In this document: positions 1 to 64,000 of the stretch, piece after piece
How the letters are laid out: the number at the start of each line of letters is the position of its first letter
Position numbering within the stretch: the stretch's first letter is position 1
Origin: Clostridia bacterium
GTDB lineage: Bacteria > Bacillota > Clostridia > Oscillospirales > CAG-272
Assembly: GCA_017504405.1 (NCBI GenBank)
Contig: JAFVRG010000001.1
Location: 7,586-71,585, forward strand
Length of the DNA: 64,000 nt
Direction: 5' to 3'
Notes under the pieces: model-generated
The model's input: only the letters and a program-made list of their open reading frames with translations
Databases searched by the model: none
Told to the model about the DNA's origin: nothing
Program-made: the position numbers and the translations under genes

Positions 1-742
1 CTCCAAACGCAAATATAGGAATAAAAACAACCGTTATAACAGTCAGAATCCAGCTCGTCGATACCATAAAGGCAAACGTGCCGAGAATTGTAATAACGCT
101 GTTAATTATAGAGGTAAGGGAGTTGTTGAGCATAATATCGATATTGTCAACGTCGTTGGTATATCGGCTCATAAGCTCGCCTGTGGGGTGTGAATCAAAA
201 TAACGCACAGGGAGCTTTTGCATCTTTATAAACAAATCGTTTCTGATTTTTTCGACAGCGCCCTGCGAAACGCCGAGCATTATTCTGCTCTGCACGTATG
301 CCGTGATTACTCCCACTGCATAAATTGCGCCGAGCAGGATAATTGCGGATAACACATACGTCAGAACAGCATTTTCTACTATGCCTAAAAGCGGGTCGGT
401 AAAATTGCTGATAAGTCGGTCTGCCGCACGCTCCAGCGCACTCATTTCTATATTTGCATCGGGCTTTATCGCCAGCGTGAGCCTGTTTATAATAGGCGCA
501 AGCATATACGAGCCCAAGAGCGATGCAACGGTATTTGCCAGCATACATATAAGAACAAAAATTATTCTGCCCTTATAAGGGGAGATATAGGAGAGCATAC
601 GTCCGACGGTTTTTTTCATATTTTTAGGCTTACCGCCGCCGACAATTCCGCCGCCTCTGCCGCCCGGGCCACGCCTTACCATTGCGCCCTTGTGCGAGGT
701 GCTGTTATACTGACGCCTTAGCTGTTCGAGATTCCTTGCCAT
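1..742 (-). CDS. ABC exporter permease/ATPase subunit, 5' part only (gene continues past the window start)
   Basis: Absent from the ORF track because it runs off the window. The minus-strand ATG at 742..740 overlaps the TAA of the upstream ABC gene (TAATG). My translation is MARNLEQLRRQYNSTSHKGAMVRRGPGGRGGGIVGGGKPKNMKKTVGRMLSYISPYKGRIIFVLICMLANTVASLLGSYMLAPIINRL..., stop-free to position 1. It has a Gly/Arg-rich N-terminal extension followed by hydrophobic helices typical of a type-I ABC exporter membrane domain. Confidence 0.75.
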   Translation of the reverse strand, partial: MARNLEQLRRQYNSTSHKGAMVRRGPGGRGGGIVGGGKPKNMKKTVGRMLSYISPYKGRIIFVLICMLANTVASLLGSYMLAPIINRLTLAIKPDANIEMSALERAADRLISNFTDPLLGIVENAVLTYVLSAIILLGAIYAVGVITAYVQSRIMLGVSQGAVEKIRNDLFIKMQKLPVRYFDSHPTGELMSRYTNDVDNIDIMLNNSLTSIINSVITILGTFAFMVSTSWILTVITVVFIPIFAFG

Positions 743-2478
743 TACTTATCACCCTCCTTTTCCATCTGAGAGTAATAAATCTCGCCGTATTCGGCGTTAT
801 CCCGCATAAGCTCGTCGTGCGTACCCACGCCTGTAATTCTGCCCTCGTCCATAACTATTATCATATCCGAGTCCTTCACCGAGCTTATCCTCTGCGCGAT
901 TATTATCTTTGTGCAGTCGGACAGCTCATTCGCAAACGCCTTGCGTATTTCTGCCTCGGTTGCGGTGTCAACTGCGCTCGTCGAGTCGTCAAGAATTATT
1001 ATTTTCGGGCGTTTGAGCAGAGCACGGGCAATACATAGCCTTTGGCGCTGACCGCCCGACACGTTTGCGCCGCCCTTTTCTATCATACTGTCATAGCCGT
1101 CCCTAAACGAGGTGATAAATCCGTGCGCCTGCGCATTTTTTGCGGCGGCTTGCATTTCGCCCTCGCTTGCATTTATATCGCCCCAACGCAAATTTTCCGC
1201 AACGCTGCCCGAAAACAGCGTATTCTTCTGGAGCACCATGCTTATACCCTCCCTAAGATTGAAAAGGGAATAGTCCTTTACGTTTACGCCGTCAACGAGC
1301 ACCTCGCCGCCGCTCGCCTCGTAAAGGCGGGGTATGAGAGAAACGAGAGTGGTTTTACCCGAGCCGGTAGAGCCTATAATGCCGACGGTAGAGCCTGCCG
1401 CTATTTTGAGATTTATGTCCGACAGCACCTCGTCGTGACTGCTTTTAAAGTAGCGGAAGGACACGTCACGGAATTCAATTTCACCCTTGGCAACGCACAA
1501 ATCCTTTTGCTGTGCGTTTTCATCGGATATGTCGGGCTCCTCCTGCAAAACCTCCTTAATTCTTCTTGCCGATGCGATAGCACGTGCGGAGAACATAAGA
1601 AGGAAGGTTATCATCATAAGCGACATCAGTATCTGGTTAACGTAGGTGATAAACGCAGACAAATCGCCTATCTGCATACCGCCCTCGATAACTATATTAC
1701 CGCCAAGCCAGACAACCGCAAGAGTGGTTATATTCATAAAGAGCGTAAGAACAGGCTGCATGAATATCATAATTCTCATAGCCGCCATACCGCTTTCCTT
1801 AAGCTCGCTGTTTGCGGTTTTGAATTTCTTTTCCTCTAAATCCTCACGCACAAAGCTCTTTACAACACGTATGTTCGTAATGTTTTCTCCGACAGCGGAG
1901 TTGAGGTTGTCTATCTTTTTCTGCCTTTTTGAAAATCTGCCGAAGCCGATAAAGATTATCGAGCCTATAACCAAAAACAGCATAGGAACGGTTACCGCAA
2001 AAACAACAGACAGCGACGGATTGAGCGTTATAGCCATAATAAGGCCCGCAATCAGCATTCCCGGTGAGCGGAGCGCCATTCGCATCAGCATTGAGATAAA
2101 ATTCTGCACCTGCGTTACGTCGTTTGTGAGTCGGGTAACGAGCGAGCCTGTCGAGAACTTATCCACGTTTGCAAAGGAGAATTTTTGTATTCTCTTATAT
2201 GCGTCAGCACGCAAATCTGCGGCGTAGTTTACCGATGCCTTAGTCGCAAAATATGCGCCACCTATTCCTCCCGCCATCATTAAGACGGCGACGAGTATCA
2301 TAAGAAGCATTATACCAAGGCTTGTGCCAACGCTCAACGTGTCGTTGGCGGCGCCGTTTATCACGATAGCAAACAGTCGGGGCATAACCACCTCGCCTAT
2401 AACCTCAACTATCATACAAAGAGGCCCGATTATAAAAAACGGTATATACGGCTTTGCATATCTGAGCCACAGCTTCAT
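742..2478 (-). CDS. ABC transporter permease/ATP-binding protein (type-I exporter half-transporter, first gene of a two-gene pair)
   Basis: 578-aa ORF with an N-terminal 6-TM-like region. Walker A is GSTGSGKTT, the ABC signature is VSGGQRQR and Walker B is IIILDD. The SD GGAGGGGAG lies upstream of the ATG at 2478. Confidence 0.9.
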   Translation of the reverse strand: MKLWLRYAKPYIPFFIIGPLCMIVEVIGEVVMPRLFAIVINGAANDTLSVGTSLGIMLLMILVAVLMMAGGIGGAYFATKASVNYAADLRADAYKRIQKFSFANVDKFSTGSLVTRLTNDVTQVQNFISMLMRMALRSPGMLIAGLIMAITLNPSLSVVFAVTVPMLFLVIGSIIFIGFGRFSKRQKKIDNLNSAVGENITNIRVVKSFVREDLEEKKFKTANSELKESGMAAMRIMIFMQPVLTLFMNITTLAVVWLGGNIVIEGGMQIGDLSAFITYVNQILMSLMMITFLLMFSARAIASARRIKEVLQEEPDISDENAQQKDLCVAKGEIEFRDVSFRYFKSSHDEVLSDINLKIAAGSTVGIIGSTGSGKTTLVSLIPRLYEASGGEVLVDGVNVKDYSLFNLREGISMVLQKNTLFSGSVAENLRWGDINASEGEMQAAAKNAQAHGFITSFRDGYDSMIEKGGANVSGGQRQRLCIARALLKRPKIIILDDSTSAVDTATEAEIRKAFANELSDCTKIIIAQRISSVKDSDMIIVMDEGRITGVGTHDELMRDNAEYGEIYYSQMEKEGDK

Positions 2479-2549
2479 ATTCTCCCCTCCTTTATCCCTT
2501 ATTTAAAAGCGTATTTATAATTCCTTATTTTAGTAATTAACTAATTATT

Positions 2550-2577
2550 ATTATATTCCAACAAACACCGTTGTCAA
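2550..2577 (-). promoter_or_regulatory. SigA-type promoter of the ABC exporter operon
   Basis: Minus strand reads TTGACA (2577..2572), a 16-nt spacer, then TATAAT (2555..2550), about 70 nt upstream of the ATG at 2478. Confidence 0.5.
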
Positions 2578-2626
2578 GTTAATATTTTATGAATTTAAAC
2601 GACAGCATCAAAACGGCAAAAGAAAT

Positions 2627-2693
2627 AAAAAAAGAAGATAAGCCAATTGAGCAATAACTCAGTTGTCATTGAGAAATGACATCACTTATCTTC
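2627..2693 (-). ncRNA. Predicted small RNA, unit E (about 67 nt)
   Basis: -35 TTGACT (2728..2723), a 17-nt spacer ending in TGTGA, and -10 TATAAT (2705..2700). The outer stem is gaagataag/cttatcttc (2634-2642 with 2685-2693). It encloses tgtcatt-gaga-aatgaca (2664-2681) and is followed by T7 on the minus strand (2633..2627). Confidence 0.45.
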
Positions 2694-2729
2694 AATAATA
2701 TTATATCACAAAAAAACCAAGAAGTCAAT

Positions 2730-2795
2730 AAAAAATAAAGAAGAGCTGATGGATGCATATACGCATCTACTGTCATAAGACGAAATCAACTCTTC
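2730..2795 (-). ncRNA. Predicted small RNA, unit D (about 66 nt; promoter looks degenerate)
   Basis: -10 TATACT (2807..2802) is preceded by TATGA. The nearest TTGACT (2822..2817) is only 9 nt away, so this copy appears spacer-deleted. The stem 2740-2750 with 2785-2795 (one wobble) is followed by TTTATTTTTT on the minus strand. Confidence 0.3.
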
Positions 2796-2823
2796 ATTTA
2801 TAGTATATCATAAAAAAGTCAAT

Positions 2824-2890
2824 AAAAAAGTAAGGTTACAGCTGCGTGCTTTCCACTATACCTTGAAAATCAAGGCCGAAGTAACCTTAC
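2824..2890 (-). ncRNA. Predicted small RNA, unit C (about 67 nt)
   Basis: -35 TTGACT (2924..2919), a 16-nt spacer and -10 TATAAT (2902..2897). A 10-bp outer stem gtaaggttac/gtaaccttac (2830-2839 with 2881-2890) encloses ccttga-N4-tcaagg and is followed by T6 on the minus strand. Confidence 0.45.
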
Positions 2891-2925
2891 AAAAATATTA
2901 TACCGCAAAAAAACAAAAAGTCAAC

Positions 2926-2998
2926 AAAAAAATAAAGCCTAATCACGAGGATTAGGCATCGCTCAATCGAAAGATTGGCAGGTGTTCCTAACGGAACT
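2926..2998 (-). ncRNA. Predicted small RNA, unit B (about 73 nt)
   Basis: -35 TTGACT (3033..3028), a 17-nt spacer and -10 TACACT (3010..3005). Minus-strand hairpins are gttcc-gtta-ggaac and caatc-tttc-gattg. The terminator is gcctaatc-N5-gattaggc followed by TTTATTTTTTT. Confidence 0.45.
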
Positions 2999-3043
2999 GC
3001 ATATAGTGTACACCAATTAAATCAAAAAGTCAACACTTTACAT

Positions 3044-3116
3044 AAAAAAGGGTGGGCGGCTGAAATTCAGCCCCCACTTTAGATACTTTGTTGTATCTAG
3101 TGTCAAACAAGATGAC
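3044..3116 (-). ncRNA. Predicted small RNA, unit A (about 73 nt)
   Basis: -35 TTGACT (3150..3145), a 16-nt spacer ending in TGTGA, and -10 TATACT (3128..3123). Minus-strand hairpins are agtgtc-N9-gacact and agatac-N6-gtatct. The terminator is gtgggggctg-N6-cagccgcccac followed by T6. Confidence 0.5.
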
Positions 3117-3163
3117 ACTGTTAGTATATCACAAAAAACAAAAAAGTCAATGTAAAATTCAAC

Positions 3164-3302
3164 AAAAAGAAAACCGCCCTTTCGGACGGTTTTCAGCAAG
3201 TCTACCCACGAGCACTATGGCTCAAAAAACGCCGTTGTGAATTCTTGCTTGTGGCTTCCCCAACGCTAAGCCCTGCCTTACCTTGTAAAGCCGAACGGAC
3301 GT
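3164..3302 (-). ncRNA. Predicted structured RNA, unit F (about 139 nt, family not recognised)
   Basis: -35 TTGACA (3337..3332), a 17-nt spacer ending in TATGT, and -10 TAAAAT (3314..3309). The body contains ggctt-N10-aagcc and a possible closing helix ctcacg/cgtggg. It ends in the terminator gaaaaccgtcc-gaaa-gggcggttttc followed by TTTTT. Confidence 0.4.
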
Positions 3303-3382
3303 GAGATTATTTTAACATAGGAGGATTAAAATGTCAAGTGTTTTTGTAAAACAAAATAAAGAAAAAGTCAATATAAAACCAA

Positions 3383-3464
3383 GAAAATGAAATAAGCGGC
3401 TGATAAACAGCCGCTTCTTCGGATATTTCTATCCGGGGTCAAAAGTGTGCTTTCGCACGATGAC
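3383..3464 (-). ncRNA. Predicted small RNA, unit G (about 82 nt)
   Basis: -35 TTGACT (3498..3493), a 16-nt spacer ending in TGTGA, and -10 TATACT (3476..3471). It has a GNRA hairpin gtgc-gaaa-gcac and a cggata-gaa-atatccg hairpin. The terminator is aagcggctg-tttat-cagccgctt followed by ATTTCATTTT. Confidence 0.45.
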
Positions 3465-3585
3465 ACGGTTAGTATATCACAAAAAATTGAAAAGTCAAGG
3501 GCTGAAAACATTATTGTTTCTTTCTCTTGTTTTTTTGCTTTCTTTATTGTATAATTATTTCATAATAGCGAAAGGGGGTATTGTT

Positions 3586-5598
3586 ATGAAAAGAAAGACT
3601 GCTCTGCCCGAGCTTTTGGCTCCTGCGGGCTCGTTTGATGCCTTGGTCGCCGCAGTAAATGCGGGGGCTGATGCCGTATATTTTGGCGGCAGTGCCTTCA
3701 ATGCCCGTGCTTTCGCCAAAAACCTCGGCGTTGACGAGCTTTCGTCCGCCCTCGCCTACGCCCATATTCACGGGGTTAAGGCATATATTACCCTCAACAC
3801 GCTGATTTTTGACAAAGAGGCAGAGGATTTTATCAATTACGCAAAATTTATTGCCAATATAGGCGTTGATGCGGCAATCGTTGCGGATATGGGCGCCGTT
3901 TCGCTTCTGAGAAAATACGTGCCCGAGCTTGCCCTGCACGGCAGCACGCAAATGTCGGCGCACAGCGCTGACGGCGTAAACGAGCTTGCCACCCTCGGTC
4001 TTGACAGGGTGGTACTCGCCCGTGAGCTGTCACTTGAAAACATAAGGCTCTCAACCGAGCGCTCGGCTGCCGAAACCGAGATGTTCATTCACGGCGCTCT
4101 GTGCGTTTCACATTCGGGACAGTGCCTCTTTTCCTCGGTCGTCGGAGGACGTAGCGGAAACCGAGGAGAGTGCGCTCAGGCGTGCCGTTTGCCCTACAAC
4201 GGAAAATATCCGCTCAGCCTGCGTGATTTGTCACTATCCGACCACATAACCGAAATAATCGACAGCGGCGTTTCCTCACTCAAAATCGAGGGAAGAATGA
4301 AATCCCCCGAATACGTATACGGTGTTACCGAGATATACCGCCGCCTGCTCGACGAAAAAAGGAACGCAACAGGGGCAGAAAATCTGCGCCTTGCGGAAAT
4401 CTTTTCTCGCAGCGGCTTTACCGACGTATATTTCTGCGCAAAGCATACAGCACCTATGACGGGAGTTCGCACCGAGGACGAAAAGCGTATAAGCGGCTCG
4501 CTGTCGATAGCCGACACGGAGCAAAGGCGTGTGCCTATAACGGCAAAGGCGTATTTTTCAGAGGGCGAGCCCTCACGCCTCTCGCTTTCGCTCGGAGATA
4601 AGTCCGTGACCGTGACGGGAGACGCCCCGCAGGCGGCGCAAAATGCGCCCTTAACACACGGTGCCTTGTCAGAGCGGCTTGCAAAAACAGGCAACACCCC
4701 CTTTGTTCTTGACAAAAACGGTATAGAAATTACTCTTAACGGCAATATAAACCTCGCTCCCTCGCAGATAAATGCGCTTCGCCGCAGGGCAACCGATGCC
4801 CTGACGGAGCTGTTCTCGCCAAAGCCTGCCGAGGCTGAGAGGATAGCTGTACAGCGTATAAAATCCACTGACGTACCCTCATTTCGCTCCGCCCTGTTTT
4901 TCAACGTCGAGGTGTTTAACGGCATAAGAGGCAAGGGTTTCTTTGATTTCACATTCATTCCTCTTTTTGAGCTTGAAAATGCAAAAGAAATACCGAGCGG
5001 CGTATATATACCCCCCGTAGTGACGGATAGCGAGAGGGCTACCGTCCTCTCGGAAATGAAAAAGGCAAGGGCGGCGGGCGTCGTTTATGCCCTGTGCGGT
5101 AATATAGGGCATTTTGCCCTCGCACGTGAGTCGGGCTTGAAAATATTCGGTGATTTCCGCCTCAATATAACAAACACGCAGAGCGCAGAGCTTTACCGCT
5201 CGCTTGGCGCTGAGCATTTGATTCTCTCCCCCGAGCTGTCGCTCCCGCAATTGCGTGATATAGGCTCTGGCGCAGCCATCACCTACGGCAGAATACCCCT
5301 TATGCTCCTTGAGCGTTGCTTTATGCGTGAAAACGGCGGCTGTGACCGCTGCGGAAGGATAGAATTTACCGACAGAATGGGCGTTAAATTCCCACTTATC
5401 CGTGAATACCCCCATAGAAATATCCTTTTGAACAGCAAAATTACCTATATGGGGGACAGGCGTGATGCGCTCAAAAAATACGGTGTTTCGGGCGAGCATT
5501 TCATTTTCACAACCGAAAACGTCCGCACGGCAGAGAGCGCAGTTGAAAGCTATAAAAACGGCGAGCCGATTGACGGCGTAAGGAGGATAAAGCAATGA
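3586..5598 (+). CDS. Peptidase U32 family protein (long fused YhbU/YhbV-type form)
   Basis: ORF-track frame 3445..5598 trimmed to the ATG at 3586, which has a GAAAGGGGG SD. The N-terminus MKRKTALPELLAPAGSFDALVAAVNAGADAVYFGG and the Cys-rich segment GALCVSHSGQCLFSS...ECAQACR are characteristic of U32. A TTGTTT-N17-TGTATAAT promoter lies just upstream. Confidence 0.85.
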   Translation: MKRKTALPELLAPAGSFDALVAAVNAGADAVYFGGSAFNARAFAKNLGVDELSSALAYAHIHGVKAYITLNTLIFDKEAEDFINYAKFIANIGVDAAIVADMGAVSLLRKYVPELALHGSTQMSAHSADGVNELATLGLDRVVLARELSLENIRLSTERSAAETEMFIHGALCVSHSGQCLFSSVVGGRSGNRGECAQACRLPYNGKYPLSLRDLSLSDHITEIIDSGVSSLKIEGRMKSPEYVYGVTEIYRRLLDEKRNATGAENLRLAEIFSRSGFTDVYFCAKHTAPMTGVRTEDEKRISGSLSIADTEQRRVPITAKAYFSEGEPSRLSLSLGDKSVTVTGDAPQAAQNAPLTHGALSERLAKTGNTPFVLDKNGIEITLNGNINLAPSQINALRRRATDALTELFSPKPAEAERIAVQRIKSTDVPSFRSALFFNVEVFNGIRGKGFFDFTFIPLFELENAKEIPSGVYIPPVVTDSERATVLSEMKKARAAGVVYALCGNIGHFALARESGLKIFGDFRLNITNTQSAELYRSLGAEHLILSPELSLPQLRDIGSGAAITYGRIPLMLLERCFMRENGGCDRCGRIEFTDRMGVKFPLIREYPHRNILLNSKITYMGDRRDALKKYGVSGEHFIFTTENVRTAESAVESYKNGEPIDGVRRIKQ

Positions 5599-6161
5599 TA
5601 GTTCTGGCATCAAAATCCCCTCGCAGGCGTGAGCTGCTCACGGCACTCGGCTACGATTTCACAATACACACAAAGGAAACCGACGAGAGCCTGCCCGCAG
5701 GGATACACCCAAAGGAAGGTGTTGAAATACTCTCGGTAAGGAAAGCTATGGCGGTCCTCTGCGATTTTTGTGACAGCGACTACATAATAGCGAGCGACAC
5801 CCTCGTCGAAATAGACGGAGAGCCACTCGGAAAGCCGATTGACGAGGCAGATGCGGTCAGAATGCTGATGCGCCTGTCGGGAAATCCCCACAGGGTACAC
5901 AGCGGCGTTGCCGTACTGCACAACGGAAAAATTTACAGCGGAAGCGATACCAGCACGGTAATTTTCCGTCCCTTTGACGAAAGCGAGGCGCACGCCTACG
6001 TAAAAACAGGCGAGCCGATGGACAAGGCGGGCGCATACGGCATACAGGGCTTAGGCGGCAGATTGGTTGATAAGGTAGAGGGCGAGATAGACACGATAGT
6101 GGGTCTACCGTGCAAGCTTTTAAAAAAACTTATGGCGGAAGCAGAAAATGAAAAAGAGTGA
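5595..6161 (+). CDS. maf: Maf-like nucleoside triphosphate pyrophosphatase / septum formation protein
   Basis: 188 aa. The N-terminus MIVLASKSPRRRELL and the later KAGAYGIQG motif are typical of Maf/YhdE. It has an ATGA overlap with the upstream gene. Confidence 0.9.
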   Translation: MIVLASKSPRRRELLTALGYDFTIHTKETDESLPAGIHPKEGVEILSVRKAMAVLCDFCDSDYIIASDTLVEIDGEPLGKPIDEADAVRMLMRLSGNPHRVHSGVAVLHNGKIYSGSDTSTVIFRPFDESEAHAYVKTGEPMDKAGAYGIQGLGGRLVDKVEGEIDTIVGLPCKLLKKLMAEAENEKE

Positions 6162-6816
6162 AAAGAAATTGCGCATGGCGAAAACAGTCGCTGCGCTCAA
6201 GGAGATATACCCCGACCCCACCTGCGCCCTTGAATACGGAGGCGACCCGTGGAAGCTGCTCGTTATGGGCAGGCTGTCTGCCCAATGCACCGATGCACGG
6301 GTAAACGAGGTATGTAAATATTTGTTTACACTGTATCCGACGGCAGAAAAGATGATGAATGCCGACATAAACGAGCTTGAAGAGGCGGTGAAGCCCTGCG
6401 GCCTTTTCCGCATGAAGGCAAAGGATTTAAAGGAGTCGAGCCGTATGCTCTGTGAGGAATATTCGGGTATTCTGCCCGACACGATGGAGGAGCTTTTACG
6501 CTTTTCGGGTGTGGGCAGAAAAATCGCAAATCTTCTGCTCGGAGATATATACAAAAAGCCTGCGATAGTCACCGACACTCACTGCATACGCATATGCGGA
6601 CGGCTCGGCTTTTATCCCGAAAAAGAAAAGACCCCCTATAAAATAGAGCGTATTCTCTCAGAGATAACCGAGCCCTGTGAGCAGTCGGATTTTTGCCACC
6701 GCCTTGTGTGGTTCGGACGGGATATATGTACGGCTCGCTCGCCAAAATGCGAGACCTGCCCCCTTAACGGAAAGGGGCTGTGCGATAGCGCAAAACGCAG
6801 GGGGATAGGCAGGTAA
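6148..6816 (+). CDS. nth: Endonuclease III (HhH-GPD DNA glycosylase with [4Fe-4S] loop)
   Basis: Helix-hairpin-helix LLRFSGVGRKIANLLLG and a C-terminal four-Cys cluster CTARSPKCETCPLNGKGLC. Confidence 0.85.
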   Translation: MKKSEKKLRMAKTVAALKEIYPDPTCALEYGGDPWKLLVMGRLSAQCTDARVNEVCKYLFTLYPTAEKMMNADINELEEAVKPCGLFRMKAKDLKESSRMLCEEYSGILPDTMEELLRFSGVGRKIANLLLGDIYKKPAIVTDTHCIRICGRLGFYPEKEKTPYKIERILSEITEPCEQSDFCHRLVWFGRDICTARSPKCETCPLNGKGLCDSAKRRGIGR

Positions 6817-7409
6817 TGGAGAAAATAAAAATTTCCTTGCCCGTTATCGTTGAGGGCAAATACGACAAAAACACGCTTCTCTCCGTCATAGATGCGACGG
6901 TTATAACCACAGGCGGATTTTCGGTTTTCAACAACCGTGAGCTGCGCTCGCTGATAAAACGGTTAGCCGAAAGGGATAAAATAATACTTTTAACCGACTC
7001 TGACGGCGGCGGCATACAAATCCGCTCGTTTATCGAGGGAATTGTTCCCCGCGACAGGATAATCAACCTCTATATTCCAAAGGTTGCGGGAAAGGAAAGG
7101 CGTAAAAAAACTGCGGGCAAGGCAGGACTGCTCGGTGTCGAGGGAATTGATGCCGATACCTTGCGTAAAATTTTTGAGCCGTTGGCAGACGGGAACGGAC
7201 AAAAGCCGAAATTTTTGAGCAAAACTAAATTTTTCGAGGACGGCTTCAGCGGCGGAAGTGACAGCTCTGCGAGGCGTGAGGCGTTGGCAAGAGCCTACTC
7301 TCTGCCCCACGACATGAGCTCAAATGCGCTGATTGAGGCAATAAACCTCATATCCGACCCCATAGAATACGAGCAAATAAAGGAGAAAATGAAAAATGAC
7401 AAGGGATAG
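6816..7409 (+). CDS. Toprim-domain protein (RNase M5 / DUF4093-like)
   Basis: 197 aa. LPVIVEGKYDKNTL ... IILLTDSDGGGIQIRSFI matches the Toprim pattern of an acidic E followed by DxD. Confidence 0.5.
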   Translation: MEKIKISLPVIVEGKYDKNTLLSVIDATVITTGGFSVFNNRELRSLIKRLAERDKIILLTDSDGGGIQIRSFIEGIVPRDRIINLYIPKVAGKERRKKTAGKAGLLGVEGIDADTLRKIFEPLADGNGQKPKFLSKTKFFEDGFSGGSDSSARREALARAYSLPHDMSSNALIEAINLISDPIEYEQIKEKMKNDKG

Positions 7410-8583
7410 GTTTTACCTGACTGCCGCAACCGACAAAAGCCCTATTGAATACAAATGCGGCGAGGATATGGTATTCACCGTATGGGCGGCAAAGAATTTT
7501 GAGGGCAAGGCTGTCTATGATAAAATCAAATACAGGCGCATCGGTGACGATGACGTTGTCGAGGAGGGCGAATGGGATTACAGCGGCGGCGAGCCTCTCG
7601 TTTTCAAAACCAAAATCATGACACCGGGCTTTGTGTTTATTCACGCCTGGGTCGAGGGCGAAAACGCAGAGGGTGTCGAGCATTTCCTCGGCGGCGCAGG
7701 CGCTGAGATAGAAAAGCTCTATCCAATAACCGAGGAGCCCTCGATTTACGGACGCTTCTGGAGCGATACGCTCGCCGACGTTGAAAAATGCTCGCTCACA
7801 CCGATAGAGGCAAAGGGTGCAAGGGACGACGTGCGCCCGGGATTTCGCATATACGATATGAAAATTCCCTCTCCGTACGGCAGGCCCGTCAGCGGCATTC
7901 TCTCGATCCCCGACGGCGCGGAGGCAGGCTCTCTGCCTATAAGGCTACAGCTCGCAGGCTACGGAATACACAGCGCAGCAAAGCATATAAACGGCTCGGA
8001 AATAGTTTTTGACATGAATGCAAACGGCATAGAAAATATGCGTGAACCAGAATATTATTCCGCCCTCGCACAGGACGAATTAAAGGAATACGGACTGCAC
8101 GAAAGGGGAGATAATCCCTACGAGTCCTATTTCAGAACGATAATAGGCAGAGGCTTGCAGGCACTGCGCTATCTGCGTTCTCTGCCCGAGTGGAACGGAC
8201 GTGATATAACGGTATGCGGAACAAGTCAGGGCGGAATGCAGGCGCTCAACCTCGCCGCACTTGACAAAACGGTAACCCGTTGCGAGGTTAACAAGCCCTG
8301 GTTCTGCGACCGTGCCGCCGAAACTGTCGGCAGGCGGCGTCCCAACTTCTGCACCGATATACCTACCGACAGCTTTGCGTGCTTTGATGGAGCAGTACAG
8401 GCCCGTCATATAGATTGCCCTGTCAGGGTTAGTGCAGGACTCGGTGACTACGTATGCCCGCCGTCGAGTGTTATGGCGATGTTTCTCGCTCTGAAAACCG
8501 ACCAAAAAGAGATAGAGTGGATACAGGGTGAAACTCACGGCTCGTCGCTGCCGATACCCGTCCGCTACAAGTTCAGAGGCTGA
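7396..8583 (+). CDS. Acetylxylan esterase / cephalosporin-C deacetylase-like serine esterase (CE7/AXE1-like) with an extra N-terminal domain
   Basis: Nucleophile elbow VCGTSQGG. The YFRTIIGRGLQALRYL, DYVCPPSSV and GETHG blocks are colinear with CE7 esterases as I remember them. No signal peptide. Confidence 0.65.
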   Translation: MTRDRFYLTAATDKSPIEYKCGEDMVFTVWAAKNFEGKAVYDKIKYRRIGDDDVVEEGEWDYSGGEPLVFKTKIMTPGFVFIHAWVEGENAEGVEHFLGGAGAEIEKLYPITEEPSIYGRFWSDTLADVEKCSLTPIEAKGARDDVRPGFRIYDMKIPSPYGRPVSGILSIPDGAEAGSLPIRLQLAGYGIHSAAKHINGSEIVFDMNANGIENMREPEYYSALAQDELKEYGLHERGDNPYESYFRTIIGRGLQALRYLRSLPEWNGRDITVCGTSQGGMQALNLAALDKTVTRCEVNKPWFCDRAAETVGRRRPNFCTDIPTDSFACFDGAVQARHIDCPVRVSAGLGDYVCPPSSVMAMFLALKTDQKEIEWIQGETHGSSLPIPVRYKFRG

Positions 8584-8733
8584 TTACCGACTGCGCCGTT
8601 GAGCATAAACCGACAAACACGGCAGATTGCTTTTGCGGATGGCGAAGGAATGGGATGACAGCACTTACCGCAAGGCTCTTGTGCCTACATAGCGCAAACC
8701 GCCGTTTGCGACCCGAGCACTTGAAATTCAGGG

Positions 8734-8762
8734 TTGACAGACGGCGGCTTTTATGTTACAAT
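8734..8762 (+). promoter_or_regulatory. Promoter of the 19-codon micro-ORF unit
   Basis: TTGACA (8734-8739), a 17-nt spacer ending in TATGT, and TACAAT (8757-8762). Confidence 0.45.
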
Positions 8763-8790
8763 AAAAGAACAATTAAAGGAGGTGGAGTTT

Positions 8791-8850
8791 ATGATTTTTC
8801 TAAGCTCTCTAAATCCTTTTCCGCCACTTGTGGCGTTTTCTATATATTAA
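8791..8850 (+). CDS. Candidate 19-aa hydrophobic micro-protein or leader peptide (MIFLSSLNPFPPLVAFSIY)
   Basis: The SD AAAGGAGGTG sits 6 nt upstream of the ATG at 8791. The stop at 8848-8850 abuts a terminator hairpin. The ORF is below the track's size cutoff. Confidence 0.3.
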   Translation: MIFLSSLNPFPPLVAFSIY

Positions 8851-8873
8851 GAGCGCGTATGCGCTCTTTTTTT
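8850..8873 (+). terminator. Intrinsic terminator after the micro-ORF
   Basis: agagcgc-gtat-gcgctct followed by TTTTTT. Confidence 0.55.
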
Positions 8874-8892
8874 GTATTTTTTTGGAAAAGTG

Positions 8893-8921
8893 TTGACTTT
8901 TACCCCCGTTTATTTTACAAT
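8893..8921 (+). promoter_or_regulatory. Promoter of beta-helix paralogue 1
   Basis: TTGACT (8893-8898), a 17-nt spacer and TACAAT (8916-8921). The TGTTGACTTTTAC context is shared with the promoter at 11114. Confidence 0.5.
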
Positions 8922-8951
8922 GGTATTGAAATTAAAAAGGAGATTTTCTTT

Positions 8952-11024
8952 ATGTCAAACACCTTCTATTTATCAACAACGGGAAACGACGAAAACAGCG
9001 GCTCGAAGAGCGCACCGCTGAGAAGCTTTTCGGCAATTCTCGAAAAAACCCGAGCCCTGGACGGCGAGAAAACCGTAATAATCGAGGTAGGCAGATACCC
9101 GTTCAGAGAAACCCTCGAGCTTGACGCAAGGGATAACAACACCCACTTTGTTGCCGACGGAGAGGTGTTTTTCGACGGCGGAGTTGTGCTCGATAATTCA
9201 AAAATTGAGGATTACAAGGACGGAATAAAAAAGATTGACCTCTCCGACCTCGGCGTTGAATTCGGCGAGCTCGGCAACCGAGGCTTCCGCCGTGCGAGCA
9301 TAAATGCGCCCAGCGAATTTTTCCTTAACGGCGGAGCGCAGAAAATAGCGAGATACCCCAAAAACGGAATTATCCTCTATGAGGAAAATGACATAGTTGA
9401 TTCGGGAAGCAGACCCCGTGATAAGGACTACGGCTGCCGCCCCGCAACCCTGCGCCTCGACCAAGAAAAAATCAAAAAATGGGCAAATGCAAAGCACGCG
9501 TACCTGGGCGGCTATCCCAATCAATCGTGGGCTGACGAGTGCGTGAAAATCGCAAAAATAGATGCGGAAAACGGAACGGTTACAACCGAGCAGCCCCACC
9601 TTTTTAGCTATCAGTTCACGCATCACTCCGGCTACTTTGTAATAAACCTTCTGGAGGAGCTGACCGACGAGGGCGAGTACTACATTGATATTGACGAAAA
9701 GGTGCTCTACTTCAAGCCGTTCTCTGACGTTGACCTCAAAGCCGCAACACTTCAGGTATCCGTAATGGACAAGGTTATGGTGGCGATTGAGAACGCCGAA
9801 AATGTTTCCTTTGAGGGCATAACATTCGAAAACACACGCAACAGCGGCGTTTATATCGAGGGCGGTGACGGTTGCACGGTTAAAAACTGTGAATTCAGAA
9901 ACATGGGAATAATGGCAGTGCAAATCGGACAGGGCGCAACGCCCCTCGAGCACGGTCTTAACGACTGTCACGGCGAGCATGCCCCGAATGCAAAGCCCTT
10001 TGCTCCCGTATCACGTGAGGTTGGAAGCTGGAACGAATACCTTTACGAATTTGCGGCGTGGGATAACAACGGCGGTAAAAACCACTCGGTTGAGGGCTGT
10101 AAAATTCACGACTGCGGAGCGGGTGGAATATTGCTCGGCGGCGGCAACAGGAAAAGCCTCACACCCGCAAACAACAGAGTCCACAACTGCGAATTTTACT
10201 TAGTAAACCGTCTTGACAGAACATACCGTGCGGCGGTTAATATGATGGGTGTCGGAAACACCGTTTCTCATTGCTATATGCACGATTTGCCCTCTATGGC
10301 AATATGCCTGCACGGAAACGACCATATAATTGAGTTCAACGACATAACCAGAGCGTGCACCGAAACCTCGGATGCGGGCGCAATCTATATGGGCAGAGAC
10401 ATGAGCGAGGTTGGAAACGTATTCAGAAACAACTACATTCACGACCTTGAAAACACCATTGAAACAGGCCTTGGCGTTTGTGCTATTTACTTTGACGACT
10501 GGGATATATTCAATGCGGTTTACGACAATTTCTTCGTAAATATCAAGGGCGGCGGATTCTGCGTAATTCACCACACCTGCGGAGGATTTCTCTCCTTCCA
10601 CAATAATTTTGTGGTTGACTGTGTGCCCGGTATTCAGCCCGATAACAAGAGTAACTCGTACATCTATATGCACAGAGACCTTTTGGCTATGAAGCGTGTA
10701 CATACTGTTGACGAAAACGACGTCGGCGGCGTTGACATAACCTCTCCTGTATGGCGTGAAAAATACCCCTACCTCTACGACGTATACAAAAACGATGCCC
10801 GTCCCGAGTGGATGTACTACAACAACGCCCTGCTCTACCACAAGTACGATTGCTTTGTAGATGCGAAAAACGGCGACTTCACGCAGATAGACGGCTACCG
10901 TGAGAAATTCTGGCGTGACGAGTACGACTGGCAGAGACGTACCGACGTAATAATGGGCTACGAAAACGATCTGGTTCACCCTCACAGGGTTGATTTCAAA
11001 TCAATTGGTCTTATCAAGGACTAA
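8952..11024 (+). CDS. Right-handed parallel beta-helix protein, tandem paralogue 1 (690 aa, no signal peptide)
   Basis: ORF-track frame 8655..11024 trimmed to the ATG at 8952 (AAAAGGAG SD). The N-terminus FYLSTTGNDENSGSKSAPLRSF is the common cap of pectate-lyase-fold proteins. PbH1-like repeats follow (VKNCEFRNMG, VEGCKIHDCGAGG, NRVHNCEF, NTVSHCYMHD). It is highly similar to the next two genes. Confidence 0.8.
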   Translation: MSNTFYLSTTGNDENSGSKSAPLRSFSAILEKTRALDGEKTVIIEVGRYPFRETLELDARDNNTHFVADGEVFFDGGVVLDNSKIEDYKDGIKKIDLSDLGVEFGELGNRGFRRASINAPSEFFLNGGAQKIARYPKNGIILYEENDIVDSGSRPRDKDYGCRPATLRLDQEKIKKWANAKHAYLGGYPNQSWADECVKIAKIDAENGTVTTEQPHLFSYQFTHHSGYFVINLLEELTDEGEYYIDIDEKVLYFKPFSDVDLKAATLQVSVMDKVMVAIENAENVSFEGITFENTRNSGVYIEGGDGCTVKNCEFRNMGIMAVQIGQGATPLEHGLNDCHGEHAPNAKPFAPVSREVGSWNEYLYEFAAWDNNGGKNHSVEGCKIHDCGAGGILLGGGNRKSLTPANNRVHNCEFYLVNRLDRTYRAAVNMMGVGNTVSHCYMHDLPSMAICLHGNDHIIEFNDITRACTETSDAGAIYMGRDMSEVGNVFRNNYIHDLENTIETGLGVCAIYFDDWDIFNAVYDNFFVNIKGGGFCVIHHTCGGFLSFHNNFVVDCVPGIQPDNKSNSYIYMHRDLLAMKRVHTVDENDVGGVDITSPVWREKYPYLYDVYKNDARPEWMYYNNALLYHKYDCFVDAKNGDFTQIDGYREKFWRDEYDWQRRTDVIMGYENDLVHPHRVDFKSIGLIKD

Positions 11025-11047
11025 AACGGATACCCATATCCAAAACG

Positions 11048-11087
11048 GCGGATTTTACCGACTTCAAGGTAAAAATCCGCTGTTTTT
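11048..11087 (+). terminator. Intrinsic terminator after paralogue 1
   Basis: gcggattttacc...ggtaaaaatccgc followed by a T-run. It is homologous to the terminator at 15412-15453. Confidence 0.6.
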
Positions 11088-11113
11088 ATTTCCCCTTATT
11101 TTCTGTAAATATG

Positions 11114-11142
11114 TTGACTTTTACTTATATTATTGTTAAAAT
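11114..11142 (+). promoter_or_regulatory. Promoter of beta-helix paralogues 2 and 3
   Basis: TTGACT (11114-11119), a 17-nt spacer ending in TTGT, and TAAAAT (11137-11142). Confidence 0.5.
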
Positions 11143-11173
11143 TTAACTGTAAGTAATTTTAAGGAGAGGTTTT

Positions 11174-13264
11174 ATGACAGTCTTCTACTTATCCCCAACG
11201 GGAAACGACAAAAACAGCGGCTCGAAGAGCGCACCGCTGAGAAGCTTTGCGTCAGTTCTCGAAAAAGCCCGTGCGCTCGACGGCGAGAAAACCGTAATAA
11301 TCGAAGCAGGCAGATATTTGTTCAGAGAGACCCTCGAGCTTGACAAAAGGGATAACAATACACACTTTGTTGCCGACGGTGAGGTGTATTTTGACGGTGG
11401 AGTTGTGCTCGATAATTCAAAAATTGAGGATTTTAAGGACGGAATTAAGAAAATAGACCTCTCCGACCTCGGTGTCGATTTCGGCGAGCTCGGCAACCGA
11501 GGCTTTCGCCGTCCGTACGTAAATGCACCCAGCGAGCTTTTTATAAATTCAACGGCTCAGAGCCTCGCCCGTTACCCCAAAAAAGGAATTATAAACTACC
11601 TTGAGAACGACATAGTCGATTCGGGCAGCAGACCCCGTGATAAGGACTACGGCTGTCGCCCCGCAACTCTGCGCCTCGACGGCGAGAAAATCAAAAGGTG
11701 GGCGAATGCAAAGCACGCATACCTTTGCGGTTATCCCAGTCAATCCTGGGCTGACGAGTGCGTAAAAATCGCAAAAATAGATGTAGAAAACGGCACGGTT
11801 ACAACCGACGAGCCTCACCTTTTCAGCTATCAGTTCACGCACCACTCGGGCTACTTTGTAGCAAATCTTTTGGAGGAGCTGACCGACGAGGGCGAGTACT
11901 ACATTGATATTGACGAAAAGGTGCTCTACTTCAAACCGTCAGCTGACGTTGACACAGAAGCCGCAACGCTTCAAATTTCGGTTATGGACAGTGTTATGGT
12001 AGCAATTGAGGGAGCAAGCAACGTTTCCTTTGATGGCATAACCTTCGAAAACACCCGTTCAAGTGCTATTTATATCGAGGGTGGCGACGGCTGTGTGATT
12101 AAGAACTGCGAATTCAGAAACATAGGAACTCTCGCAATTCAGATAGGACAGGGGGCATCCCCTCTCGAAAGCGGGCTGAACGACTGTCACGGCGACCATG
12201 CGCCGAATGCAAAATCCTTCCATCCCATATCACGTGAGATGGGTAGCTGGGCAGAATATATCTACGAGTTTGCCGCCTGGGATAACAACGGCGGTAAAAA
12301 TCACTCGGTTGAGGGCTGTAAAATTCACGACTGCGGAGCGGGTGGAGTTTTGCTCGGCGGCGGAAACCGCAAGAAGCTCATCCCCGCAGGCAACCGAGTC
12401 TACAACTGTGAATTCTGGTCGGTAAATCGACTCGAAAAGACAAACAAGCCCGCCGTTCACGTAACGGGTGTGGGCAATACCGTGGCTCACTGTCTCATCC
12501 ACGACCTGCCTGCAATGGCGGTATGCCTGCACGGAAACAACCATACAATTGAGTTCAACGACATACACCACGTCGTAACCGAGGCGTCCGACTCGGGCGC
12601 AGTCTGTATGGGCAGAGACATGAGCGAGATTGGACACGTTTTCAGAAACAACTACATACACCACCTCAAAAACGCTGTTGAAACCGACCTCGGCGTATGC
12701 GCTATGTATTTTGACGATTGGGATATTTTCAACACGGTATACGACAACTTCTTCTATCACATAGAGGGAGGAGGATTCGGAGTCGTGCATCACACCTGCG
12801 GAGGACTGCTCTCATTCCACAACAACTTCATTATCGACTGTGTACCGGGTATAAATCCCGATAATATGAGCAACTCATATATCCGTATGCACCGTGACCC
12901 CACGGCAATGAAGCGTGTGCACACGGTGGACGATAACGACCTCGGCGGCGTTGACGTAACCTCACCCCTCTGGCGTGAAAAATACCCATACCTCTACGAC
13001 GTCTACAAAAACGATGCACGTCCCGAGCGGGCGTATTACAACAACCTGCTCGTTTACGGCAAGTATGATGCGTTTGTAGATGCCAAGAACGGTGATTTCA
13101 CTCAGGCGGCATGGTACGGCGCACCCTCTCACAGGGACGAATACGACTGGCAGAGGCGCACCGACGTGGTTATGGGCTATGAGGACGACCTCGTACCGCC
13201 TCACAGGGTTGATTTCAAATCCATAGGTCTTATTAAAAAACAAAATCTTACCTCTAAAACATAG
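11174..13264 (+). CDS. Right-handed parallel beta-helix protein, tandem paralogue 2 (696 aa, no signal peptide)
   Basis: Colinear with paralogues 1 and 3 and the most divergent of the three. AAGGAGAGG SD. Confidence 0.8.
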   Translation: MTVFYLSPTGNDKNSGSKSAPLRSFASVLEKARALDGEKTVIIEAGRYLFRETLELDKRDNNTHFVADGEVYFDGGVVLDNSKIEDFKDGIKKIDLSDLGVDFGELGNRGFRRPYVNAPSELFINSTAQSLARYPKKGIINYLENDIVDSGSRPRDKDYGCRPATLRLDGEKIKRWANAKHAYLCGYPSQSWADECVKIAKIDVENGTVTTDEPHLFSYQFTHHSGYFVANLLEELTDEGEYYIDIDEKVLYFKPSADVDTEAATLQISVMDSVMVAIEGASNVSFDGITFENTRSSAIYIEGGDGCVIKNCEFRNIGTLAIQIGQGASPLESGLNDCHGDHAPNAKSFHPISREMGSWAEYIYEFAAWDNNGGKNHSVEGCKIHDCGAGGVLLGGGNRKKLIPAGNRVYNCEFWSVNRLEKTNKPAVHVTGVGNTVAHCLIHDLPAMAVCLHGNNHTIEFNDIHHVVTEASDSGAVCMGRDMSEIGHVFRNNYIHHLKNAVETDLGVCAMYFDDWDIFNTVYDNFFYHIEGGGFGVVHHTCGGLLSFHNNFIIDCVPGINPDNMSNSYIRMHRDPTAMKRVHTVDDNDLGGVDVTSPLWREKYPYLYDVYKNDARPERAYYNNLLVYGKYDAFVDAKNGDFTQAAWYGAPSHRDEYDWQRRTDVVMGYEDDLVPPHRVDFKSIGLIKKQNLTSKT

Positions 13265-13314
13265 GGACCATCCAACGTAAAATTATTTAAATATAACACA
13301 TCGGGAGAAAATTT

Positions 13315-15387
13315 ATGTCAAACACCTTCTATTTATCCAAAAAAGGAAACGATAAAAACAACGGTGGGAAGAGCGCACCGCTGAGAAGCTTTTCTGCAGT
13401 TCTTGAAAAAACCCGTGCGCTCGACGGCGAGAAAACCGTAATAATTGAGGCGGGCAGATATTTATTCAGAGAAACCCTTGAGCTTGATGCAAGGGATAAC
13501 AACACACACTTTATCGCTGACGGTGAGGTGTATTTTGACGGCGGAATAATCCTTGACAATTCAAAAATCGAGGATTATAGGGACGGTATCAAGAAAATTG
13601 ACCTTTCATATCTTGGCATAGAGCTTCACGGGCTTGGCAACCGAGGCTTCCGCCGTGCGTATATAAATGCACCTACCGAATTTTTCGTTGGCGGTGTGGC
13701 GCAGAAAATCGCCCGCTACCCCAAAAACGGCGTAATCAATTATGAGGAGAAGGATATAGTTGACTGCGGCAGTACGCCGATAGACGGCGACTACGCCTGC
13801 CGTCCTGCAGTTTTGCGCCTTGACGGTGAGAAAATCAAGAAATGGGCAGGCGCAAAGCACGCATATCTCGGCGGTTACCCTAAGCACGCTTGGGCTGATG
13901 AGTGCGTAAAAATTGCAAAAATAGATGCAGAAAACGGCACGGTTACAACCGAGCAGCCGCACCTTTTCGGCTATCAGTTTACGCACCATTCGGGCTATTA
14001 TGTTGTAAATCTCTTAGAGGAGCTGACCGACGAGGGCGAATACTATATCGACATTGACGAAAATGTGCTCTATTTCAAGCCATCAGCTGACGTTGACCTC
14101 GAAACCGCAACGCTTCAGATTTCCGTAATGGACAAGGTTATGGTAGCAATTGAGAACGCCGAAAACGTTTCCTTTGAGGGCATAACATTTGAAAACACCC
14201 GTAACAGCGGCGTTTATATCGAGGGCGGCGACGGCTGCACCGTAAAGAATTGCGTTTTCAGAAATATGGGTATCCTTGCCGTTCAGATAGGACAGGGCGC
14301 AACGCCGCTTGAGCACGGTCTCAACGACTGTCACGGCGCTCATTCGCCGTTGGCGAAGCCGTTTAAGCCTCTGTCCCGAGAAATGGGAAGCTGGCACGAA
14401 TACATTTACGAATTTGCCGCTTGGGATAACAACGGCGGCAAAAATCACTCTGTTGAGGGGTGTAAGATTTACGATTGCGGAGCGGGCGGAATATTGCTCG
14501 GCGGCGGCAACAGGAAAAGCCTCACACCCGCAAACAACAGAGTCCACAACTGCGAATTCTGGTCCACCAACCGCCTCGACAAAACCTACAAGGGCGCTGT
14601 CAATATGATGGGTGTCGGCAATACCGTATCTCATTGCTATATGCACGATTTACCCGCCTTTGCAATCTATCTGCACGGAAACGACCACACAATCGAATTT
14701 AACGATATAACGAGGGTATGTATCGAGACCTCGGATTCAGGCGCAATTTATATGGGCAGAGATATGAGCGAGGTTGGAAACGTATTCAGAAACAATTACA
14801 TTCACGACCTCGAAAACACCATCGAAACAGGGCTTGGCGTTTGCGCAATTTACTTTGACGACTGGGATATATTTAACGCCGTTTACGACAACTTTTTCGT
14901 AAACATCAAGGGCGGCGGCTTCTGCGTAATCCATCACACCTGCGGAGGGCTGCTCTCATTCCACAACAACTTTATCGTTGACTGCGTGCCCGGAATTCAG
15001 CCTGATAACAAGAGCAATTCATACATCTATATGCACCGAGACCTTTTGGCTATGAAGCGTGTGCATACGGTTGACGAAAACGACCTCGGCGGCGTTGACG
15101 TGACCTCACCTATCTGGCGTGAGAAATACCCCTATCTCTACGAAACCTACAAAAACGATTACCGTCCCGAGTGGATGTACTACAACAACGCACTGCTCTA
15201 CCATAAGTACGACTGCTTTGTGGATGCAAGGAACGGCGATTTCACGCAAATCGACGGCTTCCGTGAGAAATTCTACCGTGACGAATACGACTGGCAGAGA
15301 CGTACTGACGTAATAATGGGCTACGAGAACGACCTCGTTCACCCCCACAGGGTTGATTTCAAATCCATAGGTCTTATCAAGAAATAA
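13315..15387 (+). CDS. Right-handed parallel beta-helix protein, tandem paralogue 3 (690 aa, no signal peptide)
   Basis: Colinear with paralogues 1 and 2. Only 50 nt and no terminator separate it from paralogue 2, so the two are probably co-transcribed. Confidence 0.8.
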   Translation: MSNTFYLSKKGNDKNNGGKSAPLRSFSAVLEKTRALDGEKTVIIEAGRYLFRETLELDARDNNTHFIADGEVYFDGGIILDNSKIEDYRDGIKKIDLSYLGIELHGLGNRGFRRAYINAPTEFFVGGVAQKIARYPKNGVINYEEKDIVDCGSTPIDGDYACRPAVLRLDGEKIKKWAGAKHAYLGGYPKHAWADECVKIAKIDAENGTVTTEQPHLFGYQFTHHSGYYVVNLLEELTDEGEYYIDIDENVLYFKPSADVDLETATLQISVMDKVMVAIENAENVSFEGITFENTRNSGVYIEGGDGCTVKNCVFRNMGILAVQIGQGATPLEHGLNDCHGAHSPLAKPFKPLSREMGSWHEYIYEFAAWDNNGGKNHSVEGCKIYDCGAGGILLGGGNRKSLTPANNRVHNCEFWSTNRLDKTYKGAVNMMGVGNTVSHCYMHDLPAFAIYLHGNDHTIEFNDITRVCIETSDSGAIYMGRDMSEVGNVFRNNYIHDLENTIETGLGVCAIYFDDWDIFNAVYDNFFVNIKGGGFCVIHHTCGGLLSFHNNFIVDCVPGIQPDNKSNSYIYMHRDLLAMKRVHTVDENDLGGVDVTSPIWREKYPYLYETYKNDYRPEWMYYNNALLYHKYDCFVDARNGDFTQIDGFREKFYRDEYDWQRRTDVIMGYENDLVHPHRVDFKSIGLIKK

Positions 15388-15411
15388 AAACCGAACATTT
15401 ATGGCCAAAAC

Positions 15412-15453
15412 GGCGGATTTTACCGATTTTAAGGTGAAAATCCGCCGTTTTTT
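15412..15453 (+). terminator. Intrinsic terminator after paralogue 3
   Basis: ggcggattttacc...ggtgaaaatccgcc followed by T6. Confidence 0.6.
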
Positions 15454-15619
15454 GTGCTTCTTTCACAAGGAGCAGAAGCAACAATATGTCAACATTTCCA
15501 AACAATAATACCTTTACATCCATATACGTACGGGTGTAAAATATAATCAAGGTATACTATCTAAATGCATTGTTTTGTGCAGATAGCACCAAAAAAGAAA
15601 ACTTGAAGGAGCAAAATTT

Positions 15620-18352
15620 ATGAAAAAGAAAATCCTAAGTTTACTACTCATACTTGCAACAGTAGCGGCGCTACTGCCCGCAATTGCTCTCGTTTCCTTT
15701 GCGTCGGGAGATGAATACACTCCCGATTATGAGGACTATGAGAGCCTGTGGGTGCAGGACGGCTTGTCATCCTTTGTCGATATGACGAATATGACAGGTA
15801 CCGACGATGCCCGTCTCGTTACGGTTGACGGTTCAACCTACGTGCAGATTAAGGACGGAGCAAACGCAGGTAAGTATTATCTTCTTGCAGGCGAGGCTTC
15901 CGTAAAGGACGGCAAGCTGCATCTTTCCACCGCAGAGGATCCCTCAGCAGCAGGCGAGTGGTACAAGTCAGAGGGAGTTATGTTTGGAAACGTATATAGC
16001 TATGACGGCTCCGCCATGACTGCTGGAACTGACGCATCGGTTGTCAGAAACGAGGCGAAAAACAACGCCTACACCGTTGACTACAATGCTTACGTTGCCG
16101 GAATTACATACGCAGACGGAACAGACGCAGGAATAAATATATTCTCCAAGCTGATTTCAGGCCCTTACAGCATCGGTTGCTTTAACTACTTCCCGTCGAA
16201 CACAGGAATTAATTTCTGTTGGAGCTTTGGTAATAGAACTACGGCAATCGACAGAAATGTATTTTTCAGCACTAATATCGTCTATGACGGCAGAATTGTT
16301 CTCAGAGATAACAACGATGCAAAGAAAACCCAGGGCGATTCATACCATATGGCACTGACAGTAGGCTTTGACGAGAGTGCCGGAACAGCATCCTTCATGC
16401 CGGTAACCAACGGAGCTGTCAGCAGCTTCTCATGGAGTGCGCTTGCTGCGAGTGAGCTCAACAACACGAGAATGTCGGCATCAGCTTCCAATCTCCTGCT
16501 GTCCTCGACATCACAGGAATTCCATTTTATTCGTGTTTATAACCGTGCCCTCACCCGTGAAGAGGTTGCTAAAAACCACTTTGCCGACCTTGTTTATTAC
16601 TACGGCGTTGACCTGAGAAGCTACGACCTCTCAGCTATGAGTGAGGATTTCTATAACAGCTTCACAAAATACGATATTGGTTCTACCGACAAGGAAGCTC
16701 TTGCAAAGACGGTAAGAGATGAATACTATAAGGAGCAAAATCTCGACCTCTATTACGATGACGGTCATTTGATGGCGTTTGTTGACGTAACCGACAACGA
16801 TAACAACAATCTGGTCAGAATTTCCCCCGTAAACGACAGCACCGCCGCAGGCTACCACAACTACATAAAGATAATTGACGGAGACCTCGCAGGCAAGTAC
16901 TATATGACGGGTGTATCGAGCAACATTCAGACAACGAGTCTTCAGGGCATAGTTGCCGCAAGCTCAAACATATCCCACGGAAAATCAACCTACAAAATTC
17001 ACGTAGGAACGAGCTTTGAAGAGAGCGTTATCTTTACCAACACGGGAGCTATCGGCGCACTTGACGGTTATATGAATCCCGCAAGCTCCGAGGGCTTCAC
17101 AATAGAGGCGGCAACCAAATTTATAACCTCTATTCATAGTGGCGTTGCATTCGCAACCATGATGTTCAATGCGAGCAAGTCCTCAGACAATCATTTGGCA
17201 GGAATTGCAAACAGACACAGTGGCTCGGCATCGGCTCTCATTATGGGCACTTACGGCAGTGTTGAGGCTCAGTCCGGTATGGGCACAATTGGCGACGACC
17301 TCTCGGCAACAGTTGCTTCACACGTAAGGTATGATGATTTTACCGATTACAACGCAATCCGCAGTGCAATCGCCCTCACGCCTAAAAATGATGCTAACGC
17401 AAATTCGGGATTTGTAAAAATAGCAGAAAGCAGTGCGGCGGCTGCAACCTGGAACACTCTCACCAATATCGGCGAAAATGACGACATTGTTGTAAATGCG
17501 GCAGGCCACAGCTACTACTATATAAGAACCTATGACTGCGAGCTCTCCGAGGCGCAGATGAAGCAGAATCTGCTCGCAGATATTGCACGTTATAACGCAA
17601 TGGATATGAGCGATTTCCGAGGTCTCTCCGATGCTGAAAAGGCTGTTGTTTACGACACGGCTCTTGCATACGGAGTTGGCGATGCAGGAGCAAAAGAGGC
17701 AATCGAGGCAAAAATTGCTGAGGTTGCATCGCAGAAAGACGCAGTTGAGGCAGCGGCTACTGAGGCACTCACCTTTGTGGGCTATCAGGCAAGGCTGCAC
17801 GGCAACGTCGGCGTAAGAAGCGTATTCAACCTCGATACGACGAAGCTTGGCGATTTTGAGCTTGTAGCATACGGCGCTATGGTCGGTATGGCTAAGACGG
17901 GCACAGATTTTGATACCTATACGGTAAATTACGACGGCGAGAATATCACGTCGGCAAATGCAGCAGTAATCAGCTCACTCGACAGTGGCTTCAAGACGTT
18001 TGGTACGGCAGAAAAGGCGCACATCCTCAAAAAGAGCGAGGGACTTGATAACTACTATATGTTTGCGTACACCGTTGATTACATAAACGGCTCGATAGAC
18101 GAGAACGGAGCAATAGACGGTCAGTCGTACATAGAAGCAAACAAGGATACCGAAATGTTCTTCCGTGCATTTGTAATTGTTGAAGCAAACGGCATTTACT
18201 ATACGGTTTACGCTGACGGAGCGAGCGAAAGCTATGACAGCACCAGTGTTTCTCTTACCGAGATTTCCGAATACTACAAGGCGTACAACGAAGGCGAATT
18301 TGCCGACAATGTATGTATAAAGGCCGTCGTTGGCAACAGCGACGAGGAATAA
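15620..18352 (+). CDS. Secreted 910-aa protein with two LamG/ConA-like modules and a conserved C-terminal domain (family member A)
   Basis: Signal peptide MKKKILSLLLILATVAALLPAIALVSFASG. Modules end in FIRVYNRALTREEVAKNHFADLVYYYG (about 16521-16605) and YIRTYDCELSEAQMKQNLLADIARYN (about 17531-17615). These match the terminal strand of Laminin_G_3-type domains (vRiYnraLs.eEi). The C-terminal domain FVGYQARLHGNVGVRSVF...EMFFRAFVIVE is shared with the next two large genes. Confidence 0.75.
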   Translation: MKKKILSLLLILATVAALLPAIALVSFASGDEYTPDYEDYESLWVQDGLSSFVDMTNMTGTDDARLVTVDGSTYVQIKDGANAGKYYLLAGEASVKDGKLHLSTAEDPSAAGEWYKSEGVMFGNVYSYDGSAMTAGTDASVVRNEAKNNAYTVDYNAYVAGITYADGTDAGINIFSKLISGPYSIGCFNYFPSNTGINFCWSFGNRTTAIDRNVFFSTNIVYDGRIVLRDNNDAKKTQGDSYHMALTVGFDESAGTASFMPVTNGAVSSFSWSALAASELNNTRMSASASNLLLSSTSQEFHFIRVYNRALTREEVAKNHFADLVYYYGVDLRSYDLSAMSEDFYNSFTKYDIGSTDKEALAKTVRDEYYKEQNLDLYYDDGHLMAFVDVTDNDNNNLVRISPVNDSTAAGYHNYIKIIDGDLAGKYYMTGVSSNIQTTSLQGIVAASSNISHGKSTYKIHVGTSFEESVIFTNTGAIGALDGYMNPASSEGFTIEAATKFITSIHSGVAFATMMFNASKSSDNHLAGIANRHSGSASALIMGTYGSVEAQSGMGTIGDDLSATVASHVRYDDFTDYNAIRSAIALTPKNDANANSGFVKIAESSAAAATWNTLTNIGENDDIVVNAAGHSYYYIRTYDCELSEAQMKQNLLADIARYNAMDMSDFRGLSDAEKAVVYDTALAYGVGDAGAKEAIEAKIAEVASQKDAVEAAATEALTFVGYQARLHGNVGVRSVFNLDTTKLGDFELVAYGAMVGMAKTGTDFDTYTVNYDGENITSANAAVISSLDSGFKTFGTAEKAHILKKSEGLDNYYMFAYTVDYINGSIDENGAIDGQSYIEANKDTEMFFRAFVIVEANGIYYTVYADGASESYDSTSVSLTEISEYYKAYNEGEFADNVCIKAVVGNSDEE

Positions 18353-18368
18353 AAGGAGAGTGAACAGA

Positions 18369-18506
18369 ATGAAGAAATATAATAAGCCCACATTCCAAAT
18401 CATAAAGGTCAAGGCGGAGGAGTTTATAACCCTCTCGATTAACAGTCAGGGTAACAACGACAATACCGTAGGTATTTGGGAATTGCCAATGGATTGGGAT
18501 CTGTAA
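18369..18506 (+). CDS. Unannotated 45-aa peptide gene, copy 1 (MKKYNKPTFQIIKVKAEEFITLSINSQGNNDNTVGIWELPMDWDL)
   Basis: The SD AAGGAGAG lies 8 nt upstream of the ATG. A paralogue sits at 22648-22785. By my count the two differ at 11 synonymous and 6 nonsynonymous codons. The ORF is below the track's size cutoff. Confidence 0.65.
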   Translation: MKKYNKPTFQIIKVKAEEFITLSINSQGNNDNTVGIWELPMDWDL

Positions 18507-18559
18507 TATAGAAATTTAACAACAAAAATATTCAAACACATTTGAAGGGAGTTTAATAT

Positions 18560-21500
18560 ATGAAGAAGAAAATTTTAAGCTTATTTCTCGTTCTTGCAAC
18601 GGTTGTGACGCTTTTGCCCGCAATGGCAGTCGTTTCCTTTGCAAACGATGAGGAATATGTACCTACCTACGAGGACTACAAGGACCTATGGTACGACGAC
18701 GGACACCTCGTTGCCTTTGTTGACGCAACAGACCTCTCAAACCTTGTAATCAACAAGGCGACGGATAACTCAACCGCATCGGGAATTCACAACTACATTA
18801 AAATCACGGGCGGTAAACTCGCAGGCGAGTACTATATGATAACCAACGAGAAGGGCTCGTTGACCGCACAGGGCGGTCTGCCCGCAATTACTGCGAGCCA
18901 GACCTCAAAATCCACGTGGTCCTCAAGCTCCGATTACAAAATCCATATCGGAAACAGCTTCGCAGCAAACGAGATTGCGGGCGAAACCGCTATCGGTGCG
19001 CTTGAGGGTGTATTCAATCCCGGCACCTCAGAAGGCTTTGCAATAGATGCCTCTATCAAATTTAATTCTGCCTCATCTGCAAATGCCGGATACTACGCAT
19101 CGATAATAAACGGCACAAGCTTAGGTATTTCGGGAATGGTTTACAGCCATACTTCCCCCTCGAAGCTTTTCATTGGAAAATACGGGGCGTTGCCTCTTTC
19201 TAAAACCGCTGAAACAGCATACGGAACAGATGCGAGCGTTACCGTGGTTTCAATGGTTGCGTATGACGAATACAGCGGAACTAAGGTCACAGGAAACGCT
19301 TCCCGTAACGCCCTTATGCTTACCAAGGACGGCACAATCTCTTGTGTGATCGCAGATAACAGCAACCCTAACTATCAGTATCATACGATAGGCACCATTA
19401 ACGAGGGCGACGATATATGGGCGCAGGGCTACGGCTTTGACTACCGCTATATCAGAATTTACGACTGTGCTGTTGACGAAGAAATCATAAGACAGAACTA
19501 TTTTGCAGATATGGCGTATTTCAACGGCTTTGATGTTACGGGCTTCACAGAGCTTCCTCAAAGCACCAAGAGTATTATAATTAATGAAGCAATGGCTCAC
19601 GCAATTGATGAAGAGGGCCTTAAAGAAATCTTTGACACGCTCATTGCAGACGCCGTCACAGAGTATAAGACATCCTACGACTACTACGCATCAAAGCATC
19701 TTTGGTACGACGACGATCATCACCTGATTGCATTCCTCGACCTCGACAACATTCCTGAAAGCGAGGTTGGTCACTCCGCTTATTCTGCATACGCTACCGG
19801 AACGAGCAAGGGCGTTGATGAAAACGTCCACAGGCTCGTATACTACTACGGTGAAACAACCGATTCGGTGGTCGTTCAGAACGGAGCAAAAAGCCGTCGC
19901 TTTACATATGCAAAAATCATCGGCGGAGAAAACGCAGGCAAATGGTATATGCTCCAATCTCTCGGCAATGACCGTACGTTCGGAGAGCTTTCCGAGGCAG
20001 GAACGATTACCGAGGACTCTATGCTCGAGCAGATGATAGGATGCCAAGTCTCCGGTAAAAACGGTGGATATAAGATTCATATCGGATACGCCTTCACCAC
20101 CACCGACGTAACGAGCGGAGTTGCGCTCGACACTGTCCCGCTTGACAATATGTTCAAGCCTGATTCCGAGGCAGACAACGCATACACCGTCGAAACCGTA
20201 CGAACCCGTGATATTTTTACGGGTACCTTTACAACCTCATTCGCCTACGGTTCTCTTGTCAACAGGTTCATACACAGAAATGGCTCAGACGCAGCGGGAT
20301 ATATATCCTACAACTACGATGGAAACCCTTGGACGGGTGCTGTTCTCGGAGATAACTCCGCCCACCTTGCGGATATACTCACCTATACCTCCTGCGTTGA
20401 CAATGCAGCAGGAAACGGAACGAAGGATATAACCGCTATCCGCTCGGGAATGATGGTGTCAAATACAGGAACGGTTTACACCACAAAGAATGATTCATCC
20501 TTAACCCCCGTAGCTCCCAATGCCACAAATGCACCCGCACTCTACTCCGCACAGGCTATTGACGGTATGATGGCAGGCTTTAACAACGGAAGCAATTTCT
20601 ACATATATGCAGAGCAGTCTGCTGTTAAGTATGTCAGAATTTACGACGTAGCCTTGACACAGGAGCAGTATTTGCAGAACCACTTCGCTGACCTCTGCTA
20701 TCACTACGGTCTCAACATAGACGGCTACTTGAAGCTCGGCGACAGCAAGCTCGGCGACAGCTATAAAAACAAGCTCATTTCGGCATTTGCCTCCTATTCG
20801 ATAGGAATAGACGGAACGAAGGAAGCTTTGCAGACAATGCTCGACGAGAAGGCGCAGGAATACCTCTCCTCGTACGATTACTACGCGGAAAACGGACTAT
20901 GGTACGACGACGGTCACCTCATTGCATTCATCGACGTAGACAATCTTTCCGCTGACCAGATAGGCTTTACACGTATCGAAAACGGATCTGCTTCTCAGCT
21001 TGACGAGAACGACCGCTTTGCATTCTATCAGGGACAGACCACCGACGCTACAATAACCCAGAACGCTGGTAATACCCGTTACTTTGCGTACTTTAAGTCA
21101 ATAGGCGGACAGAGCGCAGGCAAGTGGTATATGGTTCATTCCACCCACCCAAGCGGACAGGTGACTCACTCCTTTGGAACAGGTCTTAGAGACGGAATCT
21201 ACACGGCTGATAACCTGCTCGAACAGTTCAACACCACAAACAACGGTTTATACACCGTACATTTGGGCTACGCATTCTCAACCGATGAGATTTTGGCAAC
21301 GGGAACCGATCTGACCAAAACAACTCTTCATACAATGTTTGTTCCCAACGGACAGGCAAACAATAAATTTACCGTAGAGGAAATGTCTGATATATATCTG
21401 CCGGTAGCCGATACTCGAGTCGGCTCATCCGCACTGAAGGTTCTCGGCAAGGAAGCAACCAGATACTTTACAGCCAGCCAGTCCACCTATTCCAGCGGCA

Positions 21501-22630
21501 CGAACAAATGGTCGGGTATTGGAGCAAACAACAACAATGCTTCTAACTTCATAACCGAGGAAGGCAAAAACAATATTCTTCATGCGGCTCACATAGTTGA
21601 ATACCTTTCTTACGAGAACAGCATTCTCTCCGCAAACCGCATGGCTACTATATATAACCCCACCACAAATAAGCTCGTGCATGAAGTAAACTCTGAGGCA
21701 AACCGTTATACGTCATCAGCCATTACGTTCGATGCGGCTACTGCATATAGCGCAGATTTCTCCATTGGCATTCAGTACCGTACTCTTAACTATCTGCGTT
21801 TGTATGACACAAGCCTTACCGATGCTCAGTTTAAGCAGAATCACTTTGCCGACATAGTATACATGCACAAGATGGATATTTCCGAGTTTGCAACCCTGTC
21901 TGATGTCGAGAAGCTTGGAATTTACGAATTTGCATCCTCGCTGGAAGCAAATGACGAGGGCGTAGTAGATCTTATCAACGCACAAATAAAGAAGACCATT
22001 GCAAACCGCAAGGCAGCAACCGCAGCAGCTCTTTCCGCTATGTCCTTCGTAGGCTATCAGGCAAGACTGCACACCAACGTCGGTGTAAGAAGCGTATTTA
22101 AGGTTAATACCAACGCTATCTCGCAGTATACTGTAAAGGCGTACGGAGCGCTCGTAGGCTTCGCAAAGAACAACTCCACGTTCTCAGATTTCACCGTTTC
22201 CTTTGACGGCGAAAAAGTAACGTCCAAAAATGCATCGGTAACAGCATCCGTTGATGCAAGCTTCAAGACCATTGAGGGAGCAGAGAAAGAATTTATACTC
22301 GGAAAGGGAAATGATTCCACTCTGTTTGCATACACGGTTGACTTCATCGAAAACGGAACCATCGCAAAGGACGGAACGTTTGTAGAGGGCGAAGGCTTTG
22401 AAAATCACATAGCCGACAGTAAGGATACCGAAATGTTCTTCCGTGCATTTATAATCCTTGAATATGAGGGCTGCTACCATGTGGCTTACGTTGACGGTGC
22501 AAGCAAAAACTATGATAATACCAGCGTATCTCTCGCCGAAATTTCCAATTACTACAATACATACAATAACGGCGAATTTGCCAATAACGTATGTATAAAG
22601 GCTGTTGTTGGAAACAATGACGAGGAATAA
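18560..22630 (+). CDS. Secreted 1356-aa protein with three LamG/ConA-like modules and the conserved C-terminal domain (family member B)
   Basis: Signal peptide MKKKILSLFLVLATVVTLLPAMAVVSFA. Modules start with LWYDDGHL(V/I)AF(V/I/L)D and end with YIRIYDCAVDEEIIRQNYFADMAYFNG, YVRIYDVALTQEQYLQNHFADLCYHYG and YLRLYDTSLTDAQFKQNHFADIVYMHK. Confidence 0.75.
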   Translation: MKKKILSLFLVLATVVTLLPAMAVVSFANDEEYVPTYEDYKDLWYDDGHLVAFVDATDLSNLVINKATDNSTASGIHNYIKITGGKLAGEYYMITNEKGSLTAQGGLPAITASQTSKSTWSSSSDYKIHIGNSFAANEIAGETAIGALEGVFNPGTSEGFAIDASIKFNSASSANAGYYASIINGTSLGISGMVYSHTSPSKLFIGKYGALPLSKTAETAYGTDASVTVVSMVAYDEYSGTKVTGNASRNALMLTKDGTISCVIADNSNPNYQYHTIGTINEGDDIWAQGYGFDYRYIRIYDCAVDEEIIRQNYFADMAYFNGFDVTGFTELPQSTKSIIINEAMAHAIDEEGLKEIFDTLIADAVTEYKTSYDYYASKHLWYDDDHHLIAFLDLDNIPESEVGHSAYSAYATGTSKGVDENVHRLVYYYGETTDSVVVQNGAKSRRFTYAKIIGGENAGKWYMLQSLGNDRTFGELSEAGTITEDSMLEQMIGCQVSGKNGGYKIHIGYAFTTTDVTSGVALDTVPLDNMFKPDSEADNAYTVETVRTRDIFTGTFTTSFAYGSLVNRFIHRNGSDAAGYISYNYDGNPWTGAVLGDNSAHLADILTYTSCVDNAAGNGTKDITAIRSGMMVSNTGTVYTTKNDSSLTPVAPNATNAPALYSAQAIDGMMAGFNNGSNFYIYAEQSAVKYVRIYDVALTQEQYLQNHFADLCYHYGLNIDGYLKLGDSKLGDSYKNKLISAFASYSIGIDGTKEALQTMLDEKAQEYLSSYDYYAENGLWYDDGHLIAFIDVDNLSADQIGFTRIENGSASQLDENDRFAFYQGQTTDATITQNAGNTRYFAYFKSIGGQSAGKWYMVHSTHPSGQVTHSFGTGLRDGIYTADNLLEQFNTTNNGLYTVHLGYAFSTDEILATGTDLTKTTLHTMFVPNGQANNKFTVEEMSDIYLPVADTRVGSSALKVLGKEATRYFTASQSTYSSGTNKWSGIGANNNNASNFITEEGKNNILHAAHIVEYLSYENSILSANRMATIYNPTTNKLVHEVNSEANRYTSSAITFDAATAYSADFSIGIQYRTLNYLRLYDTSLTDAQFKQNHFADIVYMHKMDISEFATLSDVEKLGIYEFASSLEANDEGVVDLINAQIKKTIANRKAATAAALSAMSFVGYQARLHTNVGVRSVFKVNTNAISQYTVKAYGALVGFAKNNSTFSDFTVSFDGEKVTSKNASVTASVDASFKTIEGAEKEFILGKGNDSTLFAYTVDFIENGTIAKDGTFVEGEGFENHIADSKDTEMFFRAFIILEYEGCYHVAYVDGASKNYDNTSVSLAEISNYYNTYNNGEFANNVCIKAVVGNNDEE

Positions 22631-22647
22631 TGAAGGAGGGTAAATAA

Positions 22648-22785
22648 ATGAAAAAGTACGAAAAACCCACGGCTGAAATCGTAAAGATTAAGGCAGAGGA
22701 ATTTATAACCCTCTCGATAAACAGTCAGGGTAACAACGACAATACCGTAGGTATTTGGGAATTGCCCATGAATTGGGACCTTTAA
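22648..22785 (+). CDS. Unannotated 45-aa peptide gene, copy 2 (MKKYEKPTAEIVKIKAEEFITLSINSQGNNDNTVGIWELPMNWDL)
   Basis: The SD GAAGGAGGG lies 8 nt upstream of the ATG at 22648. It occupies the same position relative to its LamG gene as copy 1, but the frame offset to the upstream stop differs. That argues against a read-through or frameshift extension. Confidence 0.65.
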   Translation: MKKYEKPTAEIVKIKAEEFITLSINSQGNNDNTVGIWELPMNWDL

Positions 22786-22820
22786 TAGCGTTAACGGCAC
22801 ACGCTAATTCTAAACCAACA

Positions 22821-22850
22821 AAAGCTCCGAGCAATCGGAGCTTTTTCCTT
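22821..22850 (+). terminator. Intrinsic terminator after peptide gene 2
   Basis: aaagctccga-gcaa-tcggagcttt followed by a T-rich tail. Confidence 0.55.
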
Positions 22851-23014
22851 TATTTATATTTTCCGTACAATTCCTCAAAAACAACAATATGTCAAGTCTA
22901 CCAAACAATTTGATATTGTTATTATTGTTGTACTATGTTATATTATACTTAAGATATTATGCCCTCGCATTAATTTGTGTGCATATTGTCAAAAACCAAA
23001 GTGAGGTAACAGTA

Positions 23015-26000
23015 ATGAAAAGAAAAGTATTAAGCCTGTTTCTCGTACTCGCTACGGTGATTTGCGCCCTACCTGCGCTCTCACTCGTGTCCCTTGCATC
23101 GGAGCCTATCGAGAAAAACTACGACTACTACAAGGATTTGTGGTACGACGAGGGACATCTCGTTGCCTTTGTTGACGCAACAGACCTCTCAAACCTTGTA
23201 ATCAACAAGGCGCAGGATAACTCAACCGCATCGGGAATTCACAACTACATTAAAATCACGGGCGGCAAACTCGCAGGCGAGTACTATATGATAACCAACG
23301 AGAAGGGCTCGTTGACCGCACAGGGCGGTCTGCCCGCAATTACTGCGAGCCAGACCTCAAAACCCACGTGGTCCTCAAGCTCCGATTACAAAATCCATAT
23401 CGGAAACAGCTTCGCAGCAAACGAGATTGCGGGCGAAACCGCTATCGGTGCGCTTGAGGGTGTATTCAATCCCGAAGCTTCGAGCATAGCTTCAATAGAA
23501 GCTGCTATCAAATTCAATTCTGCATCATCTGCAAATGCCGGATATTATGCCTCGGTAATCAACAGCACAAACGAGGGTATTTCGGGAGCGGTTTACAATC
23601 ACGATAGCACTGCATCGAAGGTTTTTGTAGGAAAATACGGAGCCCTCAAAGGAAGCAAAACAACAACCGGAGCTATCGGTAAGGATGCAGGGGTAGTGCT
23701 CCTCTCTACCCTTACCTTCGGCGAATACAGCGGAACTCAGGTCACGGGAAATGCCGTTCGTGAGGCGCTTATGATGGATGTGTCGGGCATTACCTCTTAC
23801 TTCATGGAGGCAAACAAGAACCCCAATTATCAGTATCATACGATAGGCACCATTAACGAGGGCGACGATATATGGGCTCAGGGCTACGGCTTTGACTATC
23901 AGTACATACGCATTTACGATTGTACAATAGACGAGGCAACACTGAAAAAAAATCACTTTGCTGACCTCTGCTACTACTACAAGCTTGACGTTGACAATGA
24001 CGTCGTTAAGTATTATGGTGCAAATTTCTACGATAGGTTTGCGAAGATGGAGATAGGAAAGCTCTCGGCGGGTGAAGTTGAGATGATTCAGACCCTGATC
24101 GAAGATCCCGACGCAGATTTCTCAGAGCCGATAGAGTTTGTTCACGACGAAAATTATGACAAGCACGCATTTTTGTGGTATGACAACGACCATCTCGTTT
24201 CGTTTGTCGATATGAGCAATCTAAACACAGCAGGCGCTGTTGCGACCGTCGGCTCATCGACCTCCGAGCAGATTGACGCTGCCCGAGTTGTGATAGGCAG
24301 CTCGGTAACCGCTACCTCTAACGGAACTCACTCATATGCAAAGATAATCGGCGGCAAAAATGCGGGATACTACTACATGCTCGGCGCAGATGCCGATTCC
24401 AACATGCTCAGCGTAACCTCGGACGGATACCTCGACTTTGATGCTACCTTTGCTATTTGGGGCTCTAACAATGCAGGTATTTATACTCAATACCTCTTCC
24501 CAAGGAGCTCGGTTGATGCTACCTTCGGCGGAATCTCCAACCTCGGAGCCCAGGTAAAGTCGGTTGTACGAGATTCCATGTTCGACCCCACCGCTATTCA
24601 GCTGTACGACAAATCCTACGGTACATACACCCTCAATGAGGTTATGGTTGTAGATACAAATACCTACTACACCAGCGGATATGCAAGATGGCTGGCAAAG
24701 GGAGGCGAAGCTGACGCTTACTCCATGGATAACAAACCCGGAAGCTTCAAGAACATTTTGTTCACGTCCGCAGCAAATATGGGAGTTCTTTATAACAAAT
24801 CAAATTCTACCGACATAACCGCTATCGGCACAGGTGTACAGACCTCAAAGGGAGCGTTTGTTTACGCAGATAATAGGGAGATTACAAACGGAGATGCGCT
24901 CACTCTAACCTACACCGTGACCTTCCAGTCACCGACGTTTTTCAAAACCGATGTCACTGCAATCACTGAAAAAGCAACTAAGATATTAAAGGTAAACCTC
25001 GGCAAGTGCAACGGATATACGTACAAAGATGACATAAGGGACCGTTTGGTTGTCAGCGGTTACAAAATGGCATACATCAGACTCTATGACTGCAAGCTTA
25101 CCGATGCGCAGATTATGCAGAACCATTTCGCAGACCTCTGCTACTACTACAACCTTCTCACCGACGAACAGCTCGAATTTCTCCGTACAAAGGGCGGATA
25201 TGTTCTGACCGATGAATTTTACAGCGAGTTTGTTAAGTTCAATATAGGCTCCTGCGATGAAAACAAAATAAACAGTATGAAGGCTCTCATAGTTGCAGCA
25301 ATTGACCGAGCAAATGCGGCAGAATCCAATGCTATCGCTGAGAAAATTTCAGGCGAGTTCGGCATTTTCGCACAAATATCAGTGAGCAAGGCTGCGGCAG
25401 ATAGCATATATAACAGCTATGATGCAACCCTCTCTCACGTAAAGAGCGTGCTCGACAGCGCTGAGGCAGAGGTAAAAACCACGAGCGATGCCGAGAAGCG
25501 TGAGTTTATCAACGAGCAGAGGGTCATTATAGAAAATGTGTATATTGAAATGCTTAATCTCAAGCGCTCTATGAAGTCCTACTATCTCAATGCCGAGGAT
25601 GCTTTTAATGCAATCAAAAATATCAACAGCAACGCCTCTGCTATGCAAAAGGACGACTTGCTGATGGCGCTCACTGTATGCAAGGCGGCGGCTGCATTTG
25701 CCGACGAGAGATATTTGCAGGTTGCGTTCTTCCGGGCTCTTATCGATACCCTGAAGGCAAAGGCCGACGATGCAGAAATAACCTACCGTGCAGTTGATGC
25801 AATTGTTTCAACCAACGTTAATGACTTTATAAAATTTGCGGGATATCAGGTTCGTGTCACCGACTATGTTGCTATCCGTGCGCTATTTGTATGCGACGAG
25901 ACTGCGATAGAGGCAGGCTACACTTATGGACAGAATACGTACGACATCGTATCCTACGGAATACTCTGTTTCAAAAAGGGAGAAGAGGCATCGGTATCCT

Positions 26001-26410
26001 ATGACGGAAAGACAACGGTTGCCGAAAATGCAGAGATAATCAGGCTTGGCGGCACACAAAGATATGAGGTTGACAGCAGGAGTGCTACGGAAGCAATAGC
26101 TGCGACCGGCGAAAACGGCACGGTTGTAGCTATGGAAAAGGGTTACAGCAACGTTCCCCTGGCGTTAAGAGCTACCGAGTATCAGCAGGAGTACACATTC
26201 CGAGTATTTATGGTACTTCAAAATTCAAACAAGACGCTCACCTTTGTGAAATACAGCGATGCGGTGAGTGAAAATCTCGGAGACAGCGCATCGATATACG
26301 AGGCGGCAAGCTATATCAAAGCGAGCAATCCGCTCTCGGATGCACTCAATGCTAATTACAACATATCAAAGGTGCTTGCCATTGTAGACGCAAGCAAGGA
26401 GGAGGGCTAA
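23015..26410 (+). CDS. Secreted 1131-aa protein with two LamG/ConA-like modules, a roughly 220-aa helical insert and the conserved C-terminal domain (family member C)
   Basis: ORF-track frame 22889..26410 trimmed to the ATG at 23015 (GTGAGG SD). Signal peptide MKRKVLSLFLVLATVICALPALSLVSLASE. Module ends are YIRIYDCTIDEATLKKNHFADLCYYYK and YIRLYDCKLTDAQIMQNHFADLCYYYN. C-terminal domain FAGYQVRVTDYVAIRALF... Confidence 0.75.
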   Translation: MKRKVLSLFLVLATVICALPALSLVSLASEPIEKNYDYYKDLWYDEGHLVAFVDATDLSNLVINKAQDNSTASGIHNYIKITGGKLAGEYYMITNEKGSLTAQGGLPAITASQTSKPTWSSSSDYKIHIGNSFAANEIAGETAIGALEGVFNPEASSIASIEAAIKFNSASSANAGYYASVINSTNEGISGAVYNHDSTASKVFVGKYGALKGSKTTTGAIGKDAGVVLLSTLTFGEYSGTQVTGNAVREALMMDVSGITSYFMEANKNPNYQYHTIGTINEGDDIWAQGYGFDYQYIRIYDCTIDEATLKKNHFADLCYYYKLDVDNDVVKYYGANFYDRFAKMEIGKLSAGEVEMIQTLIEDPDADFSEPIEFVHDENYDKHAFLWYDNDHLVSFVDMSNLNTAGAVATVGSSTSEQIDAARVVIGSSVTATSNGTHSYAKIIGGKNAGYYYMLGADADSNMLSVTSDGYLDFDATFAIWGSNNAGIYTQYLFPRSSVDATFGGISNLGAQVKSVVRDSMFDPTAIQLYDKSYGTYTLNEVMVVDTNTYYTSGYARWLAKGGEADAYSMDNKPGSFKNILFTSAANMGVLYNKSNSTDITAIGTGVQTSKGAFVYADNREITNGDALTLTYTVTFQSPTFFKTDVTAITEKATKILKVNLGKCNGYTYKDDIRDRLVVSGYKMAYIRLYDCKLTDAQIMQNHFADLCYYYNLLTDEQLEFLRTKGGYVLTDEFYSEFVKFNIGSCDENKINSMKALIVAAIDRANAAESNAIAEKISGEFGIFAQISVSKAAADSIYNSYDATLSHVKSVLDSAEAEVKTTSDAEKREFINEQRVIIENVYIEMLNLKRSMKSYYLNAEDAFNAIKNINSNASAMQKDDLLMALTVCKAAAAFADERYLQVAFFRALIDTLKAKADDAEITYRAVDAIVSTNVNDFIKFAGYQVRVTDYVAIRALFVCDETAIEAGYTYGQNTYDIVSYGILCFKKGEEASVSYDGKTTVAENAEIIRLGGTQRYEVDSRSATEAIAATGENGTVVAMEKGYSNVPLALRATEYQQEYTFRVFMVLQNSNKTLTFVKYSDAVSENLGDSASIYEAASYIKASNPLSDALNANYNISKVLAIVDASKEEG

Positions 26411-26411
26411 T

Positions 26412-29279
26412 ATGAAAAAGCTACTATGCCTAATTCTGTGCTTTATAATGATTTTGTCGGTAGTTGCCTGCAATGATACCGACAACGACGGCACGACGAC
26501 GACCACAACAACAGCACCGCCACCGCCCGTTAACCCCGGACCGGGTGCGGTTATAGACCCGAATTTTAAGGAATTTGACACCGAGGGCTATCACATTTAC
26601 GTATCGAACAGCGGACTTGATTCAAATGACGGTCTTACACCCGAGAGGGCGGTAGAGAGCATCTACCGTGCAAACGATATTGCCCGTGATTACATAAATG
26701 GCAGCACTGAAAACAAAAAGGATGTTGTCATTTCGATAGAGAGCGGAGTTTACTACGCTCCCGAAACTGTAAAGGCAGTATCGGGAACAGCCGATATAGC
26801 AGTTTATTACACTGCAAGAGGCGGCAGAGTAACCGTTTCGGGCGGTCAGAACATAACCGCCGACAACATAAAGAAGGCTACCGACGAGTACGTTCTTTCA
26901 CGCATTAAGAACGACGAGGTCAAGAACAACCTCTGGGAAATTGACCTCTCAATGTATTCGGGTCTCACCCCTCTTTTTGACCCCTCAAACCTTAATACAT
27001 TTACCTCTACCGAATTTTATTCAAACGAGCTGTATCTGCTGCCTGCGAGATGGCCCAATGCAGACGAAATAATCCCCGAGGCGCAGAAGGACCACCCCAC
27101 AAACACCACGAACTCAAATAATCTGCACGGTTATTTCATTACCGAGTATCTTTGCTACATCAAGGATGGAGCGTTTAAAACTCCAACCGAGGTCGGAGAT
27201 GGCGCTGATAAACAGACGTTGCCGCTCGTTATAACCTTCAAGGGCGACAGCTACGACAGAATCAGCGGCTACGACTTTGAAAATGAGGATATCTATACCC
27301 ACGACTTCTTCTCGAACAACTGGGACGATATGATTCATAAGGTAACAAGCTTCTACGGCGGCGACATCAAAATGATGGACGGTAAAACCTATGAGGGCTA
27401 TATCACGCTTGACCGCGGACGTCAGTACAACGGCGAGCTGGCGCTTGAGGATGCTAACGGCGCTGCGACCTTCCGCCGCGGATATTTCTTCAACGTAATT
27501 GAGGAGATAGATACAGAGGGAGAATACTACTACGACTACGACAATAAGGCTATGTATCTCTACGCTAAGGACGAGGCGGTGCTCGACAGCATTTTCGTCA
27601 GCCTGCTTCCCTCTAATGTATTTGAGATATGCGGAACAAAAGACAGCAATATTGAAAACGTACACATCCGCAATATAGACGTTATGCACGGAATAGAAAG
27701 TCTTCTTTTCGTAAACTATGCAAAGAACATAACCGTTAACAGCTGTGAAATTGCAAACTGCACTAACATAGGCGTAGATATTCAGAATTCAGAGAATGTA
27801 AGAATTCTCAACAGCAAAATACACAGAACGGGATATCAAACCGTTGCGGTGAAGGTTTGCCATCAGGCAAATGCAGGTCAACCCCTTACTGAGGCTGATA
27901 TTTTGATTGAAAACTGCGAAATTTTCGATATGGGCAACAAAAGGATAGTCGGTTCAAGCGCAGTAGGCGCTTCCTATTCAAGCGGTCTTACCGTAAGAAA
28001 TTGCACTATGTACGGCGGCGGACACCAGGCTGTAGGCTATACAGACATGTACAACCTCATCGTTGAGTATTGCGACATTTACGATTTCATTACCGAGTCC
28101 GACGACGTAGGTCTGTTTTACGGCGTAGGACAGTACAATTCCAACTTTGGCTCTGTTATGCGCTACAACTACATTCACGACCTTTACACCTCGTGGGCCA
28201 AATACGGTATATGTATATTCTATCACGATTACAACGGACTTGGTTATCAGATTTACGGAAACGTCATAGCAAACATAGCCGCAGGCAACGAGGAGGCTAA
28301 GATAGCCCTAACCTCTTCCGTTCGCGGAGTTGATATGCACGATAACCTTGCCATAAACATATACGGCAATCGCCAGCAGGCAACCTATATTGACTTGGAT
28401 TGGGATGTTTTGACGGCATCAACCTGGTGGCGCTGTATGTACGGTGAGGAAACGCAGAATTTGTGGACAGCAGGCGAAAATCGTCCGCTATATCAGTATA
28501 TCGATAACAGCGGACTGTTCGGCGCATGGGATAATTCCTCTGCGGCAACTGACGAAAGCAGAAATTATCTGTATAAGAAGATGAAGGAAGTCCTGTCCGA
28601 GGAATTTGCTTTGGAAATGTTCTCACACGGCGCAGCCGAGCTTGTAACTCCCGATAACAACTGGTTGCAGGAAAACGGCTATGTAATTATTGACGATGAG
28701 GAAGCAAAGAAGTTCAAGATAAAAATACTTTCCGGAAGCAACGAGGGCACCTATACGCCTACCTCTACCAGCGATATGTTCCAGATACTCGTTGAAAAGG
28801 CAGGCTGGACAGGAAATGTCGTCACAATACCGACAAACGTAACAGTTTATTATGGGGAGACCCGTGTCAAGAATCTGACTTATAATATATACGAAAAGGA
28901 TGGCGACAGCTACCGTCTGTCCCCTGCGGCAAAGGCTCTCAAGGGTGAAAATGCAACAATATCCGACTTTAACGGCGGATCTTCGGTTGTTGCAAGCATG
29001 ACTAAATACTATTTCTATTCCGATAAGGCATTCCTCGGAGAATTTCACAACAACATAATGATAGGAATGCCCTATCATTACGAAATCGGAGCAAGCAATA
29101 TCGGAAACTGCGTCATGGATTACTACGACAATGAGGTTATCACTTATTATATGCCCCTGTTTGAGGAGGATGGATCGCTCGGAATAGATCTCTCGGATGT
29201 CCTTTATGAGGTAACGGACAGCAAATTTGATTTTGAAATGCTGGACATCAGCAAAACAGGTTCCGACATAAAGTGGTAA
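26412..29279 (+). CDS. Right-handed beta-helix lipoprotein (955 aa) with a Thr/Pro linker
   Basis: Lipobox LSVVAC followed by NDTDNDGTTTTTTTAPPPPVNPGPG. Cap motif YHIYVSNSGLDSNDGLTPERAV. PbH1-like repeats include NSCEIANCTNIGVDIQNSENVRILNSKIHRTG, ENCEIFDMG, VRNCTMYGGG and VEYCDIYDF. It starts 1 nt after the stop of the upstream gene. Confidence 0.8.
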   Translation: MKKLLCLILCFIMILSVVACNDTDNDGTTTTTTTAPPPPVNPGPGAVIDPNFKEFDTEGYHIYVSNSGLDSNDGLTPERAVESIYRANDIARDYINGSTENKKDVVISIESGVYYAPETVKAVSGTADIAVYYTARGGRVTVSGGQNITADNIKKATDEYVLSRIKNDEVKNNLWEIDLSMYSGLTPLFDPSNLNTFTSTEFYSNELYLLPARWPNADEIIPEAQKDHPTNTTNSNNLHGYFITEYLCYIKDGAFKTPTEVGDGADKQTLPLVITFKGDSYDRISGYDFENEDIYTHDFFSNNWDDMIHKVTSFYGGDIKMMDGKTYEGYITLDRGRQYNGELALEDANGAATFRRGYFFNVIEEIDTEGEYYYDYDNKAMYLYAKDEAVLDSIFVSLLPSNVFEICGTKDSNIENVHIRNIDVMHGIESLLFVNYAKNITVNSCEIANCTNIGVDIQNSENVRILNSKIHRTGYQTVAVKVCHQANAGQPLTEADILIENCEIFDMGNKRIVGSSAVGASYSSGLTVRNCTMYGGGHQAVGYTDMYNLIVEYCDIYDFITESDDVGLFYGVGQYNSNFGSVMRYNYIHDLYTSWAKYGICIFYHDYNGLGYQIYGNVIANIAAGNEEAKIALTSSVRGVDMHDNLAINIYGNRQQATYIDLDWDVLTASTWWRCMYGEETQNLWTAGENRPLYQYIDNSGLFGAWDNSSAATDESRNYLYKKMKEVLSEEFALEMFSHGAAELVTPDNNWLQENGYVIIDDEEAKKFKIKILSGSNEGTYTPTSTSDMFQILVEKAGWTGNVVTIPTNVTVYYGETRVKNLTYNIYEKDGDSYRLSPAAKALKGENATISDFNGGSSVVASMTKYYFYSDKAFLGEFHNNIMIGMPYHYEIGASNIGNCVMDYYDNEVITYYMPLFEEDGSLGIDLSDVLYEVTDSKFDFEMLDISKTGSDIKW

Positions 29280-29295
29280 TGAGGAAACAGAAAAA

Positions 29296-31680
29296 ATGGT
29301 AAAACACGAGATATACGTAAGCAAAACGGGCGATGATAAAAATATAGGCTCAAAGGCTTCGCCCGTAAGAACTATATCGGAGGCAATAAGGCGGGCTGCC
29401 ACGGCAGACCGTTGGTTTCCGTTCAATATATACGTAAGAGGCGGAAATTATCACGAAACGCTTTCCTTCGGCGCTCTTGACTCTCGAAAAAACAAGGGCT
29501 GCGAGCTCACAATTTCTGCGTACAAAAACGAAAAGGTTTGCGTACACGGAGGATACGAGATTGAGGAAAGCAGGATTAAAAAGGTCACTGACGAGTCAAT
29601 TCTCTCCCGTATTATAAACGAGGGAGCACGAGATAAAATCTATGCGATAGATTTATCGGATAAAAAGCAGTATCTTTTCCCTAACAGGCAAACCTTCCAG
29701 TACGGAGCGTGCAGAACCGCACTTTTCCGCAACAATAAGATGATGGAGCCTGCAAGATATCCGAAAAAGCTATCGACTGACCGCACGACTGCGGGCGAAT
29801 ATATGCACGCAACTAAATACGATTACCCCGTATCGGATGACGGAAAGATGAGAAATGTATCTATGACCGTTTTGGAGGATTCGCTGTTCGAGCGCATGGA
29901 AAAGTGGGATAAATCTGTATTAAAGGATTTGTGGGCAGACGGATATTTTTCTCATACCTGGTGGGATGAATACTGCCGTATAATATCCTTCGACAAGAAG
30001 AAAAAGCAGATAAGAACCAACGATGACGCTATGTTTTATACCGCCCCCAACGGCGTTCTGCTGCCTAACCTCAACGTGGGAAGGTTTTATCTCTTCAATA
30101 TTTTTGACGAGCTGAGCGAGGAAAATGAATTTTTCATCGACTATAAGAGCGGTATCGTTTACGTTTATTCCGAAACACCTATCAAAACCGGCGACATCGT
30201 TTTGGGTACGGAGACGAACCACTTGCTCACCATAGACCGTTCGGTCGGCATCAACATCAAAAACATTGATTTTGCATATTCACAGGGGTATCTTGTTCAG
30301 ATGTGGGATGCCAGCTGTTGCTCGCTTGACGGTTGCAATCTTTACTGCTCCGGATACGGCGCAGGGCGAATCAGCTACTCGAACAACATAACAATTAAAA
30401 ACGCAGTTGTTACGGAAACGACTGGGGGACTCTCCTTCAATGGCTGTGGAAACCTGCAAACCCTAACCGAATCCAACTGTGTGGTCGAAAACTGCATATT
30501 CCACGACGTATCAACCACCCATCGCTGTTACAACTCCTGCCTTGGGTCGGGCGTTGACTGTGTGGGAATTAAGTTTTTGCACTGTAAGCTGTACAATGCG
30601 CCGCACATGCTCCTTTCATTGGGCTCATTCACCGAGGTTGCATACTGCGAATTTTTCAACGCCGCAAAGGACTCTGACGATTGCGCTGCAATCTATTGGG
30701 GCGCCCGCCCCGACACTGTCGGAAACGTAATTCACGACTGCTATTTCCACGACCTCGGAAACGTATGGCAGACCTGGGGTACGAATGCGATTTATCAGGA
30801 CGATATGGGAACAGGTGCAGATATATACAACAATATATTTGTAAACGTTGCCTCGCCGGATAAATCCTCAGCCATAAAGGGCGCATCCTTCCATCGCTCG
30901 CATAACAACATTTTTATAGGCCCCAATCCTCCCGACGGAGGATACTTGTACGGCCTTTATGACTGGATATTCAGGGCTTCAATTGACTTTGACGACGATG
31001 CTCCCGCAATAGGTCTTGGCACAAATGTGCCAAAATGGCACCGAATGCTCGAAAGAGTAGGCTTCTTCACGCCCGAGTGGCGCAAAAAGCTGAAGGGAAC
31101 ACTCTGGCAAAAAATGTACGATCCTCTCGATGAGAGCAAGATTGCGCAGTTAAAGCTCTATCAGGCATCTCTCGAGGGCGAGGAGCCGGAGCTGAAAAAT
31201 GCAAAGGTGGCGATGAAGCTCGCAGAGCTTCTGTTCGTCGGAAAATATGCTGACGGCACTCCGATAGAGGGAAATATTTTTGATGTAATAAAGGAAAAAT
31301 TTCCGAGCTATTACCAAAAGGCACTTACGGACAGTGAGGGCGCAGGAGAAGTGTTCAGAATAAACCGCATAAAGCATATTGTTATGGAGCTCATATGGTT
31401 CGGCGAAATCATGCCCGAATACTACCAGACTCTTGACGGCAACCTTATCATAGGAAGCAAAAACTATGCAGGCGAGCTGAATGATAATGACGTAATGCGT
31501 CATCTAAACCATTTCAATAACCTTAATATGGAAAATGATAAGATGCCTGACGGAAATTCATTGTTTGTTGATTCTGAGGGCGGTGATTATACAATGACCG
31601 AGGAAGGACTCGCATTTGTCAGGAGTAAAATCGAGGGCTTTGAGCCAATAGATTTTTCCAAAATAGGAGCCGGAAAATAA
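29296..31680 (+). CDS. Right-handed beta-helix protein (794 aa, no signal peptide)
   Basis: Cap motif HEIYVSKTGDDKNIGSKASPVRTISEAI. It shares the ARYPKK and FNIFDELSEENEFFIDYKSGIVYVY blocks with the other four beta-helix proteins. PbH1-like repeats include LDGCNLYCSG, IKNAVVTETTGG, VENCIFHDV and FLHCKLYNAP. Confidence 0.75.
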   Translation: MVKHEIYVSKTGDDKNIGSKASPVRTISEAIRRAATADRWFPFNIYVRGGNYHETLSFGALDSRKNKGCELTISAYKNEKVCVHGGYEIEESRIKKVTDESILSRIINEGARDKIYAIDLSDKKQYLFPNRQTFQYGACRTALFRNNKMMEPARYPKKLSTDRTTAGEYMHATKYDYPVSDDGKMRNVSMTVLEDSLFERMEKWDKSVLKDLWADGYFSHTWWDEYCRIISFDKKKKQIRTNDDAMFYTAPNGVLLPNLNVGRFYLFNIFDELSEENEFFIDYKSGIVYVYSETPIKTGDIVLGTETNHLLTIDRSVGINIKNIDFAYSQGYLVQMWDASCCSLDGCNLYCSGYGAGRISYSNNITIKNAVVTETTGGLSFNGCGNLQTLTESNCVVENCIFHDVSTTHRCYNSCLGSGVDCVGIKFLHCKLYNAPHMLLSLGSFTEVAYCEFFNAAKDSDDCAAIYWGARPDTVGNVIHDCYFHDLGNVWQTWGTNAIYQDDMGTGADIYNNIFVNVASPDKSSAIKGASFHRSHNNIFIGPNPPDGGYLYGLYDWIFRASIDFDDDAPAIGLGTNVPKWHRMLERVGFFTPEWRKKLKGTLWQKMYDPLDESKIAQLKLYQASLEGEEPELKNAKVAMKLAELLFVGKYADGTPIEGNIFDVIKEKFPSYYQKALTDSEGAGEVFRINRIKHIVMELIWFGEIMPEYYQTLDGNLIIGSKNYAGELNDNDVMRHLNHFNNLNMENDKMPDGNSLFVDSEGGDYTMTEEGLAFVRSKIEGFEPIDFSKIGAGK

Positions 31681-31698
31681 AAATCAATAACTAAAAAA

Positions 31699-31740
31699 CA
31701 GAGCAAGGACGGAGTTTTTCCGCTTCTGCTCTGTTTTATT
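31699..31740 (+). terminator. Intrinsic terminator ending the 23015-31680 transcription unit
   Basis: cagagca...tgctctg stem followed by TTTTATTTTATTT. Confidence 0.5.
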
Positions 31741-31768
31741 TTATTTACGTATATTTTCTATAAAAATA

Positions 31769-31797
31769 TTGACTTTTAGCTCTATTACTGTTAAAAT
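31769..31797 (+). promoter_or_regulatory. Promoter of the SGNH esterase gene
   Basis: TTGACT (31769-31774), a 17-nt spacer ending in CTGT, and TAAAAT (31792-31797). Confidence 0.5.
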
Positions 31798-31869
31798 TAA
31801 ATTGTAAAAAATTACATTTATTTCCCCAAAAACACGGGATTTACAGTGAGCGTATAAAGGAGAATTGAT

Positions 31870-32895
31870 ATGATATATTCAAATGCAGATTTTTTCAACG
31901 TAGCAGAGCTAAGACCTACCGCCGACGGCGGATTTGATATGCTCAGATTCCCAAAGAGCGCATATAAGAATATGAAAAATATGGGTACTAAAATGTCGCA
32001 TATCGCCACCTGTACCGAGATACGCTTCGTAACCGATGCGGACGTTGTATGGGTAACCCTGATGAGCAAGACCTCGGACACCGAAATATTCCTCTATTCG
32101 GGCGATTACAAGCGTGACGTGTACCACCTCAAGGCAGGAGCGAAGCAAACGCTGACAATAGAGCCTATGTCTACCTTTAAGGGCAAGAGCGACGAGATGC
32201 TCGATTCGCCTATATACAGAAACCGCTATTCGCACAACGTATACAGGATAGTAATTCCCAATGCGTATATGACGTTTTATGAGATACGTGCGCTTAACGG
32301 CACGTATATGCGTGCCCCTGTAGCAGAGGAGCTGCCGAAGAAAAAAATGCTTTTGTACGGCTCGTCGATTTCGCACGGCTGTTGGAGCGAAAATTACACC
32401 CTCGGCTACGTAGGCGTTGCAGCCGAGAAGCTGGGACTCGACCTGCTCAATAAGGGAATGTCGGGAAGCTCAAGATTTGAAAAGGAAACAGCCGATTACC
32501 TCGCAGGTGAGGATTTCGACATTGCCCTCATGGAGCTGGCGACAAACATGACTAACCCAAGCGATTATACCGTTGACGAGGTTTTGGCTGCGGTTGAGTA
32601 TACCATGCGCACTGTATGTGAGAAAAACCCCGACAAGCCTATCGTTTGTATGTCGCCGTTCATTCACATGTGGGGAAAAGAAGCCGAAAATGACAGGGAA
32701 AATCACAAGCTGCTCGTCAAGGAAAAATTGGACAGTATGATAGCTTCGCTTCCTTATAAGAACCTCAGATATTTCGATTCCGAAAGGGTGTTTGATAAGG
32801 CATACCTTTGCTGCTGGGACTTCTGCCACCCGTCGGATTTCGGCCATATCGATATGGGATACAATCTCGTAAATCTTCTTAAGGATTTGATATAA
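31870..32895 (+). CDS. SGNH/GDSL-type esterase with an N-terminal beta-sandwich-like domain (CE2-like architecture)
   Basis: Block I LLYGSSISHG, block II GMSGSS, block III ELATNM and block V CHPSDFGH (DxxH). No signal peptide. Confidence 0.7.
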   Translation: MIYSNADFFNVAELRPTADGGFDMLRFPKSAYKNMKNMGTKMSHIATCTEIRFVTDADVVWVTLMSKTSDTEIFLYSGDYKRDVYHLKAGAKQTLTIEPMSTFKGKSDEMLDSPIYRNRYSHNVYRIVIPNAYMTFYEIRALNGTYMRAPVAEELPKKKMLLYGSSISHGCWSENYTLGYVGVAAEKLGLDLLNKGMSGSSRFEKETADYLAGEDFDIALMELATNMTNPSDYTVDEVLAAVEYTMRTVCEKNPDKPIVCMSPFIHMWGKEAENDRENHKLLVKEKLDSMIASLPYKNLRYFDSERVFDKAYLCCWDFCHPSDFGHIDMGYNLVNLLKDLI

Positions 32896-32910
32896 GAACA
32901 ACAAAAACAA

Positions 32911-32950
32911 GCGCTTTCCCTCAAAAAGCTTGGCAAAAACTTTCGCAAAA
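32911..32950 (-). repeat. Intergenic repeat, copy 1a
   Basis: The reverse complement reads ttttgcgaaagtttttgccaagctttttgagggaaagcgc. The core AAGTTTTTGCYAAGCTTTTT is shared with the other copies. Confidence 0.6.
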
Positions 32951-32963
32951 GGAACGAAACAGA

Positions 32964-33000
32964 CGCTTTTTGAAAAAAGCTTAGCAAAAACTTTTATAAA
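32964..33000 (-). repeat. Intergenic repeat, copy 1b
   Basis: The reverse complement reads tttataaaagtttttgctaagcttttttcaaaaagcg. Confidence 0.7.
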
Positions 33001-33010
33001 ATGAAAAAGT

Positions 33011-33043
33011 AAAAGTGAGGCACAAAAGTGCCTCACTTTTTTT
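33011..33043. terminator. Bidirectional intrinsic terminator between convergent genes
   Basis: AAAA-gtgaggcac-aaaa-gtgcctcac-TTTTTTT. Confidence 0.65.
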
Positions 33044-33070
33044 GGTTTTGCCGAAATACGGCAGCCCCTC

Positions 33071-36000
33071 TTAATCCTTTACACCGGAGTCACCCTCAGG
33101 TGCTTCAACCGTGTAAATTATATCCATAGCGAGCTTAACGGTTTCGGAATCAAGTCCTGCAAAGCCGTTATCCCTCTGGCGTGAAGCTACGTAGTAGAAG
33201 CTCCTTGCGCTCAGAGTCTCGCCTCCAACCGTATCGGTCAGCGAGCCGTCCTCATTGTCGGCAGGCTCATCCGAGTATACGTATATCGTTCCGACAACAT
33301 CGCCGTCCTCATCGGTAATCAGAGCGTATGCTGCGAATACGTATGCCTCGTCCGCAGAGGACACGGCAGAGTATGCAAGCGATGACGTAAATTTACCGTC
33401 GGTTACCTTGTTTACACTCTCGCCAAGCACGGTATTCTTCACGGCATATGAGAGGTCATAGGTGAGAGTATCGCCGCCTGCCACAAGCTCCGAGAGCTTA
33501 GCATACAGGGTGCCTATCTCTACATTATAGCCCGCCTCTGCAAGCGCTGAGAGTGCATCTGTGGACACACCGTAGATTCCGAGCAGAACAGCTGCTCCGT
33601 TATCATTGCCAATCGAGTGACCGCCATAGGTTATAAGGCTGCCGACTCCGCCGCCTGCGGTATAGGAAACGGATATCTGCTTTTCCGTGTATCCTGCGCT
33701 GACGGTAAAGGTCGCCTTCTTCTGTTCGAAATCAAGGCTTATTGCGTCAAGGGTGGGAGCAACTATATCAACAGCACCCGTCGTTTTTACGTAGTCCTCT
33801 ATGTATTTCGAGATTGCGGAGAGGATTGCCTCCTTCGCCTTCGCCTCGCTCAGCGAGGAGATGAGGTCGATAGAAAGGCTTGCCGCCTCTATTGCCTCTG
33901 CGAATACTAAAACGGGGTCGTTTTTATGAGTTGTTTCTACCGTTGTCATGGGGTAAAGGTATGCGTTTGTTGCCGCCTCTATTGCCATTGCCAGCATATC
34001 GTGGCTGACCGAGCCGGGCTGAGTTGAGTTATCGGCAAGAATTTCCGTTTTGGAAATATCGTAACCGAACAAGGTCTTTACCCACAGCAGTGCAGATGCA
34101 AATCTCGCAACCTCATAATTCAGGTGAACGTCATTCTGGCGGTAAAGAACATTTCCGTTTTTGCCGTTGTTCTGGCTCATTGAGCCGAGATACGAGGTTT
34201 TGAGGTTTTCGAGCATCGACGAGCCCGAAATAACGGTGTCTATAACCTTATCTCCGACAATTTCCTCGCCGTCCTCGTCAAGCTCGTAGAGGGTGGGAAG
34301 GAAGTCGCTGTAAAACGTCCTCATATTGCTGAGCCTGCTCTGCGCATCGTAGGGGGCGAGCCAATGGTTAAACCATACGATTGGCGCATCAATGTCCAAA
34401 TCCCTGAACAGGCGGACAAATTTCTGCATATCCGATGCCAGCTGCTCATGCTTGCCCGAATCAAACGCCTCGTTATAATCCTGAAGAACTATTATATCCC
34501 AATCAAACGTCAGATACTTCTGAACGTTAGTCATCTGGTTAAATCCAAAGGTTTTTTCAACTCCGCTGATGTACACAAACGCATTCGTGTCGGTAGAGTC
34601 GGTGAGTGAGGTTTCGTAATGCGTGTTGAGCGTTCTGCCTCCGTAGGTCATTTCAACAAAAACGATTCTGTTGTCAGGGGCAAGCTCCTCTGTAATCGCC
34701 TTCAACCAATATCCGTCATCCACAGCTACTCCGCTACCAACCGAGTCGTTGGTGAGGCTGTTTCCTATCGCCAGAACGTTTCCGCTCATTATCTTCGACT
34801 CATAGCCAAACGCCTCTGCCCAGGCTTTTCCGAACGAGGCAATTGCAACGTAGAGCTCCATATCCTCAGAGCAGTCATCAAACGCATCCTTTGCGATATA
34901 CACAGTACCGTTACCGATATCAATGTTATCGGCAATCTCTGCTCCGATAAACGCACCCTTGCCAATAGATGCTACCGAGTCGGCAACACGTGCGCTCTTC
35001 AGCTTTATCATATTGTTAAAGGCGTAAGAGCCAACGTGAGTTACGCCCTGGCAAACCTCGATATACTCTATCTCGTTTACGTATCCGTACTCATACCAAC
35101 GGGGTGTGAAGTACGCCTCGGCGGTATAGTCCATCATTTTTCCGTCGCCTATTATAAGCAGCCGTTTATCCTGCGTGTAGAGCCACGAGGTATCGTCGTT
35201 TATAGGCGCAGAATCGGTTATCAGGCTGTATTCAAATTCATATCCCTTCTCAGCTGCCGAGGCAAACGCGTTTATCATCTTCGAGCCTGCGGGCACGTAG
35301 TACCTTGCCCTCTCGCTCTGCGACATCGGTTGCAGGCAGGCGGCAAGGTGTGAGGTAAGAGAAGCCGTCGTGCTCATAACAACAACGGTTTTCAGATTGG
35401 GGCATGCGCCGAACATATTTAAGCTACCCGTTATTGTCGAGGGGATATAGATATATTCAAGAGCAAAGCACTGCTGCGCTACCTGCGCATTCGCAATACT
35501 TGTTACACCCTCGGGTATTACTATCGACTTCAGAGCGTGGCAATAGCCAATCGGAGACAGTGTTCTCACAGTCGAGGGATATACTATTTCTTCAAGGGCA
35601 TAATATCTTTCAATAAGATATATGTATCCGCTTGACGGTGCTATCGAGGTGATGCCCTCGCCAAACACGAGCTTTCTTATTTTACCGCTCCACTCGTTAT
35701 GCCAAGGAGCGGTCTCTCTCGTCATTGTCAGCGCGCCCGAGCCGTTCACGGTCAACGTCAATTCCTCATCAATAAACCATGTGAACGCACTTCCCGCACT
35801 GCCGTCGGCAGAACAGGAGCCGGATGCGATAATCTCTGCCTCACCCTTCTCTGCCCACTTAGCAACCAGATGCACGTCATCCTCTACTGCCGAGGTAAAA
35901 TCCCAGAGCAGTCCGTCGTGATACCAGCCGCTGAACACCCAGCCCGAGCGCTCAGGCGCACCGGGGTCCTTAACCTTATCACCCATCGAAAGAAGCTGGG

Positions 36001-36784
36001 ACTCAAAGCTCTGTGCTCCGTCGGAGTCAAAGGACACGGTTAAAATTTCCGATGCGGACCTGTAACGGGCAACCAGATTCAAATCCTCGGTTACCTCGCC
36101 CGTGCTGAAATTCCATTTCGTATCGCCGTTGAACCAACCGATAAACAGCATTCCGTCCTTGCTGGGGGCGTCGGGCTCTGTTGCAAACGAGCCGTGGTCC
36201 ACCGTCTGGTCGGGGTATTCGCCTGCGCCGCCGGAATCAAAGCTTACCGTATGCTTGATTTCGGGGGGATTGTCTATTATCCACCTTGCCGTCAGAGTCA
36301 TATCCTCCTCTGCATAGTAGGCAGAAAAGCTCCATTTTTCCTCGCCGTTATACCAGCCGTCGAAGGTGTAGCCGTCCCTTGTGGGGTCTGCGGGCTTATC
36401 TATTTTTTGTCTGCCCGTTATTGAGAGCGTCGAGGTCGTATCACCGTTTTCAAAACCGCCGCCGTTGCAGTCAAAGGTTACAGTAGCCTTATTTTCCAAG
36501 GTCTCCTGCCACTTTGCTGTCAGAGTGATGTCCTCATTTACGTAATAGGACGAAAAGCTCCACTTTTCCTCGCCGTTATACCAGCCGTCAAAGGTGTAGC
36601 CGTCCTTTTGGGGATCCGTTGGCTTTGCCAGCTTTTCACCCTTATTCAGTGTGACAGCCGCAACCTCGCTGCCGCCGCCCGAGTCGAAGCTGACCGTAAC
36701 CGTCTCATCAGCACACGCAATTGCCATAGGCAACAGCATTGCAAAAACGAGCATCAGCGCCAGCACCTTGGATATTTTTTTCAT
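33071..36784 (-). CDS. Large surface protein (1237 aa) with four Listeria-Bacteroides (Flg_new) repeats, BspA-type leucine-rich repeats, an SGNH/DUF4886-like domain and a C-terminal beta-rich domain
   Basis: Signal peptide MKKISKVLALMLVFAMLLPMAIAC. Four copies of the pattern V(T/S)FDSGGG...P.(R/K)DGYTFDGWYNGEEKWSFS.Y...D(I/M)TLTA(K/R)W. The LRR_5-like stretch reads ITSIAPS...VRTLSPIGYCHALKSIVIPEGVTSIANAQVAQQCFALEYIYIPSTI. The SGNH-like block reads VLAIGNSLTNDS...IVLQDYNE. Confidence 0.75.
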   Translation of the reverse strand: MKKISKVLALMLVFAMLLPMAIACADETVTVSFDSGGGSEVAAVTLNKGEKLAKPTDPQKDGYTFDGWYNGEEKWSFSSYYVNEDITLTAKWQETLENKATVTFDCNGGGFENGDTTSTLSITGRQKIDKPADPTRDGYTFDGWYNGEEKWSFSAYYAEEDMTLTARWIIDNPPEIKHTVSFDSGGAGEYPDQTVDHGSFATEPDAPSKDGMLFIGWFNGDTKWNFSTGEVTEDLNLVARYRSASEILTVSFDSDGAQSFESQLLSMGDKVKDPGAPERSGWVFSGWYHDGLLWDFTSAVEDDVHLVAKWAEKGEAEIIASGSCSADGSAGSAFTWFIDEELTLTVNGSGALTMTRETAPWHNEWSGKIRKLVFGEGITSIAPSSGYIYLIERYYALEEIVYPSTVRTLSPIGYCHALKSIVIPEGVTSIANAQVAQQCFALEYIYIPSTITGSLNMFGACPNLKTVVVMSTTASLTSHLAACLQPMSQSERARYYVPAGSKMINAFASAAEKGYEFEYSLITDSAPINDDTSWLYTQDKRLLIIGDGKMMDYTAEAYFTPRWYEYGYVNEIEYIEVCQGVTHVGSYAFNNMIKLKSARVADSVASIGKGAFIGAEIADNIDIGNGTVYIAKDAFDDCSEDMELYVAIASFGKAWAEAFGYESKIMSGNVLAIGNSLTNDSVGSGVAVDDGYWLKAITEELAPDNRIVFVEMTYGGRTLNTHYETSLTDSTDTNAFVYISGVEKTFGFNQMTNVQKYLTFDWDIIVLQDYNEAFDSGKHEQLASDMQKFVRLFRDLDIDAPIVWFNHWLAPYDAQSRLSNMRTFYSDFLPTLYELDEDGEEIVGDKVIDTVISGSSMLENLKTSYLGSMSQNNGKNGNVLYRQNDVHLNYEVARFASALLWVKTLFGYDISKTEILADNSTQPGSVSHDMLAMAIEAATNAYLYPMTTVETTHKNDPVLVFAEAIEAASLSIDLISSLSEAKAKEAILSAISKYIEDYVKTTGAVDIVAPTLDAISLDFEQKKATFTVSAGYTEKQISVSYTAGGGVGSLITYGGHSIGNDNGAAVLLGIYGVSTDALSALAEAGYNVEIGTLYAKLSELVAGGDTLTYDLSYAVKNTVLGESVNKVTDGKFTSSLAYSAVSSADEAYVFAAYALITDEDGDVVGTIYVYSDEPADNEDGSLTDTVGGETLSARSFYYVASRQRDNGFAGLDSETVKLAMDIIYTVEAPEGDSGVKD

Positions 36785-36976
36785 TTCCTTCTCCTTTAAA
36801 TACTTTTTGTATTATATTTTTATTATACAATAATCCCATTTCAATGTAAATTGTGACATATCACAAAAAAATATGCCTTATTTTGTCTATATTGACTATG
36901 CATTATTTTAAATTTAATTGACTTATCTTTATTTTTATGTTATTATTTATCTATTAAGCGAAAAGGGGGCACAATT

Positions 36977-37768
36977 ATGAGCAAAACAGGGTATGCTCTG
37001 TTTTTCGATATAGACGGCACGCTTTATTTTGACGGAAAAATATCCGAGGAAAACGTCCGTGAGCTCAACCGTGTGCGTGAAAACGGCAATATGATATTCA
37101 TAAACACAGGCCGTTCATACGGATACTGCCCGCCCGAGCTTGTAGGCGGCGAGGTTTTGTGGAGCGGATTCGTGTGCGGCTCCTCCTACGTCTATGCAAA
37201 CGGCAGAGTTTTATGTGATAAGCGTCTTTCCCGTGAGTGCGTGGGTAAGGTAATTGATTTTTGCATTGAGCGATGCCTTTGCGCAGTTCTGGAGGGCGTG
37301 GACAACGCCTACTTCATTATCCCCGACGGCGCAGACGATTCCTTTTTCACAAAAACGTCGTTCAAAAAGGGCGCTGCCGAAACCGTCAGAGATAATTTTG
37401 ACTCCTTCCTTCGCTCAGAGGCGGCAGAAAAAATAACTAAAATATCGTTTCTCACCCCCCTTTCGCCAGAGGACGTGAGTGGATTTGATGAGCTGTGGTT
37501 TATCCACTTTGACACCTACACCGAGGGAATACTCAGAGGCTATACTAAGGCATCGGGCATCTCGGTTATCGAGAAGGAGCTTGCCGTTCCCCACGAAAAA
37601 ACGGTAGCCTTCGGCGACAGCGCAAACGATATAGAGGCTCTCGATTATGCACATACGTCTGTGCTGGTAATGCACGGGGGCTCGGCAATGACAAACTATC
37701 CTGCAACAGAAAAAATCACGGGAGAGCCCACTACGGCAATCGCCCGTTATCTGAAAGAGAACTTTTGA
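36977..37768 (+). CDS. HAD-superfamily hydrolase, Cof-type
   Basis: Motif I FFDIDGTL and motif IV FGDSANDIEAL. 263 aa. Confidence 0.8.
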   Translation: MSKTGYALFFDIDGTLYFDGKISEENVRELNRVRENGNMIFINTGRSYGYCPPELVGGEVLWSGFVCGSSYVYANGRVLCDKRLSRECVGKVIDFCIERCLCAVLEGVDNAYFIIPDGADDSFFTKTSFKKGAAETVRDNFDSFLRSEAAEKITKISFLTPLSPEDVSGFDELWFIHFDTYTEGILRGYTKASGISVIEKELAVPHEKTVAFGDSANDIEALDYAHTSVLVMHGGSAMTNYPATEKITGEPTTAIARYLKENF

Positions 37769-37769
37769 T

Positions 37770-38678
37770 ATGAAAACCGTTTTACTTAACGAGGAATACA
37801 GGTGCAAGGACTCCTGTGTGCTTGCGCTCGGTTTTTTTGACGGAGTGCACGCAGGACACAAGAAAATATTAAGCGCCGCCGTCGACAGAGCGAGAGTGGC
37901 AGGGCTTTACTCCGCCGTTTTCACATTCTGGGACACCGATGGCTTTAAGTCAAGCGTTCCGAGAATTATGCCCGAGACGCAGAAGTTTGAGATTTTTCGT
38001 AGCATGGGCTTCGATTATCTTTTCATCTGCTCCTTTGACGACGTAAGGGAGATGAGCGGCGAGGATTTCGTGCGCAAGGTGCTTTTGGATAAATGCTCTG
38101 CTCGCTTTGTGGTGTGCGGAGAAAATTTCCGCTTCGGTCACGACCGCTCGAGTGCCGCAGATACTCTCGGCAAAGCTCTTGGAGCTGACAGGGTTATTGT
38201 GTGCGAGGAGGAAAGGCAAAATGGAGTGTGCATTTCCTCAACTCTCATTCGCTCCCTGATACAAAACGGCGATATTGAGCGTGCAAACTCTATGCTGAGC
38301 GCACCCTACTCGCTTGAGGGCGAGGTTCTGCACGGCAAGGAGCTGGGCAGGCGTCTTGACGCCCCCACCCTCAACCAGCAGTTTTTTGACCGCTCGGTTT
38401 TACCGAAGGCGGGTGTGTACGCAACGAGAGCCATAGTCAGCGGTCACGCCTACCCCGCAGTCACAAACGTAGGAACACGCCCGACGGTGGACGGACACGG
38501 AATAAACGCCGAAACGCATATTATAGGCTTTGAGGGCGATTTGTACGGACACAACGTGCGCATTGAATTTTTAAAATATCTGCGTGGTGAGAGAAAATTT
38601 TTGTCAATAGATGCGCTGAAGGCGCAAATACATAAGGATATAGGAGATGCCATAGAATATGAGCGAAGTATGGAATAA
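37770..38678 (+). CDS. ribF: Bifunctional riboflavin kinase / FMN adenylyltransferase
   Basis: 302 aa. N-terminal LALGFFDGVHAGHKKIL (nucleotidyltransferase) and C-terminal GKELGRRL..PTLN...GVYA...NVGTRPT (riboflavin kinase). Confidence 0.9.
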   Translation: MKTVLLNEEYRCKDSCVLALGFFDGVHAGHKKILSAAVDRARVAGLYSAVFTFWDTDGFKSSVPRIMPETQKFEIFRSMGFDYLFICSFDDVREMSGEDFVRKVLLDKCSARFVVCGENFRFGHDRSSAADTLGKALGADRVIVCEEERQNGVCISSTLIRSLIQNGDIERANSMLSAPYSLEGEVLHGKELGRRLDAPTLNQQFFDRSVLPKAGVYATRAIVSGHAYPAVTNVGTRPTVDGHGINAETHIIGFEGDLYGHNVRIEFLKYLRGERKFLSIDALKAQIHKDIGDAIEYERSME

Positions 38679-39576
38679 AATAACCGTTCGAGGCAGAAAA
38701 TGCGACCTCGACACCATTTGCGCCGTTGTCAGCATGGTTGACGAGGGGCTGCTCATTGAGGATTTTTCCGACGTCAAAATAAACGAAATGTACGGCGACC
38801 TCATTGACGAATCTGTTTTGTCCGCAGACCCCGACAAAATCTCGGTTTCGATTTTCCTATCGGACGAAAACAACCCTCTCGACAGCATTTCCTTTATCAG
38901 GGACAGACTCGTATCACTCGGAATAGAGTGCTCTGTTGAGTGTGAGGGCATACGGGAGGAGGACTGGGCAGAAACCTGGAAAAAGTACTATCACCCCGTC
39001 AGCCTCGGAAGGATAACGGTGGTCCCCGCATGGGAGGACTATACCGCAAAAGACGGAGAGGTTGTCGTTAAAATGGACCCCGGTATGGCATTCGGCACGG
39101 GAACACACGAAACGACGAGGCTGGTTATCCGTATGCTCCAGGAGGAGATTGTGGGCGGCGAGCGTGTGCTCGACATCGGAACAGGCAGCGGAATTCTCGC
39201 AATCTGCGCATCAAAGCTGGGTGCCGGCTACTGCGGAGCCTACGACATTGACCCCGACGCCGTAAGGGTAGCGAGAGAAAACGTCGAAAAGGACGGAGCT
39301 AAAAACGTGGAGTGCGGCGTTTCCGACCTACTTCTCGGAGTTGATATTTCAAAGGGAAAATACGACCTCGTCGTCGCAAATATAGTTGCGGACATAATTT
39401 TGCGCCTGCTGCCCGACCTCGGCAATTATATGAATGACGGCGCAAGAGCAATTCTGTCGGGTATAATTGAGCCCCGACTGCCCGAAATACGCAACGCTAT
39501 GGAAGAAAACGGATTTTTGTCGGTAAGGGAGCTGCACGAAAACGACTGGTGCGCCCTTCTGGTTGAAAAGAGGTAA
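38659..39576 (+). CDS. prmA: Ribosomal protein L11 methyltransferase
   Basis: 305 aa with the SAM motif VLDIGTGSGILAI and the PrmA-typical block KYYHPVSLGRITVVPAWE. Confidence 0.9.
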   Translation: MSEVWNKITVRGRKCDLDTICAVVSMVDEGLLIEDFSDVKINEMYGDLIDESVLSADPDKISVSIFLSDENNPLDSISFIRDRLVSLGIECSVECEGIREEDWAETWKKYYHPVSLGRITVVPAWEDYTAKDGEVVVKMDPGMAFGTGTHETTRLVIRMLQEEIVGGERVLDIGTGSGILAICASKLGAGYCGAYDIDPDAVRVARENVEKDGAKNVECGVSDLLLGVDISKGKYDLVVANIVADIILRLLPDLGNYMNDGARAILSGIIEPRLPEIRNAMEENGFLSVRELHENDWCALLVEKR

Positions 39577-39579
39577 TAT

Positions 39580-40314
39580 ATGCCGAGATTTTTTGTAAAT
39601 TCTGCGAATATATCTGACGGCTACGTAACGCTTTCGGGCGATAATGCCCGCCATATATCCTTCTCCTTGCGAATGGCGTGCGGCGAGTTAATCACCGTAT
39701 GCGACGGCACGGGCACGGAGTACAAGGCAGAGCTGTGTGAATTTCACGAGGGCTCAGTGCGTGCAAAAATTCTATCTCAAAAGGCAAGCGACAGCGAGCT
39801 TTCTGTCCGTGTAACGCTCTATCAGGGCTATCCGAAATCGGATAAGCTCGAATTTATAATTCAAAAAGCGGTGGAGCTCGGCGCATCGAAAATCGTTCCG
39901 TTTGAGAGCGAGCACTGCATAAAGCGCCCCGATGCGGAAAAATCCGCAAAGCGCAGCCTGCGTTTTTCAAAAATCGCAGAGGAGGCGGCGAAGCAATGCG
40001 GGCGTGCCGTTATACCGAGCGTGTCATTGCCCGTTCCGTTTGAAACGGCGCTCTCTCTGGCAATCAAAGAAAATGATGCGGTTTTATTCTGCTACGAGGG
40101 CGGCGGTGCCCCGATAACCGAGCTTATACGGGAAAACAAAAATGCAAAATCCATAGCCGTTTTTGTCGGCAGTGAGGGCGGATTCTCGGAAAACGAGGCA
40201 GCTCTTGCAAAAAATAACGGCGCTCGCCTATGCGGTCTTGGCAACAGAATTTTGCGCTGTGAAACGGCTCCTCTGTTCGCTCTTTCTGCGATTGTTTGCG
40301 GATTTGAGCTGTGA
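39580..40314 (+). CDS. rsmE: 16S rRNA (uracil1498-N3)-methyltransferase
   Basis: 244 aa. The N-terminus MPRFFV...ARHISFSLRM and the C-terminal SPOUT knot VGSEGGFSENE...LGNRILRCETA are typical. The prmA-rsmE gene order is also typical. Confidence 0.9.
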   Translation: MPRFFVNSANISDGYVTLSGDNARHISFSLRMACGELITVCDGTGTEYKAELCEFHEGSVRAKILSQKASDSELSVRVTLYQGYPKSDKLEFIIQKAVELGASKIVPFESEHCIKRPDAEKSAKRSLRFSKIAEEAAKQCGRAVIPSVSLPVPFETALSLAIKENDAVLFCYEGGGAPITELIRENKNAKSIAVFVGSEGGFSENEAALAKNNGARLCGLGNRILRCETAPLFALSAIVCGFEL

Positions 40315-40485
40315 TAAACCAATTCGTTTTGTACATTTTCAATAAATTTTAATATGACTTTTTGTGCTTTTTTTCAAAAAACTATTGAAATGTATCAAAA
40401 AATAGTGTAGAATATAGTACAGTATTACCAAAAAGTCGAAAAAATCAACTTTTTTACGACAATTTATAAAAGGGGAATGAAAAAT

Positions 40486-41571
40486 ATGTCCAATCGCCTG
40501 TATCAAAATGTTATATCGCAAATGAAAAATGCAACACAGAGCACAATAGGTGTTCTTGACAAGAACGGTATCATTGTAGCCTGCAGTGACTTCCAAAAAG
40601 TAGGAGAGGTCAAGATGAAGGCTATGAAGGCCCTTGCCTTTTCAGGTGAGGAGGCAATCTGCGAGGGATATACATACCGCTTTGTAAACATTCAGGATAA
40701 GGATTCGGTTATTGCCTTCGTTGAGGGTGATAACGCAGTGGCAAGCCAGACGGTGCAGCTCATCTGCGTTTCGCTTCTTAACATCAAGGAGCTTTACGAC
40801 GAGAAATACGACAAAAACTCCTTCATAAAGAATATAATGCTCGACAATATTCTCCCGAGCGACGTTTACGTGAAGAGCAAGGAGCTTGCTCTTGACGGCG
40901 AAATACATCACGTCGTTATGATAATCAAATTCCTCTCGCACACAGATATTCTCCCTCTCGAGATAGTGCAGTCGATATTTGCTGACAGGAGCGCAGATTA
41001 CGTTGTCTCTGTCGGCGAGCAGGATGTTGTCCTCGTCCGTCAGGTAGAGGGTGAAACCGAGGTTGAGGAGTTTGAGAAGCTGGGCGAGACCGTCGTCGAG
41101 ACGATAGGCAGTGAATTTTACGCCAAGGTTTGCGTGGGCATCAGCTCCGTCACCGATAACATAAAGGATCTGGCAAAGGCATACAAGGAGGCACGCATCT
41201 CCCTTGAGGTCGGTAAGGTATTTGACCTCGAGAGAAACGTTCTCTGCTACGAAAGTCTTGGCATCGGACGTCTGATTTATCAGCTTCCCGTAACCCTTTG
41301 CGACGTATTTATGCAGGAGGTGTTCAAGAAGGGCTCGCTCGAATCTCTCGACTCGGATACTCTTATGACCGTGCAGAGTTTTTTCAAGAACAACCTTAAC
41401 GTATCCGAAACCTCCCGTGCGCTGTTCGTGCACCGTAACACTCTCGTATACAGACTCGAGAAAATACGCAAAATCACAGGGCTCGACCTGCGTAAATTCG
41501 AGCACGCAGTAACCTTCAAGGTTGCGCTGATGGTTAAGAAATACCTTACCAACAGACCCACTAAATTCTGA
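40486..41571 (+). CDS. PucR/CdaR-family transcriptional regulator
   Basis: C-terminal HTH NLNVSETSRALFVHRNTLVYRLEKIRKITGLDL. The start is moved to the ATG at 40486, 10 nt from the AGGGG SD. The ATG at 40477 remains possible. Confidence 0.75.
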   Translation: MSNRLYQNVISQMKNATQSTIGVLDKNGIIVACSDFQKVGEVKMKAMKALAFSGEEAICEGYTYRFVNIQDKDSVIAFVEGDNAVASQTVQLICVSLLNIKELYDEKYDKNSFIKNIMLDNILPSDVYVKSKELALDGEIHHVVMIIKFLSHTDILPLEIVQSIFADRSADYVVSVGEQDVVLVRQVEGETEVEEFEKLGETVVETIGSEFYAKVCVGISSVTDNIKDLAKAYKEARISLEVGKVFDLERNVLCYESLGIGRLIYQLPVTLCDVFMQEVFKKGSLESLDSDTLMTVQSFFKNNLNVSETSRALFVHRNTLVYRLEKIRKITGLDLRKFEHAVTFKVALMVKKYLTNRPTKF

Positions 41572-41596
41572 TAATTAAACCAAAGGAGATTATATA

Positions 41597-42082
41597 ATGT
41601 CAAAAACCGTGAACTATACCGCCGCTGACTTCAAGGCGCTCGAGGAAGAGCTTGACTACCTCAAAAACGTTAAGCGTGAGGAAAACAAGAAGGAAATTTC
41701 GAGAGCAAGAAGCTTTGGCGACCTCTCCGAGAACAGCGAATATGATGAGGCGAAGGCTGAGCAGGCTAAAATAGCCGCACGCATCGCCGAGCTTGAAAAT
41801 ATGATAAACAACGCCCATGTCATCGACGAGGCGGAGACCGACGCATCGGTAATCAGCCTTGGCTCTGTTACAAGGGTTAAAAACCTTGCAAGCGGCCAGG
41901 AAAAGGAATACACCATCGTCGGCTCATTCACAGCAGACCCCTTCTCGGGCAAAATATCCGACCTCTCCCCGATAGGCAGAGCGCTCATCGGCGCTAAGAC
42001 AGGCGACGTTGTAGACGTGCTCCTGCCCAACGGCAAGGATGCAAAGCTCGAGGTTATCAGCGTAGCAAGAGCGTCAGTTTAA
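41597..42082 (+). CDS. greA: Transcription elongation factor GreA
   Basis: 161 aa with a coiled-coil N-terminus, the motif RSFGDLSENSEYDEAK and a C-terminal FKBP-like domain. Confidence 0.9.
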   Translation: MSKTVNYTAADFKALEEELDYLKNVKREENKKEISRARSFGDLSENSEYDEAKAEQAKIAARIAELENMINNAHVIDEAETDASVISLGSVTRVKNLASGQEKEYTIVGSFTADPFSGKISDLSPIGRALIGAKTGDVVDVLLPNGKDAKLEVISVARASV

Positions 42083-42102
42083 TAATTTAAAAGGATAGAA
42101 AA

Positions 42103-43587
42103 ATGGCAGAAGAAAAGATAAATCAGCCCTCCGCTGGCAGTGAGCTTGCAATGCGCCGTGAGAAGCTTGCAAACCTTGTCGAGCAGGGGCGTGATCCGTT
42201 TGTTATCACAAAGTATGATATAACAGCCGATTCAAAGACTGTTAAGGATAATTTTGAACAGTACGAGGGCAAAACCGTAAGAATTGCGGGCCGTATGGTT
42301 GGCAAGCGTGTTATGGGTAAGGCATCGTTTATAGGAATTCTCGACAACACGGGAAAAATACAGTCCTATGTCCGCCGTGACGACGTCGGCGAGGAGGAAT
42401 ACGCAGGATTTAAGAAGTTTGACGTTGGCGACATTGTCGGCGTTGAGGGTACGGTTTTCAAGACGCAGACAGGAGAAATATCCGTCCACGCAACGGGCAT
42501 AACCCTGCTCGCAAAGTCCCTGCTCCCCCTGCCCGAGAAATTCCACGGCCTCACCAACACCGATTTGCGTTACAGACAGAGATACGTTGACCTCATAGTA
42601 AACCCCGAGGTTAAGGATACCTTTGTCAAGCGCTCAAAAATTCTTACTGAGATAAGAAATTATCTTGACAGCAAGGGCTTTTTGGAGGTAGATACCCCCA
42701 TTCTCGTTCCTATCGAAATAGGAGCGAGCGCAAGACCGTTCAAGACACATCACAACACCCTTGATATGGATATGTACCTGCGTATAGAAACCGAGCTGTA
42801 CTTAAAGCGCCTCATCGTCGGCGGTATGGACCGAGTTTACGAGGTAGGACGTATATTCAGAAACGAGGGTATGGATACAAAGCATAACCCCGAATTTACC
42901 ACCATCGAGCTTTATCAGGCATTTACCGATTATTACGGCATGATGGACCTCGTCGAGGAGCTTTACAAGCTGCTTGCAAAGAAGATTTGCGGCTCGCTCA
43001 AAATCACCTACCAGGGCAAGGAAATTAACCTCGGCAAATGGGAGAGGCTCACTATGGTTGAGGCAGTCAAGAAATATTCGGGCTGCGACTACAACGATTG
43101 GGCTACCGACGAGGATGCACGCAGATGCGCTAAGGAAAAGCACGTTGCTGTTCCCGCCGATGCGACAAAGGGCACGGTTTTAGCCGAATTTTTCGATGCC
43201 TTCGTTGAGGAAAATCTCATTCAGCCCACCTTTATATACGACTACCCTGTGGAAAACAGCCCTCTTGCAAAGCGCAAGCCTGAAAATCCCCTCTTCACCG
43301 AGAGATTTGAGTATTTCATAAATGCAACCGAGTTCGGAAACGCATTCAGCGAGCTCAATGACCCCATCGACCAAAGAGCGAGATTTGAAAACCAGGTGGC
43401 AAAGAAGAAGGCGGAGGACCCCGAGTGCAAGGCTGAGGTTGACTACGATTTCGTCAATGCGCTCGAATACGGTATGCCCCCTACGGGCGGCCTTGGCTTC
43501 GGAGTTGACAGACTCGTAATGCTTTTGACCGACAGCGCATCAATCCGTGACGTACTGCTCTTCCCCACTATGAAACCCGAAAACTGA
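42103..43587 (+). CDS. lysS: Lysine--tRNA ligase (class II)
   Basis: 494 aa with the blocks RYRQRYVDL, FRNEGMDTKHNPEFT and GGLGFGVDRLVMLLT. The greA-lysS linkage is typical. Confidence 0.95.
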   Translation: MAEEKINQPSAGSELAMRREKLANLVEQGRDPFVITKYDITADSKTVKDNFEQYEGKTVRIAGRMVGKRVMGKASFIGILDNTGKIQSYVRRDDVGEEEYAGFKKFDVGDIVGVEGTVFKTQTGEISVHATGITLLAKSLLPLPEKFHGLTNTDLRYRQRYVDLIVNPEVKDTFVKRSKILTEIRNYLDSKGFLEVDTPILVPIEIGASARPFKTHHNTLDMDMYLRIETELYLKRLIVGGMDRVYEVGRIFRNEGMDTKHNPEFTTIELYQAFTDYYGMMDLVEELYKLLAKKICGSLKITYQGKEINLGKWERLTMVEAVKKYSGCDYNDWATDEDARRCAKEKHVAVPADATKGTVLAEFFDAFVEENLIQPTFIYDYPVENSPLAKRKPENPLFTERFEYFINATEFGNAFSELNDPIDQRARFENQVAKKKAEDPECKAEVDYDFVNALEYGMPPTGGLGFGVDRLVMLLTDSASIRDVLLFPTMKPEN

Positions 43588-43646
43588 TTTTTGACATTGA
43601 AAGGAAGGCTTTATGCTTTCCTTTCTTGCTAATACAAAGGAGTAAT

Positions 43647-44366
43647 ATGGAAGATTACACACCGAAGGAGGAGGTAAAATATACCTTCCGCCAAAGGCTC
43701 GAAAACTTCTGGTATCACTATAAGTGGCACTCGATTGTTTCGCTTTTTCTCATAATTGCAATAACCGTATGCACCCTGCAAATGTGCTCAAAATCCGAGT
43801 ATGACGCATATATAATGTACGCAGGGCCGTACCCCGCAACGCAGAGTGAGGTGCGTGATATACAAACCTCTCTTGGGTCGGTATGCGACGACTATAACGA
43901 CGACGGCGAGAGCCTTGTCAGCATATCCAACCTGTTTATGATGACCAAGGAGCAGATTGACGAGCGCAACGCCATAGACGACGGCTATGAGGTAAACGAG
44001 AAGCTGATATCGGATAACACCAATATATTCAACCAGCAGATACAAATAGGGGAGTATGCGATTTTACTGCTCGACCCCGCTTGGGTGGAATTTCTTTACA
44101 GCGCAAACGAGGCTGACAATATACTTATGAGGGTAGAGGAATTTCTGCCCGAGGGCAAAGAGCTGTCGCTCTACGGCGAATACGGAGTATATCTCAGCTC
44201 CACAGGGCTCTACACCCTGCCGGGGCTCTGCAACCTGCCCGACAACACGGTGCTGTGTATGAGGAAAAACGGCTCCCTCGGCTCGATATTCAGAAAAAAC
44301 TCCACCGCCGAAAACCACGAAAACCACAAGGACCTTTTCAAAAAGCTCCTTGCCTATGGGGGCTAA
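43647..44366 (+). CDS. Single-pass membrane protein of unknown function
   Basis: ORF-track frame trimmed to the ATG at 43647 (AAAGGAG SD). One TM helix, WHSIVSLFLIIAITVCTLQMC. No recognisable motif. Confidence 0.5.
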   Translation: MEDYTPKEEVKYTFRQRLENFWYHYKWHSIVSLFLIIAITVCTLQMCSKSEYDAYIMYAGPYPATQSEVRDIQTSLGSVCDDYNDDGESLVSISNLFMMTKEQIDERNAIDDGYEVNEKLISDNTNIFNQQIQIGEYAILLLDPAWVEFLYSANEADNILMRVEEFLPEGKELSLYGEYGVYLSSTGLYTLPGLCNLPDNTVLCMRKNGSLGSIFRKNSTAENHENHKDLFKKLLAYGG

Positions 44367-44425
44367 TGGAAATTAGCCAAACTATATATTTGATTGCTTG
44401 TTATTTATTACATGGAAAACAGCAC

Positions 44426-44452
44426 AAAAGGGCAGAAAATTCTGCCCTTTTA
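44426..44452. terminator. Bidirectional terminator between convergent genes
   Basis: AAAA-gggcaga-aaat-tctgccc-TTT. Confidence 0.55.
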
Positions 44453-44492
44453 CTTTTTATGAAAGTTTTTGCCAAGCTTTTTTCAAAAAGCG
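44453..44492 (+). repeat. Intergenic repeat, copy 2
   Basis: ctttttatgaaagtttttgccaagcttttttcaaaaagcg. Confidence 0.7.
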
Positions 44493-44505
44493 ACTTGATT
44501 TTTGC

Positions 44506-46206
44506 TTATTTCTCAGTCCAGATTTTGCGCAAAGTGTGGGCGGACATTTTCGGGTCACGCTCACGGGTAAATACACCCTTGCGGTTGTAGAACACTCTCG
44601 AATAGTTCTGATTTGCCTTGAAATCCGCAAACGCCCAGACGTGCTCGCCTATCACGTACGGCTTTTGGCGCAAAACGTCTATTACAGAGGAGAGCAGCTC
44701 GCTCTGATATTCCTCGGAGAACATCTGCGCAGGCTCACAGTGGAGTCCCGCCATAGTATCTGCGCCAAATTCTGCGAGCAGATACGGCTTTTTGTACGTA
44801 TTATAAAACTCGTCCATATCCTCGGAGAGCCATTTGCAGCCCTCCTCGATTCTGCCGTATATAAAATACCAGGCAGGGTATCTCGTAACACTCATTACGT
44901 CAAAATATTTAACAGGGGAATTGTCCGCAAGGCTCTGATGCGCCACATAGGTTATCGGGCGTGTGGGGTCGGCATCTCTCGCCGTTTTTGCCATCGAGGC
45001 GAAAAACGCATCTCCCTTGCTCGCCTGTCCCGGCTCGTTTGCAAGGCTCCACATAACGATTGACGGGTGGTTTTTATCACGGCTTATCATTTCTTTTATA
45101 ACCGCATTAACACGCCCCTGATGCTCGTCGTTGTAAAACCTCGGATTCAGCCCGACAAGAGGTGCCTCGCCAATTATCATAACACCCTCTCGGTCTGCCA
45201 TATCGAGTATATTCTCATCATACGGATAGTGCGAGGTGCGGAAGGAGTTTGCTCCTATCCATTTAAGGAGCGAAAAGTCCTTTACCCACAGGGGGGCAGA
45301 AAATCCCTTGCCGAGCACGTGGAAATCCTCGTGCTTGCCAAAGCCCTTGAAATAAACGCTCTCGCCGTTGAGCAGGAACTTATCACCCTCAACCAAAACC
45401 TCACGTATACCGTAGCTCACCGTGTATTCGTCACAGGCACTGTCGGTTGCGAGCGACACCCTCAAATCATAGAGCTGACCGTCGCCGATTTTCCACAGTC
45501 TCGGGCTTTTTACGGTTATTTTTCCGCTCGCTCTGCTCTCGCCACCAAGGGACAGCTCGCATATCTCGCCATCACTCTCGACGGTTATTTTTCCGAAGGT
45601 CCTGTCCGACAGCTCAATATCAAAGGACACCTCGCCCGAAATTTTCGTCCTCACCGTCACGTCCTTTATATATACCGACGGGATTGCGCACAAAAATACA
45701 TCACGGTGTATTCCGCCAAACGGGAAAAAGTCGTAGGAGGTGGCGGGATATTGGTCGGAAAAGCCCATACGTCCGTCAGAATCGAGTAGCTTTGCAGGCG
45801 GGAGTGACCAGGGGTCGAGCGTGTTATCAGCACACACAACCAGCCTATGCTCATCTGCCGAAAGCTTGCTTATATCACATTCAAAGGGCAAAAATCCGCC
45901 CTCGTGATAGCCTACCCTTTCGCCGTCAACGAACACCGTCGCCTTGCCGCTCACAGAGCCGAAGCGCAAAAACACTTTCTTGCCCGAGAAGCTGTCGGGA
46001 ATGAAGAAGCTGCGCTGATACCAGCCCTTGCCGTGGAATTGCAGGTATTTGGTGTTCTGCTCATTCCAGCTGCCGGGCACACCCATCATATCGGGGGATA
46101 CCAAGCCGTTTGCAAAGCCCTTCTCGCCGCCGTCGTTATCGGCAACGAAATCCCAAACGCCCGAGAGGCAAATTCTATCTCTGTATTTATTTATTTTAGG
46201 AAACAT
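44506..46206 (-). CDS. Glycoside hydrolase family 2 enzyme, beta-glucuronidase-like
   Basis: 566 aa with the blocks IGANSFRTSHYPY and VMWSLANEP (acid/base Glu), colinear with E. coli UidA as I remember it. No signal peptide. Confidence 0.75.
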   Translation of the reverse strand: MFPKINKYRDRICLSGVWDFVADNDGGEKGFANGLVSPDMMGVPGSWNEQNTKYLQFHGKGWYQRSFFIPDSFSGKKVFLRFGSVSGKATVFVDGERVGYHEGGFLPFECDISKLSADEHRLVVCADNTLDPWSLPPAKLLDSDGRMGFSDQYPATSYDFFPFGGIHRDVFLCAIPSVYIKDVTVRTKISGEVSFDIELSDRTFGKITVESDGEICELSLGGESRASGKITVKSPRLWKIGDGQLYDLRVSLATDSACDEYTVSYGIREVLVEGDKFLLNGESVYFKGFGKHEDFHVLGKGFSAPLWVKDFSLLKWIGANSFRTSHYPYDENILDMADREGVMIIGEAPLVGLNPRFYNDEHQGRVNAVIKEMISRDKNHPSIVMWSLANEPGQASKGDAFFASMAKTARDADPTRPITYVAHQSLADNSPVKYFDVMSVTRYPAWYFIYGRIEEGCKWLSEDMDEFYNTYKKPYLLAEFGADTMAGLHCEPAQMFSEEYQSELLSSVIDVLRQKPYVIGEHVWAFADFKANQNYSRVFYNRKGVFTRERDPKMSAHTLRKIWTEK

Positions 46207-46215
46207 ATCAGCACC

Positions 46216-48138
46216 TCATTTTATAATTATTTCGGTTTTGCCGTTTGTTTTTGTATCAAAAAGGATAAAGCCTGTACGGTTTTTCGGTGTTACGTCGGTT
46301 GAATTTGCGCTGATTTTGCGCACCTCTTTTTCGGAATAGATGCACACCCTGCCGCCGTCGGCGAGCGTCACCCTTATTTCTGTGTCACCTCTCTCAACAG
46401 AGAGAATTGCCGCCGCTCCGTTGTATTTATCGGCAAGTCCGAATATAGCAAATCCGTCCTCTATCGGCATCAGTGTGTAAATCTCAGCGCCGTTTTTCTG
46501 AAGCTCGTCCTCAAAATCAGCGTTGAGCACAGCGCATTTTCCGCCAAAGGAGCGAAGAGCGTACCCGTCCCTTTTCTCTATTTTCACCGAAACAGATTTA
46601 TCGGTTTTCGGGTTAAACGCACCGACAACCTCGCCGTAGCGATTATTATTTTCAATGTAAAGAGGCTCGTTTGCGGTGTTGAAATCAACAAACATTGACC
46701 TCTCGCTTATCCGTCCGACGCCCTCACAGCGAAGATTGTGTCCGTCACTCGCCGTCAGCCTCTCGAATATTTGGAAATTATGCTCTGCCGTTTTATCCGA
46801 AACGTATATCGGGCCGCCGCTGATTGCACGTGCCTTTGCGTGAAATTCTGCGTACTCGTGAACGCTGTGGAACATATCCCAGTCGCATACTGTGAATCTT
46901 CCCATAAAGAACGAGTTTACCGCATTATAATATACGTGCCTGAAATGCGATTCGGGTATCAGTGGGAAGAAATCGTCCGAGGAGCGTGCAAGATTGCTCT
47001 TTGGAGAATTGAATACTATATCGTTTGTACAGGACATACAGTTGATAAGCTCGCCTGAAAAATTACCGTCAACCGAATTTTCAAGAGCGTGGCGCATTTT
47101 TGCGGTTATAGCGGCTCTTCCGCCGTTGCCTCTGCCGTGAGAGGCAATTATGCTCTGCACGTCCACCTTTACTCCGTCGACCCCCTGCGATTTGAGCGAT
47201 TTGTGATAGTCGTTATAGAATCCGCCGAAATCGTTGACAAGTCCGTATGCAAAGCACTCGGAGTGCGCACGCTGAGGATTTCCCCTAAACATTCCCTTAG
47301 CTACAACCGCCGCATCGAATTTCGGAGAATATTTTTCCATCTCCTCGGAAAAGGGGGACGCACCGCCCCAATATCCGCCGACGGCGTGCCATACGTAGAA
47401 AAGCTCGACGCCGTACTCATTTTTCATTTTCTCTACAAGGGGGGTGAGGCTTCCGCCGAACTTTTCATTCGGCGCAAAGGAGGAAAGCATATGATGCCCT
47501 CTGCCCGTTCCGTATTCGCAAACGCTCTGCCAGCCGTCGTCAAGCAGAATGAATTTCGGAATAAAGCCCGCATTTTTGAAAATTTCGAGCTCCCTTTCCA
47601 CGTCAGCCGCCGACACCCTCTCGTAAAATGCGTCCCACGTGCACCAGCCGAACAGATTAACAACGCTCGGCGTTTTTTTATCCCCTCTCAGCGAAATGCC
47701 GAGGTTTTCTTTTAGGCTCAAAGCCGCCCTGTCCATTAAATCGGAAAGGCTGTCACCCTCTATGATATAAGCCGCACGGAATTTTTCCCTCACAGCAGAT
47801 GCATCGCCACACTCGGAGGAAATGGCGAGATACCCCTCCTTCGTACCGAAAAAGGCTGTACGGTAGCCGTCTGCAACCAGTGGTATGGCGATAGCGTATC
47901 CGCCGCCCTTATATTTTACAGCCAGCCACTGCGTTTCATAGGGTATATTTGATACCGAATCAAAGGAATCGGTATGCGGAAAAAACGGGTCGTTAAGATA
48001 CGAGGCGCAAAAGCCCTCTGCGTTATCAAAGCGGCAAAAGTCCTCTTCAAAAATTTCAAGCCCTTCGCTATTGTCAGCTATGTAATACGCACCGCCGAAG
48101 CCATCTGCCTCTTTGGTTATTTTTTCACATATTTTCAT
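46216..48138 (-). CDS. GH36-clan raffinose-synthase / alkaline alpha-galactosidase-like protein
   Basis: ORF-track frame trimmed to the ATG at 48138 (GGGAG SD). The blocks FGWCTWDAFY, ILLDDGWQ, GVKVDVQ, CDWDMFHS and ARAISGGPIYVSD are hallmarks of the Raffinose_syn/Sip1 family. Confidence 0.75.
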   Translation of the reverse strand: MKICEKITKEADGFGGAYYIADNSEGLEIFEEDFCRFDNAEGFCASYLNDPFFPHTDSFDSVSNIPYETQWLAVKYKGGGYAIAIPLVADGYRTAFFGTKEGYLAISSECGDASAVREKFRAAYIIEGDSLSDLMDRAALSLKENLGISLRGDKKTPSVVNLFGWCTWDAFYERVSAADVERELEIFKNAGFIPKFILLDDGWQSVCEYGTGRGHHMLSSFAPNEKFGGSLTPLVEKMKNEYGVELFYVWHAVGGYWGGASPFSEEMEKYSPKFDAAVVAKGMFRGNPQRAHSECFAYGLVNDFGGFYNDYHKSLKSQGVDGVKVDVQSIIASHGRGNGGRAAITAKMRHALENSVDGNFSGELINCMSCTNDIVFNSPKSNLARSSDDFFPLIPESHFRHVYYNAVNSFFMGRFTVCDWDMFHSVHEYAEFHAKARAISGGPIYVSDKTAEHNFQIFERLTASDGHNLRCEGVGRISERSMFVDFNTANEPLYIENNNRYGEVVGAFNPKTDKSVSVKIEKRDGYALRSFGGKCAVLNADFEDELQKNGAEIYTLMPIEDGFAIFGLADKYNGAAAILSVERGDTEIRVTLADGGRVCIYSEKEVRKISANSTDVTPKNRTGFILFDTKTNGKTEIIIK

Positions 48139-48168
48139 ACCATTTCTCCCATTGCGTTCCTTAAAACA

Positions 48169-48197
48169 ATTATATCCAAAACGCACATATTTGTCAA
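48169..48197 (-). promoter_or_regulatory. Promoter of the GH36-GH2 operon
   Basis: Minus strand reads TTGACA (48197..48192), a 17-nt spacer and TATAAT (48174..48169). Confidence 0.55.
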
Positions 48198-48240
48198 TCT
48201 TTTGTGGCAAAAAACAGGGCGACAGCTCTCAATCTGCCTC

Positions 48241-48269
48241 TTGACTTTGCCCTGATTTTATGCTATACT
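48241..48269 (+). promoter_or_regulatory. Promoter of the orphan gene at 48303
   Basis: TTGACT (48241-48246), a 17-nt spacer and TATACT (48264-48269). Confidence 0.5.
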
Positions 48270-48302
48270 GAAACGCACAAAACAATATCGGGAGGACAAT
48301 CT

Positions 48303-48665
48303 ATGGAATACGTAATAATCAAGCTATATGTCAATCAACTTCAGGACGATTTTCACGATATTAATATTGATATAGCCAGCTCTACCGTAAAAAAATTAAA
48401 AAGATACGCTAAATCAAAAAACAGAAAGCTGTTTTTTGTGCCGATAGTGAACGACACAGTCTATGGTTTTCCCTGCGACTGCACTCCGTTTGCGGAAATA
48501 GAATATACAGGCAGTCTGAGTGAGGAAGAAAAGAAAACCTACGTTGAATATGCGAAAAGATTTTCTGCAAATACAGCGTTTGATAGCAAGTTCTTTAATC
48601 GGTTTGTCACTATTAGTATGATAAGATTCAAGAAAATTGAGGATGAAATATTCGAGATTTCCTAA
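48303..48665 (+). CDS. Hypothetical 120-aa protein, visibly AT-rich orphan
   Basis: ORF-track frame trimmed to the ATG at 48303 (GGGAGG SD). No recognisable motif. Confidence 0.5.
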   Translation: MEYVIIKLYVNQLQDDFHDINIDIASSTVKKLKRYAKSKNRKLFFVPIVNDTVYGFPCDCTPFAEIEYTGSLSEEEKKTYVEYAKRFSANTAFDSKFFNRFVTISMIRFKKIEDEIFEIS

Positions 48666-48674
48666 TCCTGTTCC

Positions 48675-48714
48675 CTTTTTATGAAAGTTTTTGCTAAGCT
48701 TTTTACAAAAAGCG
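48675..48714 (+). repeat. Intergenic repeat, copy 3
   Basis: ctttttatgaaagtttttgctaagctttttacaaaaagcg. Confidence 0.7.
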
Positions 48715-48743
48715 CTTATCTCTTCCTTTTTACTAACCAATAT

Positions 48744-48775
48744 AAAAAATGGCACTCCGAGGAGTGCCATTTTTA
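48744..48775. terminator. Bidirectional terminator (orphan gene / nifJ)
   Basis: AAAAAA-tggcactcc-ga-ggagtgcca-TTTTT. Confidence 0.6.
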
Positions 48776-48807
48776 TTTCGTTGTACTTCGCCCGTGAGGG
48801 CGAGCGA

Positions 48808-51800
48808 TTAGTCCTCTTTGTAGAGGTCTACGAACTTAAGAAGTCTTTCGTACTTAGCCTTAGCGTTAGCCTCTGCCTTAGCGAAGAGCTTCTCTGCTCT
48901 CTCAGGGAATGCCTGAGCAAGACGTGCATAACGAGCCTCGCTCTTGATGAATTCCTGGTAGTCAGCTACAGGCTCCTTGCTGTCAAGAGTGAAGGGATTC
49001 TTGCCCTCTGCCTTGAGTGCAGGATTGTATCTGAACATCTGCCAGTAGCCTGCGTCAACCGCACGCTTCATCTCTACCTGACAGTTAGCCATACCGCCCT
49101 TGATGCTGTGCATCTCACAGGGAGCGTAACCGATGATGAGCGAAGGACCCTTGTAAGCCTCTGCCTCCTTCATTGCCTTGAGCGTCTGGTTCATATCAGC
49201 GCCCATTGCAACCTGTGCAACGTAAACGTAGCCGTAGGACATAGCGATTTCTGCAAGGTTCTTCTTGCCGATAGCCTTACCTGCTGCTGCGAACTGAGCA
49301 ACCTGACCGATGTTGGAAGCCTTGGATGCCTGACCGCCCGTGTTGGAGTAAACCTCGGTATCGAATACGAAGATGTTAACGTCCTCGCCCGATGCGATTA
49401 CGTGGTCAAGACCGCCAAATCCGATATCGTATGCCCAACCGTCTCCACCGAAGAGCCATACGCTCTTCTTCGAGAGGTACTGCTTCTCAGCAAGTATCTT
49501 ATCCTTAAGCTCGCTCTTGCAATCGCAAGCCTCGAGCATTGCAACGAGTGCGTCGGTAGCGGCGTAGTTAGCCTCACCGTCGTCCTTGGTTGCGAGGTAG
49601 TTATCAATTATAGCCTTCTTATCAGCATCCTCAACGGTTGCAGCAAGCTCGGTTACGTAGCCGATGAGTCTCTCACGAATAGTCTTCTGACCTATCGCCA
49701 TACCGAGACCGTGCTCTGCGTTATCCTCGAACAAGCTGTTAGCCCAAGCAGGACCTCTGCCCGACTCACGGTTAACCGTGTAGGGGGTAGCAGGTGCGGA
49801 GCCGCCCCAGATAGAGGAGCATCCCGTTGCGTTGGAGATATACATTCTCTCACCGAAGAGCTGAGTTACAAGACGTGCGTAAGAGGTCTCAGCACATCCT
49901 GCGCAGGAGCCGGAGAACTCAAGGAGAGGCTGCTTGAACTGGCTGCCCTTAACGGTAGCGCTCACAAGCTCCTTCTTCTCGGATACGTTATCTACACAGT
50001 AGTCAAATACCTTCTGCTGTGCAATCTGGGTTTCCTGAGCAACCATTTCGATTGCCTTCTTGCCCGTGCCGTCCTTTGCGCCCTTAGCGTTTACAGGACA
50101 AGCCTTAACACAGAGGGTACAGCCCATACAGTCAAGCGGGCTGACTGCCATCGTGTACTTATAGCCCTCGCATCCCTTACCTATCATCTTAGGTGCGAAC
50201 TTGGTCTCAGCAGGAGCGTTCTTTGCCTCCTCCTCGTTCATAGCGAAGGGACGGATGGTAGCGTGAGGACAAACGTATGCACAGTTGTTACACTGAGCAC
50301 AGTTCTCTGCATACCAGGTAGGAACGGTAACTGCAACTCCGCGCTTCTCGTATGCGGAAGAGCCCTGAGGGAAGGTACCGTCAACGTACTTCTCGAATAC
50401 GGATACGGGGAGAGAATCACCCTGCATCTTTCCAACGGGAAGAACAATCTTGTTTACGAAATCAACGAGCTCGGGGCGGGAGCCGGTAGCCTCTGCCGCC
50501 TTTACGCTGTCGGTTGCGTTTGCCCAATCAGCAGGAACCTTAACCTCGTGGAGAGCGTCAACGCCTGCGTCAATTGCCTTGTAGTTAAGCTCAACTACGT
50601 CCATACCCTTCTTAAGGTAGGACTTCTTAGCCATGTACTTCATGTAGTCAACAGCCTCAGCAATAGGCATAATGTTAGCCAGAGCGAAGAATGCAGACTG
50701 AAGAATGGTGTTAGTACGCTTACCCATACCAATCTCGATAGCCTTGTCAATAGCGTTAACGGTGTAGAACTTAACGTTATTCTTAGCTATATACTGCTTG
50801 GTTTCTGCGGAAAGGTGCTTATCCAGCTCCTCGTCGCTCCACTGGCAGTTGAGAAGGAATGTACCGCCGGGCTTAACGTCATTTACAATCTTGTAGCCCT
50901 TGAGCATATAAGAGGGAGTATGACAAGCAACGAAGTCAGCCTTGTTAATATAATAGGTAGACTTGATAGGCTTATCACCGAAGCGCAGGTGGGAAATGGT
51001 TACGCCGCCCGTCTTCTTGGAGTCATACTGGAAGTATGCCTGAATGAACTTGTCGGTGTGGTCACCGATAATCTTTATAGAGTTCTTGTTTGCACCAACG
51101 GTACCGTCACCGCCAAGACCCCAGAACTTGCAGCTGATAGTGCCTGCGGGAGCTGTGTCGTGGAATACGGTTTCGTCAAGGGAGAGTCCCGTAACGTCGT
51201 CGTTGATACCAACGGTGAAGTTGGTCTTAGGCTCGTCGAGCTTGAGGTTGTCAAACATAGCGAAGATAGAGGAAGGAGTTACGTCCTTCGAGCCGAGACC
51301 GTAGCGTCCGCCGATAACCTTTGCGTTAACGCCTGTCTTAGCAAGAGCTGCAACTACGTCGAGGTAGAGAGGCTCGCCGATAGAGCCGGGCTCCTTCGTT
51401 CTGTCGATAGCAGCAATCTTCTTAACCGTTGCGGGAAGAGCCTCTGCGAGCTTCTCAGCAACGAAGGGTCTGTACAGACGGACCTTAACAAGTCCGACCT
51501 TCTCGCCCATAGCGGTGAGGTAATCTATAACCTCCTCTGCGGTATCGCAAACCGAGCCCATAGCGATAATTACACGCTCTGCATCGGGTGCGCCGTAGTA
51601 GTTAAAGAGCTTATAATCAGTACCGATTTTTGCGTTAACCTTGTCCATGTATTCCTCAACGATTGCGGGGAATTCATCATAGAACTTGTTGCACGCCTCT
51701 CTGTGCTGGAAGAAGATGTCGCCGTTCTCTGCCGAGCCGCGCATCTTGGGGAATTCGGGGTTGATTGATCTCTTACGGAATGCGTCAATTGCATCCATAT

Positions 51801-52407
51801 CAACCATCTCCTTAAGATCCTCGTAATCCCACGCCTCGATCTTCTGAATCTCGTGAGAGGTACGGAAGCCGTCGAAGAAGTTGAGCACGGGAACTCTGCC
51901 CTTGATAGTTGCAAGGTGTGCAACTGCGCCGAGGTCCATTATCTCCTGAGCGTTAGTCTCAGCCATCATAGCAAAGCCTGTCTGACGGCAAGCGTATACG
52001 TCGGAGTGATCACCGAAGATGTTGAGCGCATGAGAAGCAACGCAACGTGCGGATACGTGAATTACGCAGGGGAGAAGCTCTCCTGCTATCTTATACATGT
52101 TAGGAATCATCAGGAGAAGTCCCTGAGATGCCGTATAAGTCGTTGTGAGTGCACCGGAAGCCAAAGAACCGTGAACTGCGCCGGCAGCACCTGCCTCTGA
52201 CTGCAGCTCAATAACATTAACCTTGTCGCCCAGAATATTCTTAGCAGGCTCTCCGAAAATGTTCTTGTTTGAAGCAGACCAGGTGTCTGTCACCTCAGCC
52301 ATGGGGCTGGACGGTGTGATAGGGTAGATGGCAGCAACCTCAGTAAACGCATACGACACGTGTGCGGCGGCTGTGTTACCATCCATAGAAATTTTTCTTC
52401 TTTCCAT
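48808..52407 (-). CDS. nifJ: Pyruvate:ferredoxin (flavodoxin) oxidoreductase, single-polypeptide form
   Basis: 1199 aa. N-terminus MDGNTAAAHVSYAFTEVAAIYPITPSS. Two ferredoxin-type clusters, CAQCNNCAYVCPH and CMGCTLCVKACP. TPP-domain block GGDGWAYDIGFGG. GGAGG SD. Confidence 0.95.
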   Translation of the reverse strand: MERRKISMDGNTAAAHVSYAFTEVAAIYPITPSSPMAEVTDTWSASNKNIFGEPAKNILGDKVNVIELQSEAGAAGAVHGSLASGALTTTYTASQGLLLMIPNMYKIAGELLPCVIHVSARCVASHALNIFGDHSDVYACRQTGFAMMAETNAQEIMDLGAVAHLATIKGRVPVLNFFDGFRTSHEIQKIEAWDYEDLKEMVDMDAIDAFRKRSINPEFPKMRGSAENGDIFFQHREACNKFYDEFPAIVEEYMDKVNAKIGTDYKLFNYYGAPDAERVIIAMGSVCDTAEEVIDYLTAMGEKVGLVKVRLYRPFVAEKLAEALPATVKKIAAIDRTKEPGSIGEPLYLDVVAALAKTGVNAKVIGGRYGLGSKDVTPSSIFAMFDNLKLDEPKTNFTVGINDDVTGLSLDETVFHDTAPAGTISCKFWGLGGDGTVGANKNSIKIIGDHTDKFIQAYFQYDSKKTGGVTISHLRFGDKPIKSTYYINKADFVACHTPSYMLKGYKIVNDVKPGGTFLLNCQWSDEELDKHLSAETKQYIAKNNVKFYTVNAIDKAIEIGMGKRTNTILQSAFFALANIMPIAEAVDYMKYMAKKSYLKKGMDVVELNYKAIDAGVDALHEVKVPADWANATDSVKAAEATGSRPELVDFVNKIVLPVGKMQGDSLPVSVFEKYVDGTFPQGSSAYEKRGVAVTVPTWYAENCAQCNNCAYVCPHATIRPFAMNEEEAKNAPAETKFAPKMIGKGCEGYKYTMAVSPLDCMGCTLCVKACPVNAKGAKDGTGKKAIEMVAQETQIAQQKVFDYCVDNVSEKKELVSATVKGSQFKQPLLEFSGSCAGCAETSYARLVTQLFGERMYISNATGCSSIWGGSAPATPYTVNRESGRGPAWANSLFEDNAEHGLGMAIGQKTIRERLIGYVTELAATVEDADKKAIIDNYLATKDDGEANYAATDALVAMLEACDCKSELKDKILAEKQYLSKKSVWLFGGDGWAYDIGFGGLDHVIASGEDVNIFVFDTEVYSNTGGQASKASNIGQVAQFAAAGKAIGKKNLAEIAMSYGYVYVAQVAMGADMNQTLKAMKEAEAYKGPSLIIGYAPCEMHSIKGGMANCQVEMKRAVDAGYWQMFRYNPALKAEGKNPFTLDSKEPVADYQEFIKSEARYARLAQAFPERAEKLFAKAEANAKAKYERLLKFVDLYKED

Positions 52408-52556
52408 TTTGTTCCTCCGTTTTTATGTATAAATTAATAAGTAATTAAAAAACTACATACATATATATAATAACACTATTTTTTTAAAATGTAAAGTACT
52501 TTTTAATATATTTTTGCATAAAATACCTGGCAAAAGCAAATATTTTTGACATATCA

Positions 52557-52585
52557 TTGACATAACCGAAAAATAAGGGTATAAT
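52557..52585 (+). promoter_or_regulatory. Promoter of trpS
   Basis: TTGACA (52557-52562), a 17-nt spacer and TATAAT (52580-52585). The start codon is only about 33 nt downstream. Confidence 0.55.
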
Positions 52586-52618
52586 TATATGGACAAAACT
52601 GTTTAAGGATATGAAAAA

Positions 52619-53620
52619 ATGATAGCAGATAAGAAAATTGTGTTTTCCGGAGTTCAGCCCTCGGGCAACCTCACAATAGGAAATTATCTCGGAGCGATTA
52701 AAAATTTCAGCGCATTCTCCGATGAATATAAATGCTTCTACTGCGTTGTGGACCTGCACGCCGTAACCGTGCGCCAGGTGCCCGCCGAGCTTCGCCGCAG
52801 GACCTATGAAACTCTGGCGCTTTATATTGCGTGCGGTCTTGACCCTGAGAAGAACACCCTGTTCGTGCAGTCGCACGTTCCCGCTCACGCAGAGCTGGCG
52901 TGGTCGCTGAACTGCTACACTATGTTCGGCGAGCTGTCGAGAATGACACAGTTTAAGGATAAAAGCGCAAAGCATGCAAATAATATCAATGCAGGACTCT
53001 TTACCTATCCCGTGCTGATGGCATCGGATATACTTCTCTACCAGACAGACCTCGTTCCTGTCGGAGTGGACCAGAAGCAGCATCTTGAGCTTGCACGTGA
53101 TATTGCTATCCGCTTCAACGGTGTTTATTCGGATACGTTTACCGTTCCCGAAGGGTACATACCCCCTGCGGGAATGAAGATAATGTCACTCGCAGACCCC
53201 ACCTCGAAAATGTCGAAATCAGACCCCAACGCAAACGCAGTTGTGTATATACTTGACTCAAAGGACGATATAATAAGGAAGTTCAAGCGTGCGGTTACCG
53301 ACTCCGACTGCGAGATAAGGTATGCCGAGGGCAAGGACGGCATCAATAACCTGATGAGCATATACAAGTGCTTTACAGGCAAGGAATTTTCCGACATAGA
53401 GCGTGAATTTGACGGCAAGGGCTACGGAGATTTCAAGCTGGCGGTAGGCGAGGCGTGCGCTGATGCGCTCGCTCCCGTGAGAGGCGAGTTTGAGCGTCTT
53501 ATGGCTGACAAGGCATATCTTGAGGGTGTAATGAAGGCGGGCGCTGACGAGGCAAATTACCACGCTCGCAAAACGCTATCCAAGGTTTACCGAAAGATAG
53601 GCTTCACCCAAATAAAATAA
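52619..53620 (+). CDS. trpS: Tryptophan--tRNA ligase
   Basis: 333 aa. The HIGH-region equivalent is SGVQPSGNLTIGNYLGA and the KMSKS motif is present as written (SKMSKSD). Confidence 0.95.
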   Translation: MIADKKIVFSGVQPSGNLTIGNYLGAIKNFSAFSDEYKCFYCVVDLHAVTVRQVPAELRRRTYETLALYIACGLDPEKNTLFVQSHVPAHAELAWSLNCYTMFGELSRMTQFKDKSAKHANNINAGLFTYPVLMASDILLYQTDLVPVGVDQKQHLELARDIAIRFNGVYSDTFTVPEGYIPPAGMKIMSLADPTSKMSKSDPNANAVVYILDSKDDIIRKFKRAVTDSDCEIRYAEGKDGINNLMSIYKCFTGKEFSDIEREFDGKGYGDFKLAVGEACADALAPVRGEFERLMADKAYLEGVMKAGADEANYHARKTLSKVYRKIGFTQIK

Positions 53621-53637
53621 TCAACATATTTTCAAAA

Positions 53638-53672
53638 GAAACCGTACATAACCTATACGGTTTCTTTTTGTT
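53638..53672 (+). terminator. Intrinsic terminator after trpS
   Basis: gaaaccgta-N9-tacggtttc followed by TTTTTG. Confidence 0.6.
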
Positions 53673-53685
53673 TTCGGAGATAAAA

Positions 53686-54594
53686 ATGATAATACTGACA
53701 TCTATCTTCCTATCCTCGTTTTTAGCGACCGTTCTTCTGACCCTGCCTATAAAGGCGCTTGCCGGAGCCGTTGGCGCAATGGATTTGCCCGACGCACGAA
53801 AAATACACCAAATCCCCACGCCACGCATAGGGGGGATAGCGTTTTTCCTCTCATTTTTTCTCGTGTCCCTATGGACTGCCGCACATTCGCCGTCCCTTCA
53901 TTCGCAGATAATGTGTGCAGGAGCGCTGACGGTTGCCCTCGGTGTCAGCGACGATATATATTCCCTCTCGCCGTATGCAAAGCTTTTTTCCCAAATATCA
54001 ATAGCCTTCTGCGCCGTATCTCTCGGAGCGAGGGCAACTGTAATTGACCTTTTGATTTTCAGGGCAGAGCTATCCCCGATTTTATCATACGTCATCAGCA
54101 TCCTGTTTATCGTTTTTTTGATGAATGCGTTTAACTTTATAGACGGAATGGACGGGCTCGCCGCCTCGCTCGCATCCGTTTCACTCTTTTCCCTGCTCGT
54201 AATTATGCGCTCGGAGCACAGCACGGGGGTTTTTCTCACCTGTGCGCTTTTAGGCGCTCTTTTCGGCTTTTTCCCGTTCAATATGAACAGGGCGTCGGTT
54301 TTTATGGGGGACAGCGGCTCTAATTTTCTCGGTCTTTGCCTTGCGTGCCTTTCACTGCGTTCCTTTTCGGGAAAAATCAGTATGCCCCTGATTTTGTGTC
54401 TGCTCGTGCCTATGCTCGACGTTGTTTTTGCAATAACTCGCAGACTTCTAAAGGGGAAAAATCCGTTCACCGCCGACAGAGGACATATTCACCACACTCT
54501 CTATGACATAGGCTTTTCGCAGAATACGGTGGTTTTTATGATGACTTTGTTTGCGATTTGCGCCGCAACGGTTGGAATAATATTAAAAATTTAA
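53686..54594 (+). CDS. Glycosyltransferase family 4 polyprenyl-phosphate sugar-1-phosphate transferase (WecA/TagO/MraY-like)
   Basis: ORF-track frame trimmed to the ATG at 53686. Polytopic membrane protein with the signature NAFNFIDGMDGLA and the block HIHHTL. Confidence 0.8.
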   Translation: MIILTSIFLSSFLATVLLTLPIKALAGAVGAMDLPDARKIHQIPTPRIGGIAFFLSFFLVSLWTAAHSPSLHSQIMCAGALTVALGVSDDIYSLSPYAKLFSQISIAFCAVSLGARATVIDLLIFRAELSPILSYVISILFIVFLMNAFNFIDGMDGLAASLASVSLFSLLVIMRSEHSTGVFLTCALLGALFGFFPFNMNRASVFMGDSGSNFLGLCLACLSLRSFSGKISMPLILCLLVPMLDVVFAITRRLLKGKNPFTADRGHIHHTLYDIGFSQNTVVFMMTLFAICAATVGIILKI

Positions 54595-54602
54595 ATTACC
54601 CC

Positions 54603-54630
54603 TTGACAAAACCGAAATACTCTGCTATAA
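54603..54630 (+). promoter_or_regulatory. Promoter of tRNA-Thr
   Basis: TTGACA (54603-54608), a 16-nt spacer and TATAAT (54625-54630). Confidence 0.55.
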
Positions 54631-54645
54631 TAGTCGAGTAAAATT

Positions 54646-54721
<76 letters not shown>

Positions 54722-54789
54722 AAGGGTGCAGAATATTAATTCTGCACTTTTTGTTTTAATACAGCCCTGTCTTTTCTCATTTTTGCATT

Positions 54790-54819
54790 ACAAAGTTTTT
54801 TGATAAGCTTTTTGAAGCG
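54790..54819 (+). repeat. Intergenic repeat, copy 4a (degenerate)
   Basis: acaaagttttttgataagctttttgaagcg. Confidence 0.5.
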
Positions 54820-54865
54820 CCTTTTTTCATTTTTCATTTCCATGCATACTGCCCCTTCATTTTCC

Positions 54866-54904
54866 CTTTTACAAAAGTTTTTGCTAAGCTTTTTTCAAAA
54901 AGCG
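54866..54904 (+). repeat. Intergenic repeat, copy 4b
   Basis: cttttacaaaagtttttgctaagcttttttcaaaaagcg. Confidence 0.7.
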
Positions 54905-54979
54905 TCTTTTCGTTTTTTGTTTTTGTGTATATCTTTCTCTTTTTCGGTTAAAATAAATAAAACCGATAAGGAGATTTTT

Positions 54980-55249
54980 ATGAGAAACAAGTGTTGTTCG
55001 CCCACGTATATGAAGCATCCGATTATGACTGCGGGCGTTGTTTTCTTGGCAGGGGTTGGCATGTGCGGAATCGTTATGTCAATAAAGAGCAAGAAAAAGG
55101 CGATGGGCGATGCAGTAAAAAAATATACCTCTGACTGTGTTCAGAAATGCGAGAGCATCTGCTCCTCTATGTGCCAGAGCATCTGCGATAAATTAGAGGG
55201 TATGACAAGCTCCGCCGGCAGCTCCGCCTCCGACACAGCCAACAATTAA
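54980..55249 (+). CDS. Small (89 aa) membrane-anchored protein with a Cys-x3 heptad-like stripe
   Basis: ORF-track frame trimmed to the ATG at 54980 (AAGGAG SD). TM helix IMTAGVVFLAGVGMCGIVMSI followed by CVQKCESICSSMCQSIC, five Cys residues at i, i+4 spacing. Confidence 0.55.
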   Translation: MRNKCCSPTYMKHPIMTAGVVFLAGVGMCGIVMSIKSKKKAMGDAVKKYTSDCVQKCESICSSMCQSICDKLEGMTSSAGSSASDTANN

Positions 55250-55256
55250 AAAAATA

Positions 55257-55289
55257 CGTGAAGGGCTTGCCTATATGCCCTTCACGTGC
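55257..55289. terminator. Bidirectional terminator between convergent genes
   Basis: cgtgaagggc-N10-gcccttcacg flanked by A-runs and T-runs. Confidence 0.55.
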
Positions 55290-55292
55290 TTT

Positions 55293-55817
55293 TTATTCCT
55301 CGCCGTATTCCTTTTTTATCCTGCCGAACACGCTTTTCAGCTCCTCGGATGCTCTGCCGTTGCACATAGCATACGCACGCTTGCAGCACTTGCGTGCATT
55401 ATCATACTGTCTCATATCGCAATATGCCGCAGCCGCAGAGGTGAGAAGTGCCGGATTCATTATGCCAGCTCCGTATCTGCGCTTCGCAAACGCAAACAGC
55501 TCAATTGCCCTTTCGGGGGCGTTTATGCCTCTGTAACAGGATGTGATTCTCGGCAATATACAGCTCATGGTATCGGCGTCGCAACGGGACGCCGCCTCCT
55601 CGTAGCACCTGATTGCGAGTCCGAATGAGCGTGTTTGCTTGTATCTGTCCCCCTCCAGAACAACTGCATCTACGTCCATTTGTGTCAGATCTATGCTCTG
55701 AATATAGAGCTTGTTTAGCTCATCCTGTAGGGTCTGGTGCACTACAACGTAGCTCGAGTCAAACCACTTCATGCCGTTTCTCATATATTCCTTGCCGTTA
55801 TACGTAATCTTTTCCAT
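55293..55817 (-). CDS. Hypothetical 174-aa protein (possibly TPR/Sel1-like helical repeats)
   Basis: Clean ORF 2 nt downstream of the upstream gene's stop. The helical-repeat-like text AIRCYEEAASRC...AYCDMRQYDNARKCCKRAYAM is only a weak indication. Confidence 0.45.
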   Translation of the reverse strand: MEKITYNGKEYMRNGMKWFDSSYVVVHQTLQDELNKLYIQSIDLTQMDVDAVVLEGDRYKQTRSFGLAIRCYEEAASRCDADTMSCILPRITSCYRGINAPERAIELFAFAKRRYGAGIMNPALLTSAAAAYCDMRQYDNARKCCKRAYAMCNGRASEELKSVFGRIKKEYGEE

Positions 55818-55819
55818 AC

Positions 55820-57754
55820 TTAATCCCCTGTAAATACTACTGCCTTATCTATAATAATGTAGGAATTGTCAGCCTGACAGCTTTTGTCACCCGAAACCTC
55901 TACCGTGAGTGTATGCTCGCCGTCAGGTAAATACGGGCTCGTAAATTGCAGGGTGTCCCCCGTTGTTACCTCTGCGCTCTGCCTGTACTTATTTTCCCAT
56001 GCGCCGACTCTCGAATGAAAATCCTCCTCGCATACGAAATTGCCGTCTATGTAGATTTTTGCTATACCGTTGCTTCTAAATGCGCCGCCGAACAGCATTA
56101 TTCTGTTTCCCGTAAAGGTGAGAGTTGCCCTCGCCCCCTTCTCGTTTGAACGGTGGAAATCTGCGTCGTGAGAGCCGTATTGGTCGCTAAGATGCTCCCA
56201 CTTACCCTCATACTCGAATTCGGTATCGTTTATATATTTTTGCACGCCCGAAAATCCCGTTTCTCCGGTTTTTATGATTATCCGCCTATATGATTTAAGG
56301 GGGAACGGCGTACCGTTATCCGAAACCTCCAAAATCAGGTGAAGCTCGTCATTCGTTGCGTTTTCGGGTATCCTTACGCTGACGCTTGGCGCATCTGCGC
56401 CAAAGAGCGAAACCTCCCCGAAATAAGTGCCCGCCTCACGGTAGATATACCATTTATACGAGAGGGCATCCCCGTCGGGGTCATAGGATTCTGATGCATC
56501 AAGGGAGAGCGTATCCCCCGCCCTTGCATCTACAAAAATCATATCGCTTCCGCAGTCGCCGTTTACGGCAGCCACAGGGTTGTGATTGCAGGAGGGAAAC
56601 TCTCCGTTCACCGTCCACAGCATTCGTGCGGCAAAATCATTCTGCACATCCCAGCGCCAACGGCACACCGAGGCGTACGGACTTTTGTTGAGAAAGCAGC
56701 CGTTGTGCCCGTCATACCAGCTGTCCACGTCATCCCTGTGCATAAGGTAGGGCTTTTTCTCGTAAAGGTAGGTATACCCAAAATGCTCCGCAGGGACGTT
56801 TTGCGATTTAACACGTGTAAAGCGTCCGCCCCAGCCGCCCCATTCGGGATGCCTGTAATCGGACAGTCCGTTGTGAATGAGGTTTAATATAGAGGGGGTG
56901 TCGGTTTCCATTCCGTTTGTAGCCATAGGATAGACCCCTCCCATAGCGCCAACCTCTTGCATATTTTTGCGTATCCATTCAGGGCTGGTCGTGGTGAGGT
57001 CACCGACAAAGCAATCCTTGCCAAAAAGGTTCGGGCTCTTTATCGGAGTTTCGGAAAACCCCCAGAAGGCGGTGTCGGAGCGCCGCCAATCTATTTCGGG
57101 GTGACGTGAGCAAATCCACGCACCGCAGTCGTCCTGTCCGTCTATATCGTAGACCGTGAGATGTGAAAGAAGCTCTGAGAGCACCCTCGGCTCATAGGCT
57201 TTCTCCATATCGAATATCGCCTGTGCGAGAGCTCCGCAGCCACCCCAGAGCGCAATATAAAGGCCCCGTGGGTCCTCTTTTTCTATCGCCCTCTCTATCA
57301 GCCGTGAGCCGTCGTTTGTTTTCCCCTCTCCCACGTTTACAACAGTTGCCTCTTTGTCTCTGTTGCGAACAAATTCAAGCTTCTCCTCACCCGACATATT
57401 CCAGAATGCGCCTAGGTCGTATTTTTCGTATCCCTTAATGTTAACACGGTCTGTTCCTCGCTTCACAACCGAGCGAAGATGCTCGGCGGTGGGATATCCG
57501 TACTTGTGAACGAGCAGGTTATCCCGCACACGCTCGTAGGCGTTTATCACGTCCAAAACCCTTTGGACGTACCCTGCGTCAGACGTGTCGGGATGGCACC
57601 ACGAGGCACTCGTGATAATGCCCTCTATATCGTATTCGTTTGAATAGAGCAACAGGCGTACAAGCGACTGAGCATCATCGGGCTCGTCATCCCATGCGCC
57701 TATATCCGTCAACACAATAAGCCTTGTTTTTTCCATATCCTTAGCCTTTGTCAA
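55820..57754 (-). CDS. DUF1593-like (nucleoside-hydrolase-like domain) protein with a PKD/Ig-like domain and a C-terminal carbohydrate-binding-like domain
   Basis: The N-terminus RLIVLTDIGAWDDEPDDAQSLVRLLLYSNEYDIEGIITS matches my memory of the DUF1593 N-terminal motif. DPDGDALSYKWYIY is PKD-like. No signal peptide. Confidence 0.5.
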   Translation of the reverse strand: MTKAKDMEKTRLIVLTDIGAWDDEPDDAQSLVRLLLYSNEYDIEGIITSASWCHPDTSDAGYVQRVLDVINAYERVRDNLLVHKYGYPTAEHLRSVVKRGTDRVNIKGYEKYDLGAFWNMSGEEKLEFVRNRDKEATVVNVGEGKTNDGSRLIERAIEKEDPRGLYIALWGGCGALAQAIFDMEKAYEPRVLSELLSHLTVYDIDGQDDCGAWICSRHPEIDWRRSDTAFWGFSETPIKSPNLFGKDCFVGDLTTTSPEWIRKNMQEVGAMGGVYPMATNGMETDTPSILNLIHNGLSDYRHPEWGGWGGRFTRVKSQNVPAEHFGYTYLYEKKPYLMHRDDVDSWYDGHNGCFLNKSPYASVCRWRWDVQNDFAARMLWTVNGEFPSCNHNPVAAVNGDCGSDMIFVDARAGDTLSLDASESYDPDGDALSYKWYIYREAGTYFGEVSLFGADAPSVSVRIPENATNDELHLILEVSDNGTPFPLKSYRRIIIKTGETGFSGVQKYINDTEFEYEGKWEHLSDQYGSHDADFHRSNEKGARATLTFTGNRIMLFGGAFRSNGIAKIYIDGNFVCEEDFHSRVGAWENKYRQSAEVTTGDTLQFTSPYLPDGEHTLTVEVSGDKSCQADNSYIIIDKAVVFTGD

Positions 57755-57793
57755 AGCGGGCGGAGAAGCTCCGCCCGCGTGTTGTTGTTATGT

Positions 57794-59989
57794 CTACTTT
57801 CTGGTTATATTGCCGACATTAACGTCGTAGAGCTTTTCAATCAGAAGATTGCTCAAAATCTGCATTCTTATGTCGATTTCCTCATAGCCCTTCTCTATTT
57901 CCTCGGCAGTTGTTCCGTAATAGGACGCCATTTCGTTTATAAACTGCGTCCTGTACTTCTGGTAATCCTCGTCAGAGGGAACAATTCCGAGAGTCTTGAC
58001 AGCCGAGAAAAGTATCATCTTCTCCTTAATTCTGCTCTGAGCTACAAATTCGAGGTAGTAATCTGTATCTCTGTCCTTCTCTGCGCCGCTCTCAATTGCG
58101 CTTGCCTGAATATAGGAATTAAGGCTGGGATAGGTCTGCGTGAACGAGGTGCCGTACTGACTTCTGTAGGAATTGTAGGTAGCCTTTATCTCCTCGTAAA
58201 CCTTATCAACCTCGTCCTCTACGTTTCCGTCGGGGTACTCGATAACCATTGCCTTGTCAAACAGGTGCGCCCATATCTGAGATGACGCCTCGTTTATATC
58301 CTCGCTTCTCTGGCTCGCCTCCAGGTATTCACGGGTGTAATCCTTGAATGCGTTTATAAGCTCATCGCCCGTCTTGTCAGATTCATACTTAACGGTATTC
58401 TTTATAAAATCCTCGTCAAGAGCAGGGATTTCGCAGGGGGTTATATGGTCAACAACGATATAGAATCTCGCAGTCGCTCCGTTTAAGTGAGGCTGAGAGG
58501 AATTGTAATCGTCAGGGAAAACGGCGTCAATATAAACCGCATCGTCAACATCCTCGGCAGCGAGGCGGATATATCCCTCGACAGCTACGTTGCGTACAGC
58601 GCCGTCTATTTCAAGCTCAAAATCCTGTGCAAAGGTTCCCTGAAGGTCAACGTCACAGGTTTTAAAGTAATCGAGCAGGGGCTGATACAAATCCTTTGTA
58701 AGATCCCTAAGATTTCCTGTGTGAGTCTCTGCATTTGCCGCATCAACGGTATTTACAAACTGCTCATAGGGCTTGATATAATCAACGACCGTGTCGTTTT
58801 TAGAGTACTGCGCCTTCAGCATTATGCTGATTTTAAGGTCCTTGAGATTTCCCGAGCCGTCAAACAAAACGTCCTTTATCTTACCCGTGGAGGTTGCGCC
58901 CGTAACGCTTCCGGAAACGCCCTTACCGATAAAGCCGTTTTCAAAATCTGCAATAGAGTTACCTGCGCCTATATTTACCGAATAAACCGTTGAGCCGTAG
59001 TTTGAATCAAACAGCGAGCCAACATAATCGTTGTATTTCTCGTCCGCAACAGAGAGAATTACTCCTCTGTAAAATGCGTAGGAAATATCGCCCTTCTTCG
59101 CAACGTAATTCTCTCCGCCTCTTGCGTAGAGAGCGTCTACAATTACGTGGAAGGTTGCGGTTTTACCCTTCAGGGCGGGGATCGAATAATCCTCGGGGAA
59201 GCTGATTTCTATATCCTTGAAGGCTTCGGTTGACTTAAAGTTTACAGTACCCGAATAGGTAACCTCACGGTTAGCGCCCGCCTTCTCCTTCGTTCTCTTG
59301 AACTCAAAGGTCTTGCCTATCTCCTTACCGACGAGCTCGGAATATTCGCCCTCGGCAGGAACAACTATTCTCTTATAGGAATAGGTATCACTCTTTGTTG
59401 TAGTGTTGTTGGTCTTATAAGACTCGGTATAGGTTACGTACACAATGTCGCCGACAGCAACCGTGCCCTCGGTCTTTATCTCTCTCTTCGTATCCTTGAA
59501 ATCGCCGAGCTTATAATCTCCGCTGCCCAGCTTTTTCTCCAAAAGCTCGCTCACGGTGTTAGCACCGAGATAAACCGAGGAGGGAGTGCTCTGAGGCATA
59601 TTTGTTCCCGATGCGTATACGGGAACGGGATTTCCCGAGGAATCGTAGTTATAGCCTGCCATTCCGTCGAGAGCGTCAATATAGTCCTCTCCGTCAACGG
59701 TTACGTAATAGTAGATATCTACCATATCTCCCATTCCTATAACCGCTTCCTCGTCGGTGTTTTTAGTATACTTACGGTTGGCAAACAGCAAATCGTTTAT
59801 ATATTCGTCAGCCGTTTTGCCACGCTGGGTGAGGCTCAGCGCTATATTTCTCAGGTCGGCATCCGAGAGGGTAATGTATTCGCCAAGGTCGTCGCTCTCG
59901 TAATCTACCGTGTCACTGCATGAAGCGAGCGCGCAAACCGCCATCACCATGACGAGCGCAAGGCTCAGTATTCTCGTAAATTTTTTCAC
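57794..59989 (-). CDS. Lipoprotein (731 aa) with FKBP/trigger-factor-like segments (putative extracytoplasmic chaperone)
   Basis: GTG start at 59989 overlaps the rnhA stop (GTGA). Lipobox CALASC. Segments such as GDMVDIYYYVTVDGEDY and GDIVYVTYTESY resemble FKBP/TF PPIase strands. The helical C-terminal third is colinear with trigger-factor C-domains by eye. Confidence 0.4.
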   Translation of the reverse strand: MKKFTRILSLALVMVMAVCALASCSDTVDYESDDLGEYITLSDADLRNIALSLTQRGKTADEYINDLLFANRKYTKNTDEEAVIGMGDMVDIYYYVTVDGEDYIDALDGMAGYNYDSSGNPVPVYASGTNMPQSTPSSVYLGANTVSELLEKKLGSGDYKLGDFKDTKREIKTEGTVAVGDIVYVTYTESYKTNNTTTKSDTYSYKRIVVPAEGEYSELVGKEIGKTFEFKRTKEKAGANREVTYSGTVNFKSTEAFKDIEISFPEDYSIPALKGKTATFHVIVDALYARGGENYVAKKGDISYAFYRGVILSVADEKYNDYVGSLFDSNYGSTVYSVNIGAGNSIADFENGFIGKGVSGSVTGATSTGKIKDVLFDGSGNLKDLKISIMLKAQYSKNDTVVDYIKPYEQFVNTVDAANAETHTGNLRDLTKDLYQPLLDYFKTCDVDLQGTFAQDFELEIDGAVRNVAVEGYIRLAAEDVDDAVYIDAVFPDDYNSSQPHLNGATARFYIVVDHITPCEIPALDEDFIKNTVKYESDKTGDELINAFKDYTREYLEASQRSEDINEASSQIWAHLFDKAMVIEYPDGNVEDEVDKVYEEIKATYNSYRSQYGTSFTQTYPSLNSYIQASAIESGAEKDRDTDYYLEFVAQSRIKEKMILFSAVKTLGIVPSDEDYQKYRTQFINEMASYYGTTAEEIEKGYEEIDIRMQILSNLLIEKLYDVNVGNITRK

Positions 59990-60435
59990 GTTTCTTCAAA
60001 ACCTTTCTTTTTGTATTTGTCCGCCTCGGCGGTAGCGAGAGCATCGCACCTCTCGTTATAGGGGTGACCGTTATGTCCCTTTACCCAGATGAAATTCACC
60101 CTGTGTGTTTGGAGCAGGGATAAAAGCCTTTGCCACAAATCGGGGTTTTTGATTTTTCCGCCCCGAAAGCCGCTCGCAACCCAGTCTTTCGTCCAGCCGA
60201 GATTTATTGCATCAACAATATATTTTGAATCAGAATATAAATCAACCTCACACGGCTCCTTGAGGGCAGAGAGCGCCGATATTACTCCCAAAAGCTCCAT
60301 GCGGTTATTGGTCGTTTCCGCCTCACCGCCCGATAGCTCCTTTTCCCTGCCGTTATAGCAGAGGATTGCGCCCCAGCCCCCGGGGCCCGGATTGCTCCTG
60401 CAAGCTCCGTCCGTGTAAATTTCTACCTTCTTCAT
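59986..60435 (-). CDS. rnhA: Ribonuclease HI
   Basis: ORF-track frame (TTG at 60453) trimmed to the ATG at 60435. MKKVEIYTDGACRSNPGPGGWGAIL...TNNRMEL...DSKY...W.KGH..H..NE.CD are the RNase H catalytic DEDD blocks. Confidence 0.9.
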   Translation of the reverse strand: MKKVEIYTDGACRSNPGPGGWGAILCYNGREKELSGGEAETTNNRMELLGVISALSALKEPCEVDLYSDSKYIVDAINLGWTKDWVASGFRGGKIKNPDLWQRLLSLLQTHRVNFIWVKGHNGHPYNERCDALATAEADKYKKKGFEET

Positions 60436-60491
60436 ATCTTTCTTCGATACCAAAAGAAGGACTACCTATGTGGTCCTTCTTCTGAGTCAAA

Positions 60492-62231
60492 TCAGCTATT
60501 TGCGCTGACCTTAACGGTTACCTTATCCTTATTGTCCGCATACACCTTCTCCATAGCACGGGTGTAGTAGATTGCAAGATATACGCCGTCCTTGCCGCCA
60601 GCCTGATCGATGATATCATCCTCGCTCATTCCGAGCATGAGGTAGATATACATGCTGTTTATTATTTCTTCTCTCTTTGCCTCGTAATCGTCCTTGGTTA
60701 CCTCAATGCCGTAGAGGTTTGCCGTATGGATAACTACCATTTTCTCAAGAACTATTCTCTTGGAATCCGCCAGCATGCTCGCCTCTGCATCTGCATAGTC
60801 AGCCGCATTTTCCTTGTAAATGATATATTCCTCAAGAGTTGCATACTTGGCAGCATCGGTGTCGCTGAGGCTCTTATATGCGTACTTGTAGTTATTCAGC
60901 TTTTCATCATAGGTATCGTCTACCGCTCTGCTGGGATAATGCTCCTCGTTGAATGATGCCGCAGCCTTTTCGAGAACGAGCGTGAGCATTGCCTCCTTAG
61001 CCTGCGTTTCGATAGACTTCATTATCGTTTCGTGAGTTGAGGTCTCATAGTGCTCTCTGTATGCCGCAACAATCTCATTTTTGTCCGTTTTATCGGTAGA
61101 GAACGAGGAATCGAGCTTCTGAACGAGAGTTAAGAACTGCTCAATCTTTGCGAGTGTCATATACTCGGTAAGGTCAGCGTTCAGGCTATACTCATTAACA
61201 CCCTCAACGATAAACTGAACCGTTGCCTCCTGTCCGTTGAGCAGGGGAACCTTTGTATTCGAGGACTCAAAGGTAAATTTAACTCCGCCGTCAGCGAAGA
61301 CCTCCTTCTGAGCCTCCTTGATAACAACCGTGTAGGTAACGTTTTTCTTTTCGGGATTATCTACGTTATCGTTGGTGTCGTCTATGTCTATTTCCTTAAC
61401 AGTTGTCTTTTCAGCATCAAGAGCTGCGCCCTCTGCAAAATTGCACGCATCGATAACAGCTGCAATGAACTCGTCCTTGTACTGAGCCATCTTGCCAAAA
61501 TCAGCAACGTACTCGGTCTTCAGTGTCTTTGTAGCCATATCAATAAGAGCGAGGTCAAATCGGTAGGTTGTATCACCCTTAAGGCCGTCATAATTCTTCT
61601 GGCTTTCGCCCTCGCCGTAGGTTGCCTTCACGGTGATATAGAGAGCATCGTAGCCGTCAGCGATTTTTGCGCTGTTAACCGTCTTATCCTCTCCAACCGA
61701 GAGCCTTTCAAGAGAGCCCATTCCCGCAGAAATACCCTTCGCAATAAGAGCTGCATCAAAATTGCCGCCGATAAGACCGCCTGAGCCGAGCTGATAATAA
61801 CCTGCGTTAGAGCCGAGGTTCGTGTAGAGCTCTACACCGTTTGCAGATGAGGGAGAGGTTACGTAATAGTATATCTTCACGTCATCGTTGTCGGTTGCAT
61901 TGCCGAGCTTGGGCGTGCCTGTGAAATAAACCTTCTTGTTATCAGAATTAGTGTAATAGAGTGAGCGCATGCTGTCCGCAATTACTGCGTCTATATGCTT
62001 CTCAATCAGAGTGGGGTCGGTCGCCTTTGCATCGTAAGCATCAAGGAACTTGTCCTGATCCTCGGTAACCGATACCTCAACAGCAAGGTTTTTGTAGCTG
62101 TCGAGCGTAAGAATACCGCCGAGCTCCTCGGAGTAGTCCTCTCCTCTGAAGGAGTAGGAGCAGCCCGTCATCATAACAGCTGAAGCCAGCATCAAAACGA
62201 CGAGTATAAGACTGAAAATTCTGGTTTTCAT
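60492..62231 (-). CDS. Lipoprotein (579 aa), paralogous in architecture to 57794-59989
   Basis: ORF-track frame trimmed to the ATG at 62231 (AGAGGA SD). Lipobox MMTGC. It contains a DDVKIYYYVTS segment and a helical C-terminal third. The hairpin agaaggac-N9-ggtccttct at 60455-60482 follows the stop. Confidence 0.4.
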   Translation of the reverse strand: MKTRIFSLILVVLMLASAVMMTGCSYSFRGEDYSEELGGILTLDSYKNLAVEVSVTEDQDKFLDAYDAKATDPTLIEKHIDAVIADSMRSLYYTNSDNKKVYFTGTPKLGNATDNDDVKIYYYVTSPSSANGVELYTNLGSNAGYYQLGSGGLIGGNFDAALIAKGISAGMGSLERLSVGEDKTVNSAKIADGYDALYITVKATYGEGESQKNYDGLKGDTTYRFDLALIDMATKTLKTEYVADFGKMAQYKDEFIAAVIDACNFAEGAALDAEKTTVKEIDIDDTNDNVDNPEKKNVTYTVVIKEAQKEVFADGGVKFTFESSNTKVPLLNGQEATVQFIVEGVNEYSLNADLTEYMTLAKIEQFLTLVQKLDSSFSTDKTDKNEIVAAYREHYETSTHETIMKSIETQAKEAMLTLVLEKAAASFNEEHYPSRAVDDTYDEKLNNYKYAYKSLSDTDAAKYATLEEYIIYKENAADYADAEASMLADSKRIVLEKMVVIHTANLYGIEVTKDDYEAKREEIINSMYIYLMLGMSEDDIIDQAGGKDGVYLAIYYTRAMEKVYADNKDKVTVKVSANS

Positions 62232-62330
62232 AGTATTTCCTCTTTGTATATAAATATTTTCTTTTATATTATAGCACACATTTGTGAAAAATCAATTGTT
62301 TTCCGGCAAGTGTCATTATTTGTTTACAAC

Positions 62331-64000
62331 TTAGTACCTGTCGTTGTAATCAACACTCTCTCCACGGAGAAGTCTGCCTATATCATAATAGAGCTTTTTA
62401 ATGTCCGAGGTGTTCACCGAGAAGAATATTTCTCCGTCCGAGCTGACCATAACGTGGCGTGACGGATTCTCTTCGGTGGAATACGGTGAGAAGCAGTAAA
62501 CAAACTTCTTTCCTGCGTTCTCCTCGCCTGCGTTTTCGTTGAGAGTGAAGGTCAGGCGCAAAATGCGCTTGCTCTCATCACTGTAAAGCGTGTCTGCATC
62601 GGCATCCGACAGCTCGCACGAGCCTGTGTACCTTATAGATGCAAGGAAGGTGTACAGCTTTGCATGGTCGGACGTGTTAACGCTCTTGCCGTTTATCTTC
62701 ACGGTTGTAGAGTAGGCATCGGGATTTTCGGGATCGTCGAACACGTGGCTAAGAGAAATAACGAACTCCTCTTTTCCCTTATCTGCATAATTGAACTCGA
62801 ACTTCACCGTGTCCATATACTTGATTTCGGTAGAGAACATCGTTTCCTCTACGTACTCGTAGAAGTCCCAATCGAGGAAATAGAAGCTCTCGCTGTCGAG
62901 AACCTTTACCACCGTTCCGTAATACCAGCTGCCGACGTAACGGTAGCCCTCGCTGTCCCTTTCGCTTATGAATAAGGCGTTTTCGTCGTATTTATATACC
63001 ATTATGTTTATATCGCTGTCCTCGTCGTTTTCGTTCTCTATTCCGAGAGGCATCTTGTAATAAACGGTATATGCGTTAAGCCCGTACTTCTCTATCGTCT
63101 CTGCGTTGAGATTGAGGGAAACAACCTCTGCGCCCTTCATATTCTCAAACAAATCAACTATTTTAAAGAAGTTATCGGTATTTACGGTATAATCTGCGGC
63201 GCTGCCGCTGGTTTTATAGGTTGTGTGCTGGAAGAAGGGCTCTCGCTCCGACTGGTTGAGCCAGCCGAGCTTCACAAACTCCTTCTCCGAGCGGATTATT
63301 CCCGTAACGATTACGTTGTAGAGGGTTGTTCTCTGTTGGTACTCGTCACGCTTGTAGCTGTCGCCGTCAATTGACTTGTAGCTCTGCGTTGCGTTGAACC
63401 AGGTAAGATTTACCCAACTGAATTTCTCCGACAAAAACAGCTTTTCACTGAAATCGGGAGCGTAAGTTACGTTTATTTTCTTCTCTTTTTTGTCCGTTGA
63501 GGTGGACAGCTCCATTCCGAGAAGTCCGTTTATCAGCGACTCCGGCAGCATCTCGTCCGAGGTGTCGTATACGGCGTATATTCTGTCGCCGTCGCCGATT
63601 TCCCTCTCAACGCCGTTTTCCTTCACCTTCTCGCCCGGGATATAGTAAGCGATTTCTACTATATCTCCCTTTTTAACAACGAGCTCGTCCGCCGAGTATT
63701 TATCCTTTGTCGCCTCGTTGATAAGCTTGCTGTTGTGGTAAATGGAAAAGTCCTTCATATAATAGCTGGACTGCGTAGGCACAGGCTTTATTATTTCTGG
63801 GGTTACGAGATATTCAGCGCCCTTGAAAAGACAGGAGCGGTTACCCTGCGCAACGTACACCCTGTTTGTTCCGTCAATTCTGAGGTAGTAATTGTTAAGA
63901 GATGCGCTGAAGTCTCCGACGTAGACCTTTTTCTTAACGTCCACGCCGTCCTTGGTGGCATCAACCTCGTAATAGGTTTTACCGTCAAGTCCGTAGGAAA
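62331..64000 (-). CDS. Hypothetical protein, 3' part only (frame stays open to the window end; possibly DUF4340-like)
   Basis: The track begins at the GTG at 63944, but the same frame is stop-free up to 64000 (...SYGLDGKTYYEVDATKDG-VDVKKK). The true start therefore lies outside the window. Confidence 0.5.
   Translation of the reverse strand, partial: SYGLDGKTYYEVDATKDGVDVKKKVYVGDFSASLNNYYLRIDGTNRVYVAQGNRSCLFKGAEYLVTPEIIKPVPTQSSYYMKDFSIYHNSKLINEATKDKYSADELVVKKGDIVEIAYYIPGEKVKENGVEREIGDGDRIYAVYDTSDEMLPESLINGLLGMELSTSTDKKEKKINVTYAPDFSEKLFLSEKFSWVNLTWFNATQSYKSIDGDSYKRDEYQQRTTLYNVIVTGIIRSEKEFVKLGWLNQSEREPFFQHTTYKTSGSAADYTVNTDNFFKIVDLFENMKGAEVVSLNLNAETIEKYGLNAYTVYYKMPLGIENENDEDSDINIMVYKYDENALFISERDSEGYRYVGSWYYGTVVKVLDSESFYFLDWDFYEYVEETMFSTEIKYMDTVKFEFNYADKGKEEFVISLSHVFDDPENPDAYSTTVKINGKSVNTSDHAKLYTFLASIRYTGSCELSDADADTLYSDESKRILRLTFTLNENAGEENAGKKFVYCFSPYSTEENPSRHVMVSSDGEIFFSVNTSDIKKLYYDIGRLLRGESVDYNDRY

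What the first reader, a model, noticed from the sequence alone, without database searches (positions are those of the whole stretch)
2627..3498. Seven head-to-tail promoter / short structured RNA / terminator cassettes fill a 0.9-kb gene-free gap
About 1 kb between the ABC-exporter operon and the U32 gene has no ORF over 60 aa. On the minus strand it resolves into seven consecutive units. Each unit has TTGACT or TTGACA (-35), a T-rich 16-17 nt spacer ending in a TRTG -16 box, and TATACT, TATAAT, TACACT or TAAAAT (-10). Then come 66-139 nt that fold on paper into 2-3 hairpins, and finally a GC-rich stem plus T-run. Six of the seven promoters have canonical spacing. Unit D has only 9 nt between the hexamers. 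All units point the same way and sit directly upstream of the ABC operon. That operon's own TTGACA-N16-TATAAT promoter follows the last terminator. The promoter boxes are near-identical while the RNA bodies share no obvious sequence. Known tandem sRNA families, such as Listeria LhrC1-4 and Vibrio Qrr, are the opposite case: they are sequence paralogues. No unit has an SD-led ORF on the transcribed strand. I cannot assign any unit to an RNA family I know. Seven strong promoters firing into terminators within 900 bp suggests a battery of abundant small RNAs. Other readings are a polymerase-loading or insulator structure, or a cassette-like locus in which different RNA modules were placed behind one promoter type.
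Basis: partly seen in the sequence, partly recalled or inferred. Interest (0 to 1): 0.85.

Follow-up and report, generated by a model that had tools for sequence, protein, structure and literature searches.

The report
Strain-variable array of small-RNA gene cassettes
A 0.9-kb gene-free gap in an uncultured gut Clostridia-type bacterium holds seven to nine back-to-back mini-genes (strong promoter, short tightly folded RNA, terminator), and closely related strains carry different sets of them at the same spot, so the locus behaves like a swappable cassette array for small RNAs of unknown function.

Summary
On the minus strand of 2622-3498 there are seven full promoter / structured body / terminator units. 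There is also one promoter-only remnant, and unit B has an internal terminator. All lie between the U32 gene and the ABC-exporter promoter. Promoter-like sites are about 4-6 times more frequent than in shuffles. Six of seven bodies fold with z-scores of -3.7 to -6.1 and unit B with -2.3. There is no SD-led ORF on the transcribed strand and no Rfam match.

The new result is comparative. Strains whose ABC gene is 93-94% identical in DNA share both flanks but carry 1, 2 or 7 cassettes, mostly with unrelated bodies. A more distant relative has 5. The 72% outgroup has none. Exchange boundaries sit at the -35 box and at the terminator T-run. Some bodies are conserved: unit D is about 94% identical against 59% at third-codon positions. 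Substitutions avoid paired bases (p = 0.03). The first helix starts 4-8 nt after the -10 box in every cassette.

The best reading is a recombination-prone array of autonomous small-RNA genes. Expression and function are untested. The promoter box itself is a generic strong Firmicute promoter. I rate this a new variant of a known kind, interest about 0.6.

The parts
3471..3498 (-). Unit A promoter (TTGACT-N16-TATACT, TGTG -16 box)
3383..3466 (-). Unit A body: three hairpins (two GAAA loops), then a terminator and T-run. It is a paralogue of unit C.
   Evidence: (z -5.9)
3343..3371 (-). Promoter-only remnant (TTGACT-N17-TACAAA) with no body. It abuts the unit B promoter.
   Evidence: (D1, D3)
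3309..3337 (-). Unit B promoter, variant type (TTGACA-N17-TAAAAT, spacer contains TCCTCCT). The same variant occurs in L024 at 2513-2541.
3224..3302 (-). Unit B1 body: a closed Y-shaped fold (ACGUCCGUU...AACGGCGU) followed by T6
3163..3223 (-). Unit B2: a second segment ending in the strongest terminator (11-bp stem, GAAA loop). It has only a weak promoter-like site (3241-3214). It is either the 3' half of a 140-nt B RNA or a cassette that lost its promoter.
3123..3150 (-). Unit C promoter (TTGACT-N16-TATACT)
3042..3118 (-). Unit C body: three consecutive hairpins including the terminator
   Evidence: (z -6.1)
3005..3033 (-). Unit D promoter (TTGACT-N17-TACACT)
2925..2998 (-). Unit D body: three hairpins. 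An orthologue lies in L024 at 3050-3122 and a paralogue at L024 3262-3330.
2897..2924 (-). Unit E promoter (TTGACT-N16-TATAAT)
2823..2890 (-). Unit E body: a 10-bp closing stem joins the 5' and 3' ends, with inner hairpins, then a T-run
   Evidence: z -3.7
2802..2822 (-). Unit F promoter with a 9-nt spacer. It keeps a TGn extended -10 (TGATATACT).
2729..2795 (-). Unit F body: an 11-bp closing stem, two inner hairpins, then a T-run
   Evidence: z -4.7
2700..2728 (-). Unit G promoter (TTGACT-N17-TATAAT)
2622..2693 (-). Unit G body: a 10-bp closing stem, two inner hairpins, then a T-run. In L123 (1775-1844) the orthologue sits behind a different promoter variant.
2550..2577 (-). The ABC operon's own promoter (TTGACA-N16-TATAAT), followed by a MarR-type operator palindrome at 2530-2544. 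This is the conserved right flank of the array and is not a cassette.

Best explanation
The gap is an array of autonomous small-RNA genes.

**How each cassette works.**
- Each cassette has a near-consensus sigma-A promoter: a -35 TTGACT box, a T-rich 16-17 nt spacer with a TRTG -16 box, and a -10 TATAAT-like box.
- After a 6-7 nt AT-rich discriminator, transcription starts at a purine that is already the first base of a helix.
- The 60-140 nt RNA takes one of two forms. One form is three consecutive hairpins. The other is a closed Y shape whose 5' and 3' ends pair in a 7-11 bp stem.
- The last stem plus U-run terminates transcription.
- The T-run abuts the next -35 box, where it may act as an UP-like A/T tract.
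- RNAs with both ends sequestered should be long-lived and abundant. This step is inferred.

**How the array evolves.** Whole cassettes are gained, lost, duplicated and replaced. Crossover points lie in the shared -35/T-rich box and in the terminator T-run. As a result, closely related strains carry different sets. This step is shown.

**What the RNAs do.** This is not shown. The most likely role is trans-acting structured RNAs, either protein-binding decoys or loop-pairing regulators. The compact folds, the GNRA/UUCG loops and the sequence-level conservation of some bodies point that way.
For: **Promoters and terminators.** Their density and co-orientation are far above shuffles.

**Folding.** Bodies fold with z-scores of -2.3 to -6.1. 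Most relatives' cassettes give z of -2.2 to -4.4, and two give about -1.3.

**Phase.** The first helix begins 4-8 nt after the -10 hexamer in all 19 cassettes read. This ties each promoter to its RNA.

**No coding or known RNA.** There are no SD-led ORFs on the transcribed strand. No Rfam family matches at gathering score or at E <= 10.

**Cassette turnover.**
- The window has 7-8 cassettes. L014, L121, L124 and L125 have 1 cassette (X). L021-23 have 2. L123 has 1, an orthologue of G, plus MarR. L024 has 5.
- The ABC gene is 93-94% identical in DNA to the window for L014 and L022. L121 and L123-L125 belong to the same protein cluster, at 90% or more identity.
- Flanks are 92-97% identical up to TTGACT on the left and from the T-run on the right.
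- The outgroup L111 (ABC protein 72% identical) has no cassette.

**Constraint on bodies.**
- The unit D body is 58/62 identical between the window and L024. The ABC gene is 82% identical overall and 59% at third-codon positions.
- The D promoter spacer is less conserved than the D body.
- In the D / D-orthologue / D' alignment, 8 predicted pairs change on both sides and stay paired.
- Across four orthologous cassette pairs, substitutions hit 8/170 paired against 10/78 unpaired positions (Fisher p = 0.033).

**Singletons elsewhere.** A single cassette of the same build is conserved at the same intergenic slot in two 30%-GC contigs whose neighbouring protein is 79% identical (L074, L126).
Against: **No expression data.** No transcript has been seen.

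**Generic promoter.** The promoter box is found before ordinary genes in 80+ metagenome contigs. It carries no specific information.

**No function evidence.**
- No target complementarity of 14 nt or more to an mRNA was found in the 64-kb window.
- No shared motif was seen among the bodies.

**Narrow distribution.** The array is confined to one narrow clade and one locus in everything I could search.

**Copy number.** It varies from 1 to 7-8, so no individual cassette is essential.

**Alternative for unit D.** The high conservation of D could reflect recent transfer rather than selection.

**Small numbers.** The covariation evidence rests on 2-3 sequences per family, and 3 of 7 changed pairs in orthologue comparisons are broken.
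Confidence: 0.55

Rival explanations
1. A cis-acting promoter/terminator stack. On this reading the units matter only as DNA or transcription elements. They would insulate the divergent U32 and ABC promoters, set local supercoiling, load or sink RNA polymerase, or add read-through transcription into the ABC operon. The bodies would be nothing more than elaborate terminators.
For: - All units are co-oriented with the ABC operon and sit directly upstream of its promoter in every haplotype.
- The bodies share no common motif, as expected if only folding matters.
- Each T-run abuts the next -35 box.
Against: - Strains with 93-94% identical ABC genes have 1, 2 or 7 units with the same ABC promoter, and the outgroup has none. 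So the stack is dispensable for the operon.
- The last terminator is strong: a 10-bp stem plus U7.
- The unit D body is conserved in sequence, loops included, well above neutral and above its own promoter spacer.
- Singleton cassettes of the same build sit in unrelated contexts (L074, L126).
Confidence: 0.15
2. Neutral or selfish repeat debris. A recombination-prone promoter-terminator module (MITE-like, or produced by unequal crossing-over) has expanded and decayed at a tolerant intergenic site. The RNAs, if made, would have no function.
For: - Copy number varies widely.
- There is a promoter-only remnant (3371-3343), a promoter with a 9-nt spacer, and a possibly promoter-less B2 segment.
- The structure is mosaic: identical closing stems with different interiors in L022-2 against L024-1.
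- Distribution is restricted to one clade.
Against: - The cassettes have no common terminal inverted repeats or target-site duplications.
- No dispersed copies were found in the 64-kb window or in about 150 kb of related contigs.
- Folding z-scores are well beyond those of a lone terminator.
- Stems are preserved and substitutions are biased to unpaired bases.
- D is conserved across 41% third-position divergence.
- The singleton is conserved between L074 and L126.
Confidence: 0.15
3. Unrecognised structured-RNA classes (ribozymes or aptamers). Clusters of different small self-cleaving ribozymes occur near each other in Clostridia, and the Y-shaped three-way junctions here would be new catalytic or ligand-binding folds. 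This is a sub-case of the RNA reading, not a true alternative to it.
For: - There are several compact three-way junctions of 55-65 nt with GNRA loops.
- Tandem arrangement of unrelated small structured RNAs has a precedent in ribozyme-rich neighbourhoods. This is my own knowledge of the hammerhead/twister/RAGATH literature and was not checked here.
Against: - No hammerhead, twister, twister-sister, pistol, hatchet or RAGATH hit appears even at E <= 10 on either strand.
- By my own reading, the hammerhead core (CUGAUGA...GAAA) is absent from the junctions of units E and F.
- The junction sequences share nothing with each other.
- Each unit has its own promoter and terminator, unlike the known ribozyme clusters.
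Confidence: 0.07
4. A DNA-level recombination array, integron/attC-like or otherwise site-specific. The hairpins would be recombination sites, and the 'promoter' box would be the core site.
For: - Exchange boundaries fall precisely at the TTGACT box and at the T-run.
- The imperfect hairpins of 60-140 nt fall within the attC size range.
Against: - By my own reading of the stem sequences, there are no RYYYAAC / GTTRRRY core sites at the stem ends.
- There are no ORFs in the cassettes.
- No integrase or other recombinase appears among the genes within about 8 kb on the U32 side or among the four called genes past the ABC pair on the other side (Pfam labels).
- The stems differ completely between cassettes.
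Confidence: 0.04

Closest known systems
Tandem multicopy sRNA loci (Listeria LhrC1-4, Vibrio Qrr, Pseudomonas PrrF/RsmX)
   Same: Several short non-coding genes lie head to tail. Each has its own promoter and intrinsic terminator, and there are no ORFs.
   Different: Those copies are sequence paralogues with a shared seed or binding motif and a shared regulator site. Here most bodies are unrelated; only A/C and D/D' are paralogous. The shared part is a generic sigma-A promoter, and the cassette content differs between near-identical strains.
Integron cassette arrays / CALINs
   Same: A co-oriented array of exchangeable modules lies between conserved flanks. Content is strain-specific, and each module has a folded 60-140 nt element.
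   Different: There are no attC core sites and no integrase nearby. The cassettes carry promoters and no ORFs, which is the reverse of integron cassettes.
CRISPR arrays
   Same: A conserved element of about 30-45 nt alternates with variable segments. The locus is hypervariable between strains, and assemblies break inside it.
   Different: The 'repeat' is a promoter plus T-run and is only about 75-90% identical. The variable segments are 60-140 nt, of unequal length, and internally base-paired. No cas genes appear among the genes called within about 8 kb. No protospacer-like matches were found in phage or plasmid collections.
Type I toxin-antitoxin repeat loci (E. coli Ldr/Rdl, Sib/Ibs; H. pylori AapA/IsoA)
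   Same: Tandem small transcription units with strong promoters and terminators in an intergenic region.
   Different: Those need an SD-led hydrophobic toxin ORF opposite or overlapping the sRNA. Here the only SD-led ORF (plus strand, 3331-3390) is Lys-rich, its tail is not conserved, and six units have none.
Promoter islands of horizontally acquired DNA in E. coli
   Same: An AT-rich stretch with an unusual density of promoter-like sites.
   Different: Promoter islands have overlapping, disordered sites on both strands. Here the sites are evenly spaced and co-oriented, and each is phased with a structured body and a terminator.

Membership tests
Any curated RNA family (Rfam 15) | Covariance-model match at or above the family's gathering score | tested here: not met
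   In the window only a tRNA at 54646 reaches gathering score. In 2450-3650 and in L024 2300-3450 the best hits are chance-level and far below their cut-offs: E values of 2-9 in the window and 0.004-0.7 in L024.
Generic bacterial intergenic sRNA gene | Own sigma-70-type promoter, no ORF, intrinsic terminator | tested here: met
   The first helix is phased 4-8 nt after the -10 box in all cassettes read.
Generic bacterial intergenic sRNA gene | A discrete transcript is detected | not testable with these tools
   No transcriptome data were available.
Generic bacterial intergenic sRNA gene | Conservation or covariation above the neutral expectation | tested here: inconclusive
   D is 58/62 identical against 59% third-position identity. 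Eight pairs change on both sides and stay paired in the D family. Substitutions are biased to unpaired bases, p = 0.033. There are only 2-3 sequences per family.
Paralogous tandem sRNA family (LhrC/Qrr type) | Copies are sequence paralogues that share a seed or motif | tested here: not met
   Only A/C align. The other bodies have no mutual similarity beyond the promoter and T-run.
Integron / attC array | attC sites with RYYYAAC...GTTRRRY cores, cassette ORFs, and IntI nearby | tested here: not met
   By my reading of the sequences, the stems differ in every unit and lack the cores. There are no ORFs. No recombinase appears among the neighbouring genes.
CRISPR array | Near-identical 23-47 nt repeats, unstructured spacers of constant length, and cas genes or protospacer matches | tested here: not met
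   The repeat families are 61-88% identical and are promoters. The 'spacers' are 60-140 nt and folded. There are no phage or plasmid matches apart from promoter-like or short low-identity stretches.
Type I toxin-antitoxin repeats | An SD-led small hydrophobic toxin ORF paired with an antisense RNA | tested here: not met
   One search finds a single 19-aa Lys-rich plus-strand ORF under the B promoter. Its tail is not conserved in L024.
Self-cleaving ribozyme clusters (hammerhead, twister, twister-sister, pistol, hatchet) | Conserved catalytic cores, i.e. Rfam models | tested here: not met
   There are no hits at E <= 10 on either strand. By my own reading, the hammerhead core is absent from the junctions of units E and F.
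MITE / REP-type dispersed repeat | Common terminal inverted repeats, target-site duplication, and many dispersed copies | tested here: inconclusive
   The closing stems differ in every unit. No other copy was found in the 64-kb window or in the related contigs held. The whole genome could not be scanned.

The most novel reading that the evidence does not exclude
The locus is a dedicated exchange platform for small-RNA genes. It would be a functional analogue of an integron or a CRISPR array, in which promoter-body-terminator modules are shuffled, imported and lost by recombination at the shared promoter/T-run junctions. The repertoire would be kept diverse by frequency-dependent selection, for example RNAs that decoy or block phage, mobile-element or competitor factors.
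Probability: 0.12. Interest if true: 0.85.

Novelty: new variant of a known kind. Interest (0 to 1): 0.6.

Why it matters
Clusters of small-RNA genes are known, but they consist of paralogues. An array of mostly unrelated structured RNAs, each with the same strong promoter and each replaceable between strains that differ by only a few percent, would be a new mode of small-RNA gene organisation and turnover. It would point to an unstudied layer of strain-level variation in gut or rumen Clostridia.

It also offers a compact natural set of promoter / stable-RNA / terminator modules. Their 5' and 3' ends are both sequestered, which is of practical interest for RNA expression design. If the RNAs turn out not to exist or not to matter, the locus is still a clear example of how shared promoter and terminator sequences drive rapid intergenic rearrangement.

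Tried and rejected
**Rfam.** Searches at gathering score and at E <= 10 on the window and on L024 found nothing.

**Strict promoter box as a probe.**
- In IMG/VR it gave 2 hits, both ordinary phage gene promoters.
- In JGI metagenomes it gave 84 hits. Nearly all are promoters of protein genes, tRNAs or riboswitch leaders, and only L074 is a cassette. The box is therefore generic and useless as a family marker.

**Other viral scans.** A T-run-plus-promoter junction pattern and the unit D hairpin both returned only irrelevant coding matches.

**blastn against phages and plasmids.** The window array, the L024 array and L074 gave only a promoter-like match in a microvirus and a weak Bacillus phage hit. 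A spacer-like origin for the bodies is therefore not supported.

**Antisense target search in the window.** One 14-mer from unit D matched the non-coding strand of a gene, which is chance level.

**Plus-strand 19-aa ORF under the B promoter.** I considered it as a type I toxin and rejected it. It is Lys-rich, has no convincing promoter, and is not conserved beyond residues forced by the -35 box.

**Pfam and PHROGs.** Searches on the proteins flanking the L074 cassette and on the small ORF inside the L024 array found no families.

**Hammerhead or twister identity of the Y-shaped bodies.** By my reading the hammerhead core is absent from units E and F. Rfam gave no hammerhead, twister, twister-sister, pistol or hatchet hit on either strand.

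**Similarity between cassette X and the L074 cassette.** It is limited to the promoter, GAATT and the T-tail. I do not take it as evidence of transfer.

**Literature searches.** Searches for comparable arrays returned nothing relevant.
Full report
**1. What is in the sequence**

The gap between the ABC exporter gene (742-2478, minus strand; ABC_membrane + ABC_tran) and the U32 peptidase gene (ATG at 3586, plus strand) is 1107 nt.

The units, with exact coordinates:

| Unit | Promoter | Body | Notes |
|---|---|---|---|
| A | 3498-3471 | 3466-3383 | |
| remnant | 3371-3343 | none | TTGACT-N17-TACAAA, no body |
| B | 3337-3309 | 3302-3163 | TTGACA...TAAAAT, spacer contains TCCTCCT; internal closing stem plus T6 ends at 3224 |
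| C | 3150-3123 | 3118-3042 | |
| D | 3033-3005 | 2998-2925 | |
| E | 2924-2897 | 2890-2823 | |
| F | 2822-2802 | 2795-2729 | 9-nt spacer, TGn extended -10 retained |
| G | 2728-2700 | 2693-2622 | |

The operon's own TTGACA-N16-TATAAT promoter follows at 2577-2550.

**2. Is it more than chance?**

- The consensus scan finds 16 promoter-like sites in 2300-3800, against 4.2 +/- 2.3 in dinucleotide shuffles. The best ones are all on the minus strand.
- TTGACT-N15-18-TANNNT occurs 12 times in 64 kb against 2.0 +/- 1.3 expected. Six of the 12 matches (five distinct promoters) are in this gap.
- Every body folds better than its shuffles, with z = -5.9, -2.3, -6.1, -4.6, -3.7, -4.7 and -5.1.
- A custom scan for promoter, folded body and T-run finds such units nowhere else in the window. 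The only other hits are a tRNA gene, a 19-codon mini-gene, one further promoter-plus-hairpin hit at 48197-47986 that starts a coding region, and the ABC promoter itself.
- No SD-led ORF exists on the transcribed strand.
- The sequence is 100% identical in six other contigs carrying this haplotype, from five samples, so it is not an assembly artefact.

**3. Two architectures and a phase rule**

- Units A, C and D are three consecutive hairpins, the last one being the terminator.
- Units E, F, G and B1 are closed Y shapes. A 7-11 bp stem pairs the very 5' end with the 3' end. Two small hairpins sit inside, and the U-run follows.
- Loops are often GNRA or UUCG.
- In all 19 cassettes read, here and in relatives, 4-8 nt (mostly 6-7, AT-rich) separate the -10 hexamer from the first base of the first helix. 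That base is a purine at the predicted +1.
- Each T-run directly abuts the next -35 box.
- This phasing is what one expects of real transcription units that make RNAs with protected 5' and 3' ends. Chance promoters or purely DNA-level hairpins would not show it. That the RNAs are made and are stable remains an inference.

**4. Known families**

Rfam gives nothing for the region at gathering score, and only chance-level hits at E <= 10 on either strand. The same holds for the array of the relative L024. No hammerhead, twister, pistol, hatchet, riboswitch or sRNA family is involved.

**5. The promoter box is generic**

- An exact-pattern scan with the box found 2 viral and 84 metagenome loci. 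Almost all are ordinary promoters of protein genes, tRNAs or riboswitch leaders in diverse Firmicutes.
- The box is simply a strong sigma-A promoter with a T-rich spacer and a -16 TRTG.
- One hit, L074 704-800, is a single cassette of the same build. It lies antisense between two genes in a 30%-GC contig.
- A contig whose neighbouring protein is 79% identical (L126) carries the orthologous cassette in the same slot, with the fold retained.
- So single cassettes of this type exist and are conserved outside the array clade.

**6. The comparative result**

Contigs encoding close relatives of the flanking proteins show the same locus with different contents.

| Haplotype | Loci | Cassette content |
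|---|---|---|
| H1 | window | A to G |
| H2 | L014-L018, L124, L125; variant L121 | one cassette X with an unrelated body |
| H3 | L021-L023 | two cassettes with unrelated bodies |
| H4 | L123 (GCA_045542615) | one cassette, the orthologue of G behind a D-type promoter variant; MarR gene before the ABC genes |
| H5 | L024 (GCA_045593885) | five cassettes upstream of MarR-ABC: a D orthologue, a D paralogue, an E-like unit sharing one hairpin with a compensated G/C change, a B-type promoter with a different body, and a unit whose closing stem equals that of an H3 cassette while its interior differs |
| Outgroup | L111 (ABC protein 72% identical) | U32-MarR-ABC with a 247-nt gap and no cassette |

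- The ABC gene is 94% identical in DNA to the window for L014 and 93% for L022. For L024 it is 82% overall and 59% at third-codon positions.
- More distant relatives also have no cassette.
- Pairwise blast shows that the haplotypes share the right flank at 92-95% identity, from the last T-run onward. H1 and H3 also share the left flank at 97%, up to TTGACT. H2 differs in most of the U32-proximal flank. In between, the haplotypes share only promoter boxes.
- Cassette content therefore turns over much faster than point substitution. The breakpoints lie in the shared -35/T-rich box and in the terminator T-run. Promoter variants and bodies recombine independently.

**7. Are the bodies constrained?**

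- The unit D body is 58/62 identical between the window and L024, even though third-codon identity in the adjacent gene is 59%. All D stems are kept, and the D promoter spacer is less conserved than the body.
- In the D / D-orthologue / D' alignment, eight predicted pairs change on both sides and stay paired.
- Across four orthologous pairs (D, G, X and the L074/L126 singleton), substitutions hit 8 of 170 paired positions against 10 of 78 unpaired positions (Fisher p = 0.033). Four changed pairs are kept and three are broken.
- This is modest but consistent evidence for selection on the RNA, or at least on the folded sequence. Recent transfer of the D-E segment is an alternative for the D result.

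**8. What I could not find**

- No 14-nt or longer antisense match to an mRNA in the window.
- No matches of the bodies to phage or plasmid collections.
- No informative Pfam or PHROG families for proteins next to L074 or for the small reverse ORF inside the L024 array.
- No recombinase, reverse transcriptase or cas gene among the genes within about 8 kb on the U32 side, or among the four called genes past the ABC pair on the other side.
- No comparable array in two literature searches.

**9. Interpretation**

The best-supported reading (about 0.55) is an array of autonomous small-RNA genes that evolves by cassette gain, loss, duplication and replacement at shared promoter/terminator junctions.

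What is shown:
- the anatomy;
- the phase rule;
- the strain-level cassette polymorphism with defined boundaries;
- above-neutral conservation of some bodies.

What is inferred:
- transcription;
- RNA stability and abundance;
- any trans-acting role, whether as a protein decoy or a loop-pairing regulator.

The rivals are:
- a purely cis-acting promoter/terminator stack (about 0.15);
- neutral or selfish repeat debris (about 0.15);
- new ribozyme or aptamer classes (about 0.07, a sub-case of the RNA reading);
- a DNA recombination-site array (about 0.04).

**10. Comparison and novelty**

The locus works most like a tandem sRNA locus, but it fails the defining feature of those families, which is paralogous copies with a shared motif. 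It looks like an integron or CRISPR array in population behaviour but meets none of their defining features.

I file it as a new variant of a known kind, namely clustered sRNA genes. The novelty lies in the heterologous bodies behind one promoter type and in the cassette-like hypervariability. Interest is tempered by the absence of expression data, the narrow distribution (one locus in one uncultured clade) and the unknown function.

Noticed in passing
window 2530-2577; compare L123 1968-2504, L024 3465-4004, L111 2974-3501, L019 2-304: Relatives have a MarR-family gene between this promoter and the ABC genes. The window, L014 and L022 lineages lack it, yet they keep the promoter and the operator-like palindrome TTAGTTAATTACTAA. 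The exporter operon may therefore be derepressed, or controlled by a MarR encoded elsewhere.
   Followed up: partly
window 8734-8875 (+); L001 11324-11461: A mini-gene with its own TTGACA-N17-TACAAT promoter, a strong SD, a 19-codon ORF (8792-8851, MIFLSSLNPFPPLVAFSIY) and its own terminator. The peptide C-terminus (SLNPFPPLVAFSIY) is conserved in the relative whose U32 is 72% identical. It lies upstream of a beta-helix (pectate-lyase-like) gene.
   Followed up: partly
window 3331-3390 (+); L024 about 2470-2535 (reverse strand): The reverse complement of the B-type promoter reads AGGAGG-N6-8-ATG. In the window it opens a 19-aa Lys-rich ORF (MSSVFVKQNKEKVNIKPRK). The SD and the first residues recur in L024 but the rest differs, so it is probably a by-product of the -35 box and the TCCTCCT spacer.
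   Followed up: partly
L074 704-800 (+); L126 3969-3870 (-): A conserved single promoter / Y-shaped RNA / terminator cassette lies antisense in the gap between two co-directional genes of a widespread protein family of about 110-140 aa with no Pfam match (197 clusters). The contigs are 30% GC and of unknown origin.
   Followed up: partly
L024 1619-2400; L001 6001-8097: In the MAG GCA_045593885 the U32 coding region is not next to the array; it sits on another contig. Part of the U32 upstream sequence is nevertheless retained beside an unrelated 220-aa gene, which indicates a rearrangement at this locus.
   Followed up: no
L024 2789-2989 (-): A 66-aa basic ORF (MPRMSKLERSQRAHERLADYHEKKGK...) on the opposite strand interrupts the cassette array of the relative. 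It has no Pfam or PHROG match.
   Followed up: partly
L040, L044, L071, L100, L105 (metagenome loci): The same strong promoter occurs twice, about 616-625 nt apart. Each time it is followed by a conserved leader of about 170 nt rich in the repeats ttcagtttcgaaaa / gctttcgaagctgaaag. This may be an unannotated structured leader or a repeated element.
   Followed up: no
window 54603-54747 (+): A single tRNA gene (Rfam 70 bits, 54646-54718) has its own TTGACA-N17-TATAAT promoter and terminator. It is the only other compact promoter / RNA / terminator unit in the window.
   Followed up: no

Follow-up and report, generated by a model that had tools for sequence, protein, structure and literature searches.

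The window, by which we mean the whole 64,000-nucleotide stretch of DNA that was analysed, contains a 28-kb gene island (Table 1) that is flanked by housekeeping genes; the genome is that of an uncultured member of the Eubacteriales (Clostridia), and the metagenome is of gut or rumen type. Its composition is native, with a tetranucleotide correlation between island and flanks of r = 0.90. The gene inventory of a first-pass annotation (five beta-helix proteins, three giants, two peptides, an SGNH protein and a Flg_new/LRR protein) was borne out, all gene calls being found with small coordinate corrections: the start of G3 was moved to 23015, and the position given as the start of the block, 8734, turned out to be the -35 box of the promoter of a 19-aa reading frame and not a gene of the set. 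The 1237-aa gene, previously described as divergent, is instead convergent with the island, with which it has a common bidirectional terminator (33011-33040), and diverges solely from a housekeeping HAD gene. An alternative start for bH1, at 8655, was rejected as a chance in-frame extension.

Table 1. Features of the island and its upstream border, in window coordinates
Feature	Position	Strand	Basis and remarks
AXE1/CE7-like acetyl esterase	7396..8583	+	abuts island upstream, beyond the coordinates first given
Tiny unit upstream of bH1	8734..8868	+	sigma70-like promoter TTGACA-17-TACAAT, RBS, 19-aa ORF, terminator
bH1, predicted cytoplasmic GH141-like beta-helix protein, 690 aa	8952..11024	+	Pfam Beta_helix 2.6e-16
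bH2, predicted cytoplasmic GH141-like beta-helix paralogue, 696 aa	11174..13264	+	Pfam Beta_helix; BLASTP
bH3, predicted cytoplasmic GH141-like beta-helix paralogue, 690 aa	13315..15387	+	Pfam Beta_helix; AF2; Foldseek
G1, type-1 giant, predicted secreted, 910 aa	15620..18352	+	signal peptide, homology to G2/G3
pep1, 45-aa peptide gene	18369..18506	+	17 nt past G1 stop, own RBS, no signal peptide
G2, type-1 giant, predicted secreted, 1356 aa	18560..22630	+	three modules + C-terminal domain
pep2, 45-aa peptide gene	22648..22785	+	18 nt past G2 stop; strong terminator 22820-22845
G3, type-2 giant, predicted secreted, 1131 aa	23015..26410	+	two modules, ~200-aa helical region, C-terminal domain
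bH4, lipoprotein GH141-like beta-helix enzyme (predicted), 955 aa	26412..29279	+	Pfam Beta_helix, lipobox
bH5, predicted cytoplasmic GH141-like beta-helix protein, 794 aa	29296..31680	+	Pfam Beta_helix sub-threshold, E 4e-4
SGNH esterase, predicted cytoplasmic, 341 aa	31870..32895	+	Lipase_GDSL_3 (PF14606) E 6e-16
1237-aa lipoprotein	33071..36784	-	Flg_new x4, BspA-type LRR_5, DUF4886; lipobox AIAC

The 19-aa frame (8791-8850) reads MIFLSSLNPFPPLVAFSIY and runs into a terminator at 8849-8868; the unit matched no Rfam family, may be a leader or attenuator, and is an uncertain member of the set. Upstream of it, the AXE1/CE7-like esterase gene, whose start overlaps the end of rnmV, may belong to the same carbohydrate theme, relatives of the giant modules being fused to an AXE1/S9-type esterase. 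Promoter and terminator scans, with terminators at 8849, ~15407 (a terminator-like hairpin 3' of bH3, ~15407-15455), 22820, ~31698 and 33011, suggest at least six transcription units across the island. As had been annotated, a domain search of the island's reading frames found no transporter, regulator or glycosyltransferase domain.

The five beta-helix proteins form one family, as originally proposed. While bH1, bH2 and bH3 are mutually 79-88% identical (88% for bH1 and bH3), bH4 and bH5 are related to these three and to each other at 21-27% identity (BLASTP E 1e-14 to 9e-36), and all five carry the blocks ARYPK/ARWPN and L.EL..EGEYYID...LYF. These blocks had been regarded as additions to the generic fold; they are indeed present throughout, but correspond to a GH141-type N-terminal cap and to the closing stretch of the insertion domain of GH141. 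The further statement that no glycoside hydrolase family was recognisable did not hold, as fold, profile, the GH141_M domain and the alignment of an aspartate all point to bH1-5 being distant relatives of GH141.

In a search of PDB sequences, the sole match of bH3 was BT_1002, and the bH1-3 family profile matched both 9rx2 (E 2.5e-25) and BT_1002 (E 1.1e-10). The AF2 model of bH3 (pLDDT 94.8) likewise found BT_1002 as its best Foldseek match (E 1.4e-21, TM 0.57/0.65), and 24 of the 65 family members have a detectable GH141_M insertion domain. An aspartate that is invariant across bH1-5 aligns with the catalytic Asp523 of BT_1002, which forms a pair with D564 (PMC5593877, PMC10154630), while a second invariant aspartate, 41 residues downstream, was matched to D564 by spacing and not by direct alignment; the candidate catalytic residues of bH3 are Asp474 and Asp515. 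Identity to BT_1002 is only ~15%, and the GH141-like assignment, drawn from fold, profile and aspartate pair, concerns a beta-helix fold with which lyase or other chemistry would also be compatible.

Compared with the GH141 enzymes BT_1002 (PDB 5MQP, Bacteroides thetaiotaomicron), Xyn141E (Acetivibrio thermocellus) and the Wf141 endo-fucanases, the family shares a right-handed beta-helix, the N-terminal cap, an inserted beta-sandwich ending in GE[WY]Y.D...LYY, and an aspartate pair ~41 residues apart. Unlike those enzymes, bH1-3 and bH5 lack signal peptides and possess an extra 45-residue insertion (~residues 330-375) and another C-terminal region, whereas bH4 is a predicted lipoprotein whose C-terminus is extended by 300 aa. 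Of the solved structures, the nearest in sequence to the bH1-3 profile is PDB 9RX2 ('Parallel beta-helix repeat protein', 717 aa), for which no publication was found; the profile matches it in the cap, around the GEW motif and at the two aspartate motifs, but it differs in an N-terminal offset resembling a signal peptide. The second-best Foldseek match of the bH3 model, GH120 XylC (PDB 3VST; E 1.7e-13, TM ~0.5), which we take to be cytoplasmic, comes from a Firmicute and is also a beta-helix enzyme into which a beta-sandwich is inserted; it gave no sequence-level match, however, and the GH141 signals are stronger.

The division of the island's products between the inside and the outside of the cell, as first annotated, is consistent with their N-termini as read from sequence. 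No hydrophobic stretch and no signal peptide are found in bH1-3, bH5 or the SGNH protein, while each giant has a signal peptide and bH4 carries a lipobox (VVAC) followed by a poly-Thr/Pro linker. The SGNH gene has a promoter of its own at 31769, and its product resembles CE2-like esterases, by sequence only, in PF14606, in a ~150-aa N-terminal beta-rich domain and in readable GSSIS and D..H blocks; it also matches PDB 4lhs (E 9e-14), itself uncharacterised.

[quoted passage not shown] Their earlier designation as LamG proteins stands in part: no direct Pfam match, LamG included, was obtained even at E<=10, but a profile of the giants reaches Laminin_G_3 transitively, via P0254, and a poor structural model (pLDDT 65) gave Foldseek matches that were all ConA-like jelly rolls, albeit weak (E ~1e-4 to 1e-5, TM ~0.15), so that a lectin-like character is suggested by these two signals. 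The gene conversion noted among paralogues was confirmed in a tract of G2 (18676-19005, first module) that is 92-100% identical in DNA to G3 (~23128-23457) and includes a 111-nt perfect run, between flanks of 45-70% identity. The two 45-aa peptides are 87% identical, and dN/dS values of 0.02-0.15, with near-saturated synonymous sites, show that purifying selection on the peptide is strong.

A carbohydrate-processing theme, as first annotated, holds through the GH141 relationship and through domain fusions in relatives: in P0186 a GH141-like domain is fused with a giant-type module, and other relatives of the giant modules carry AXE1/S9, GDSL, DUF4886, LRR_5 or dockerin domains. Such fusions support a shared glycan-processing theme, though no obligate unit. 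Regulators of the AraC or LacI type adjoin giants at three other loci (L011, L018 and L020).

Two parts of the island have separate distributions. The first is a cassette in which a type-1 giant is followed by the 45-aa peptide, then by a type-2 giant and a lipoprotein beta-helix protein; to this the window adds one extra giant-peptide unit. The cassette is found again on further contigs and in further genome bins (on scaffold_40, from the same sample, where it forms an array of >40 kb, and in L013, L016 and L018/L019), with gene spacers of 1-18 nt in these and in the window, where bH4 starts 1 nt past the G3 stop; every bH4-like member is a lipoprotein and has a poly-Thr linker. Within 10-kb flanks of the cassette copies elsewhere there are no homologues of bH1-3, bH5, the SGNH protein or the Flg_new protein. 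The second part is represented by homologues of bH1-3, which elsewhere occupy operons with ABC permeases, a solute-binding protein and an AraC-type regulator or two-component system, and have GH95, GH2 and GDSL/SGNH esterase genes adjacent, overlapping or fused (P0066 is a beta-helix and GDSL_3 fusion); giants are absent from these operons. Such settings are those of Gram-positive polysaccharide utilisation loci (ABC transporter, AraC/two-component regulator, CAZymes), unlike the island in the window with its lack of transporter and regulator. The proposed module boundaries are blurred here by bH5, which appears to be co-transcribed with G3-bH4.

The block is better read as an assemblage of gene sets for sugar degradation than as one machine. 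We judge it rather probable that it is a composite carbohydrate-active island, combining modules whose distributions are independent and each of which centres on a beta-helix protein, distantly GH141-like, that would act as a glycoside hydrolase. In an alternative reading, which we consider unlikely, the locus would remodel the cell's own capsule, EPS or wall polysaccharide, the giants serving as matrix or biofilm scaffolds and not in nutrient capture. The K1 capsule lyase and RbmB among the bH3 fold matches, the long helical stalks and unassigned C-terminal domain of the giants, and an island without a transporter would suit that role; against it, glycosyltransferase, flippase and polymerase are all absent nearby, the cytoplasmic paralogues lie elsewhere in nutrient-uptake operons, and the top fold matches are the catabolic GH141 and GH120 enzymes.

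Little probability is likewise given to the original proposal of a single integrated and co-inherited extracellular system for glycan recognition and processing that takes in all 28 kb, its ten genes working together obligately. Although the genes lie side by side on a single strand, with housekeeping genes at either end, the 17-nt spacing from bH4 to bH5 suggests co-transcription of surface and cytoplasmic enzymes, and fusions connect most domain types pairwise, this reading fails because the parts are distributed independently across contigs in the synteny check, a phyletic independence already partly observed in bH1-3 homologues without giants and in cassettes without the remaining genes, and it is further opposed by the predicted transcription units with their separate terminators.

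It is also quite improbable that the giants are adhesins or toxin-like receptor binders acting on host or neighbour cells, with the peptide as a pheromone- or immunity-like factor and the glycosidases as accessories. Their Foldseek matches do include botulinum neurotoxin HcN and NTNHA domains and the PilC pilin lectin module, surface-variation families typically show paralogue diversification along with gene conversion, and the peptide is strongly conserved and has no signal peptide; yet the fold matches are generic, of low TM and from a low-confidence model, toxin, translocation and protease domains were not found, and a glycosidase-like lipoprotein is tightly coupled to the giants, whose relatives are fused to CAZyme-type domains and dockerin. 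A prophage or phage-derived origin (tailspike-like depolymerases, fibres) or an anti-phage defence role is largely refuted and highly improbable, since the many tailspikes among the beta-helix fold matches and one marginal PHROG tail-spike match of bH4 (E 1.3e-4) stand against a search of 2.9 million viral contigs without any relative of the giants, no PHROG match for giants, peptide, bH3 or bH5, no PADLOC defence-system match in the island, no phage structural or integrase gene there, and the native composition.

Under the composite reading, module A (the tandem bH1-3 with bH5 and the SGNH esterase) would most likely remove acetyl groups from imported oligosaccharides and hydrolyse them, its transporter and regulator presumably being encoded outside the island; by analogy, the genes next to its homologues give a hint of substrates that contain fucose or galactose. 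The separate Flg_new/LRR/DUF4886 lipoprotein, as part C, would add binding and esterase-type modules. The cassette, or module B, has the same apparent logic as the surface glycan-binding protein and endo-glycanase lipoprotein pairs of Bacteroidota PULs and as cellulosome CBM scaffolds, in that lectin-like, non-catalytic putative binders are encoded beside a lipid-anchored glycanase, and one distant giant relative bears a dockerin. Unlike those systems, it lacks SusC/D, cohesin and SLH, its putative binders are giants of 900-1400 aa that have several modules and a C-terminal domain of their own, the unit includes the gene of a conserved 45-aa peptide, and its host is presumably a monoderm Firmicute. 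The earlier description of the system as undescribed applies to this giant, peptide and lipoprotein part, for which no family match, named homologue or paper was found in the libraries and collections searched, but not to the GH141-like beta-helix proteins. The four-gene surface cassette is the new part of the island: in the proposed order of events its secreted giants, with two or three ConA/LamG-like modules each, would bind polymer, which the membrane-tethered bH4-type enzyme on its poly-Thr stalk would cleave, and the peptide, which is under strong constraint, would serve as an accessory subunit or as a signal.

The accessory island, a block of some 28 kb that carries five beta-helix proteins (bH1 to bH5) and three secreted giants (G1 and G2 of type 1, G3 of type 2), proved to be genuine and, in part, novel; its substrate and activities stand at the stage of prediction from sequence. 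The window is part of metagenome scaffold XIEF21-1_SAMN15830007 scaffold_113, and in it the island is enclosed by housekeeping genes, corresponding upstream to a U32 peptidase, maf, nth and rnmV, followed by a CE7-type AXE1 esterase, and downstream to a HAD phosphatase, ribF, prmA and rsmE. In tetranucleotide composition the island agrees with these flanks (r = 0.90), and there is thus no sign of recent acquisition. The start of the AXE1/CE7-like acetyl esterase gene, which adjoins the island, overlaps the end of rnmV, and the gene therefore looks translationally coupled to the housekeeping operon. The neighborhood includes additional CAZymes, namely GH2 and raffinose-synthase-like (Raffinose_syn) genes some 8 kb past the island on the downstream side, and further on a tRNA gene.

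Features of the island and its neighborhood (positions in the window)
Feature	Position	Strand	Basis
AXE1/CE7-like acetyl esterase	7396-8583		
Mini-unit	8734-8868		
19-aa ORF of mini-unit	8791-8850		
Hairpin in mini-unit	8822-8835		
Terminator of mini-unit	8849-8868		
bH1	8952-11024	+	ORF list and translation
bH2	11174-13264	+	ORF list and translation
bH3	13315-15387	+	ORF list and translation
G1	15620-18352	+	ORF list and translation
pep1 (45-aa peptide)	18369-18506	+	ORF list and translation
G2	18560-22630	+	ORF list and translation
pep2 (45-aa peptide)	22648-22785	+	ORF list and translation
G3	23015-26410	+	ORF list and translation
bH4 (lipoprotein)	26412-29279	+	ORF list and translation
bH5	29296-31680	+	ORF list and translation
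SGNH esterase	31870-32895	+	ORF list and translation
Flg_new/LRR_5/DUF4886 protein	33071-36784	minus	ORF list and translation
GH2 and Raffinose_syn genes	44506-48210	minus	
tRNA	54646-54718		

The gene inventory of the first-pass annotation was confirmed, with corrections to coordinates, orientation, the LamG label and the upstream neighbor. The position formerly taken as the start of the block (8734) proved to be the -35 box of a promoter belonging to a separate mini-unit, while G3 begins at 23015 and the gene for the 1237-aa Flg_new protein, previously described as divergent, runs convergent with the island. A 789-aa ORF reading from 8655 is an artefact, produced by a stop-free in-frame run through the promoter region (window 8655-8951); the true start of bH1 is at 8952, behind its own RBS. 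The mini-unit immediately precedes a second promoter (8893) and bH1. Its sigma70-like promoter (TTGACA-17-TACAAT) is near-perfect and is followed by a strong RBS and a 19-aa ORF (MIFLSSLNPFPPLVAFSIY), and the unit also contains an internal hairpin and a terminator. It may be a small RNA or a leader-peptide attenuator; it matched no Rfam family, and no known RNA was found by Rfam anywhere in the island. Promoter and terminator calls, made by consensus scans and visual reading and to be taken as predictions only, suggest separate transcription units for the tiny ORF, bH1, bH2-bH3, G1-pep1-G2-pep2, G3-bH4-bH5, the SGNH gene and the minus-strand gene.

Pfam searches backed the beta-helix assignment (with bH5 below the cut-off, at E 4e-4) and likewise those of SGNH, Flg_new, LRR_5 and DUF4886. 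They also bore out the absence from the island of transporters, regulators and glycosyltransferases: no ABC, PTS, MFS or regulator domain was found within 8.6-36.8 kb, and no glycosyltransferase domain among the island ORFs. In this respect the island differs from a Gram-positive polysaccharide utilization locus, in which transporter and regulator stand beside the CAZymes; the regulator nearest to it is a PucR-type gene at 40477, past four housekeeping genes. The proposed division between exported and cytoplasmic products also held, in that the sequences of the giants show readable signal peptides, bH4 and the 1237-aa protein each have a readable lipobox, and neither feature was seen in bH1-3, bH5 or the SGNH protein.

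The five beta-helix proteins were found by BLASTP to form one family, as had been supposed, with bH1-3 sharing 79-88% identity and bH4 and bH5 displaying 21-27% identity to bH1-3 and to each other. The earlier statement that no glycoside hydrolase family could be named for them has been superseded. The sole PDB sequence match of bH3 is BT_1002 from Bacteroides thetaiotaomicron (PDB 5MQP), the founding member of GH141, and that match covers the motif noted previously; by phmmer, bH3 matched BT_1002 at E 8.6e-6 and bH4 at E 0.032, and bH5 gave no match to it. A profile built from 65 family members matched the same enzyme at E 1.1e-10, chiefly through the cap and motif region, and the AlphaFold (AF2) model of bH3 (pLDDT 94.8) again returned BT_1002 as its best Foldseek match (E 1.4e-21, TM 0.57-0.67 over approximately 680 columns), followed by GH120 XylC and then GH110. 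[quoted passage not shown] The sequence blocks previously considered to lie beyond the generic fold are indeed present, but they are the cap typical of GH141 and the terminal part of its insertion domain.

According to published work, two aspartates of BT_1002 are essential, D523 and D564, with D540 and D577 as their equivalents in Xyn141E of Acetivibrio thermocellus (PMC5593877, PMC10154630, PMC12786026). When residues 251-538 of BT_1002, taken from the HMMER alignment, were compared using MAFFT, the aspartate of its 'HMYDVAGVY' segment fell in the same column as bH3 D474, bH4 D565 and bH5 D462. A second invariant aspartate, 41 residues downstream (D515 in bH3), is retained in bH3, bH4 and bH5 as well as in five proteins of bH4 type encoded at other loci, and its spacing, equal to that between D523 and D564, would make it the putative counterpart of BT_1002 D564. 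Several lines of evidence therefore agree that the beta-helix proteins are GH141-like, as distant members or relatives of GH141 with approximately 15% identity to BT_1002, and that they are candidate enzymes; the known activities of that family, to which bH1-5 are likened by sequence and predicted fold, are alpha-L-fucosidase, xylanase or endo-fucanase. An unpublished structure, PDB 9rx2 chain A (a 717-aa 'parallel beta-helix repeat protein'), is far nearer to the bH1-3 family than BT_1002 and matched the family profile at E 2.5e-25; a literature search on 9RX2 returned nothing relevant, and its publication may put a name to the family's activity.

Relatives of bH1-3 number about 300 clusters (E<=1e-5; word-indexed search of 5.8 billion proteins), of which the few that are named carry only 'parallel beta-helix repeat protein' or 'hypothetical protein', and no signal peptide appears in the alignment consensus across them. 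Five genomic contexts of such homologues were read. In a Paenibacillaceae locus (L005/L006) the beta-helix gene lies beside an AraC-type sensor/regulator, two ABC permeases, a solute-binding protein and a GDSL esterase; in L024 it stands next to a two-component system, ABC permeases and a GDSL esterase; and in L007 it is flanked on both sides by GH95. The fourth (L022) contains GH2, GH101-like, GH95 and GH2-like genes and an overlapping Lipase_GDSL_3 gene, followed by a two-component AraC system and an ABC transporter, and in the fifth (L023) the beta-helix gene is isolated, near a GH31. The island's SGNH protein itself matches Lipase_GDSL_3 (PF14606) above cut-off, at E 5.8e-16, with readable block I ('YGSSISHG', containing the serine) and block V ('DFCHP', D..H) motifs, and so carries the catalytic domain of SGNH hydrolases (Lipase_GDSL_3, CE2-like), a comparison drawn at the level of Pfam. 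A natural fusion of a bH1-3-like beta-helix with Lipase_GDSL_3 was also retrieved (P0066, 1062 aa). The most economical reading is that bH1-3 (and by homology bH5) would act together with the SGNH esterase inside the cell, upon imported and probably acetylated oligosaccharides, and the GH95 and GH29 neighbors, combined with the known GH141 activities, offer a hint that these may derive from fucose- or galactose-containing glycans. The cytoplasmic module in the window is a known kind of sugar-utilization module minus the usual transporter and regulator.

The three giants are paralogous (BLASTP), and matched no family in NCBIfam or in Pfam, even at E<=10, nor did a profile of their modules match any PDB sequence. 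While a word-indexed search with G1 yielded five matches, an exhaustive profile search with the giant modules of about 300 aa yielded 359 representative clusters, many of whose members are 2000-4500 aa long, repeat the module several times and share the C-terminal domain of the giants. The LamG label assigned to them previously did not survive as a direct Pfam match, and stands in a weaker, transitive form: the module profile matched residues 44-198 of a homologue (P0254) at E 5.8e-15, overlapping that protein's Laminin_G_3 match (68-180, E 2e-7), and one of 28 distant giant relatives contains a Laminin_G_3 match. The structural tie is also weak, since every Foldseek match of the G1 model (pLDDT 65) was a ConA-like jelly roll, with E near 1e-4 and TM near 0.15. 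In distant relatives, giant-type modules are fused to AXE1/S9-type esterase, GDSL, DUF4886, LRR_5, dockerin or beta-helix domains; among these, P0186 (1663 aa) joins such a module to a GH141-like beta-helix domain and P0138 (2718 aa) is a multi-module giant with an AXE1/S9-type esterase, and these two fusions and P0066 provide useful Rosetta-stone links among the island's gene types. The suggestion of ongoing gene conversion among the paralogues was supported by a tract common to the first modules of G2 and G3 (18676-19005 and about 23128-23457), over which identity is 92-100%, one stretch of 111 nt matching perfectly, versus 45-70% in its flanks. A literature search for LamG/beta-helix systems in the rumen returned nothing relevant.

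A tblastn map over all fetched loci, together with individual locus readings, demonstrated that one part of the island recurs as a cassette, in the order type-1 giant, 45-aa peptide, type-2 giant and bH4-like lipoprotein enzyme. That order was found in the window, in L013 and L016 (contigs of MAG GCA_045593885.1), in L018/L019 and in scaffold_40, with spacers of 14-18 nt from giant to peptide and of 1-17 nt from type-2 giant to enzyme. The scaffold_40 record (ENA ERZ28653803, positions 1-39024; L009 and L012) comes from the same sample as the window, and its array, which exceeds 40 kb and reaches the contig end, alternates giants of 1153-1411 aa with three genes for the 45-aa peptide and four lipoproteins of bH4 type (996-1007 aa) that are 58-71% identical mutually and about 33% identical to bH4. 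All of the bH4-like proteins possess a lipobox followed by a poly-Thr linker; at window 26412-26540, and in the N-termini from L009, L012 and L013, this takes the form of SL[VI]AC and then a run of 7-20 Thr (with Pro or Ser). The run looks like an extended, possibly glycosylated stalk across the cell wall. In three loci, AraC or LacI regulators adjoin the giants.

The two 45-aa peptides of the island are 87% identical (BLASTP), and only six clusters of the peptide were found in 5.8 billion proteins, every one examined following a giant. Between copies, 40-100% of synonymous sites differ versus 1-16% of non-synonymous sites (dN/dS 0.02-0.15), which marks the peptide as the product of a genuine coding gene under strong constraint, whose conservation, given that synonymous divergence, is not owed to recent conversion. 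It contains no signal peptide and no Cys, gave no usable match in Pfam or NCBIfam even at E<=10, and was not fused to a giant in any of 280 retrieved proteins. Small ORFs very commonly begin as it does, with MKKYxKP: MKKY[NE]KP matched at least 600 stretches of JGI metagenomes. The only distant JGI relative, a 50-aa peptide at L021 10001-10153 (Ga0265293_10000261), is 40% identical, mainly through a common N-terminal half that begins MKKYEKPTLEVV, and its context is different: it is flanked on one side by a secreted protein of 375 aa and on the other by a protein of 286 aa that has a P-loop-like GHGKST motif, with an ABC exporter nearby. A RiPP precursor was considered and rejected, the peptide having neither Cys nor a modifiable core and matching no NCBIfam or Pfam precursor family, and the island encoding no radical-SAM protein, cyclase, protease or ABC exporter (Pfam). 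The peptide could instead be a subunit that binds the equally conserved C-terminal domain of type-1 giants, a private chaperone, or a signal.

The first-pass annotation had joined the whole block, by co-localization, into a single functional system, and that claim was not sustained. The giants are absent from all five loci of bH1-3 homologues, while homologues of bH1-3, bH5, the SGNH protein and the Flg_new protein are absent (tblastn) from the available flanks of the cassette loci outside the window; a single obligate ten-gene system is thereby disfavored, its parts being independently distributed. Two further explanations, that the locus remodels the cell's own glycans and that the giants serve in adhesin or toxin-like roles, have less support than a surface cassette alongside a cytoplasmic sugar-utilization module. 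An origin as a phage tailspike or depolymerase was rejected: the giants had no relatives among 2.9 million viral contigs, PHROG gave no match for the giants, the peptide, bH3 or bH5 (and a marginal tail-spike match for bH4, E 1.3e-4), and no phage genes were seen in the island or its surroundings. Anti-phage defense was rejected likewise, PADLOC giving no match.

The order of the cassette, the lipoboxes and poly-Thr linkers of its enzymes, and the fusions of the giants are the grounds for proposing that the lectin-like giants would bind polymer at the cell surface, and that the tethered GH141-like enzyme would then cut what they hold. In these terms, the surface cassette would pair a binding protein with an anchored glycanase in a variant form that is so far undescribed, and a conserved peptide accompanies it. 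A more ambitious proposal, which we regard as tentative and on balance rather unlikely, is that the cassette constitutes an undescribed Gram-positive surface machine that captures and depolymerizes polysaccharide (its type-2 giant bearing a helical stalk), that it has been amplified into diverged arrays providing at least five or six enzyme-giant pairs in a single rumen-type sample, and that the leaderless peptide is either an integral subunit or a shared signal coordinating the array. Under that proposal, the cassette array would be a functional analogue of the multiple surface modules of Bacteroidota PULs.

Should the GH141-like assignment be true, the beta-helix family would represent a sizeable, unannotated and mostly cytoplasmic clade, often paired with an SGNH esterase and GH95, and a target for novel glycosidase specificities in gut and rumen Firmicutes. 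The cassette, for its part, would lend functions to a secreted family of 900-4500-aa proteins that lacks a Pfam domain and comprises about 360 representative clusters. To our knowledge, monoderm bacteria are without SusC/D and often without cellulosomes, and the cassette would give them a new architecture for surface glycan capture. Taken together, these points leave current concepts standing and extend the biology of CAZymes and PULs.

What the first reader, a model, noticed from the sequence alone, without database searches (positions are those of the whole stretch)
18369..18506. Unannotated 45-codon peptide genes trail two of the LamG genes and show a purifying-selection signature
An SD-led 45-codon ORF lies directly after the stop of LamG gene A and again after LamG gene B (22648-22785). 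Copy 1 reads MKKYNKPTFQIIKVKAEEFITLSINSQGNNDNTVGIWELPMDWDL. Copy 2 reads MKKYEKPTAEIVKIKAEEFITLSINSQGNNDNTVGIWELPMNWDL. A codon-by-codon comparison gives 11 synonymous differences: aag/aaa, aaa/aag, tat/tac, aag/aaa, aca/acg, gcg/gca, gag/gaa, att/ata, cca/ccc, gat/gac and ctg/ctt. Against these are 6 mostly conservative replacements: N5E, F9A, Q10E, I12V, V14I and D42N. The short spacers upstream are not alignable, yet both keep an SD at the same distance. The ORFs sit in different frames relative to the upstream stop (+1 versus +2), which argues against a read-through or frameshift tail. There is no signal peptide and no Cys. The charged N-terminal half loosely resembles leader regions of small clostridial peptides I have seen, but that recollection is unverified. 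The C-terminus is invariant and Trp-rich: GIWELPM(D/N)WDL. No maturase, exporter or kinase gene is adjacent. Possible roles are an adaptor, chaperone or inhibitor of the cognate LamG protein, or a signalling or RiPP-like precursor processed by enzymes encoded elsewhere.
Basis: seen in the sequence. Interest (0 to 1): 0.8.

Follow-up and report, generated by a model that had tools for sequence, protein, structure and literature searches.

The report
Lasso-leader-like peptide genes trailing secreted-protein genes
Two real, strongly conserved 45-codon genes sit directly behind the genes of two giant secreted proteins in an uncultured gut Clostridia bacterium; their first 15 residues look like the recognition leader of clostridial lasso-peptide precursors, but no maturation enzyme is nearby, so they are either orphan natural-product precursors or a new kind of small partner protein.

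Summary
Two 45-codon ORFs (18369-18506 and 22648-22785) each follow a large secreted-protein gene, each with its own Shine-Dalgarno site. They differ by 11 synonymous and 6 replacement codons (dN/dS about 0.09, dS about 0.9). About 18 related peptide clusters exist in public data. All are 43-64 aa and unnamed, and all come from uncultured Eubacteriales or Clostridia. In every locus recovered (over 14), the peptide lies 10-20 nt after a 870-1450-aa signal-peptide protein. Those proteins share an uncharacterised C-terminal helix plus beta-sandwich domain (CTD). One MAG has five such pairs.

The peptide evolves 2-10 times more slowly than that neighbouring domain. Its first 15-16 residues match a profile of published clostridial lasso-precursor leaders (the [Y/W]xxPx-hydrophobic RRE-binding motif). 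The rest fits lasso-core rules: Thr at -2, invariant Ser1 and Asp9, Ile14/Trp15, 23 residues. No RRE, leader peptidase or cyclase gene lies in the 64-kb window or in any flank examined, so membership of the lasso family is unproven.

Best reading (about 40%): an orphan RRE-dependent RiPP precursor co-transcribed with secreted proteins. Main rival: an unmodified small partner protein. The 'LamG' label has no sequence-search support.

The parts
15620..18352 (+). Gene A: 910-aa secreted protein. It has a Sec-type signal peptide, repeated modules of about 330 aa, and a C-terminal helix plus beta-sandwich domain (CTD) ending ...NVCIKAVVGNSDEE.
   Evidence: ORF list and sequence. No Pfam, NCBIfam or PDB sequence match. 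The CTD is shared with every peptide-linked protein. The CTD model has pLDDT 68 and no PDB fold match.
18353..18358 (+). Shine-Dalgarno site AAGGAG of peptide gene 1, 10 nt before the ATG.
   Evidence: Read directly from the sequence. An equivalent SD is present in all related loci.
18369..18506 (+). Peptide gene 1: 45 codons plus stop, MKKYNKPTFQIIKVKAEEFITLSINSQGNNDNTVGIWELPMDWDL.
   Evidence: dN/dS. Homologues. The exact peptide occurs in 3 further assemblies.
18369..18434 (+). Leader-like half of peptide 1 (residues 1-22): basic, with Y4-x-x-P7-x-F9 and T21 at the putative -2 position.
   Evidence: The lasso-leader profile aligns to residues 1-12/16 at 13.7 bits; 0 of 2000 shuffles reach that score. 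The motif [Y/W]xxPx[L/V/I/A/F/Y] is described in PMC13381572.
18435..18503 (+). Core-like half of peptide 1 (residues 23-45): acidic. S23 and D31 are invariant and 8 residues apart, I36/W37 are bulky, and the C-terminal tail is variable.
   Evidence: Invariant columns P7, S23, D31, W37 and L39 across 17 sequences, with no indels between residues 7 and 40. pI values.
18560..22630 (+). Gene B: 1356-aa paralogue of gene A, with a signal peptide, three modules and the same CTD.
22633..22639 (+). Shine-Dalgarno site AAGGAGG of peptide gene 2, 8 nt before the ATG.
   Evidence: Read directly from the sequence.
22648..22785 (+). Peptide gene 2: 45 codons plus stop, MKKYEKPTAEIVKIKAEEFITLSINSQGNNDNTVGIWELPMNWDL.
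   Evidence: The exact peptide occurs in at least 6 further contigs and is called as a gene there.
22820..22855 (+). Intrinsic-terminator-like stem-loop (11 pairs) with a T-run, closing the A-pep-B-pep transcription unit.
   Evidence: Similar stem-loops follow the peptide in L001, L004 and L008.

Best explanation
Each 45-codon ORF is a genuine, independently translated small gene. The most likely product is a precursor peptide of the RRE-dependent (lasso-type) RiPP kind.

Proposed mechanism:
1. Residues 1-22 form a basic leader. Its Y-x-x-P-x-hydrophobic beta-strand motif would be bound by a PqqD-like RiPP recognition element.
2. Residues 23-45 form an acidic 23-residue core, SINSQGNNDNTVGIWELPM(D/N)WDL.
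3. Cleavage after Thr21-Leu22 would free the Ser23 amine. That amine could form a 9-residue macrolactam with the invariant Asp31, with Ile36/Trp37 acting as plug residues.
4. The maturation enzymes would be encoded elsewhere in the genome.
5. The precursor genes ride at the 3' end of operons for large, carbohydrate-locus-associated secreted proteins. The peptide would therefore be made whenever those proteins are induced.

Shown: the gene is real, it is under strong purifying selection, its position is obligate, the leader resembles lasso leaders, and the spacing of the invariant residues is fixed.

Inferred: RRE binding, cleavage, cyclisation, maturation in trans, and the biological purpose of co-expression.
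For: (1) It is coding. dN/dS is 0.03-0.14 with dS of 0.3-1.7. The peptide's pN is 2-10 times lower than that of the adjacent CTD at similar pS. Every locus has an SD and ATG.

(2) Leader resemblance. An HMM built only from 29 published predicted lasso precursors of rumen Firmicutes (PMC7533575 Table 3) aligns to residues 1-15/16: 'MKtWntPeiEeLnIn' against 'MKKYNKPTxExVKIK'.
- 12 of 17 family members score 10-20 bits.
- The best of about 1000 background N-termini scores 6.2 bits.
- Shuffles reach the observed score 0/2000 times for copy 1 and 9/2000 for copy 2.
- Ruminococcus precursors begin MTYNKPSFEK..., almost the same start.
- The motif equals the [Y/W]xxPx[L/V/I/A/F/Y] consensus bound by discrete lasso and LPP RREs (PMC13381572).

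(3) Core rules.
- S23 and D31 are invariant and always 8 residues apart.
- There are no indels between P7 and residue 40 in 17 sequences.
- Thr sits at -2 in the main group.
- The core is 23 residues with a ring of 9, the same as the predicted R. albus 8 core.
- The tail after W37-x-L39 varies in length and sequence.

(4) The peptide has no confident fold of its own (pLDDT 64, pTM 0.19), as expected of a precursor.

(5) Paralogous peptides within one genome stay 91-96% identical while their neighbouring CTDs are only 43-67% identical. This fits a constraint from one shared processing or target partner rather than from each neighbour.

(6) P0044 has the same 23-residue N-terminal module joined to an unrelated C-terminal half. 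It sits behind an unrelated secreted protein. A conserved leader with a variable core is the RiPP pattern.
Against: No RRE/PqqD, transglutaminase-like leader peptidase, Asn-synthetase-like cyclase, radical-SAM enzyme or kinase was found in any of the following:
- the 64-kb window;
- 10 kb beyond its left edge;
- the flanks of over 14 related loci.

I know of no lasso or other RiPP family whose precursor genes sit obligately behind a structural-protein gene. That strict linkage is not predicted by this model.

The profile match stops at residue 16 and does not run through the cleavage site. The leader would be 2 residues longer than the canonical one (P at -16, against -14 in Ruminococcus and -12 in Bacillus).

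Residue 1 would be Ser rather than the usual Gly.

Thr(-2) is replaced by Leu or Ala in the most distant members.

No NCBIfam or Pfam lasso-precursor model hits the family.

The putative core is more conserved than the leader, which is unusual for RiPPs.
Confidence: 0.4

Rival explanations
1. An unmodified small partner protein. The 45-mer is not processed. It folds only on binding, donating its N-terminal beta-strand and its S..GxxDNTVGIW(D/E)L hairpin to the conserved face of the upstream protein's C-terminal beta-sandwich, or to a shared third component. It would act as a cytoplasmic escort, anti-folding or targeting factor, or as an inhibitor of the giant secreted protein.
For: - Linkage is strict. 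The peptide sits 10-20 nt after a CTD-bearing protein in all 14 or more loci of the main family, with 2-5 pairs per genome.
- Peptide and CTD divergence are correlated (Pearson 0.75 on pN).
- The peptide is disordered when modelled alone.
- The CTD has an invariant polar patch, F.G(Y/F)QAR...N.G.RS, that could be a binding site.
- There is a WD-repeat-like hairpin motif in exact register: G-x-x-D-x-T-V-x-I-W-D-L.
- No maturation genes are nearby.
Against: - Topology. The upstream proteins have classical Sec signal peptides, while the peptide has none. The two would meet only before export.
- Peptides of paralogous pairs stay 91-96% identical while their CTDs drop to 43-67% identity, so the constraint is not paralogue-specific.
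- Peptide-less paralogues (gene C, L005_1174, L007_1178) still carry a homologous CTD, at E 1e-11 to 1e-13.
- The P0044 peptide follows a protein without the CTD.
- No natural CTD-peptide fusion was found among 1.84 billion representatives.
- The correlation is expected from co-inheritance alone.
Confidence: 0.3
2. An exported linear signalling peptide (pheromone-like). The conserved C-terminal Trp-rich part would be released and sensed. This would give positive feedback or cell-cell coordination of the carbohydrate-locus operon, possibly through the AraC-type regulators found next to several loci.
For: - The peptide gene is the last cistron of an inducible operon.
- AraC-family regulators lie beside the pair in L001, L003/L006, L008 and L015.
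- The C-terminal half is acidic and Trp-containing, as in some Gram-positive pheromones. This last point is from general knowledge and was not tested.
Against: - There is no signal peptide, no double-glycine leader, and no dedicated exporter or receptor of a known peptide-sensing class nearby.
- The whole length of the peptide is conserved, not just a short C-terminal segment.
- AraC regulators are absent from the window and from several other loci.
- AraC regulators are common beside sugar-utilisation genes generally.
Confidence: 0.1
3. An immunity or antidote peptide for a toxic C-terminal domain of the upstream secreted protein, in the manner of polymorphic toxin-immunity pairs.
For: - The gene order matches: a large secreted protein followed directly by a tightly coupled small cytoplasmic product.
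- There are several pairs per genome.
Against: - The CTD model is a helical stalk plus an Ig-like beta-sandwich with no enzyme-like fold match.
- The 'immunity' is far more conserved than the 'toxin', and is nearly identical across paralogues whose CTDs have diverged. This is the opposite of toxin-immunity co-diversification.
- The neighbourhood is carbohydrate-related, with beta-helix proteins, esterases and glycoside hydrolases.
Confidence: 0.05

Closest known systems
Lasso-peptide precursors (LasA) of Clostridia, especially the predicted Ruminococcus albus 8 and R. flavefaciens precursors (MTYNKPSFEKISSFKESTM|GVWFGKFKD..., PMC7533575)
   Same: - The N-terminus starts M-x-(x)-Y-N-K-P-(S/T)-F and fits the [Y/W]xxPx-hydrophobic RRE-binding motif.
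- Thr sits at -2.
- An acidic residue sits at core position 9.
- The core is 23 residues with aromatic residues after the ring.
- Overall length is about 42-45 aa.
- Several copies occur per genome.
   Different: - No B1 (RRE), B2 (peptidase), C (cyclase) or D (ABC) genes are adjacent.
- The gene always trails a giant secreted-protein gene.
- The putative first core residue is Ser, not Gly.
- The leader is 2 residues longer.
- The core is more conserved than the leader.
- The profile similarity ends at residue 16.
Linear polyphosphorylated peptide (LPP) precursors of Bacillota (PMC13381572)
   Same: - The leader has YxxPx(V/L), followed by a run of alternating hydrophobic residues, an acidic residue and a Ser (consensus YxxPxVLxHQxIxFETxxS).
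- The leader is recognised by a discrete RRE.
- The N-terminus is conserved while the C-terminus can vary (compare P0044).
   Different: - LPP clusters encode an RRE, an HPr-kinase-like kinase, an SPase-I-like peptidase and glycosyltransferases next to the precursor. None is present here.
- The H-Q and F-E-T positions of the LPP consensus are not conserved in this family.
WD40 repeat (B-C beta-hairpin, ...SGSxDxT(I/V)xxWD(L/V))
   Same: G28-x-x-D31-N-T-V-x-I-W37-(D/E)-L39 is in exact register with the WD-repeat hairpin. Exhaustive HMM searches pull out WD40 proteins through many weak repeat matches.
   Different: - Only about 12 residues match.
- Single-repeat matches are not significant (best single stretch about 8.6 bits, E about 15).
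- The peptide lacks the fourth strand and the GH dipeptide.
- It does not fold into a blade when modelled.
- I treat this as motif-level resemblance, not membership.
Scattered RiPP precursors matured in trans (for example prochlorosin ProcA genes processed by a single ProcM). This is from general knowledge and was not checked here.
   Same: Several near-identical-leader precursor genes are dispersed in one genome, away from any maturase.
   Different: Those precursors are not tied to one particular neighbouring gene family. The enzyme class and leader type also differ.

Membership tests
Lasso peptide (RiPP class) | Leader with the [Y/W]xxPx[L/V/I/A/F/Y] RRE-binding motif | tested here: met
   Y4-x-x-P7-x-(F/A/L/V/I) is present in all members (F replaces Y in P0031). 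The HMM of 29 published clostridial leaders aligns to residues 1-15/16 at 10-20 bits, against a background maximum of 6.2 bits. The motif definition comes from PMC13381572.
Lasso peptide (RiPP class) | Conserved Thr at the penultimate leader position (-2) | tested here: inconclusive
   T21 is at -2 if cleavage falls at L22|S23, in the 13 closest members. It is Leu in P0025, P0043 and P0030, and Ala in P0031. Non-Thr exceptions are known (title and abstract of PMC10368454). The cleavage site itself is only inferred.
Lasso peptide (RiPP class) | Core residue 1 is a small residue (Gly, Ala, Ser or Cys) and an Asp or Glu sits at position 7-9 for the macrolactam | tested here: met
   S23 and D31 are invariant in 17 sequences, always 8 residues apart, which gives a ring of 9. 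That Ser is allowed at position 1 rests on general knowledge of caulonodin-type peptides and was not checked here.
Lasso peptide (RiPP class) | Co-localised lasso cyclase (Asn-synthetase-like C) and leader peptidase (B, or B1 RRE plus B2 transglutaminase-like) | tested here: not met
   None was found in the 64-kb window, in the 10 kb beyond its left edge, or in the flanks of L001-L023.
Lasso peptide (RiPP class) | Cyclase, peptidase and RRE present anywhere in the same genome | not testable with these tools
   Whole MAGs could not be scanned.
Lasso peptide (RiPP class) | Threaded lariat product (mass of the core minus 18 Da, resistant to heat and protease) | not testable with these tools
   This needs mass spectrometry. 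Predicted monoisotopic masses are 2599.16 Da (copy 1) and 2598.18 Da (copy 2).
Linear polyphosphorylated peptides (LPP) | Precursor next to an RRE, an HPr-kinase-like LppK and an SPase-I-like LppS | tested here: not met
   No such domains occur in the window or the loci (same calls as for the lasso enzymes). The leader matches the LPP consensus only in its YxxPx-hydrophobic part.
WD40 repeat | Four-stranded blade of about 40 aa with GH...WD, significant on its own and occurring in tandem | tested here: not met
   Only a 12-residue hairpin motif matches. Per-repeat matches are not significant. The peptide is a single copy with no GH. The AF2 model shows only a 3+3-residue hairpin.
LamG / Laminin_G_3 (claimed for the upstream genes) | Match to the Pfam LamG or Laminin_G models, or to solved concanavalin-A-like lectin domains | tested here: not met
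   There is no Pfam or NCBIfam hit at E<=10 for genes A, B or C. Neither protein A (E<=1) nor the 5-module profile (E<=10) finds a PDB sequence. The fold of the module itself was not modelled, so a remote LamG-like fold is not excluded.
Polymorphic toxin-immunity pair | Variable C-terminal toxin domain with a co-varying cognate immunity protein | tested here: not met
   The peptide is nearly invariant (91-96% identity) across paralogues whose CTDs are 43-67% identical. The CTD model has no enzyme-like fold match.

The most novel reading that the evidence does not exclude
The peptides are a new class of 'hitch-hiking' RiPP precursors, or RRE-leader-bearing small proteins, whose genes are hard-wired to the 3' ends of operons for giant secreted, glycan-locus proteins. 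A gut Clostridia cell would then produce a lasso-like, or otherwise RRE-processed, peptide in step with its extracellular machinery, for example to protect or police a public good. Alternatively, the lasso-type leader has been co-opted as a beta-strand docking tag for a non-RiPP partner. Either case would be a new way of organising the genes and functions that use the RRE-leader recognition module.
Probability: 0.3. Interest if true: 0.8.

Novelty: new variant of a known kind. Interest (0 to 1): 0.62.

Why it matters
RiPP genome mining starts from enzymes and looks for precursors next to them. A conserved precursor-like family that never sits next to enzymes, and always sits behind one family of secreted proteins, would be invisible to those pipelines.

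If these peptides are matured in trans, that would show lasso-type chemistry being regulated as part of carbohydrate or surface-protein operons in uncultured gut Clostridia. It would also yield a new, highly conserved 23-residue scaffold.

If instead the peptide is an unmodified partner, it would be a case of the lasso-type leader motif being reused for protein-protein docking. It would also give a first functional handle on a family of 900-1450-aa secreted proteins that currently have no annotation at all.

Either way, the pair is a clean two-gene module that can be tested directly.

Tried and rejected
(1) Read-through or frameshift tail. Rejected: the frames are +1 and +2, and every locus has its own SD and ATG.

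(2) Recent gene conversion as the cause of the similarity. Rejected: dS between the two window copies is 0.9.

(3) A known RNA element. Rfam finds only a tRNA elsewhere in the window.

(4) Known protein families. Pfam, NCBIfam, PHROGs and PDB sequence searches found nothing for the peptide.

(5) WD40 homology. The large hits in the exhaustive search are WD40 proteins that match a 12-residue motif over many repeats. This is motif-level resemblance only.

(6) Natural fusion of the peptide to the CTD ('Rosetta stone'). None was found. P0008 and P0033 are unrelated repeat proteins.

(7) Complex prediction from a paired CTD-linker-peptide alignment.

(8) CTD fold assignment. The model has pLDDT 68, and Foldseek returns only generic helix plus Ig-like sandwich matches with TM <= 0.3.

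(9) Peptide fold alone. No confident fold.

(10) More loci from JGI metagenomes. Searches with the peptide and with the CTD both found nothing. The homology search with the CTD returned only 2 proteins.

(11) Nearby ABC exporters as a lasso 'D' gene. They belong to a conserved housekeeping block (ABC pair plus the SpoVA operon) that is also seen in L011, and they carry no peptidase domain.

(12) Walking beyond the right edge of the window. The edge protein is not on record.

(13) Literature searches for orphan or remote lasso precursors found nothing directly comparable.
Full report
OBSERVATION

They differ at 17 codons, 11 synonymous and 6 non-synonymous, with 84.8% nucleotide identity.

Each ORF has its own Shine-Dalgarno site: AAGGAG 10 nt before the ATG for copy 1, and AAGGAGG 8 nt before it for copy 2. 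The ORFs lie in frames +1 and +2 relative to the upstream stop codons. A six-frame search finds no third copy in the window.

Copy 1 lies 53 nt before gene B. Copy 2 is followed by an 11-bp stem-loop with a T-run at 22820-22845. The likely transcription unit is therefore gene A, peptide 1, gene B, peptide 2, terminator.

IS IT A GENE?

Yes. Nei-Gojobori analysis gives dN/dS = 0.085 between the two window copies, with dS = 0.90. That dS rules out recent gene conversion as the reason for the similarity. Across 12 loci, every pair with unsaturated dS gives dN/dS of 0.03-0.14. More distant pairs are saturated at synonymous sites yet keep the protein sequence.

The peptide's non-synonymous divergence is 2-10 times lower than that of the last 210 codons of the upstream gene, at similar synonymous divergence. 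Rfam finds no RNA family in the region.

The exact window peptides recur in at least nine other metagenome assemblies, where automated gene callers call them.

DISTRIBUTION

A word-indexed search of 5.8 billion proteins and an exhaustive HMMER search of 1.84 billion representatives find only a small family. It comprises about 18 clusters of 43-64 aa. None has a Pfam domain, and the only names are 'hypothetical protein', from Clostridia or Eubacteriales MAGs.

The residues P7, S23, D31, W37 and L39 are invariant. K2, Y4, L22, G28, N32 and G35 are nearly so. There are no indels between residues 7 and 40.

The GTDB species-representative collection holds the family in one genome only, which has five copies on five contigs. 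JGI metagenome contigs hold none.

CONTEXT

In every locus of the main family, the peptide gene starts 10-20 nt after the stop of a large gene and is preceded by an AGGAGG-type SD. A stem-loop with a T-run often follows. The loci include relatives with only 33-50% peptide identity.

The upstream proteins are 870-1450 aa and have a classical Sec signal peptide. They contain two to four copies of a module of about 330 aa and a shared C-terminal domain of about 280 aa (24-58% identity to gene A's).

These proteins match nothing in Pfam or NCBIfam, even at E<=10. Protein A alone and a profile of the module both find nothing among PDB sequences.

An AlphaFold2 model of the C-terminal domain has mean pLDDT 68 and pTM 0.62. 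It shows a helical stalk, an Ig-like beta-sandwich and a disordered tail. Foldseek against the PDB finds no informative match (TM <= 0.3).

The neighbouring genes are largely carbohydrate-related:
- right-handed beta-helix proteins;
- an acetyl-xylan esterase;
- a GDSL esterase;
- GH94 and GH42 glycoside hydrolases;
- sugar kinases;
- AraC regulators, beside four of the loci.

WHAT THE PEPTIDE RESEMBLES

(a) WD40 repeats. The exhaustive search also returned many WD40 proteins. They match only G28-x-x-D-N-T-V-x-I-W-(D/E)-L, which is in exact register with the WD-repeat B-C hairpin. Each single match is insignificant, and the peptide lacks the rest of a blade. This is motif-level resemblance only.

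(b) Lasso-type RiPP leaders. The N-terminus carries Y4-x-x-P7-x-hydrophobic. This is the [Y/W]xxPx[L/V/I/A/F/Y] motif that discrete RiPP recognition elements of lasso and LPP pathways bind (PMC13381572). Published predicted lasso precursors of rumen Firmicutes look very similar, for example R. albus 8 MTYNKPSFEKISSFKESTM|GVWFGKFKD... (PMC7533575).

- It aligns to residues 1-15/16 of the family.
- It scores 10-20 bits for 12 of 17 members.
- The best of about 1000 background N-termini scores 6.2 bits.
- Composition-preserving shuffles reach the observed score 0/2000 times for copy 1 and 9/2000 for copy 2.

Beyond the leader, the family obeys the lasso core rules:
- Thr at -2 if cleavage is L22|S23 (in the main group);
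- an invariant small residue (Ser) at position 1;
- an invariant Asp at position 9;
- bulky Ile14/Trp15;
- a core of 23 residues, the same ring size and length as predicted for R. albus;
- a variable tail after W-x-L.

The leader half is basic (pI 8.1-9.7) and the core half acidic (pI 4.05). Modelled alone, the peptide has no confident fold (pLDDT 64, pTM 0.19).

WHAT ARGUES AGAINST A SIMPLE LASSO ASSIGNMENT

No RRE, transglutaminase-like peptidase, Asn-synthetase-like cyclase or any other RiPP enzyme is encoded in the 64-kb window. None lies in the 10 kb beyond its left edge, where the source contig ends, or in any flank examined.

The nearby ABC exporters belong to a conserved housekeeping block with the SpoVA operon.

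The profile match does not extend through the cleavage site. The leader would be two residues longer than in Ruminococcus. Curated lasso-precursor models do not hit. Above all, the RiPP model does not predict the obligate position behind one protein family.

PARTNER-PROTEIN RIVAL

The strict linkage suggests that the peptide works with the upstream protein. Several observations weaken a paralogue-specific partnership:
- Within one MAG, peptides are 91-96% identical while their neighbouring C-terminal domains are 43-67% identical.
- Peptide-less paralogues (gene C and its orthologues) still carry a homologous C-terminal domain (E 1e-11 to 1e-13).
- P0044 shares the 23-residue N-terminal module but has an unrelated C-terminal half. 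It follows an unrelated 451-aa secreted protein that lacks the domain.
- The upstream proteins are exported by Sec, whereas the peptide has no export signal.
- No fused version exists among 1.84 billion representatives.

VERDICT

The finding is real and is not explained by any curated family. The best-supported reading (about 0.4) is an orphan precursor peptide that carries a lasso-type RRE leader. It would be matured in trans and co-transcribed with giant secreted proteins.

The main rival (about 0.3) is an unmodified small protein that docks by beta-strand addition on the upstream protein or on a shared partner. Signalling-peptide and immunity readings are less likely.

Membership of the lasso class is not claimed. 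The defining enzyme neighbourhood was tested and not met, and the genome-wide presence of the enzymes could not be tested.

I classify it as a new variant of a known kind, with interest 0.62. The two-gene module is sharply defined, rare and testable, and enzyme-centred RiPP mining would miss it.

Noticed in passing
window 8655-15387: Three tandem paralogous genes for right-handed beta-helix (pectate-lyase-like) proteins of 789, 696 and 690 aa, 78-88% identical to one another. Two more distant beta-helix genes lie at 26412-31680. Together with genes A, B and C they form a block of about 23 kb of large secreted-protein genes, all on the + strand.
   Followed up: partly
window 22889-26410 (gene C): The mechanical ORF start at 22889 adds 42 implausible residues. 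The signal peptide begins at M43 (about 23015), and gene callers give 1131 aa. Gene C is a paralogue of gene B in its N-terminal 750 aa. It has only a divergent version of the C-terminal domain and no trailing peptide, and gene D starts 2 nt after its stop.
   Followed up: partly
L003/L006 2362-4277 (GCA_045593885.1, JAZNXN010000034.1): The upstream large gene is split here into 287-aa and 347-aa ORFs, either a frameshift or deletion, or an assembly error. The trailing peptide gene is intact and 96% identical to its paralogues. If the split is real, the peptide is maintained without an intact partner.
   Followed up: no
L021 1564-3127 (GCA_045593265.1): P0044 (62 aa) shares the N-terminal 23 residues (MKKYTKPTVEVVNLKSSNDIATS) but has an unrelated C-terminal half with no Asp at position 9. 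It follows an unrelated 451-aa secreted protein ending ...EIVEE, and transposase genes flank it. This hints at a wider class of 'trailing' peptides with a common leader.
   Followed up: partly
L009 and L010 1-311 (GCA_964325715.1), L005 1-272: Several MAG contigs begin or end inside or just after the large gene, so the peptide sits at a contig edge. The repeated large genes evidently break assemblies, so copy numbers per genome are probably under-counted.
   Followed up: no
window 18369-18506; family-wide: The motif G-x-x-D-N-T-V-G-I-W-(D/E)-L is in perfect register with the WD40 B-C hairpin, and the invariant S, D and W echo the WD40 structural tetrad. The family also carries one or two W-x-L triplets. 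This is probably convergent, but it pulled dozens of WD40 proteins into the HMM search.
   Followed up: partly
window 33071-36784 (-): A 1237-aa protein with Listeria-Bacteroides repeats, BspA-type LRRs and DUF4886, convergent with the secreted-protein block. It is another large surface or secreted protein in the same neighbourhood.
   Followed up: no
window 742-2478 (-) and L032 11737-13686: A heterodimeric ABC exporter pair next to a SpoVAC/SpoVAD/SpoVAEB operon. The same block lies beside the large-gene/peptide pair of another species (L011). This is conserved synteny rather than a dedicated peptide exporter.
   Followed up: partly
window 54646-54718 (+): A single tRNA gene, the only Rfam gathering-threshold hit in the window.
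   Followed up: no
window 60492-63944 (-): Two ORFs of 595 aa and 537 aa with no Pfam match at E<=0.01. The 537-aa product is not on record in the gene-position index.
   Followed up: no
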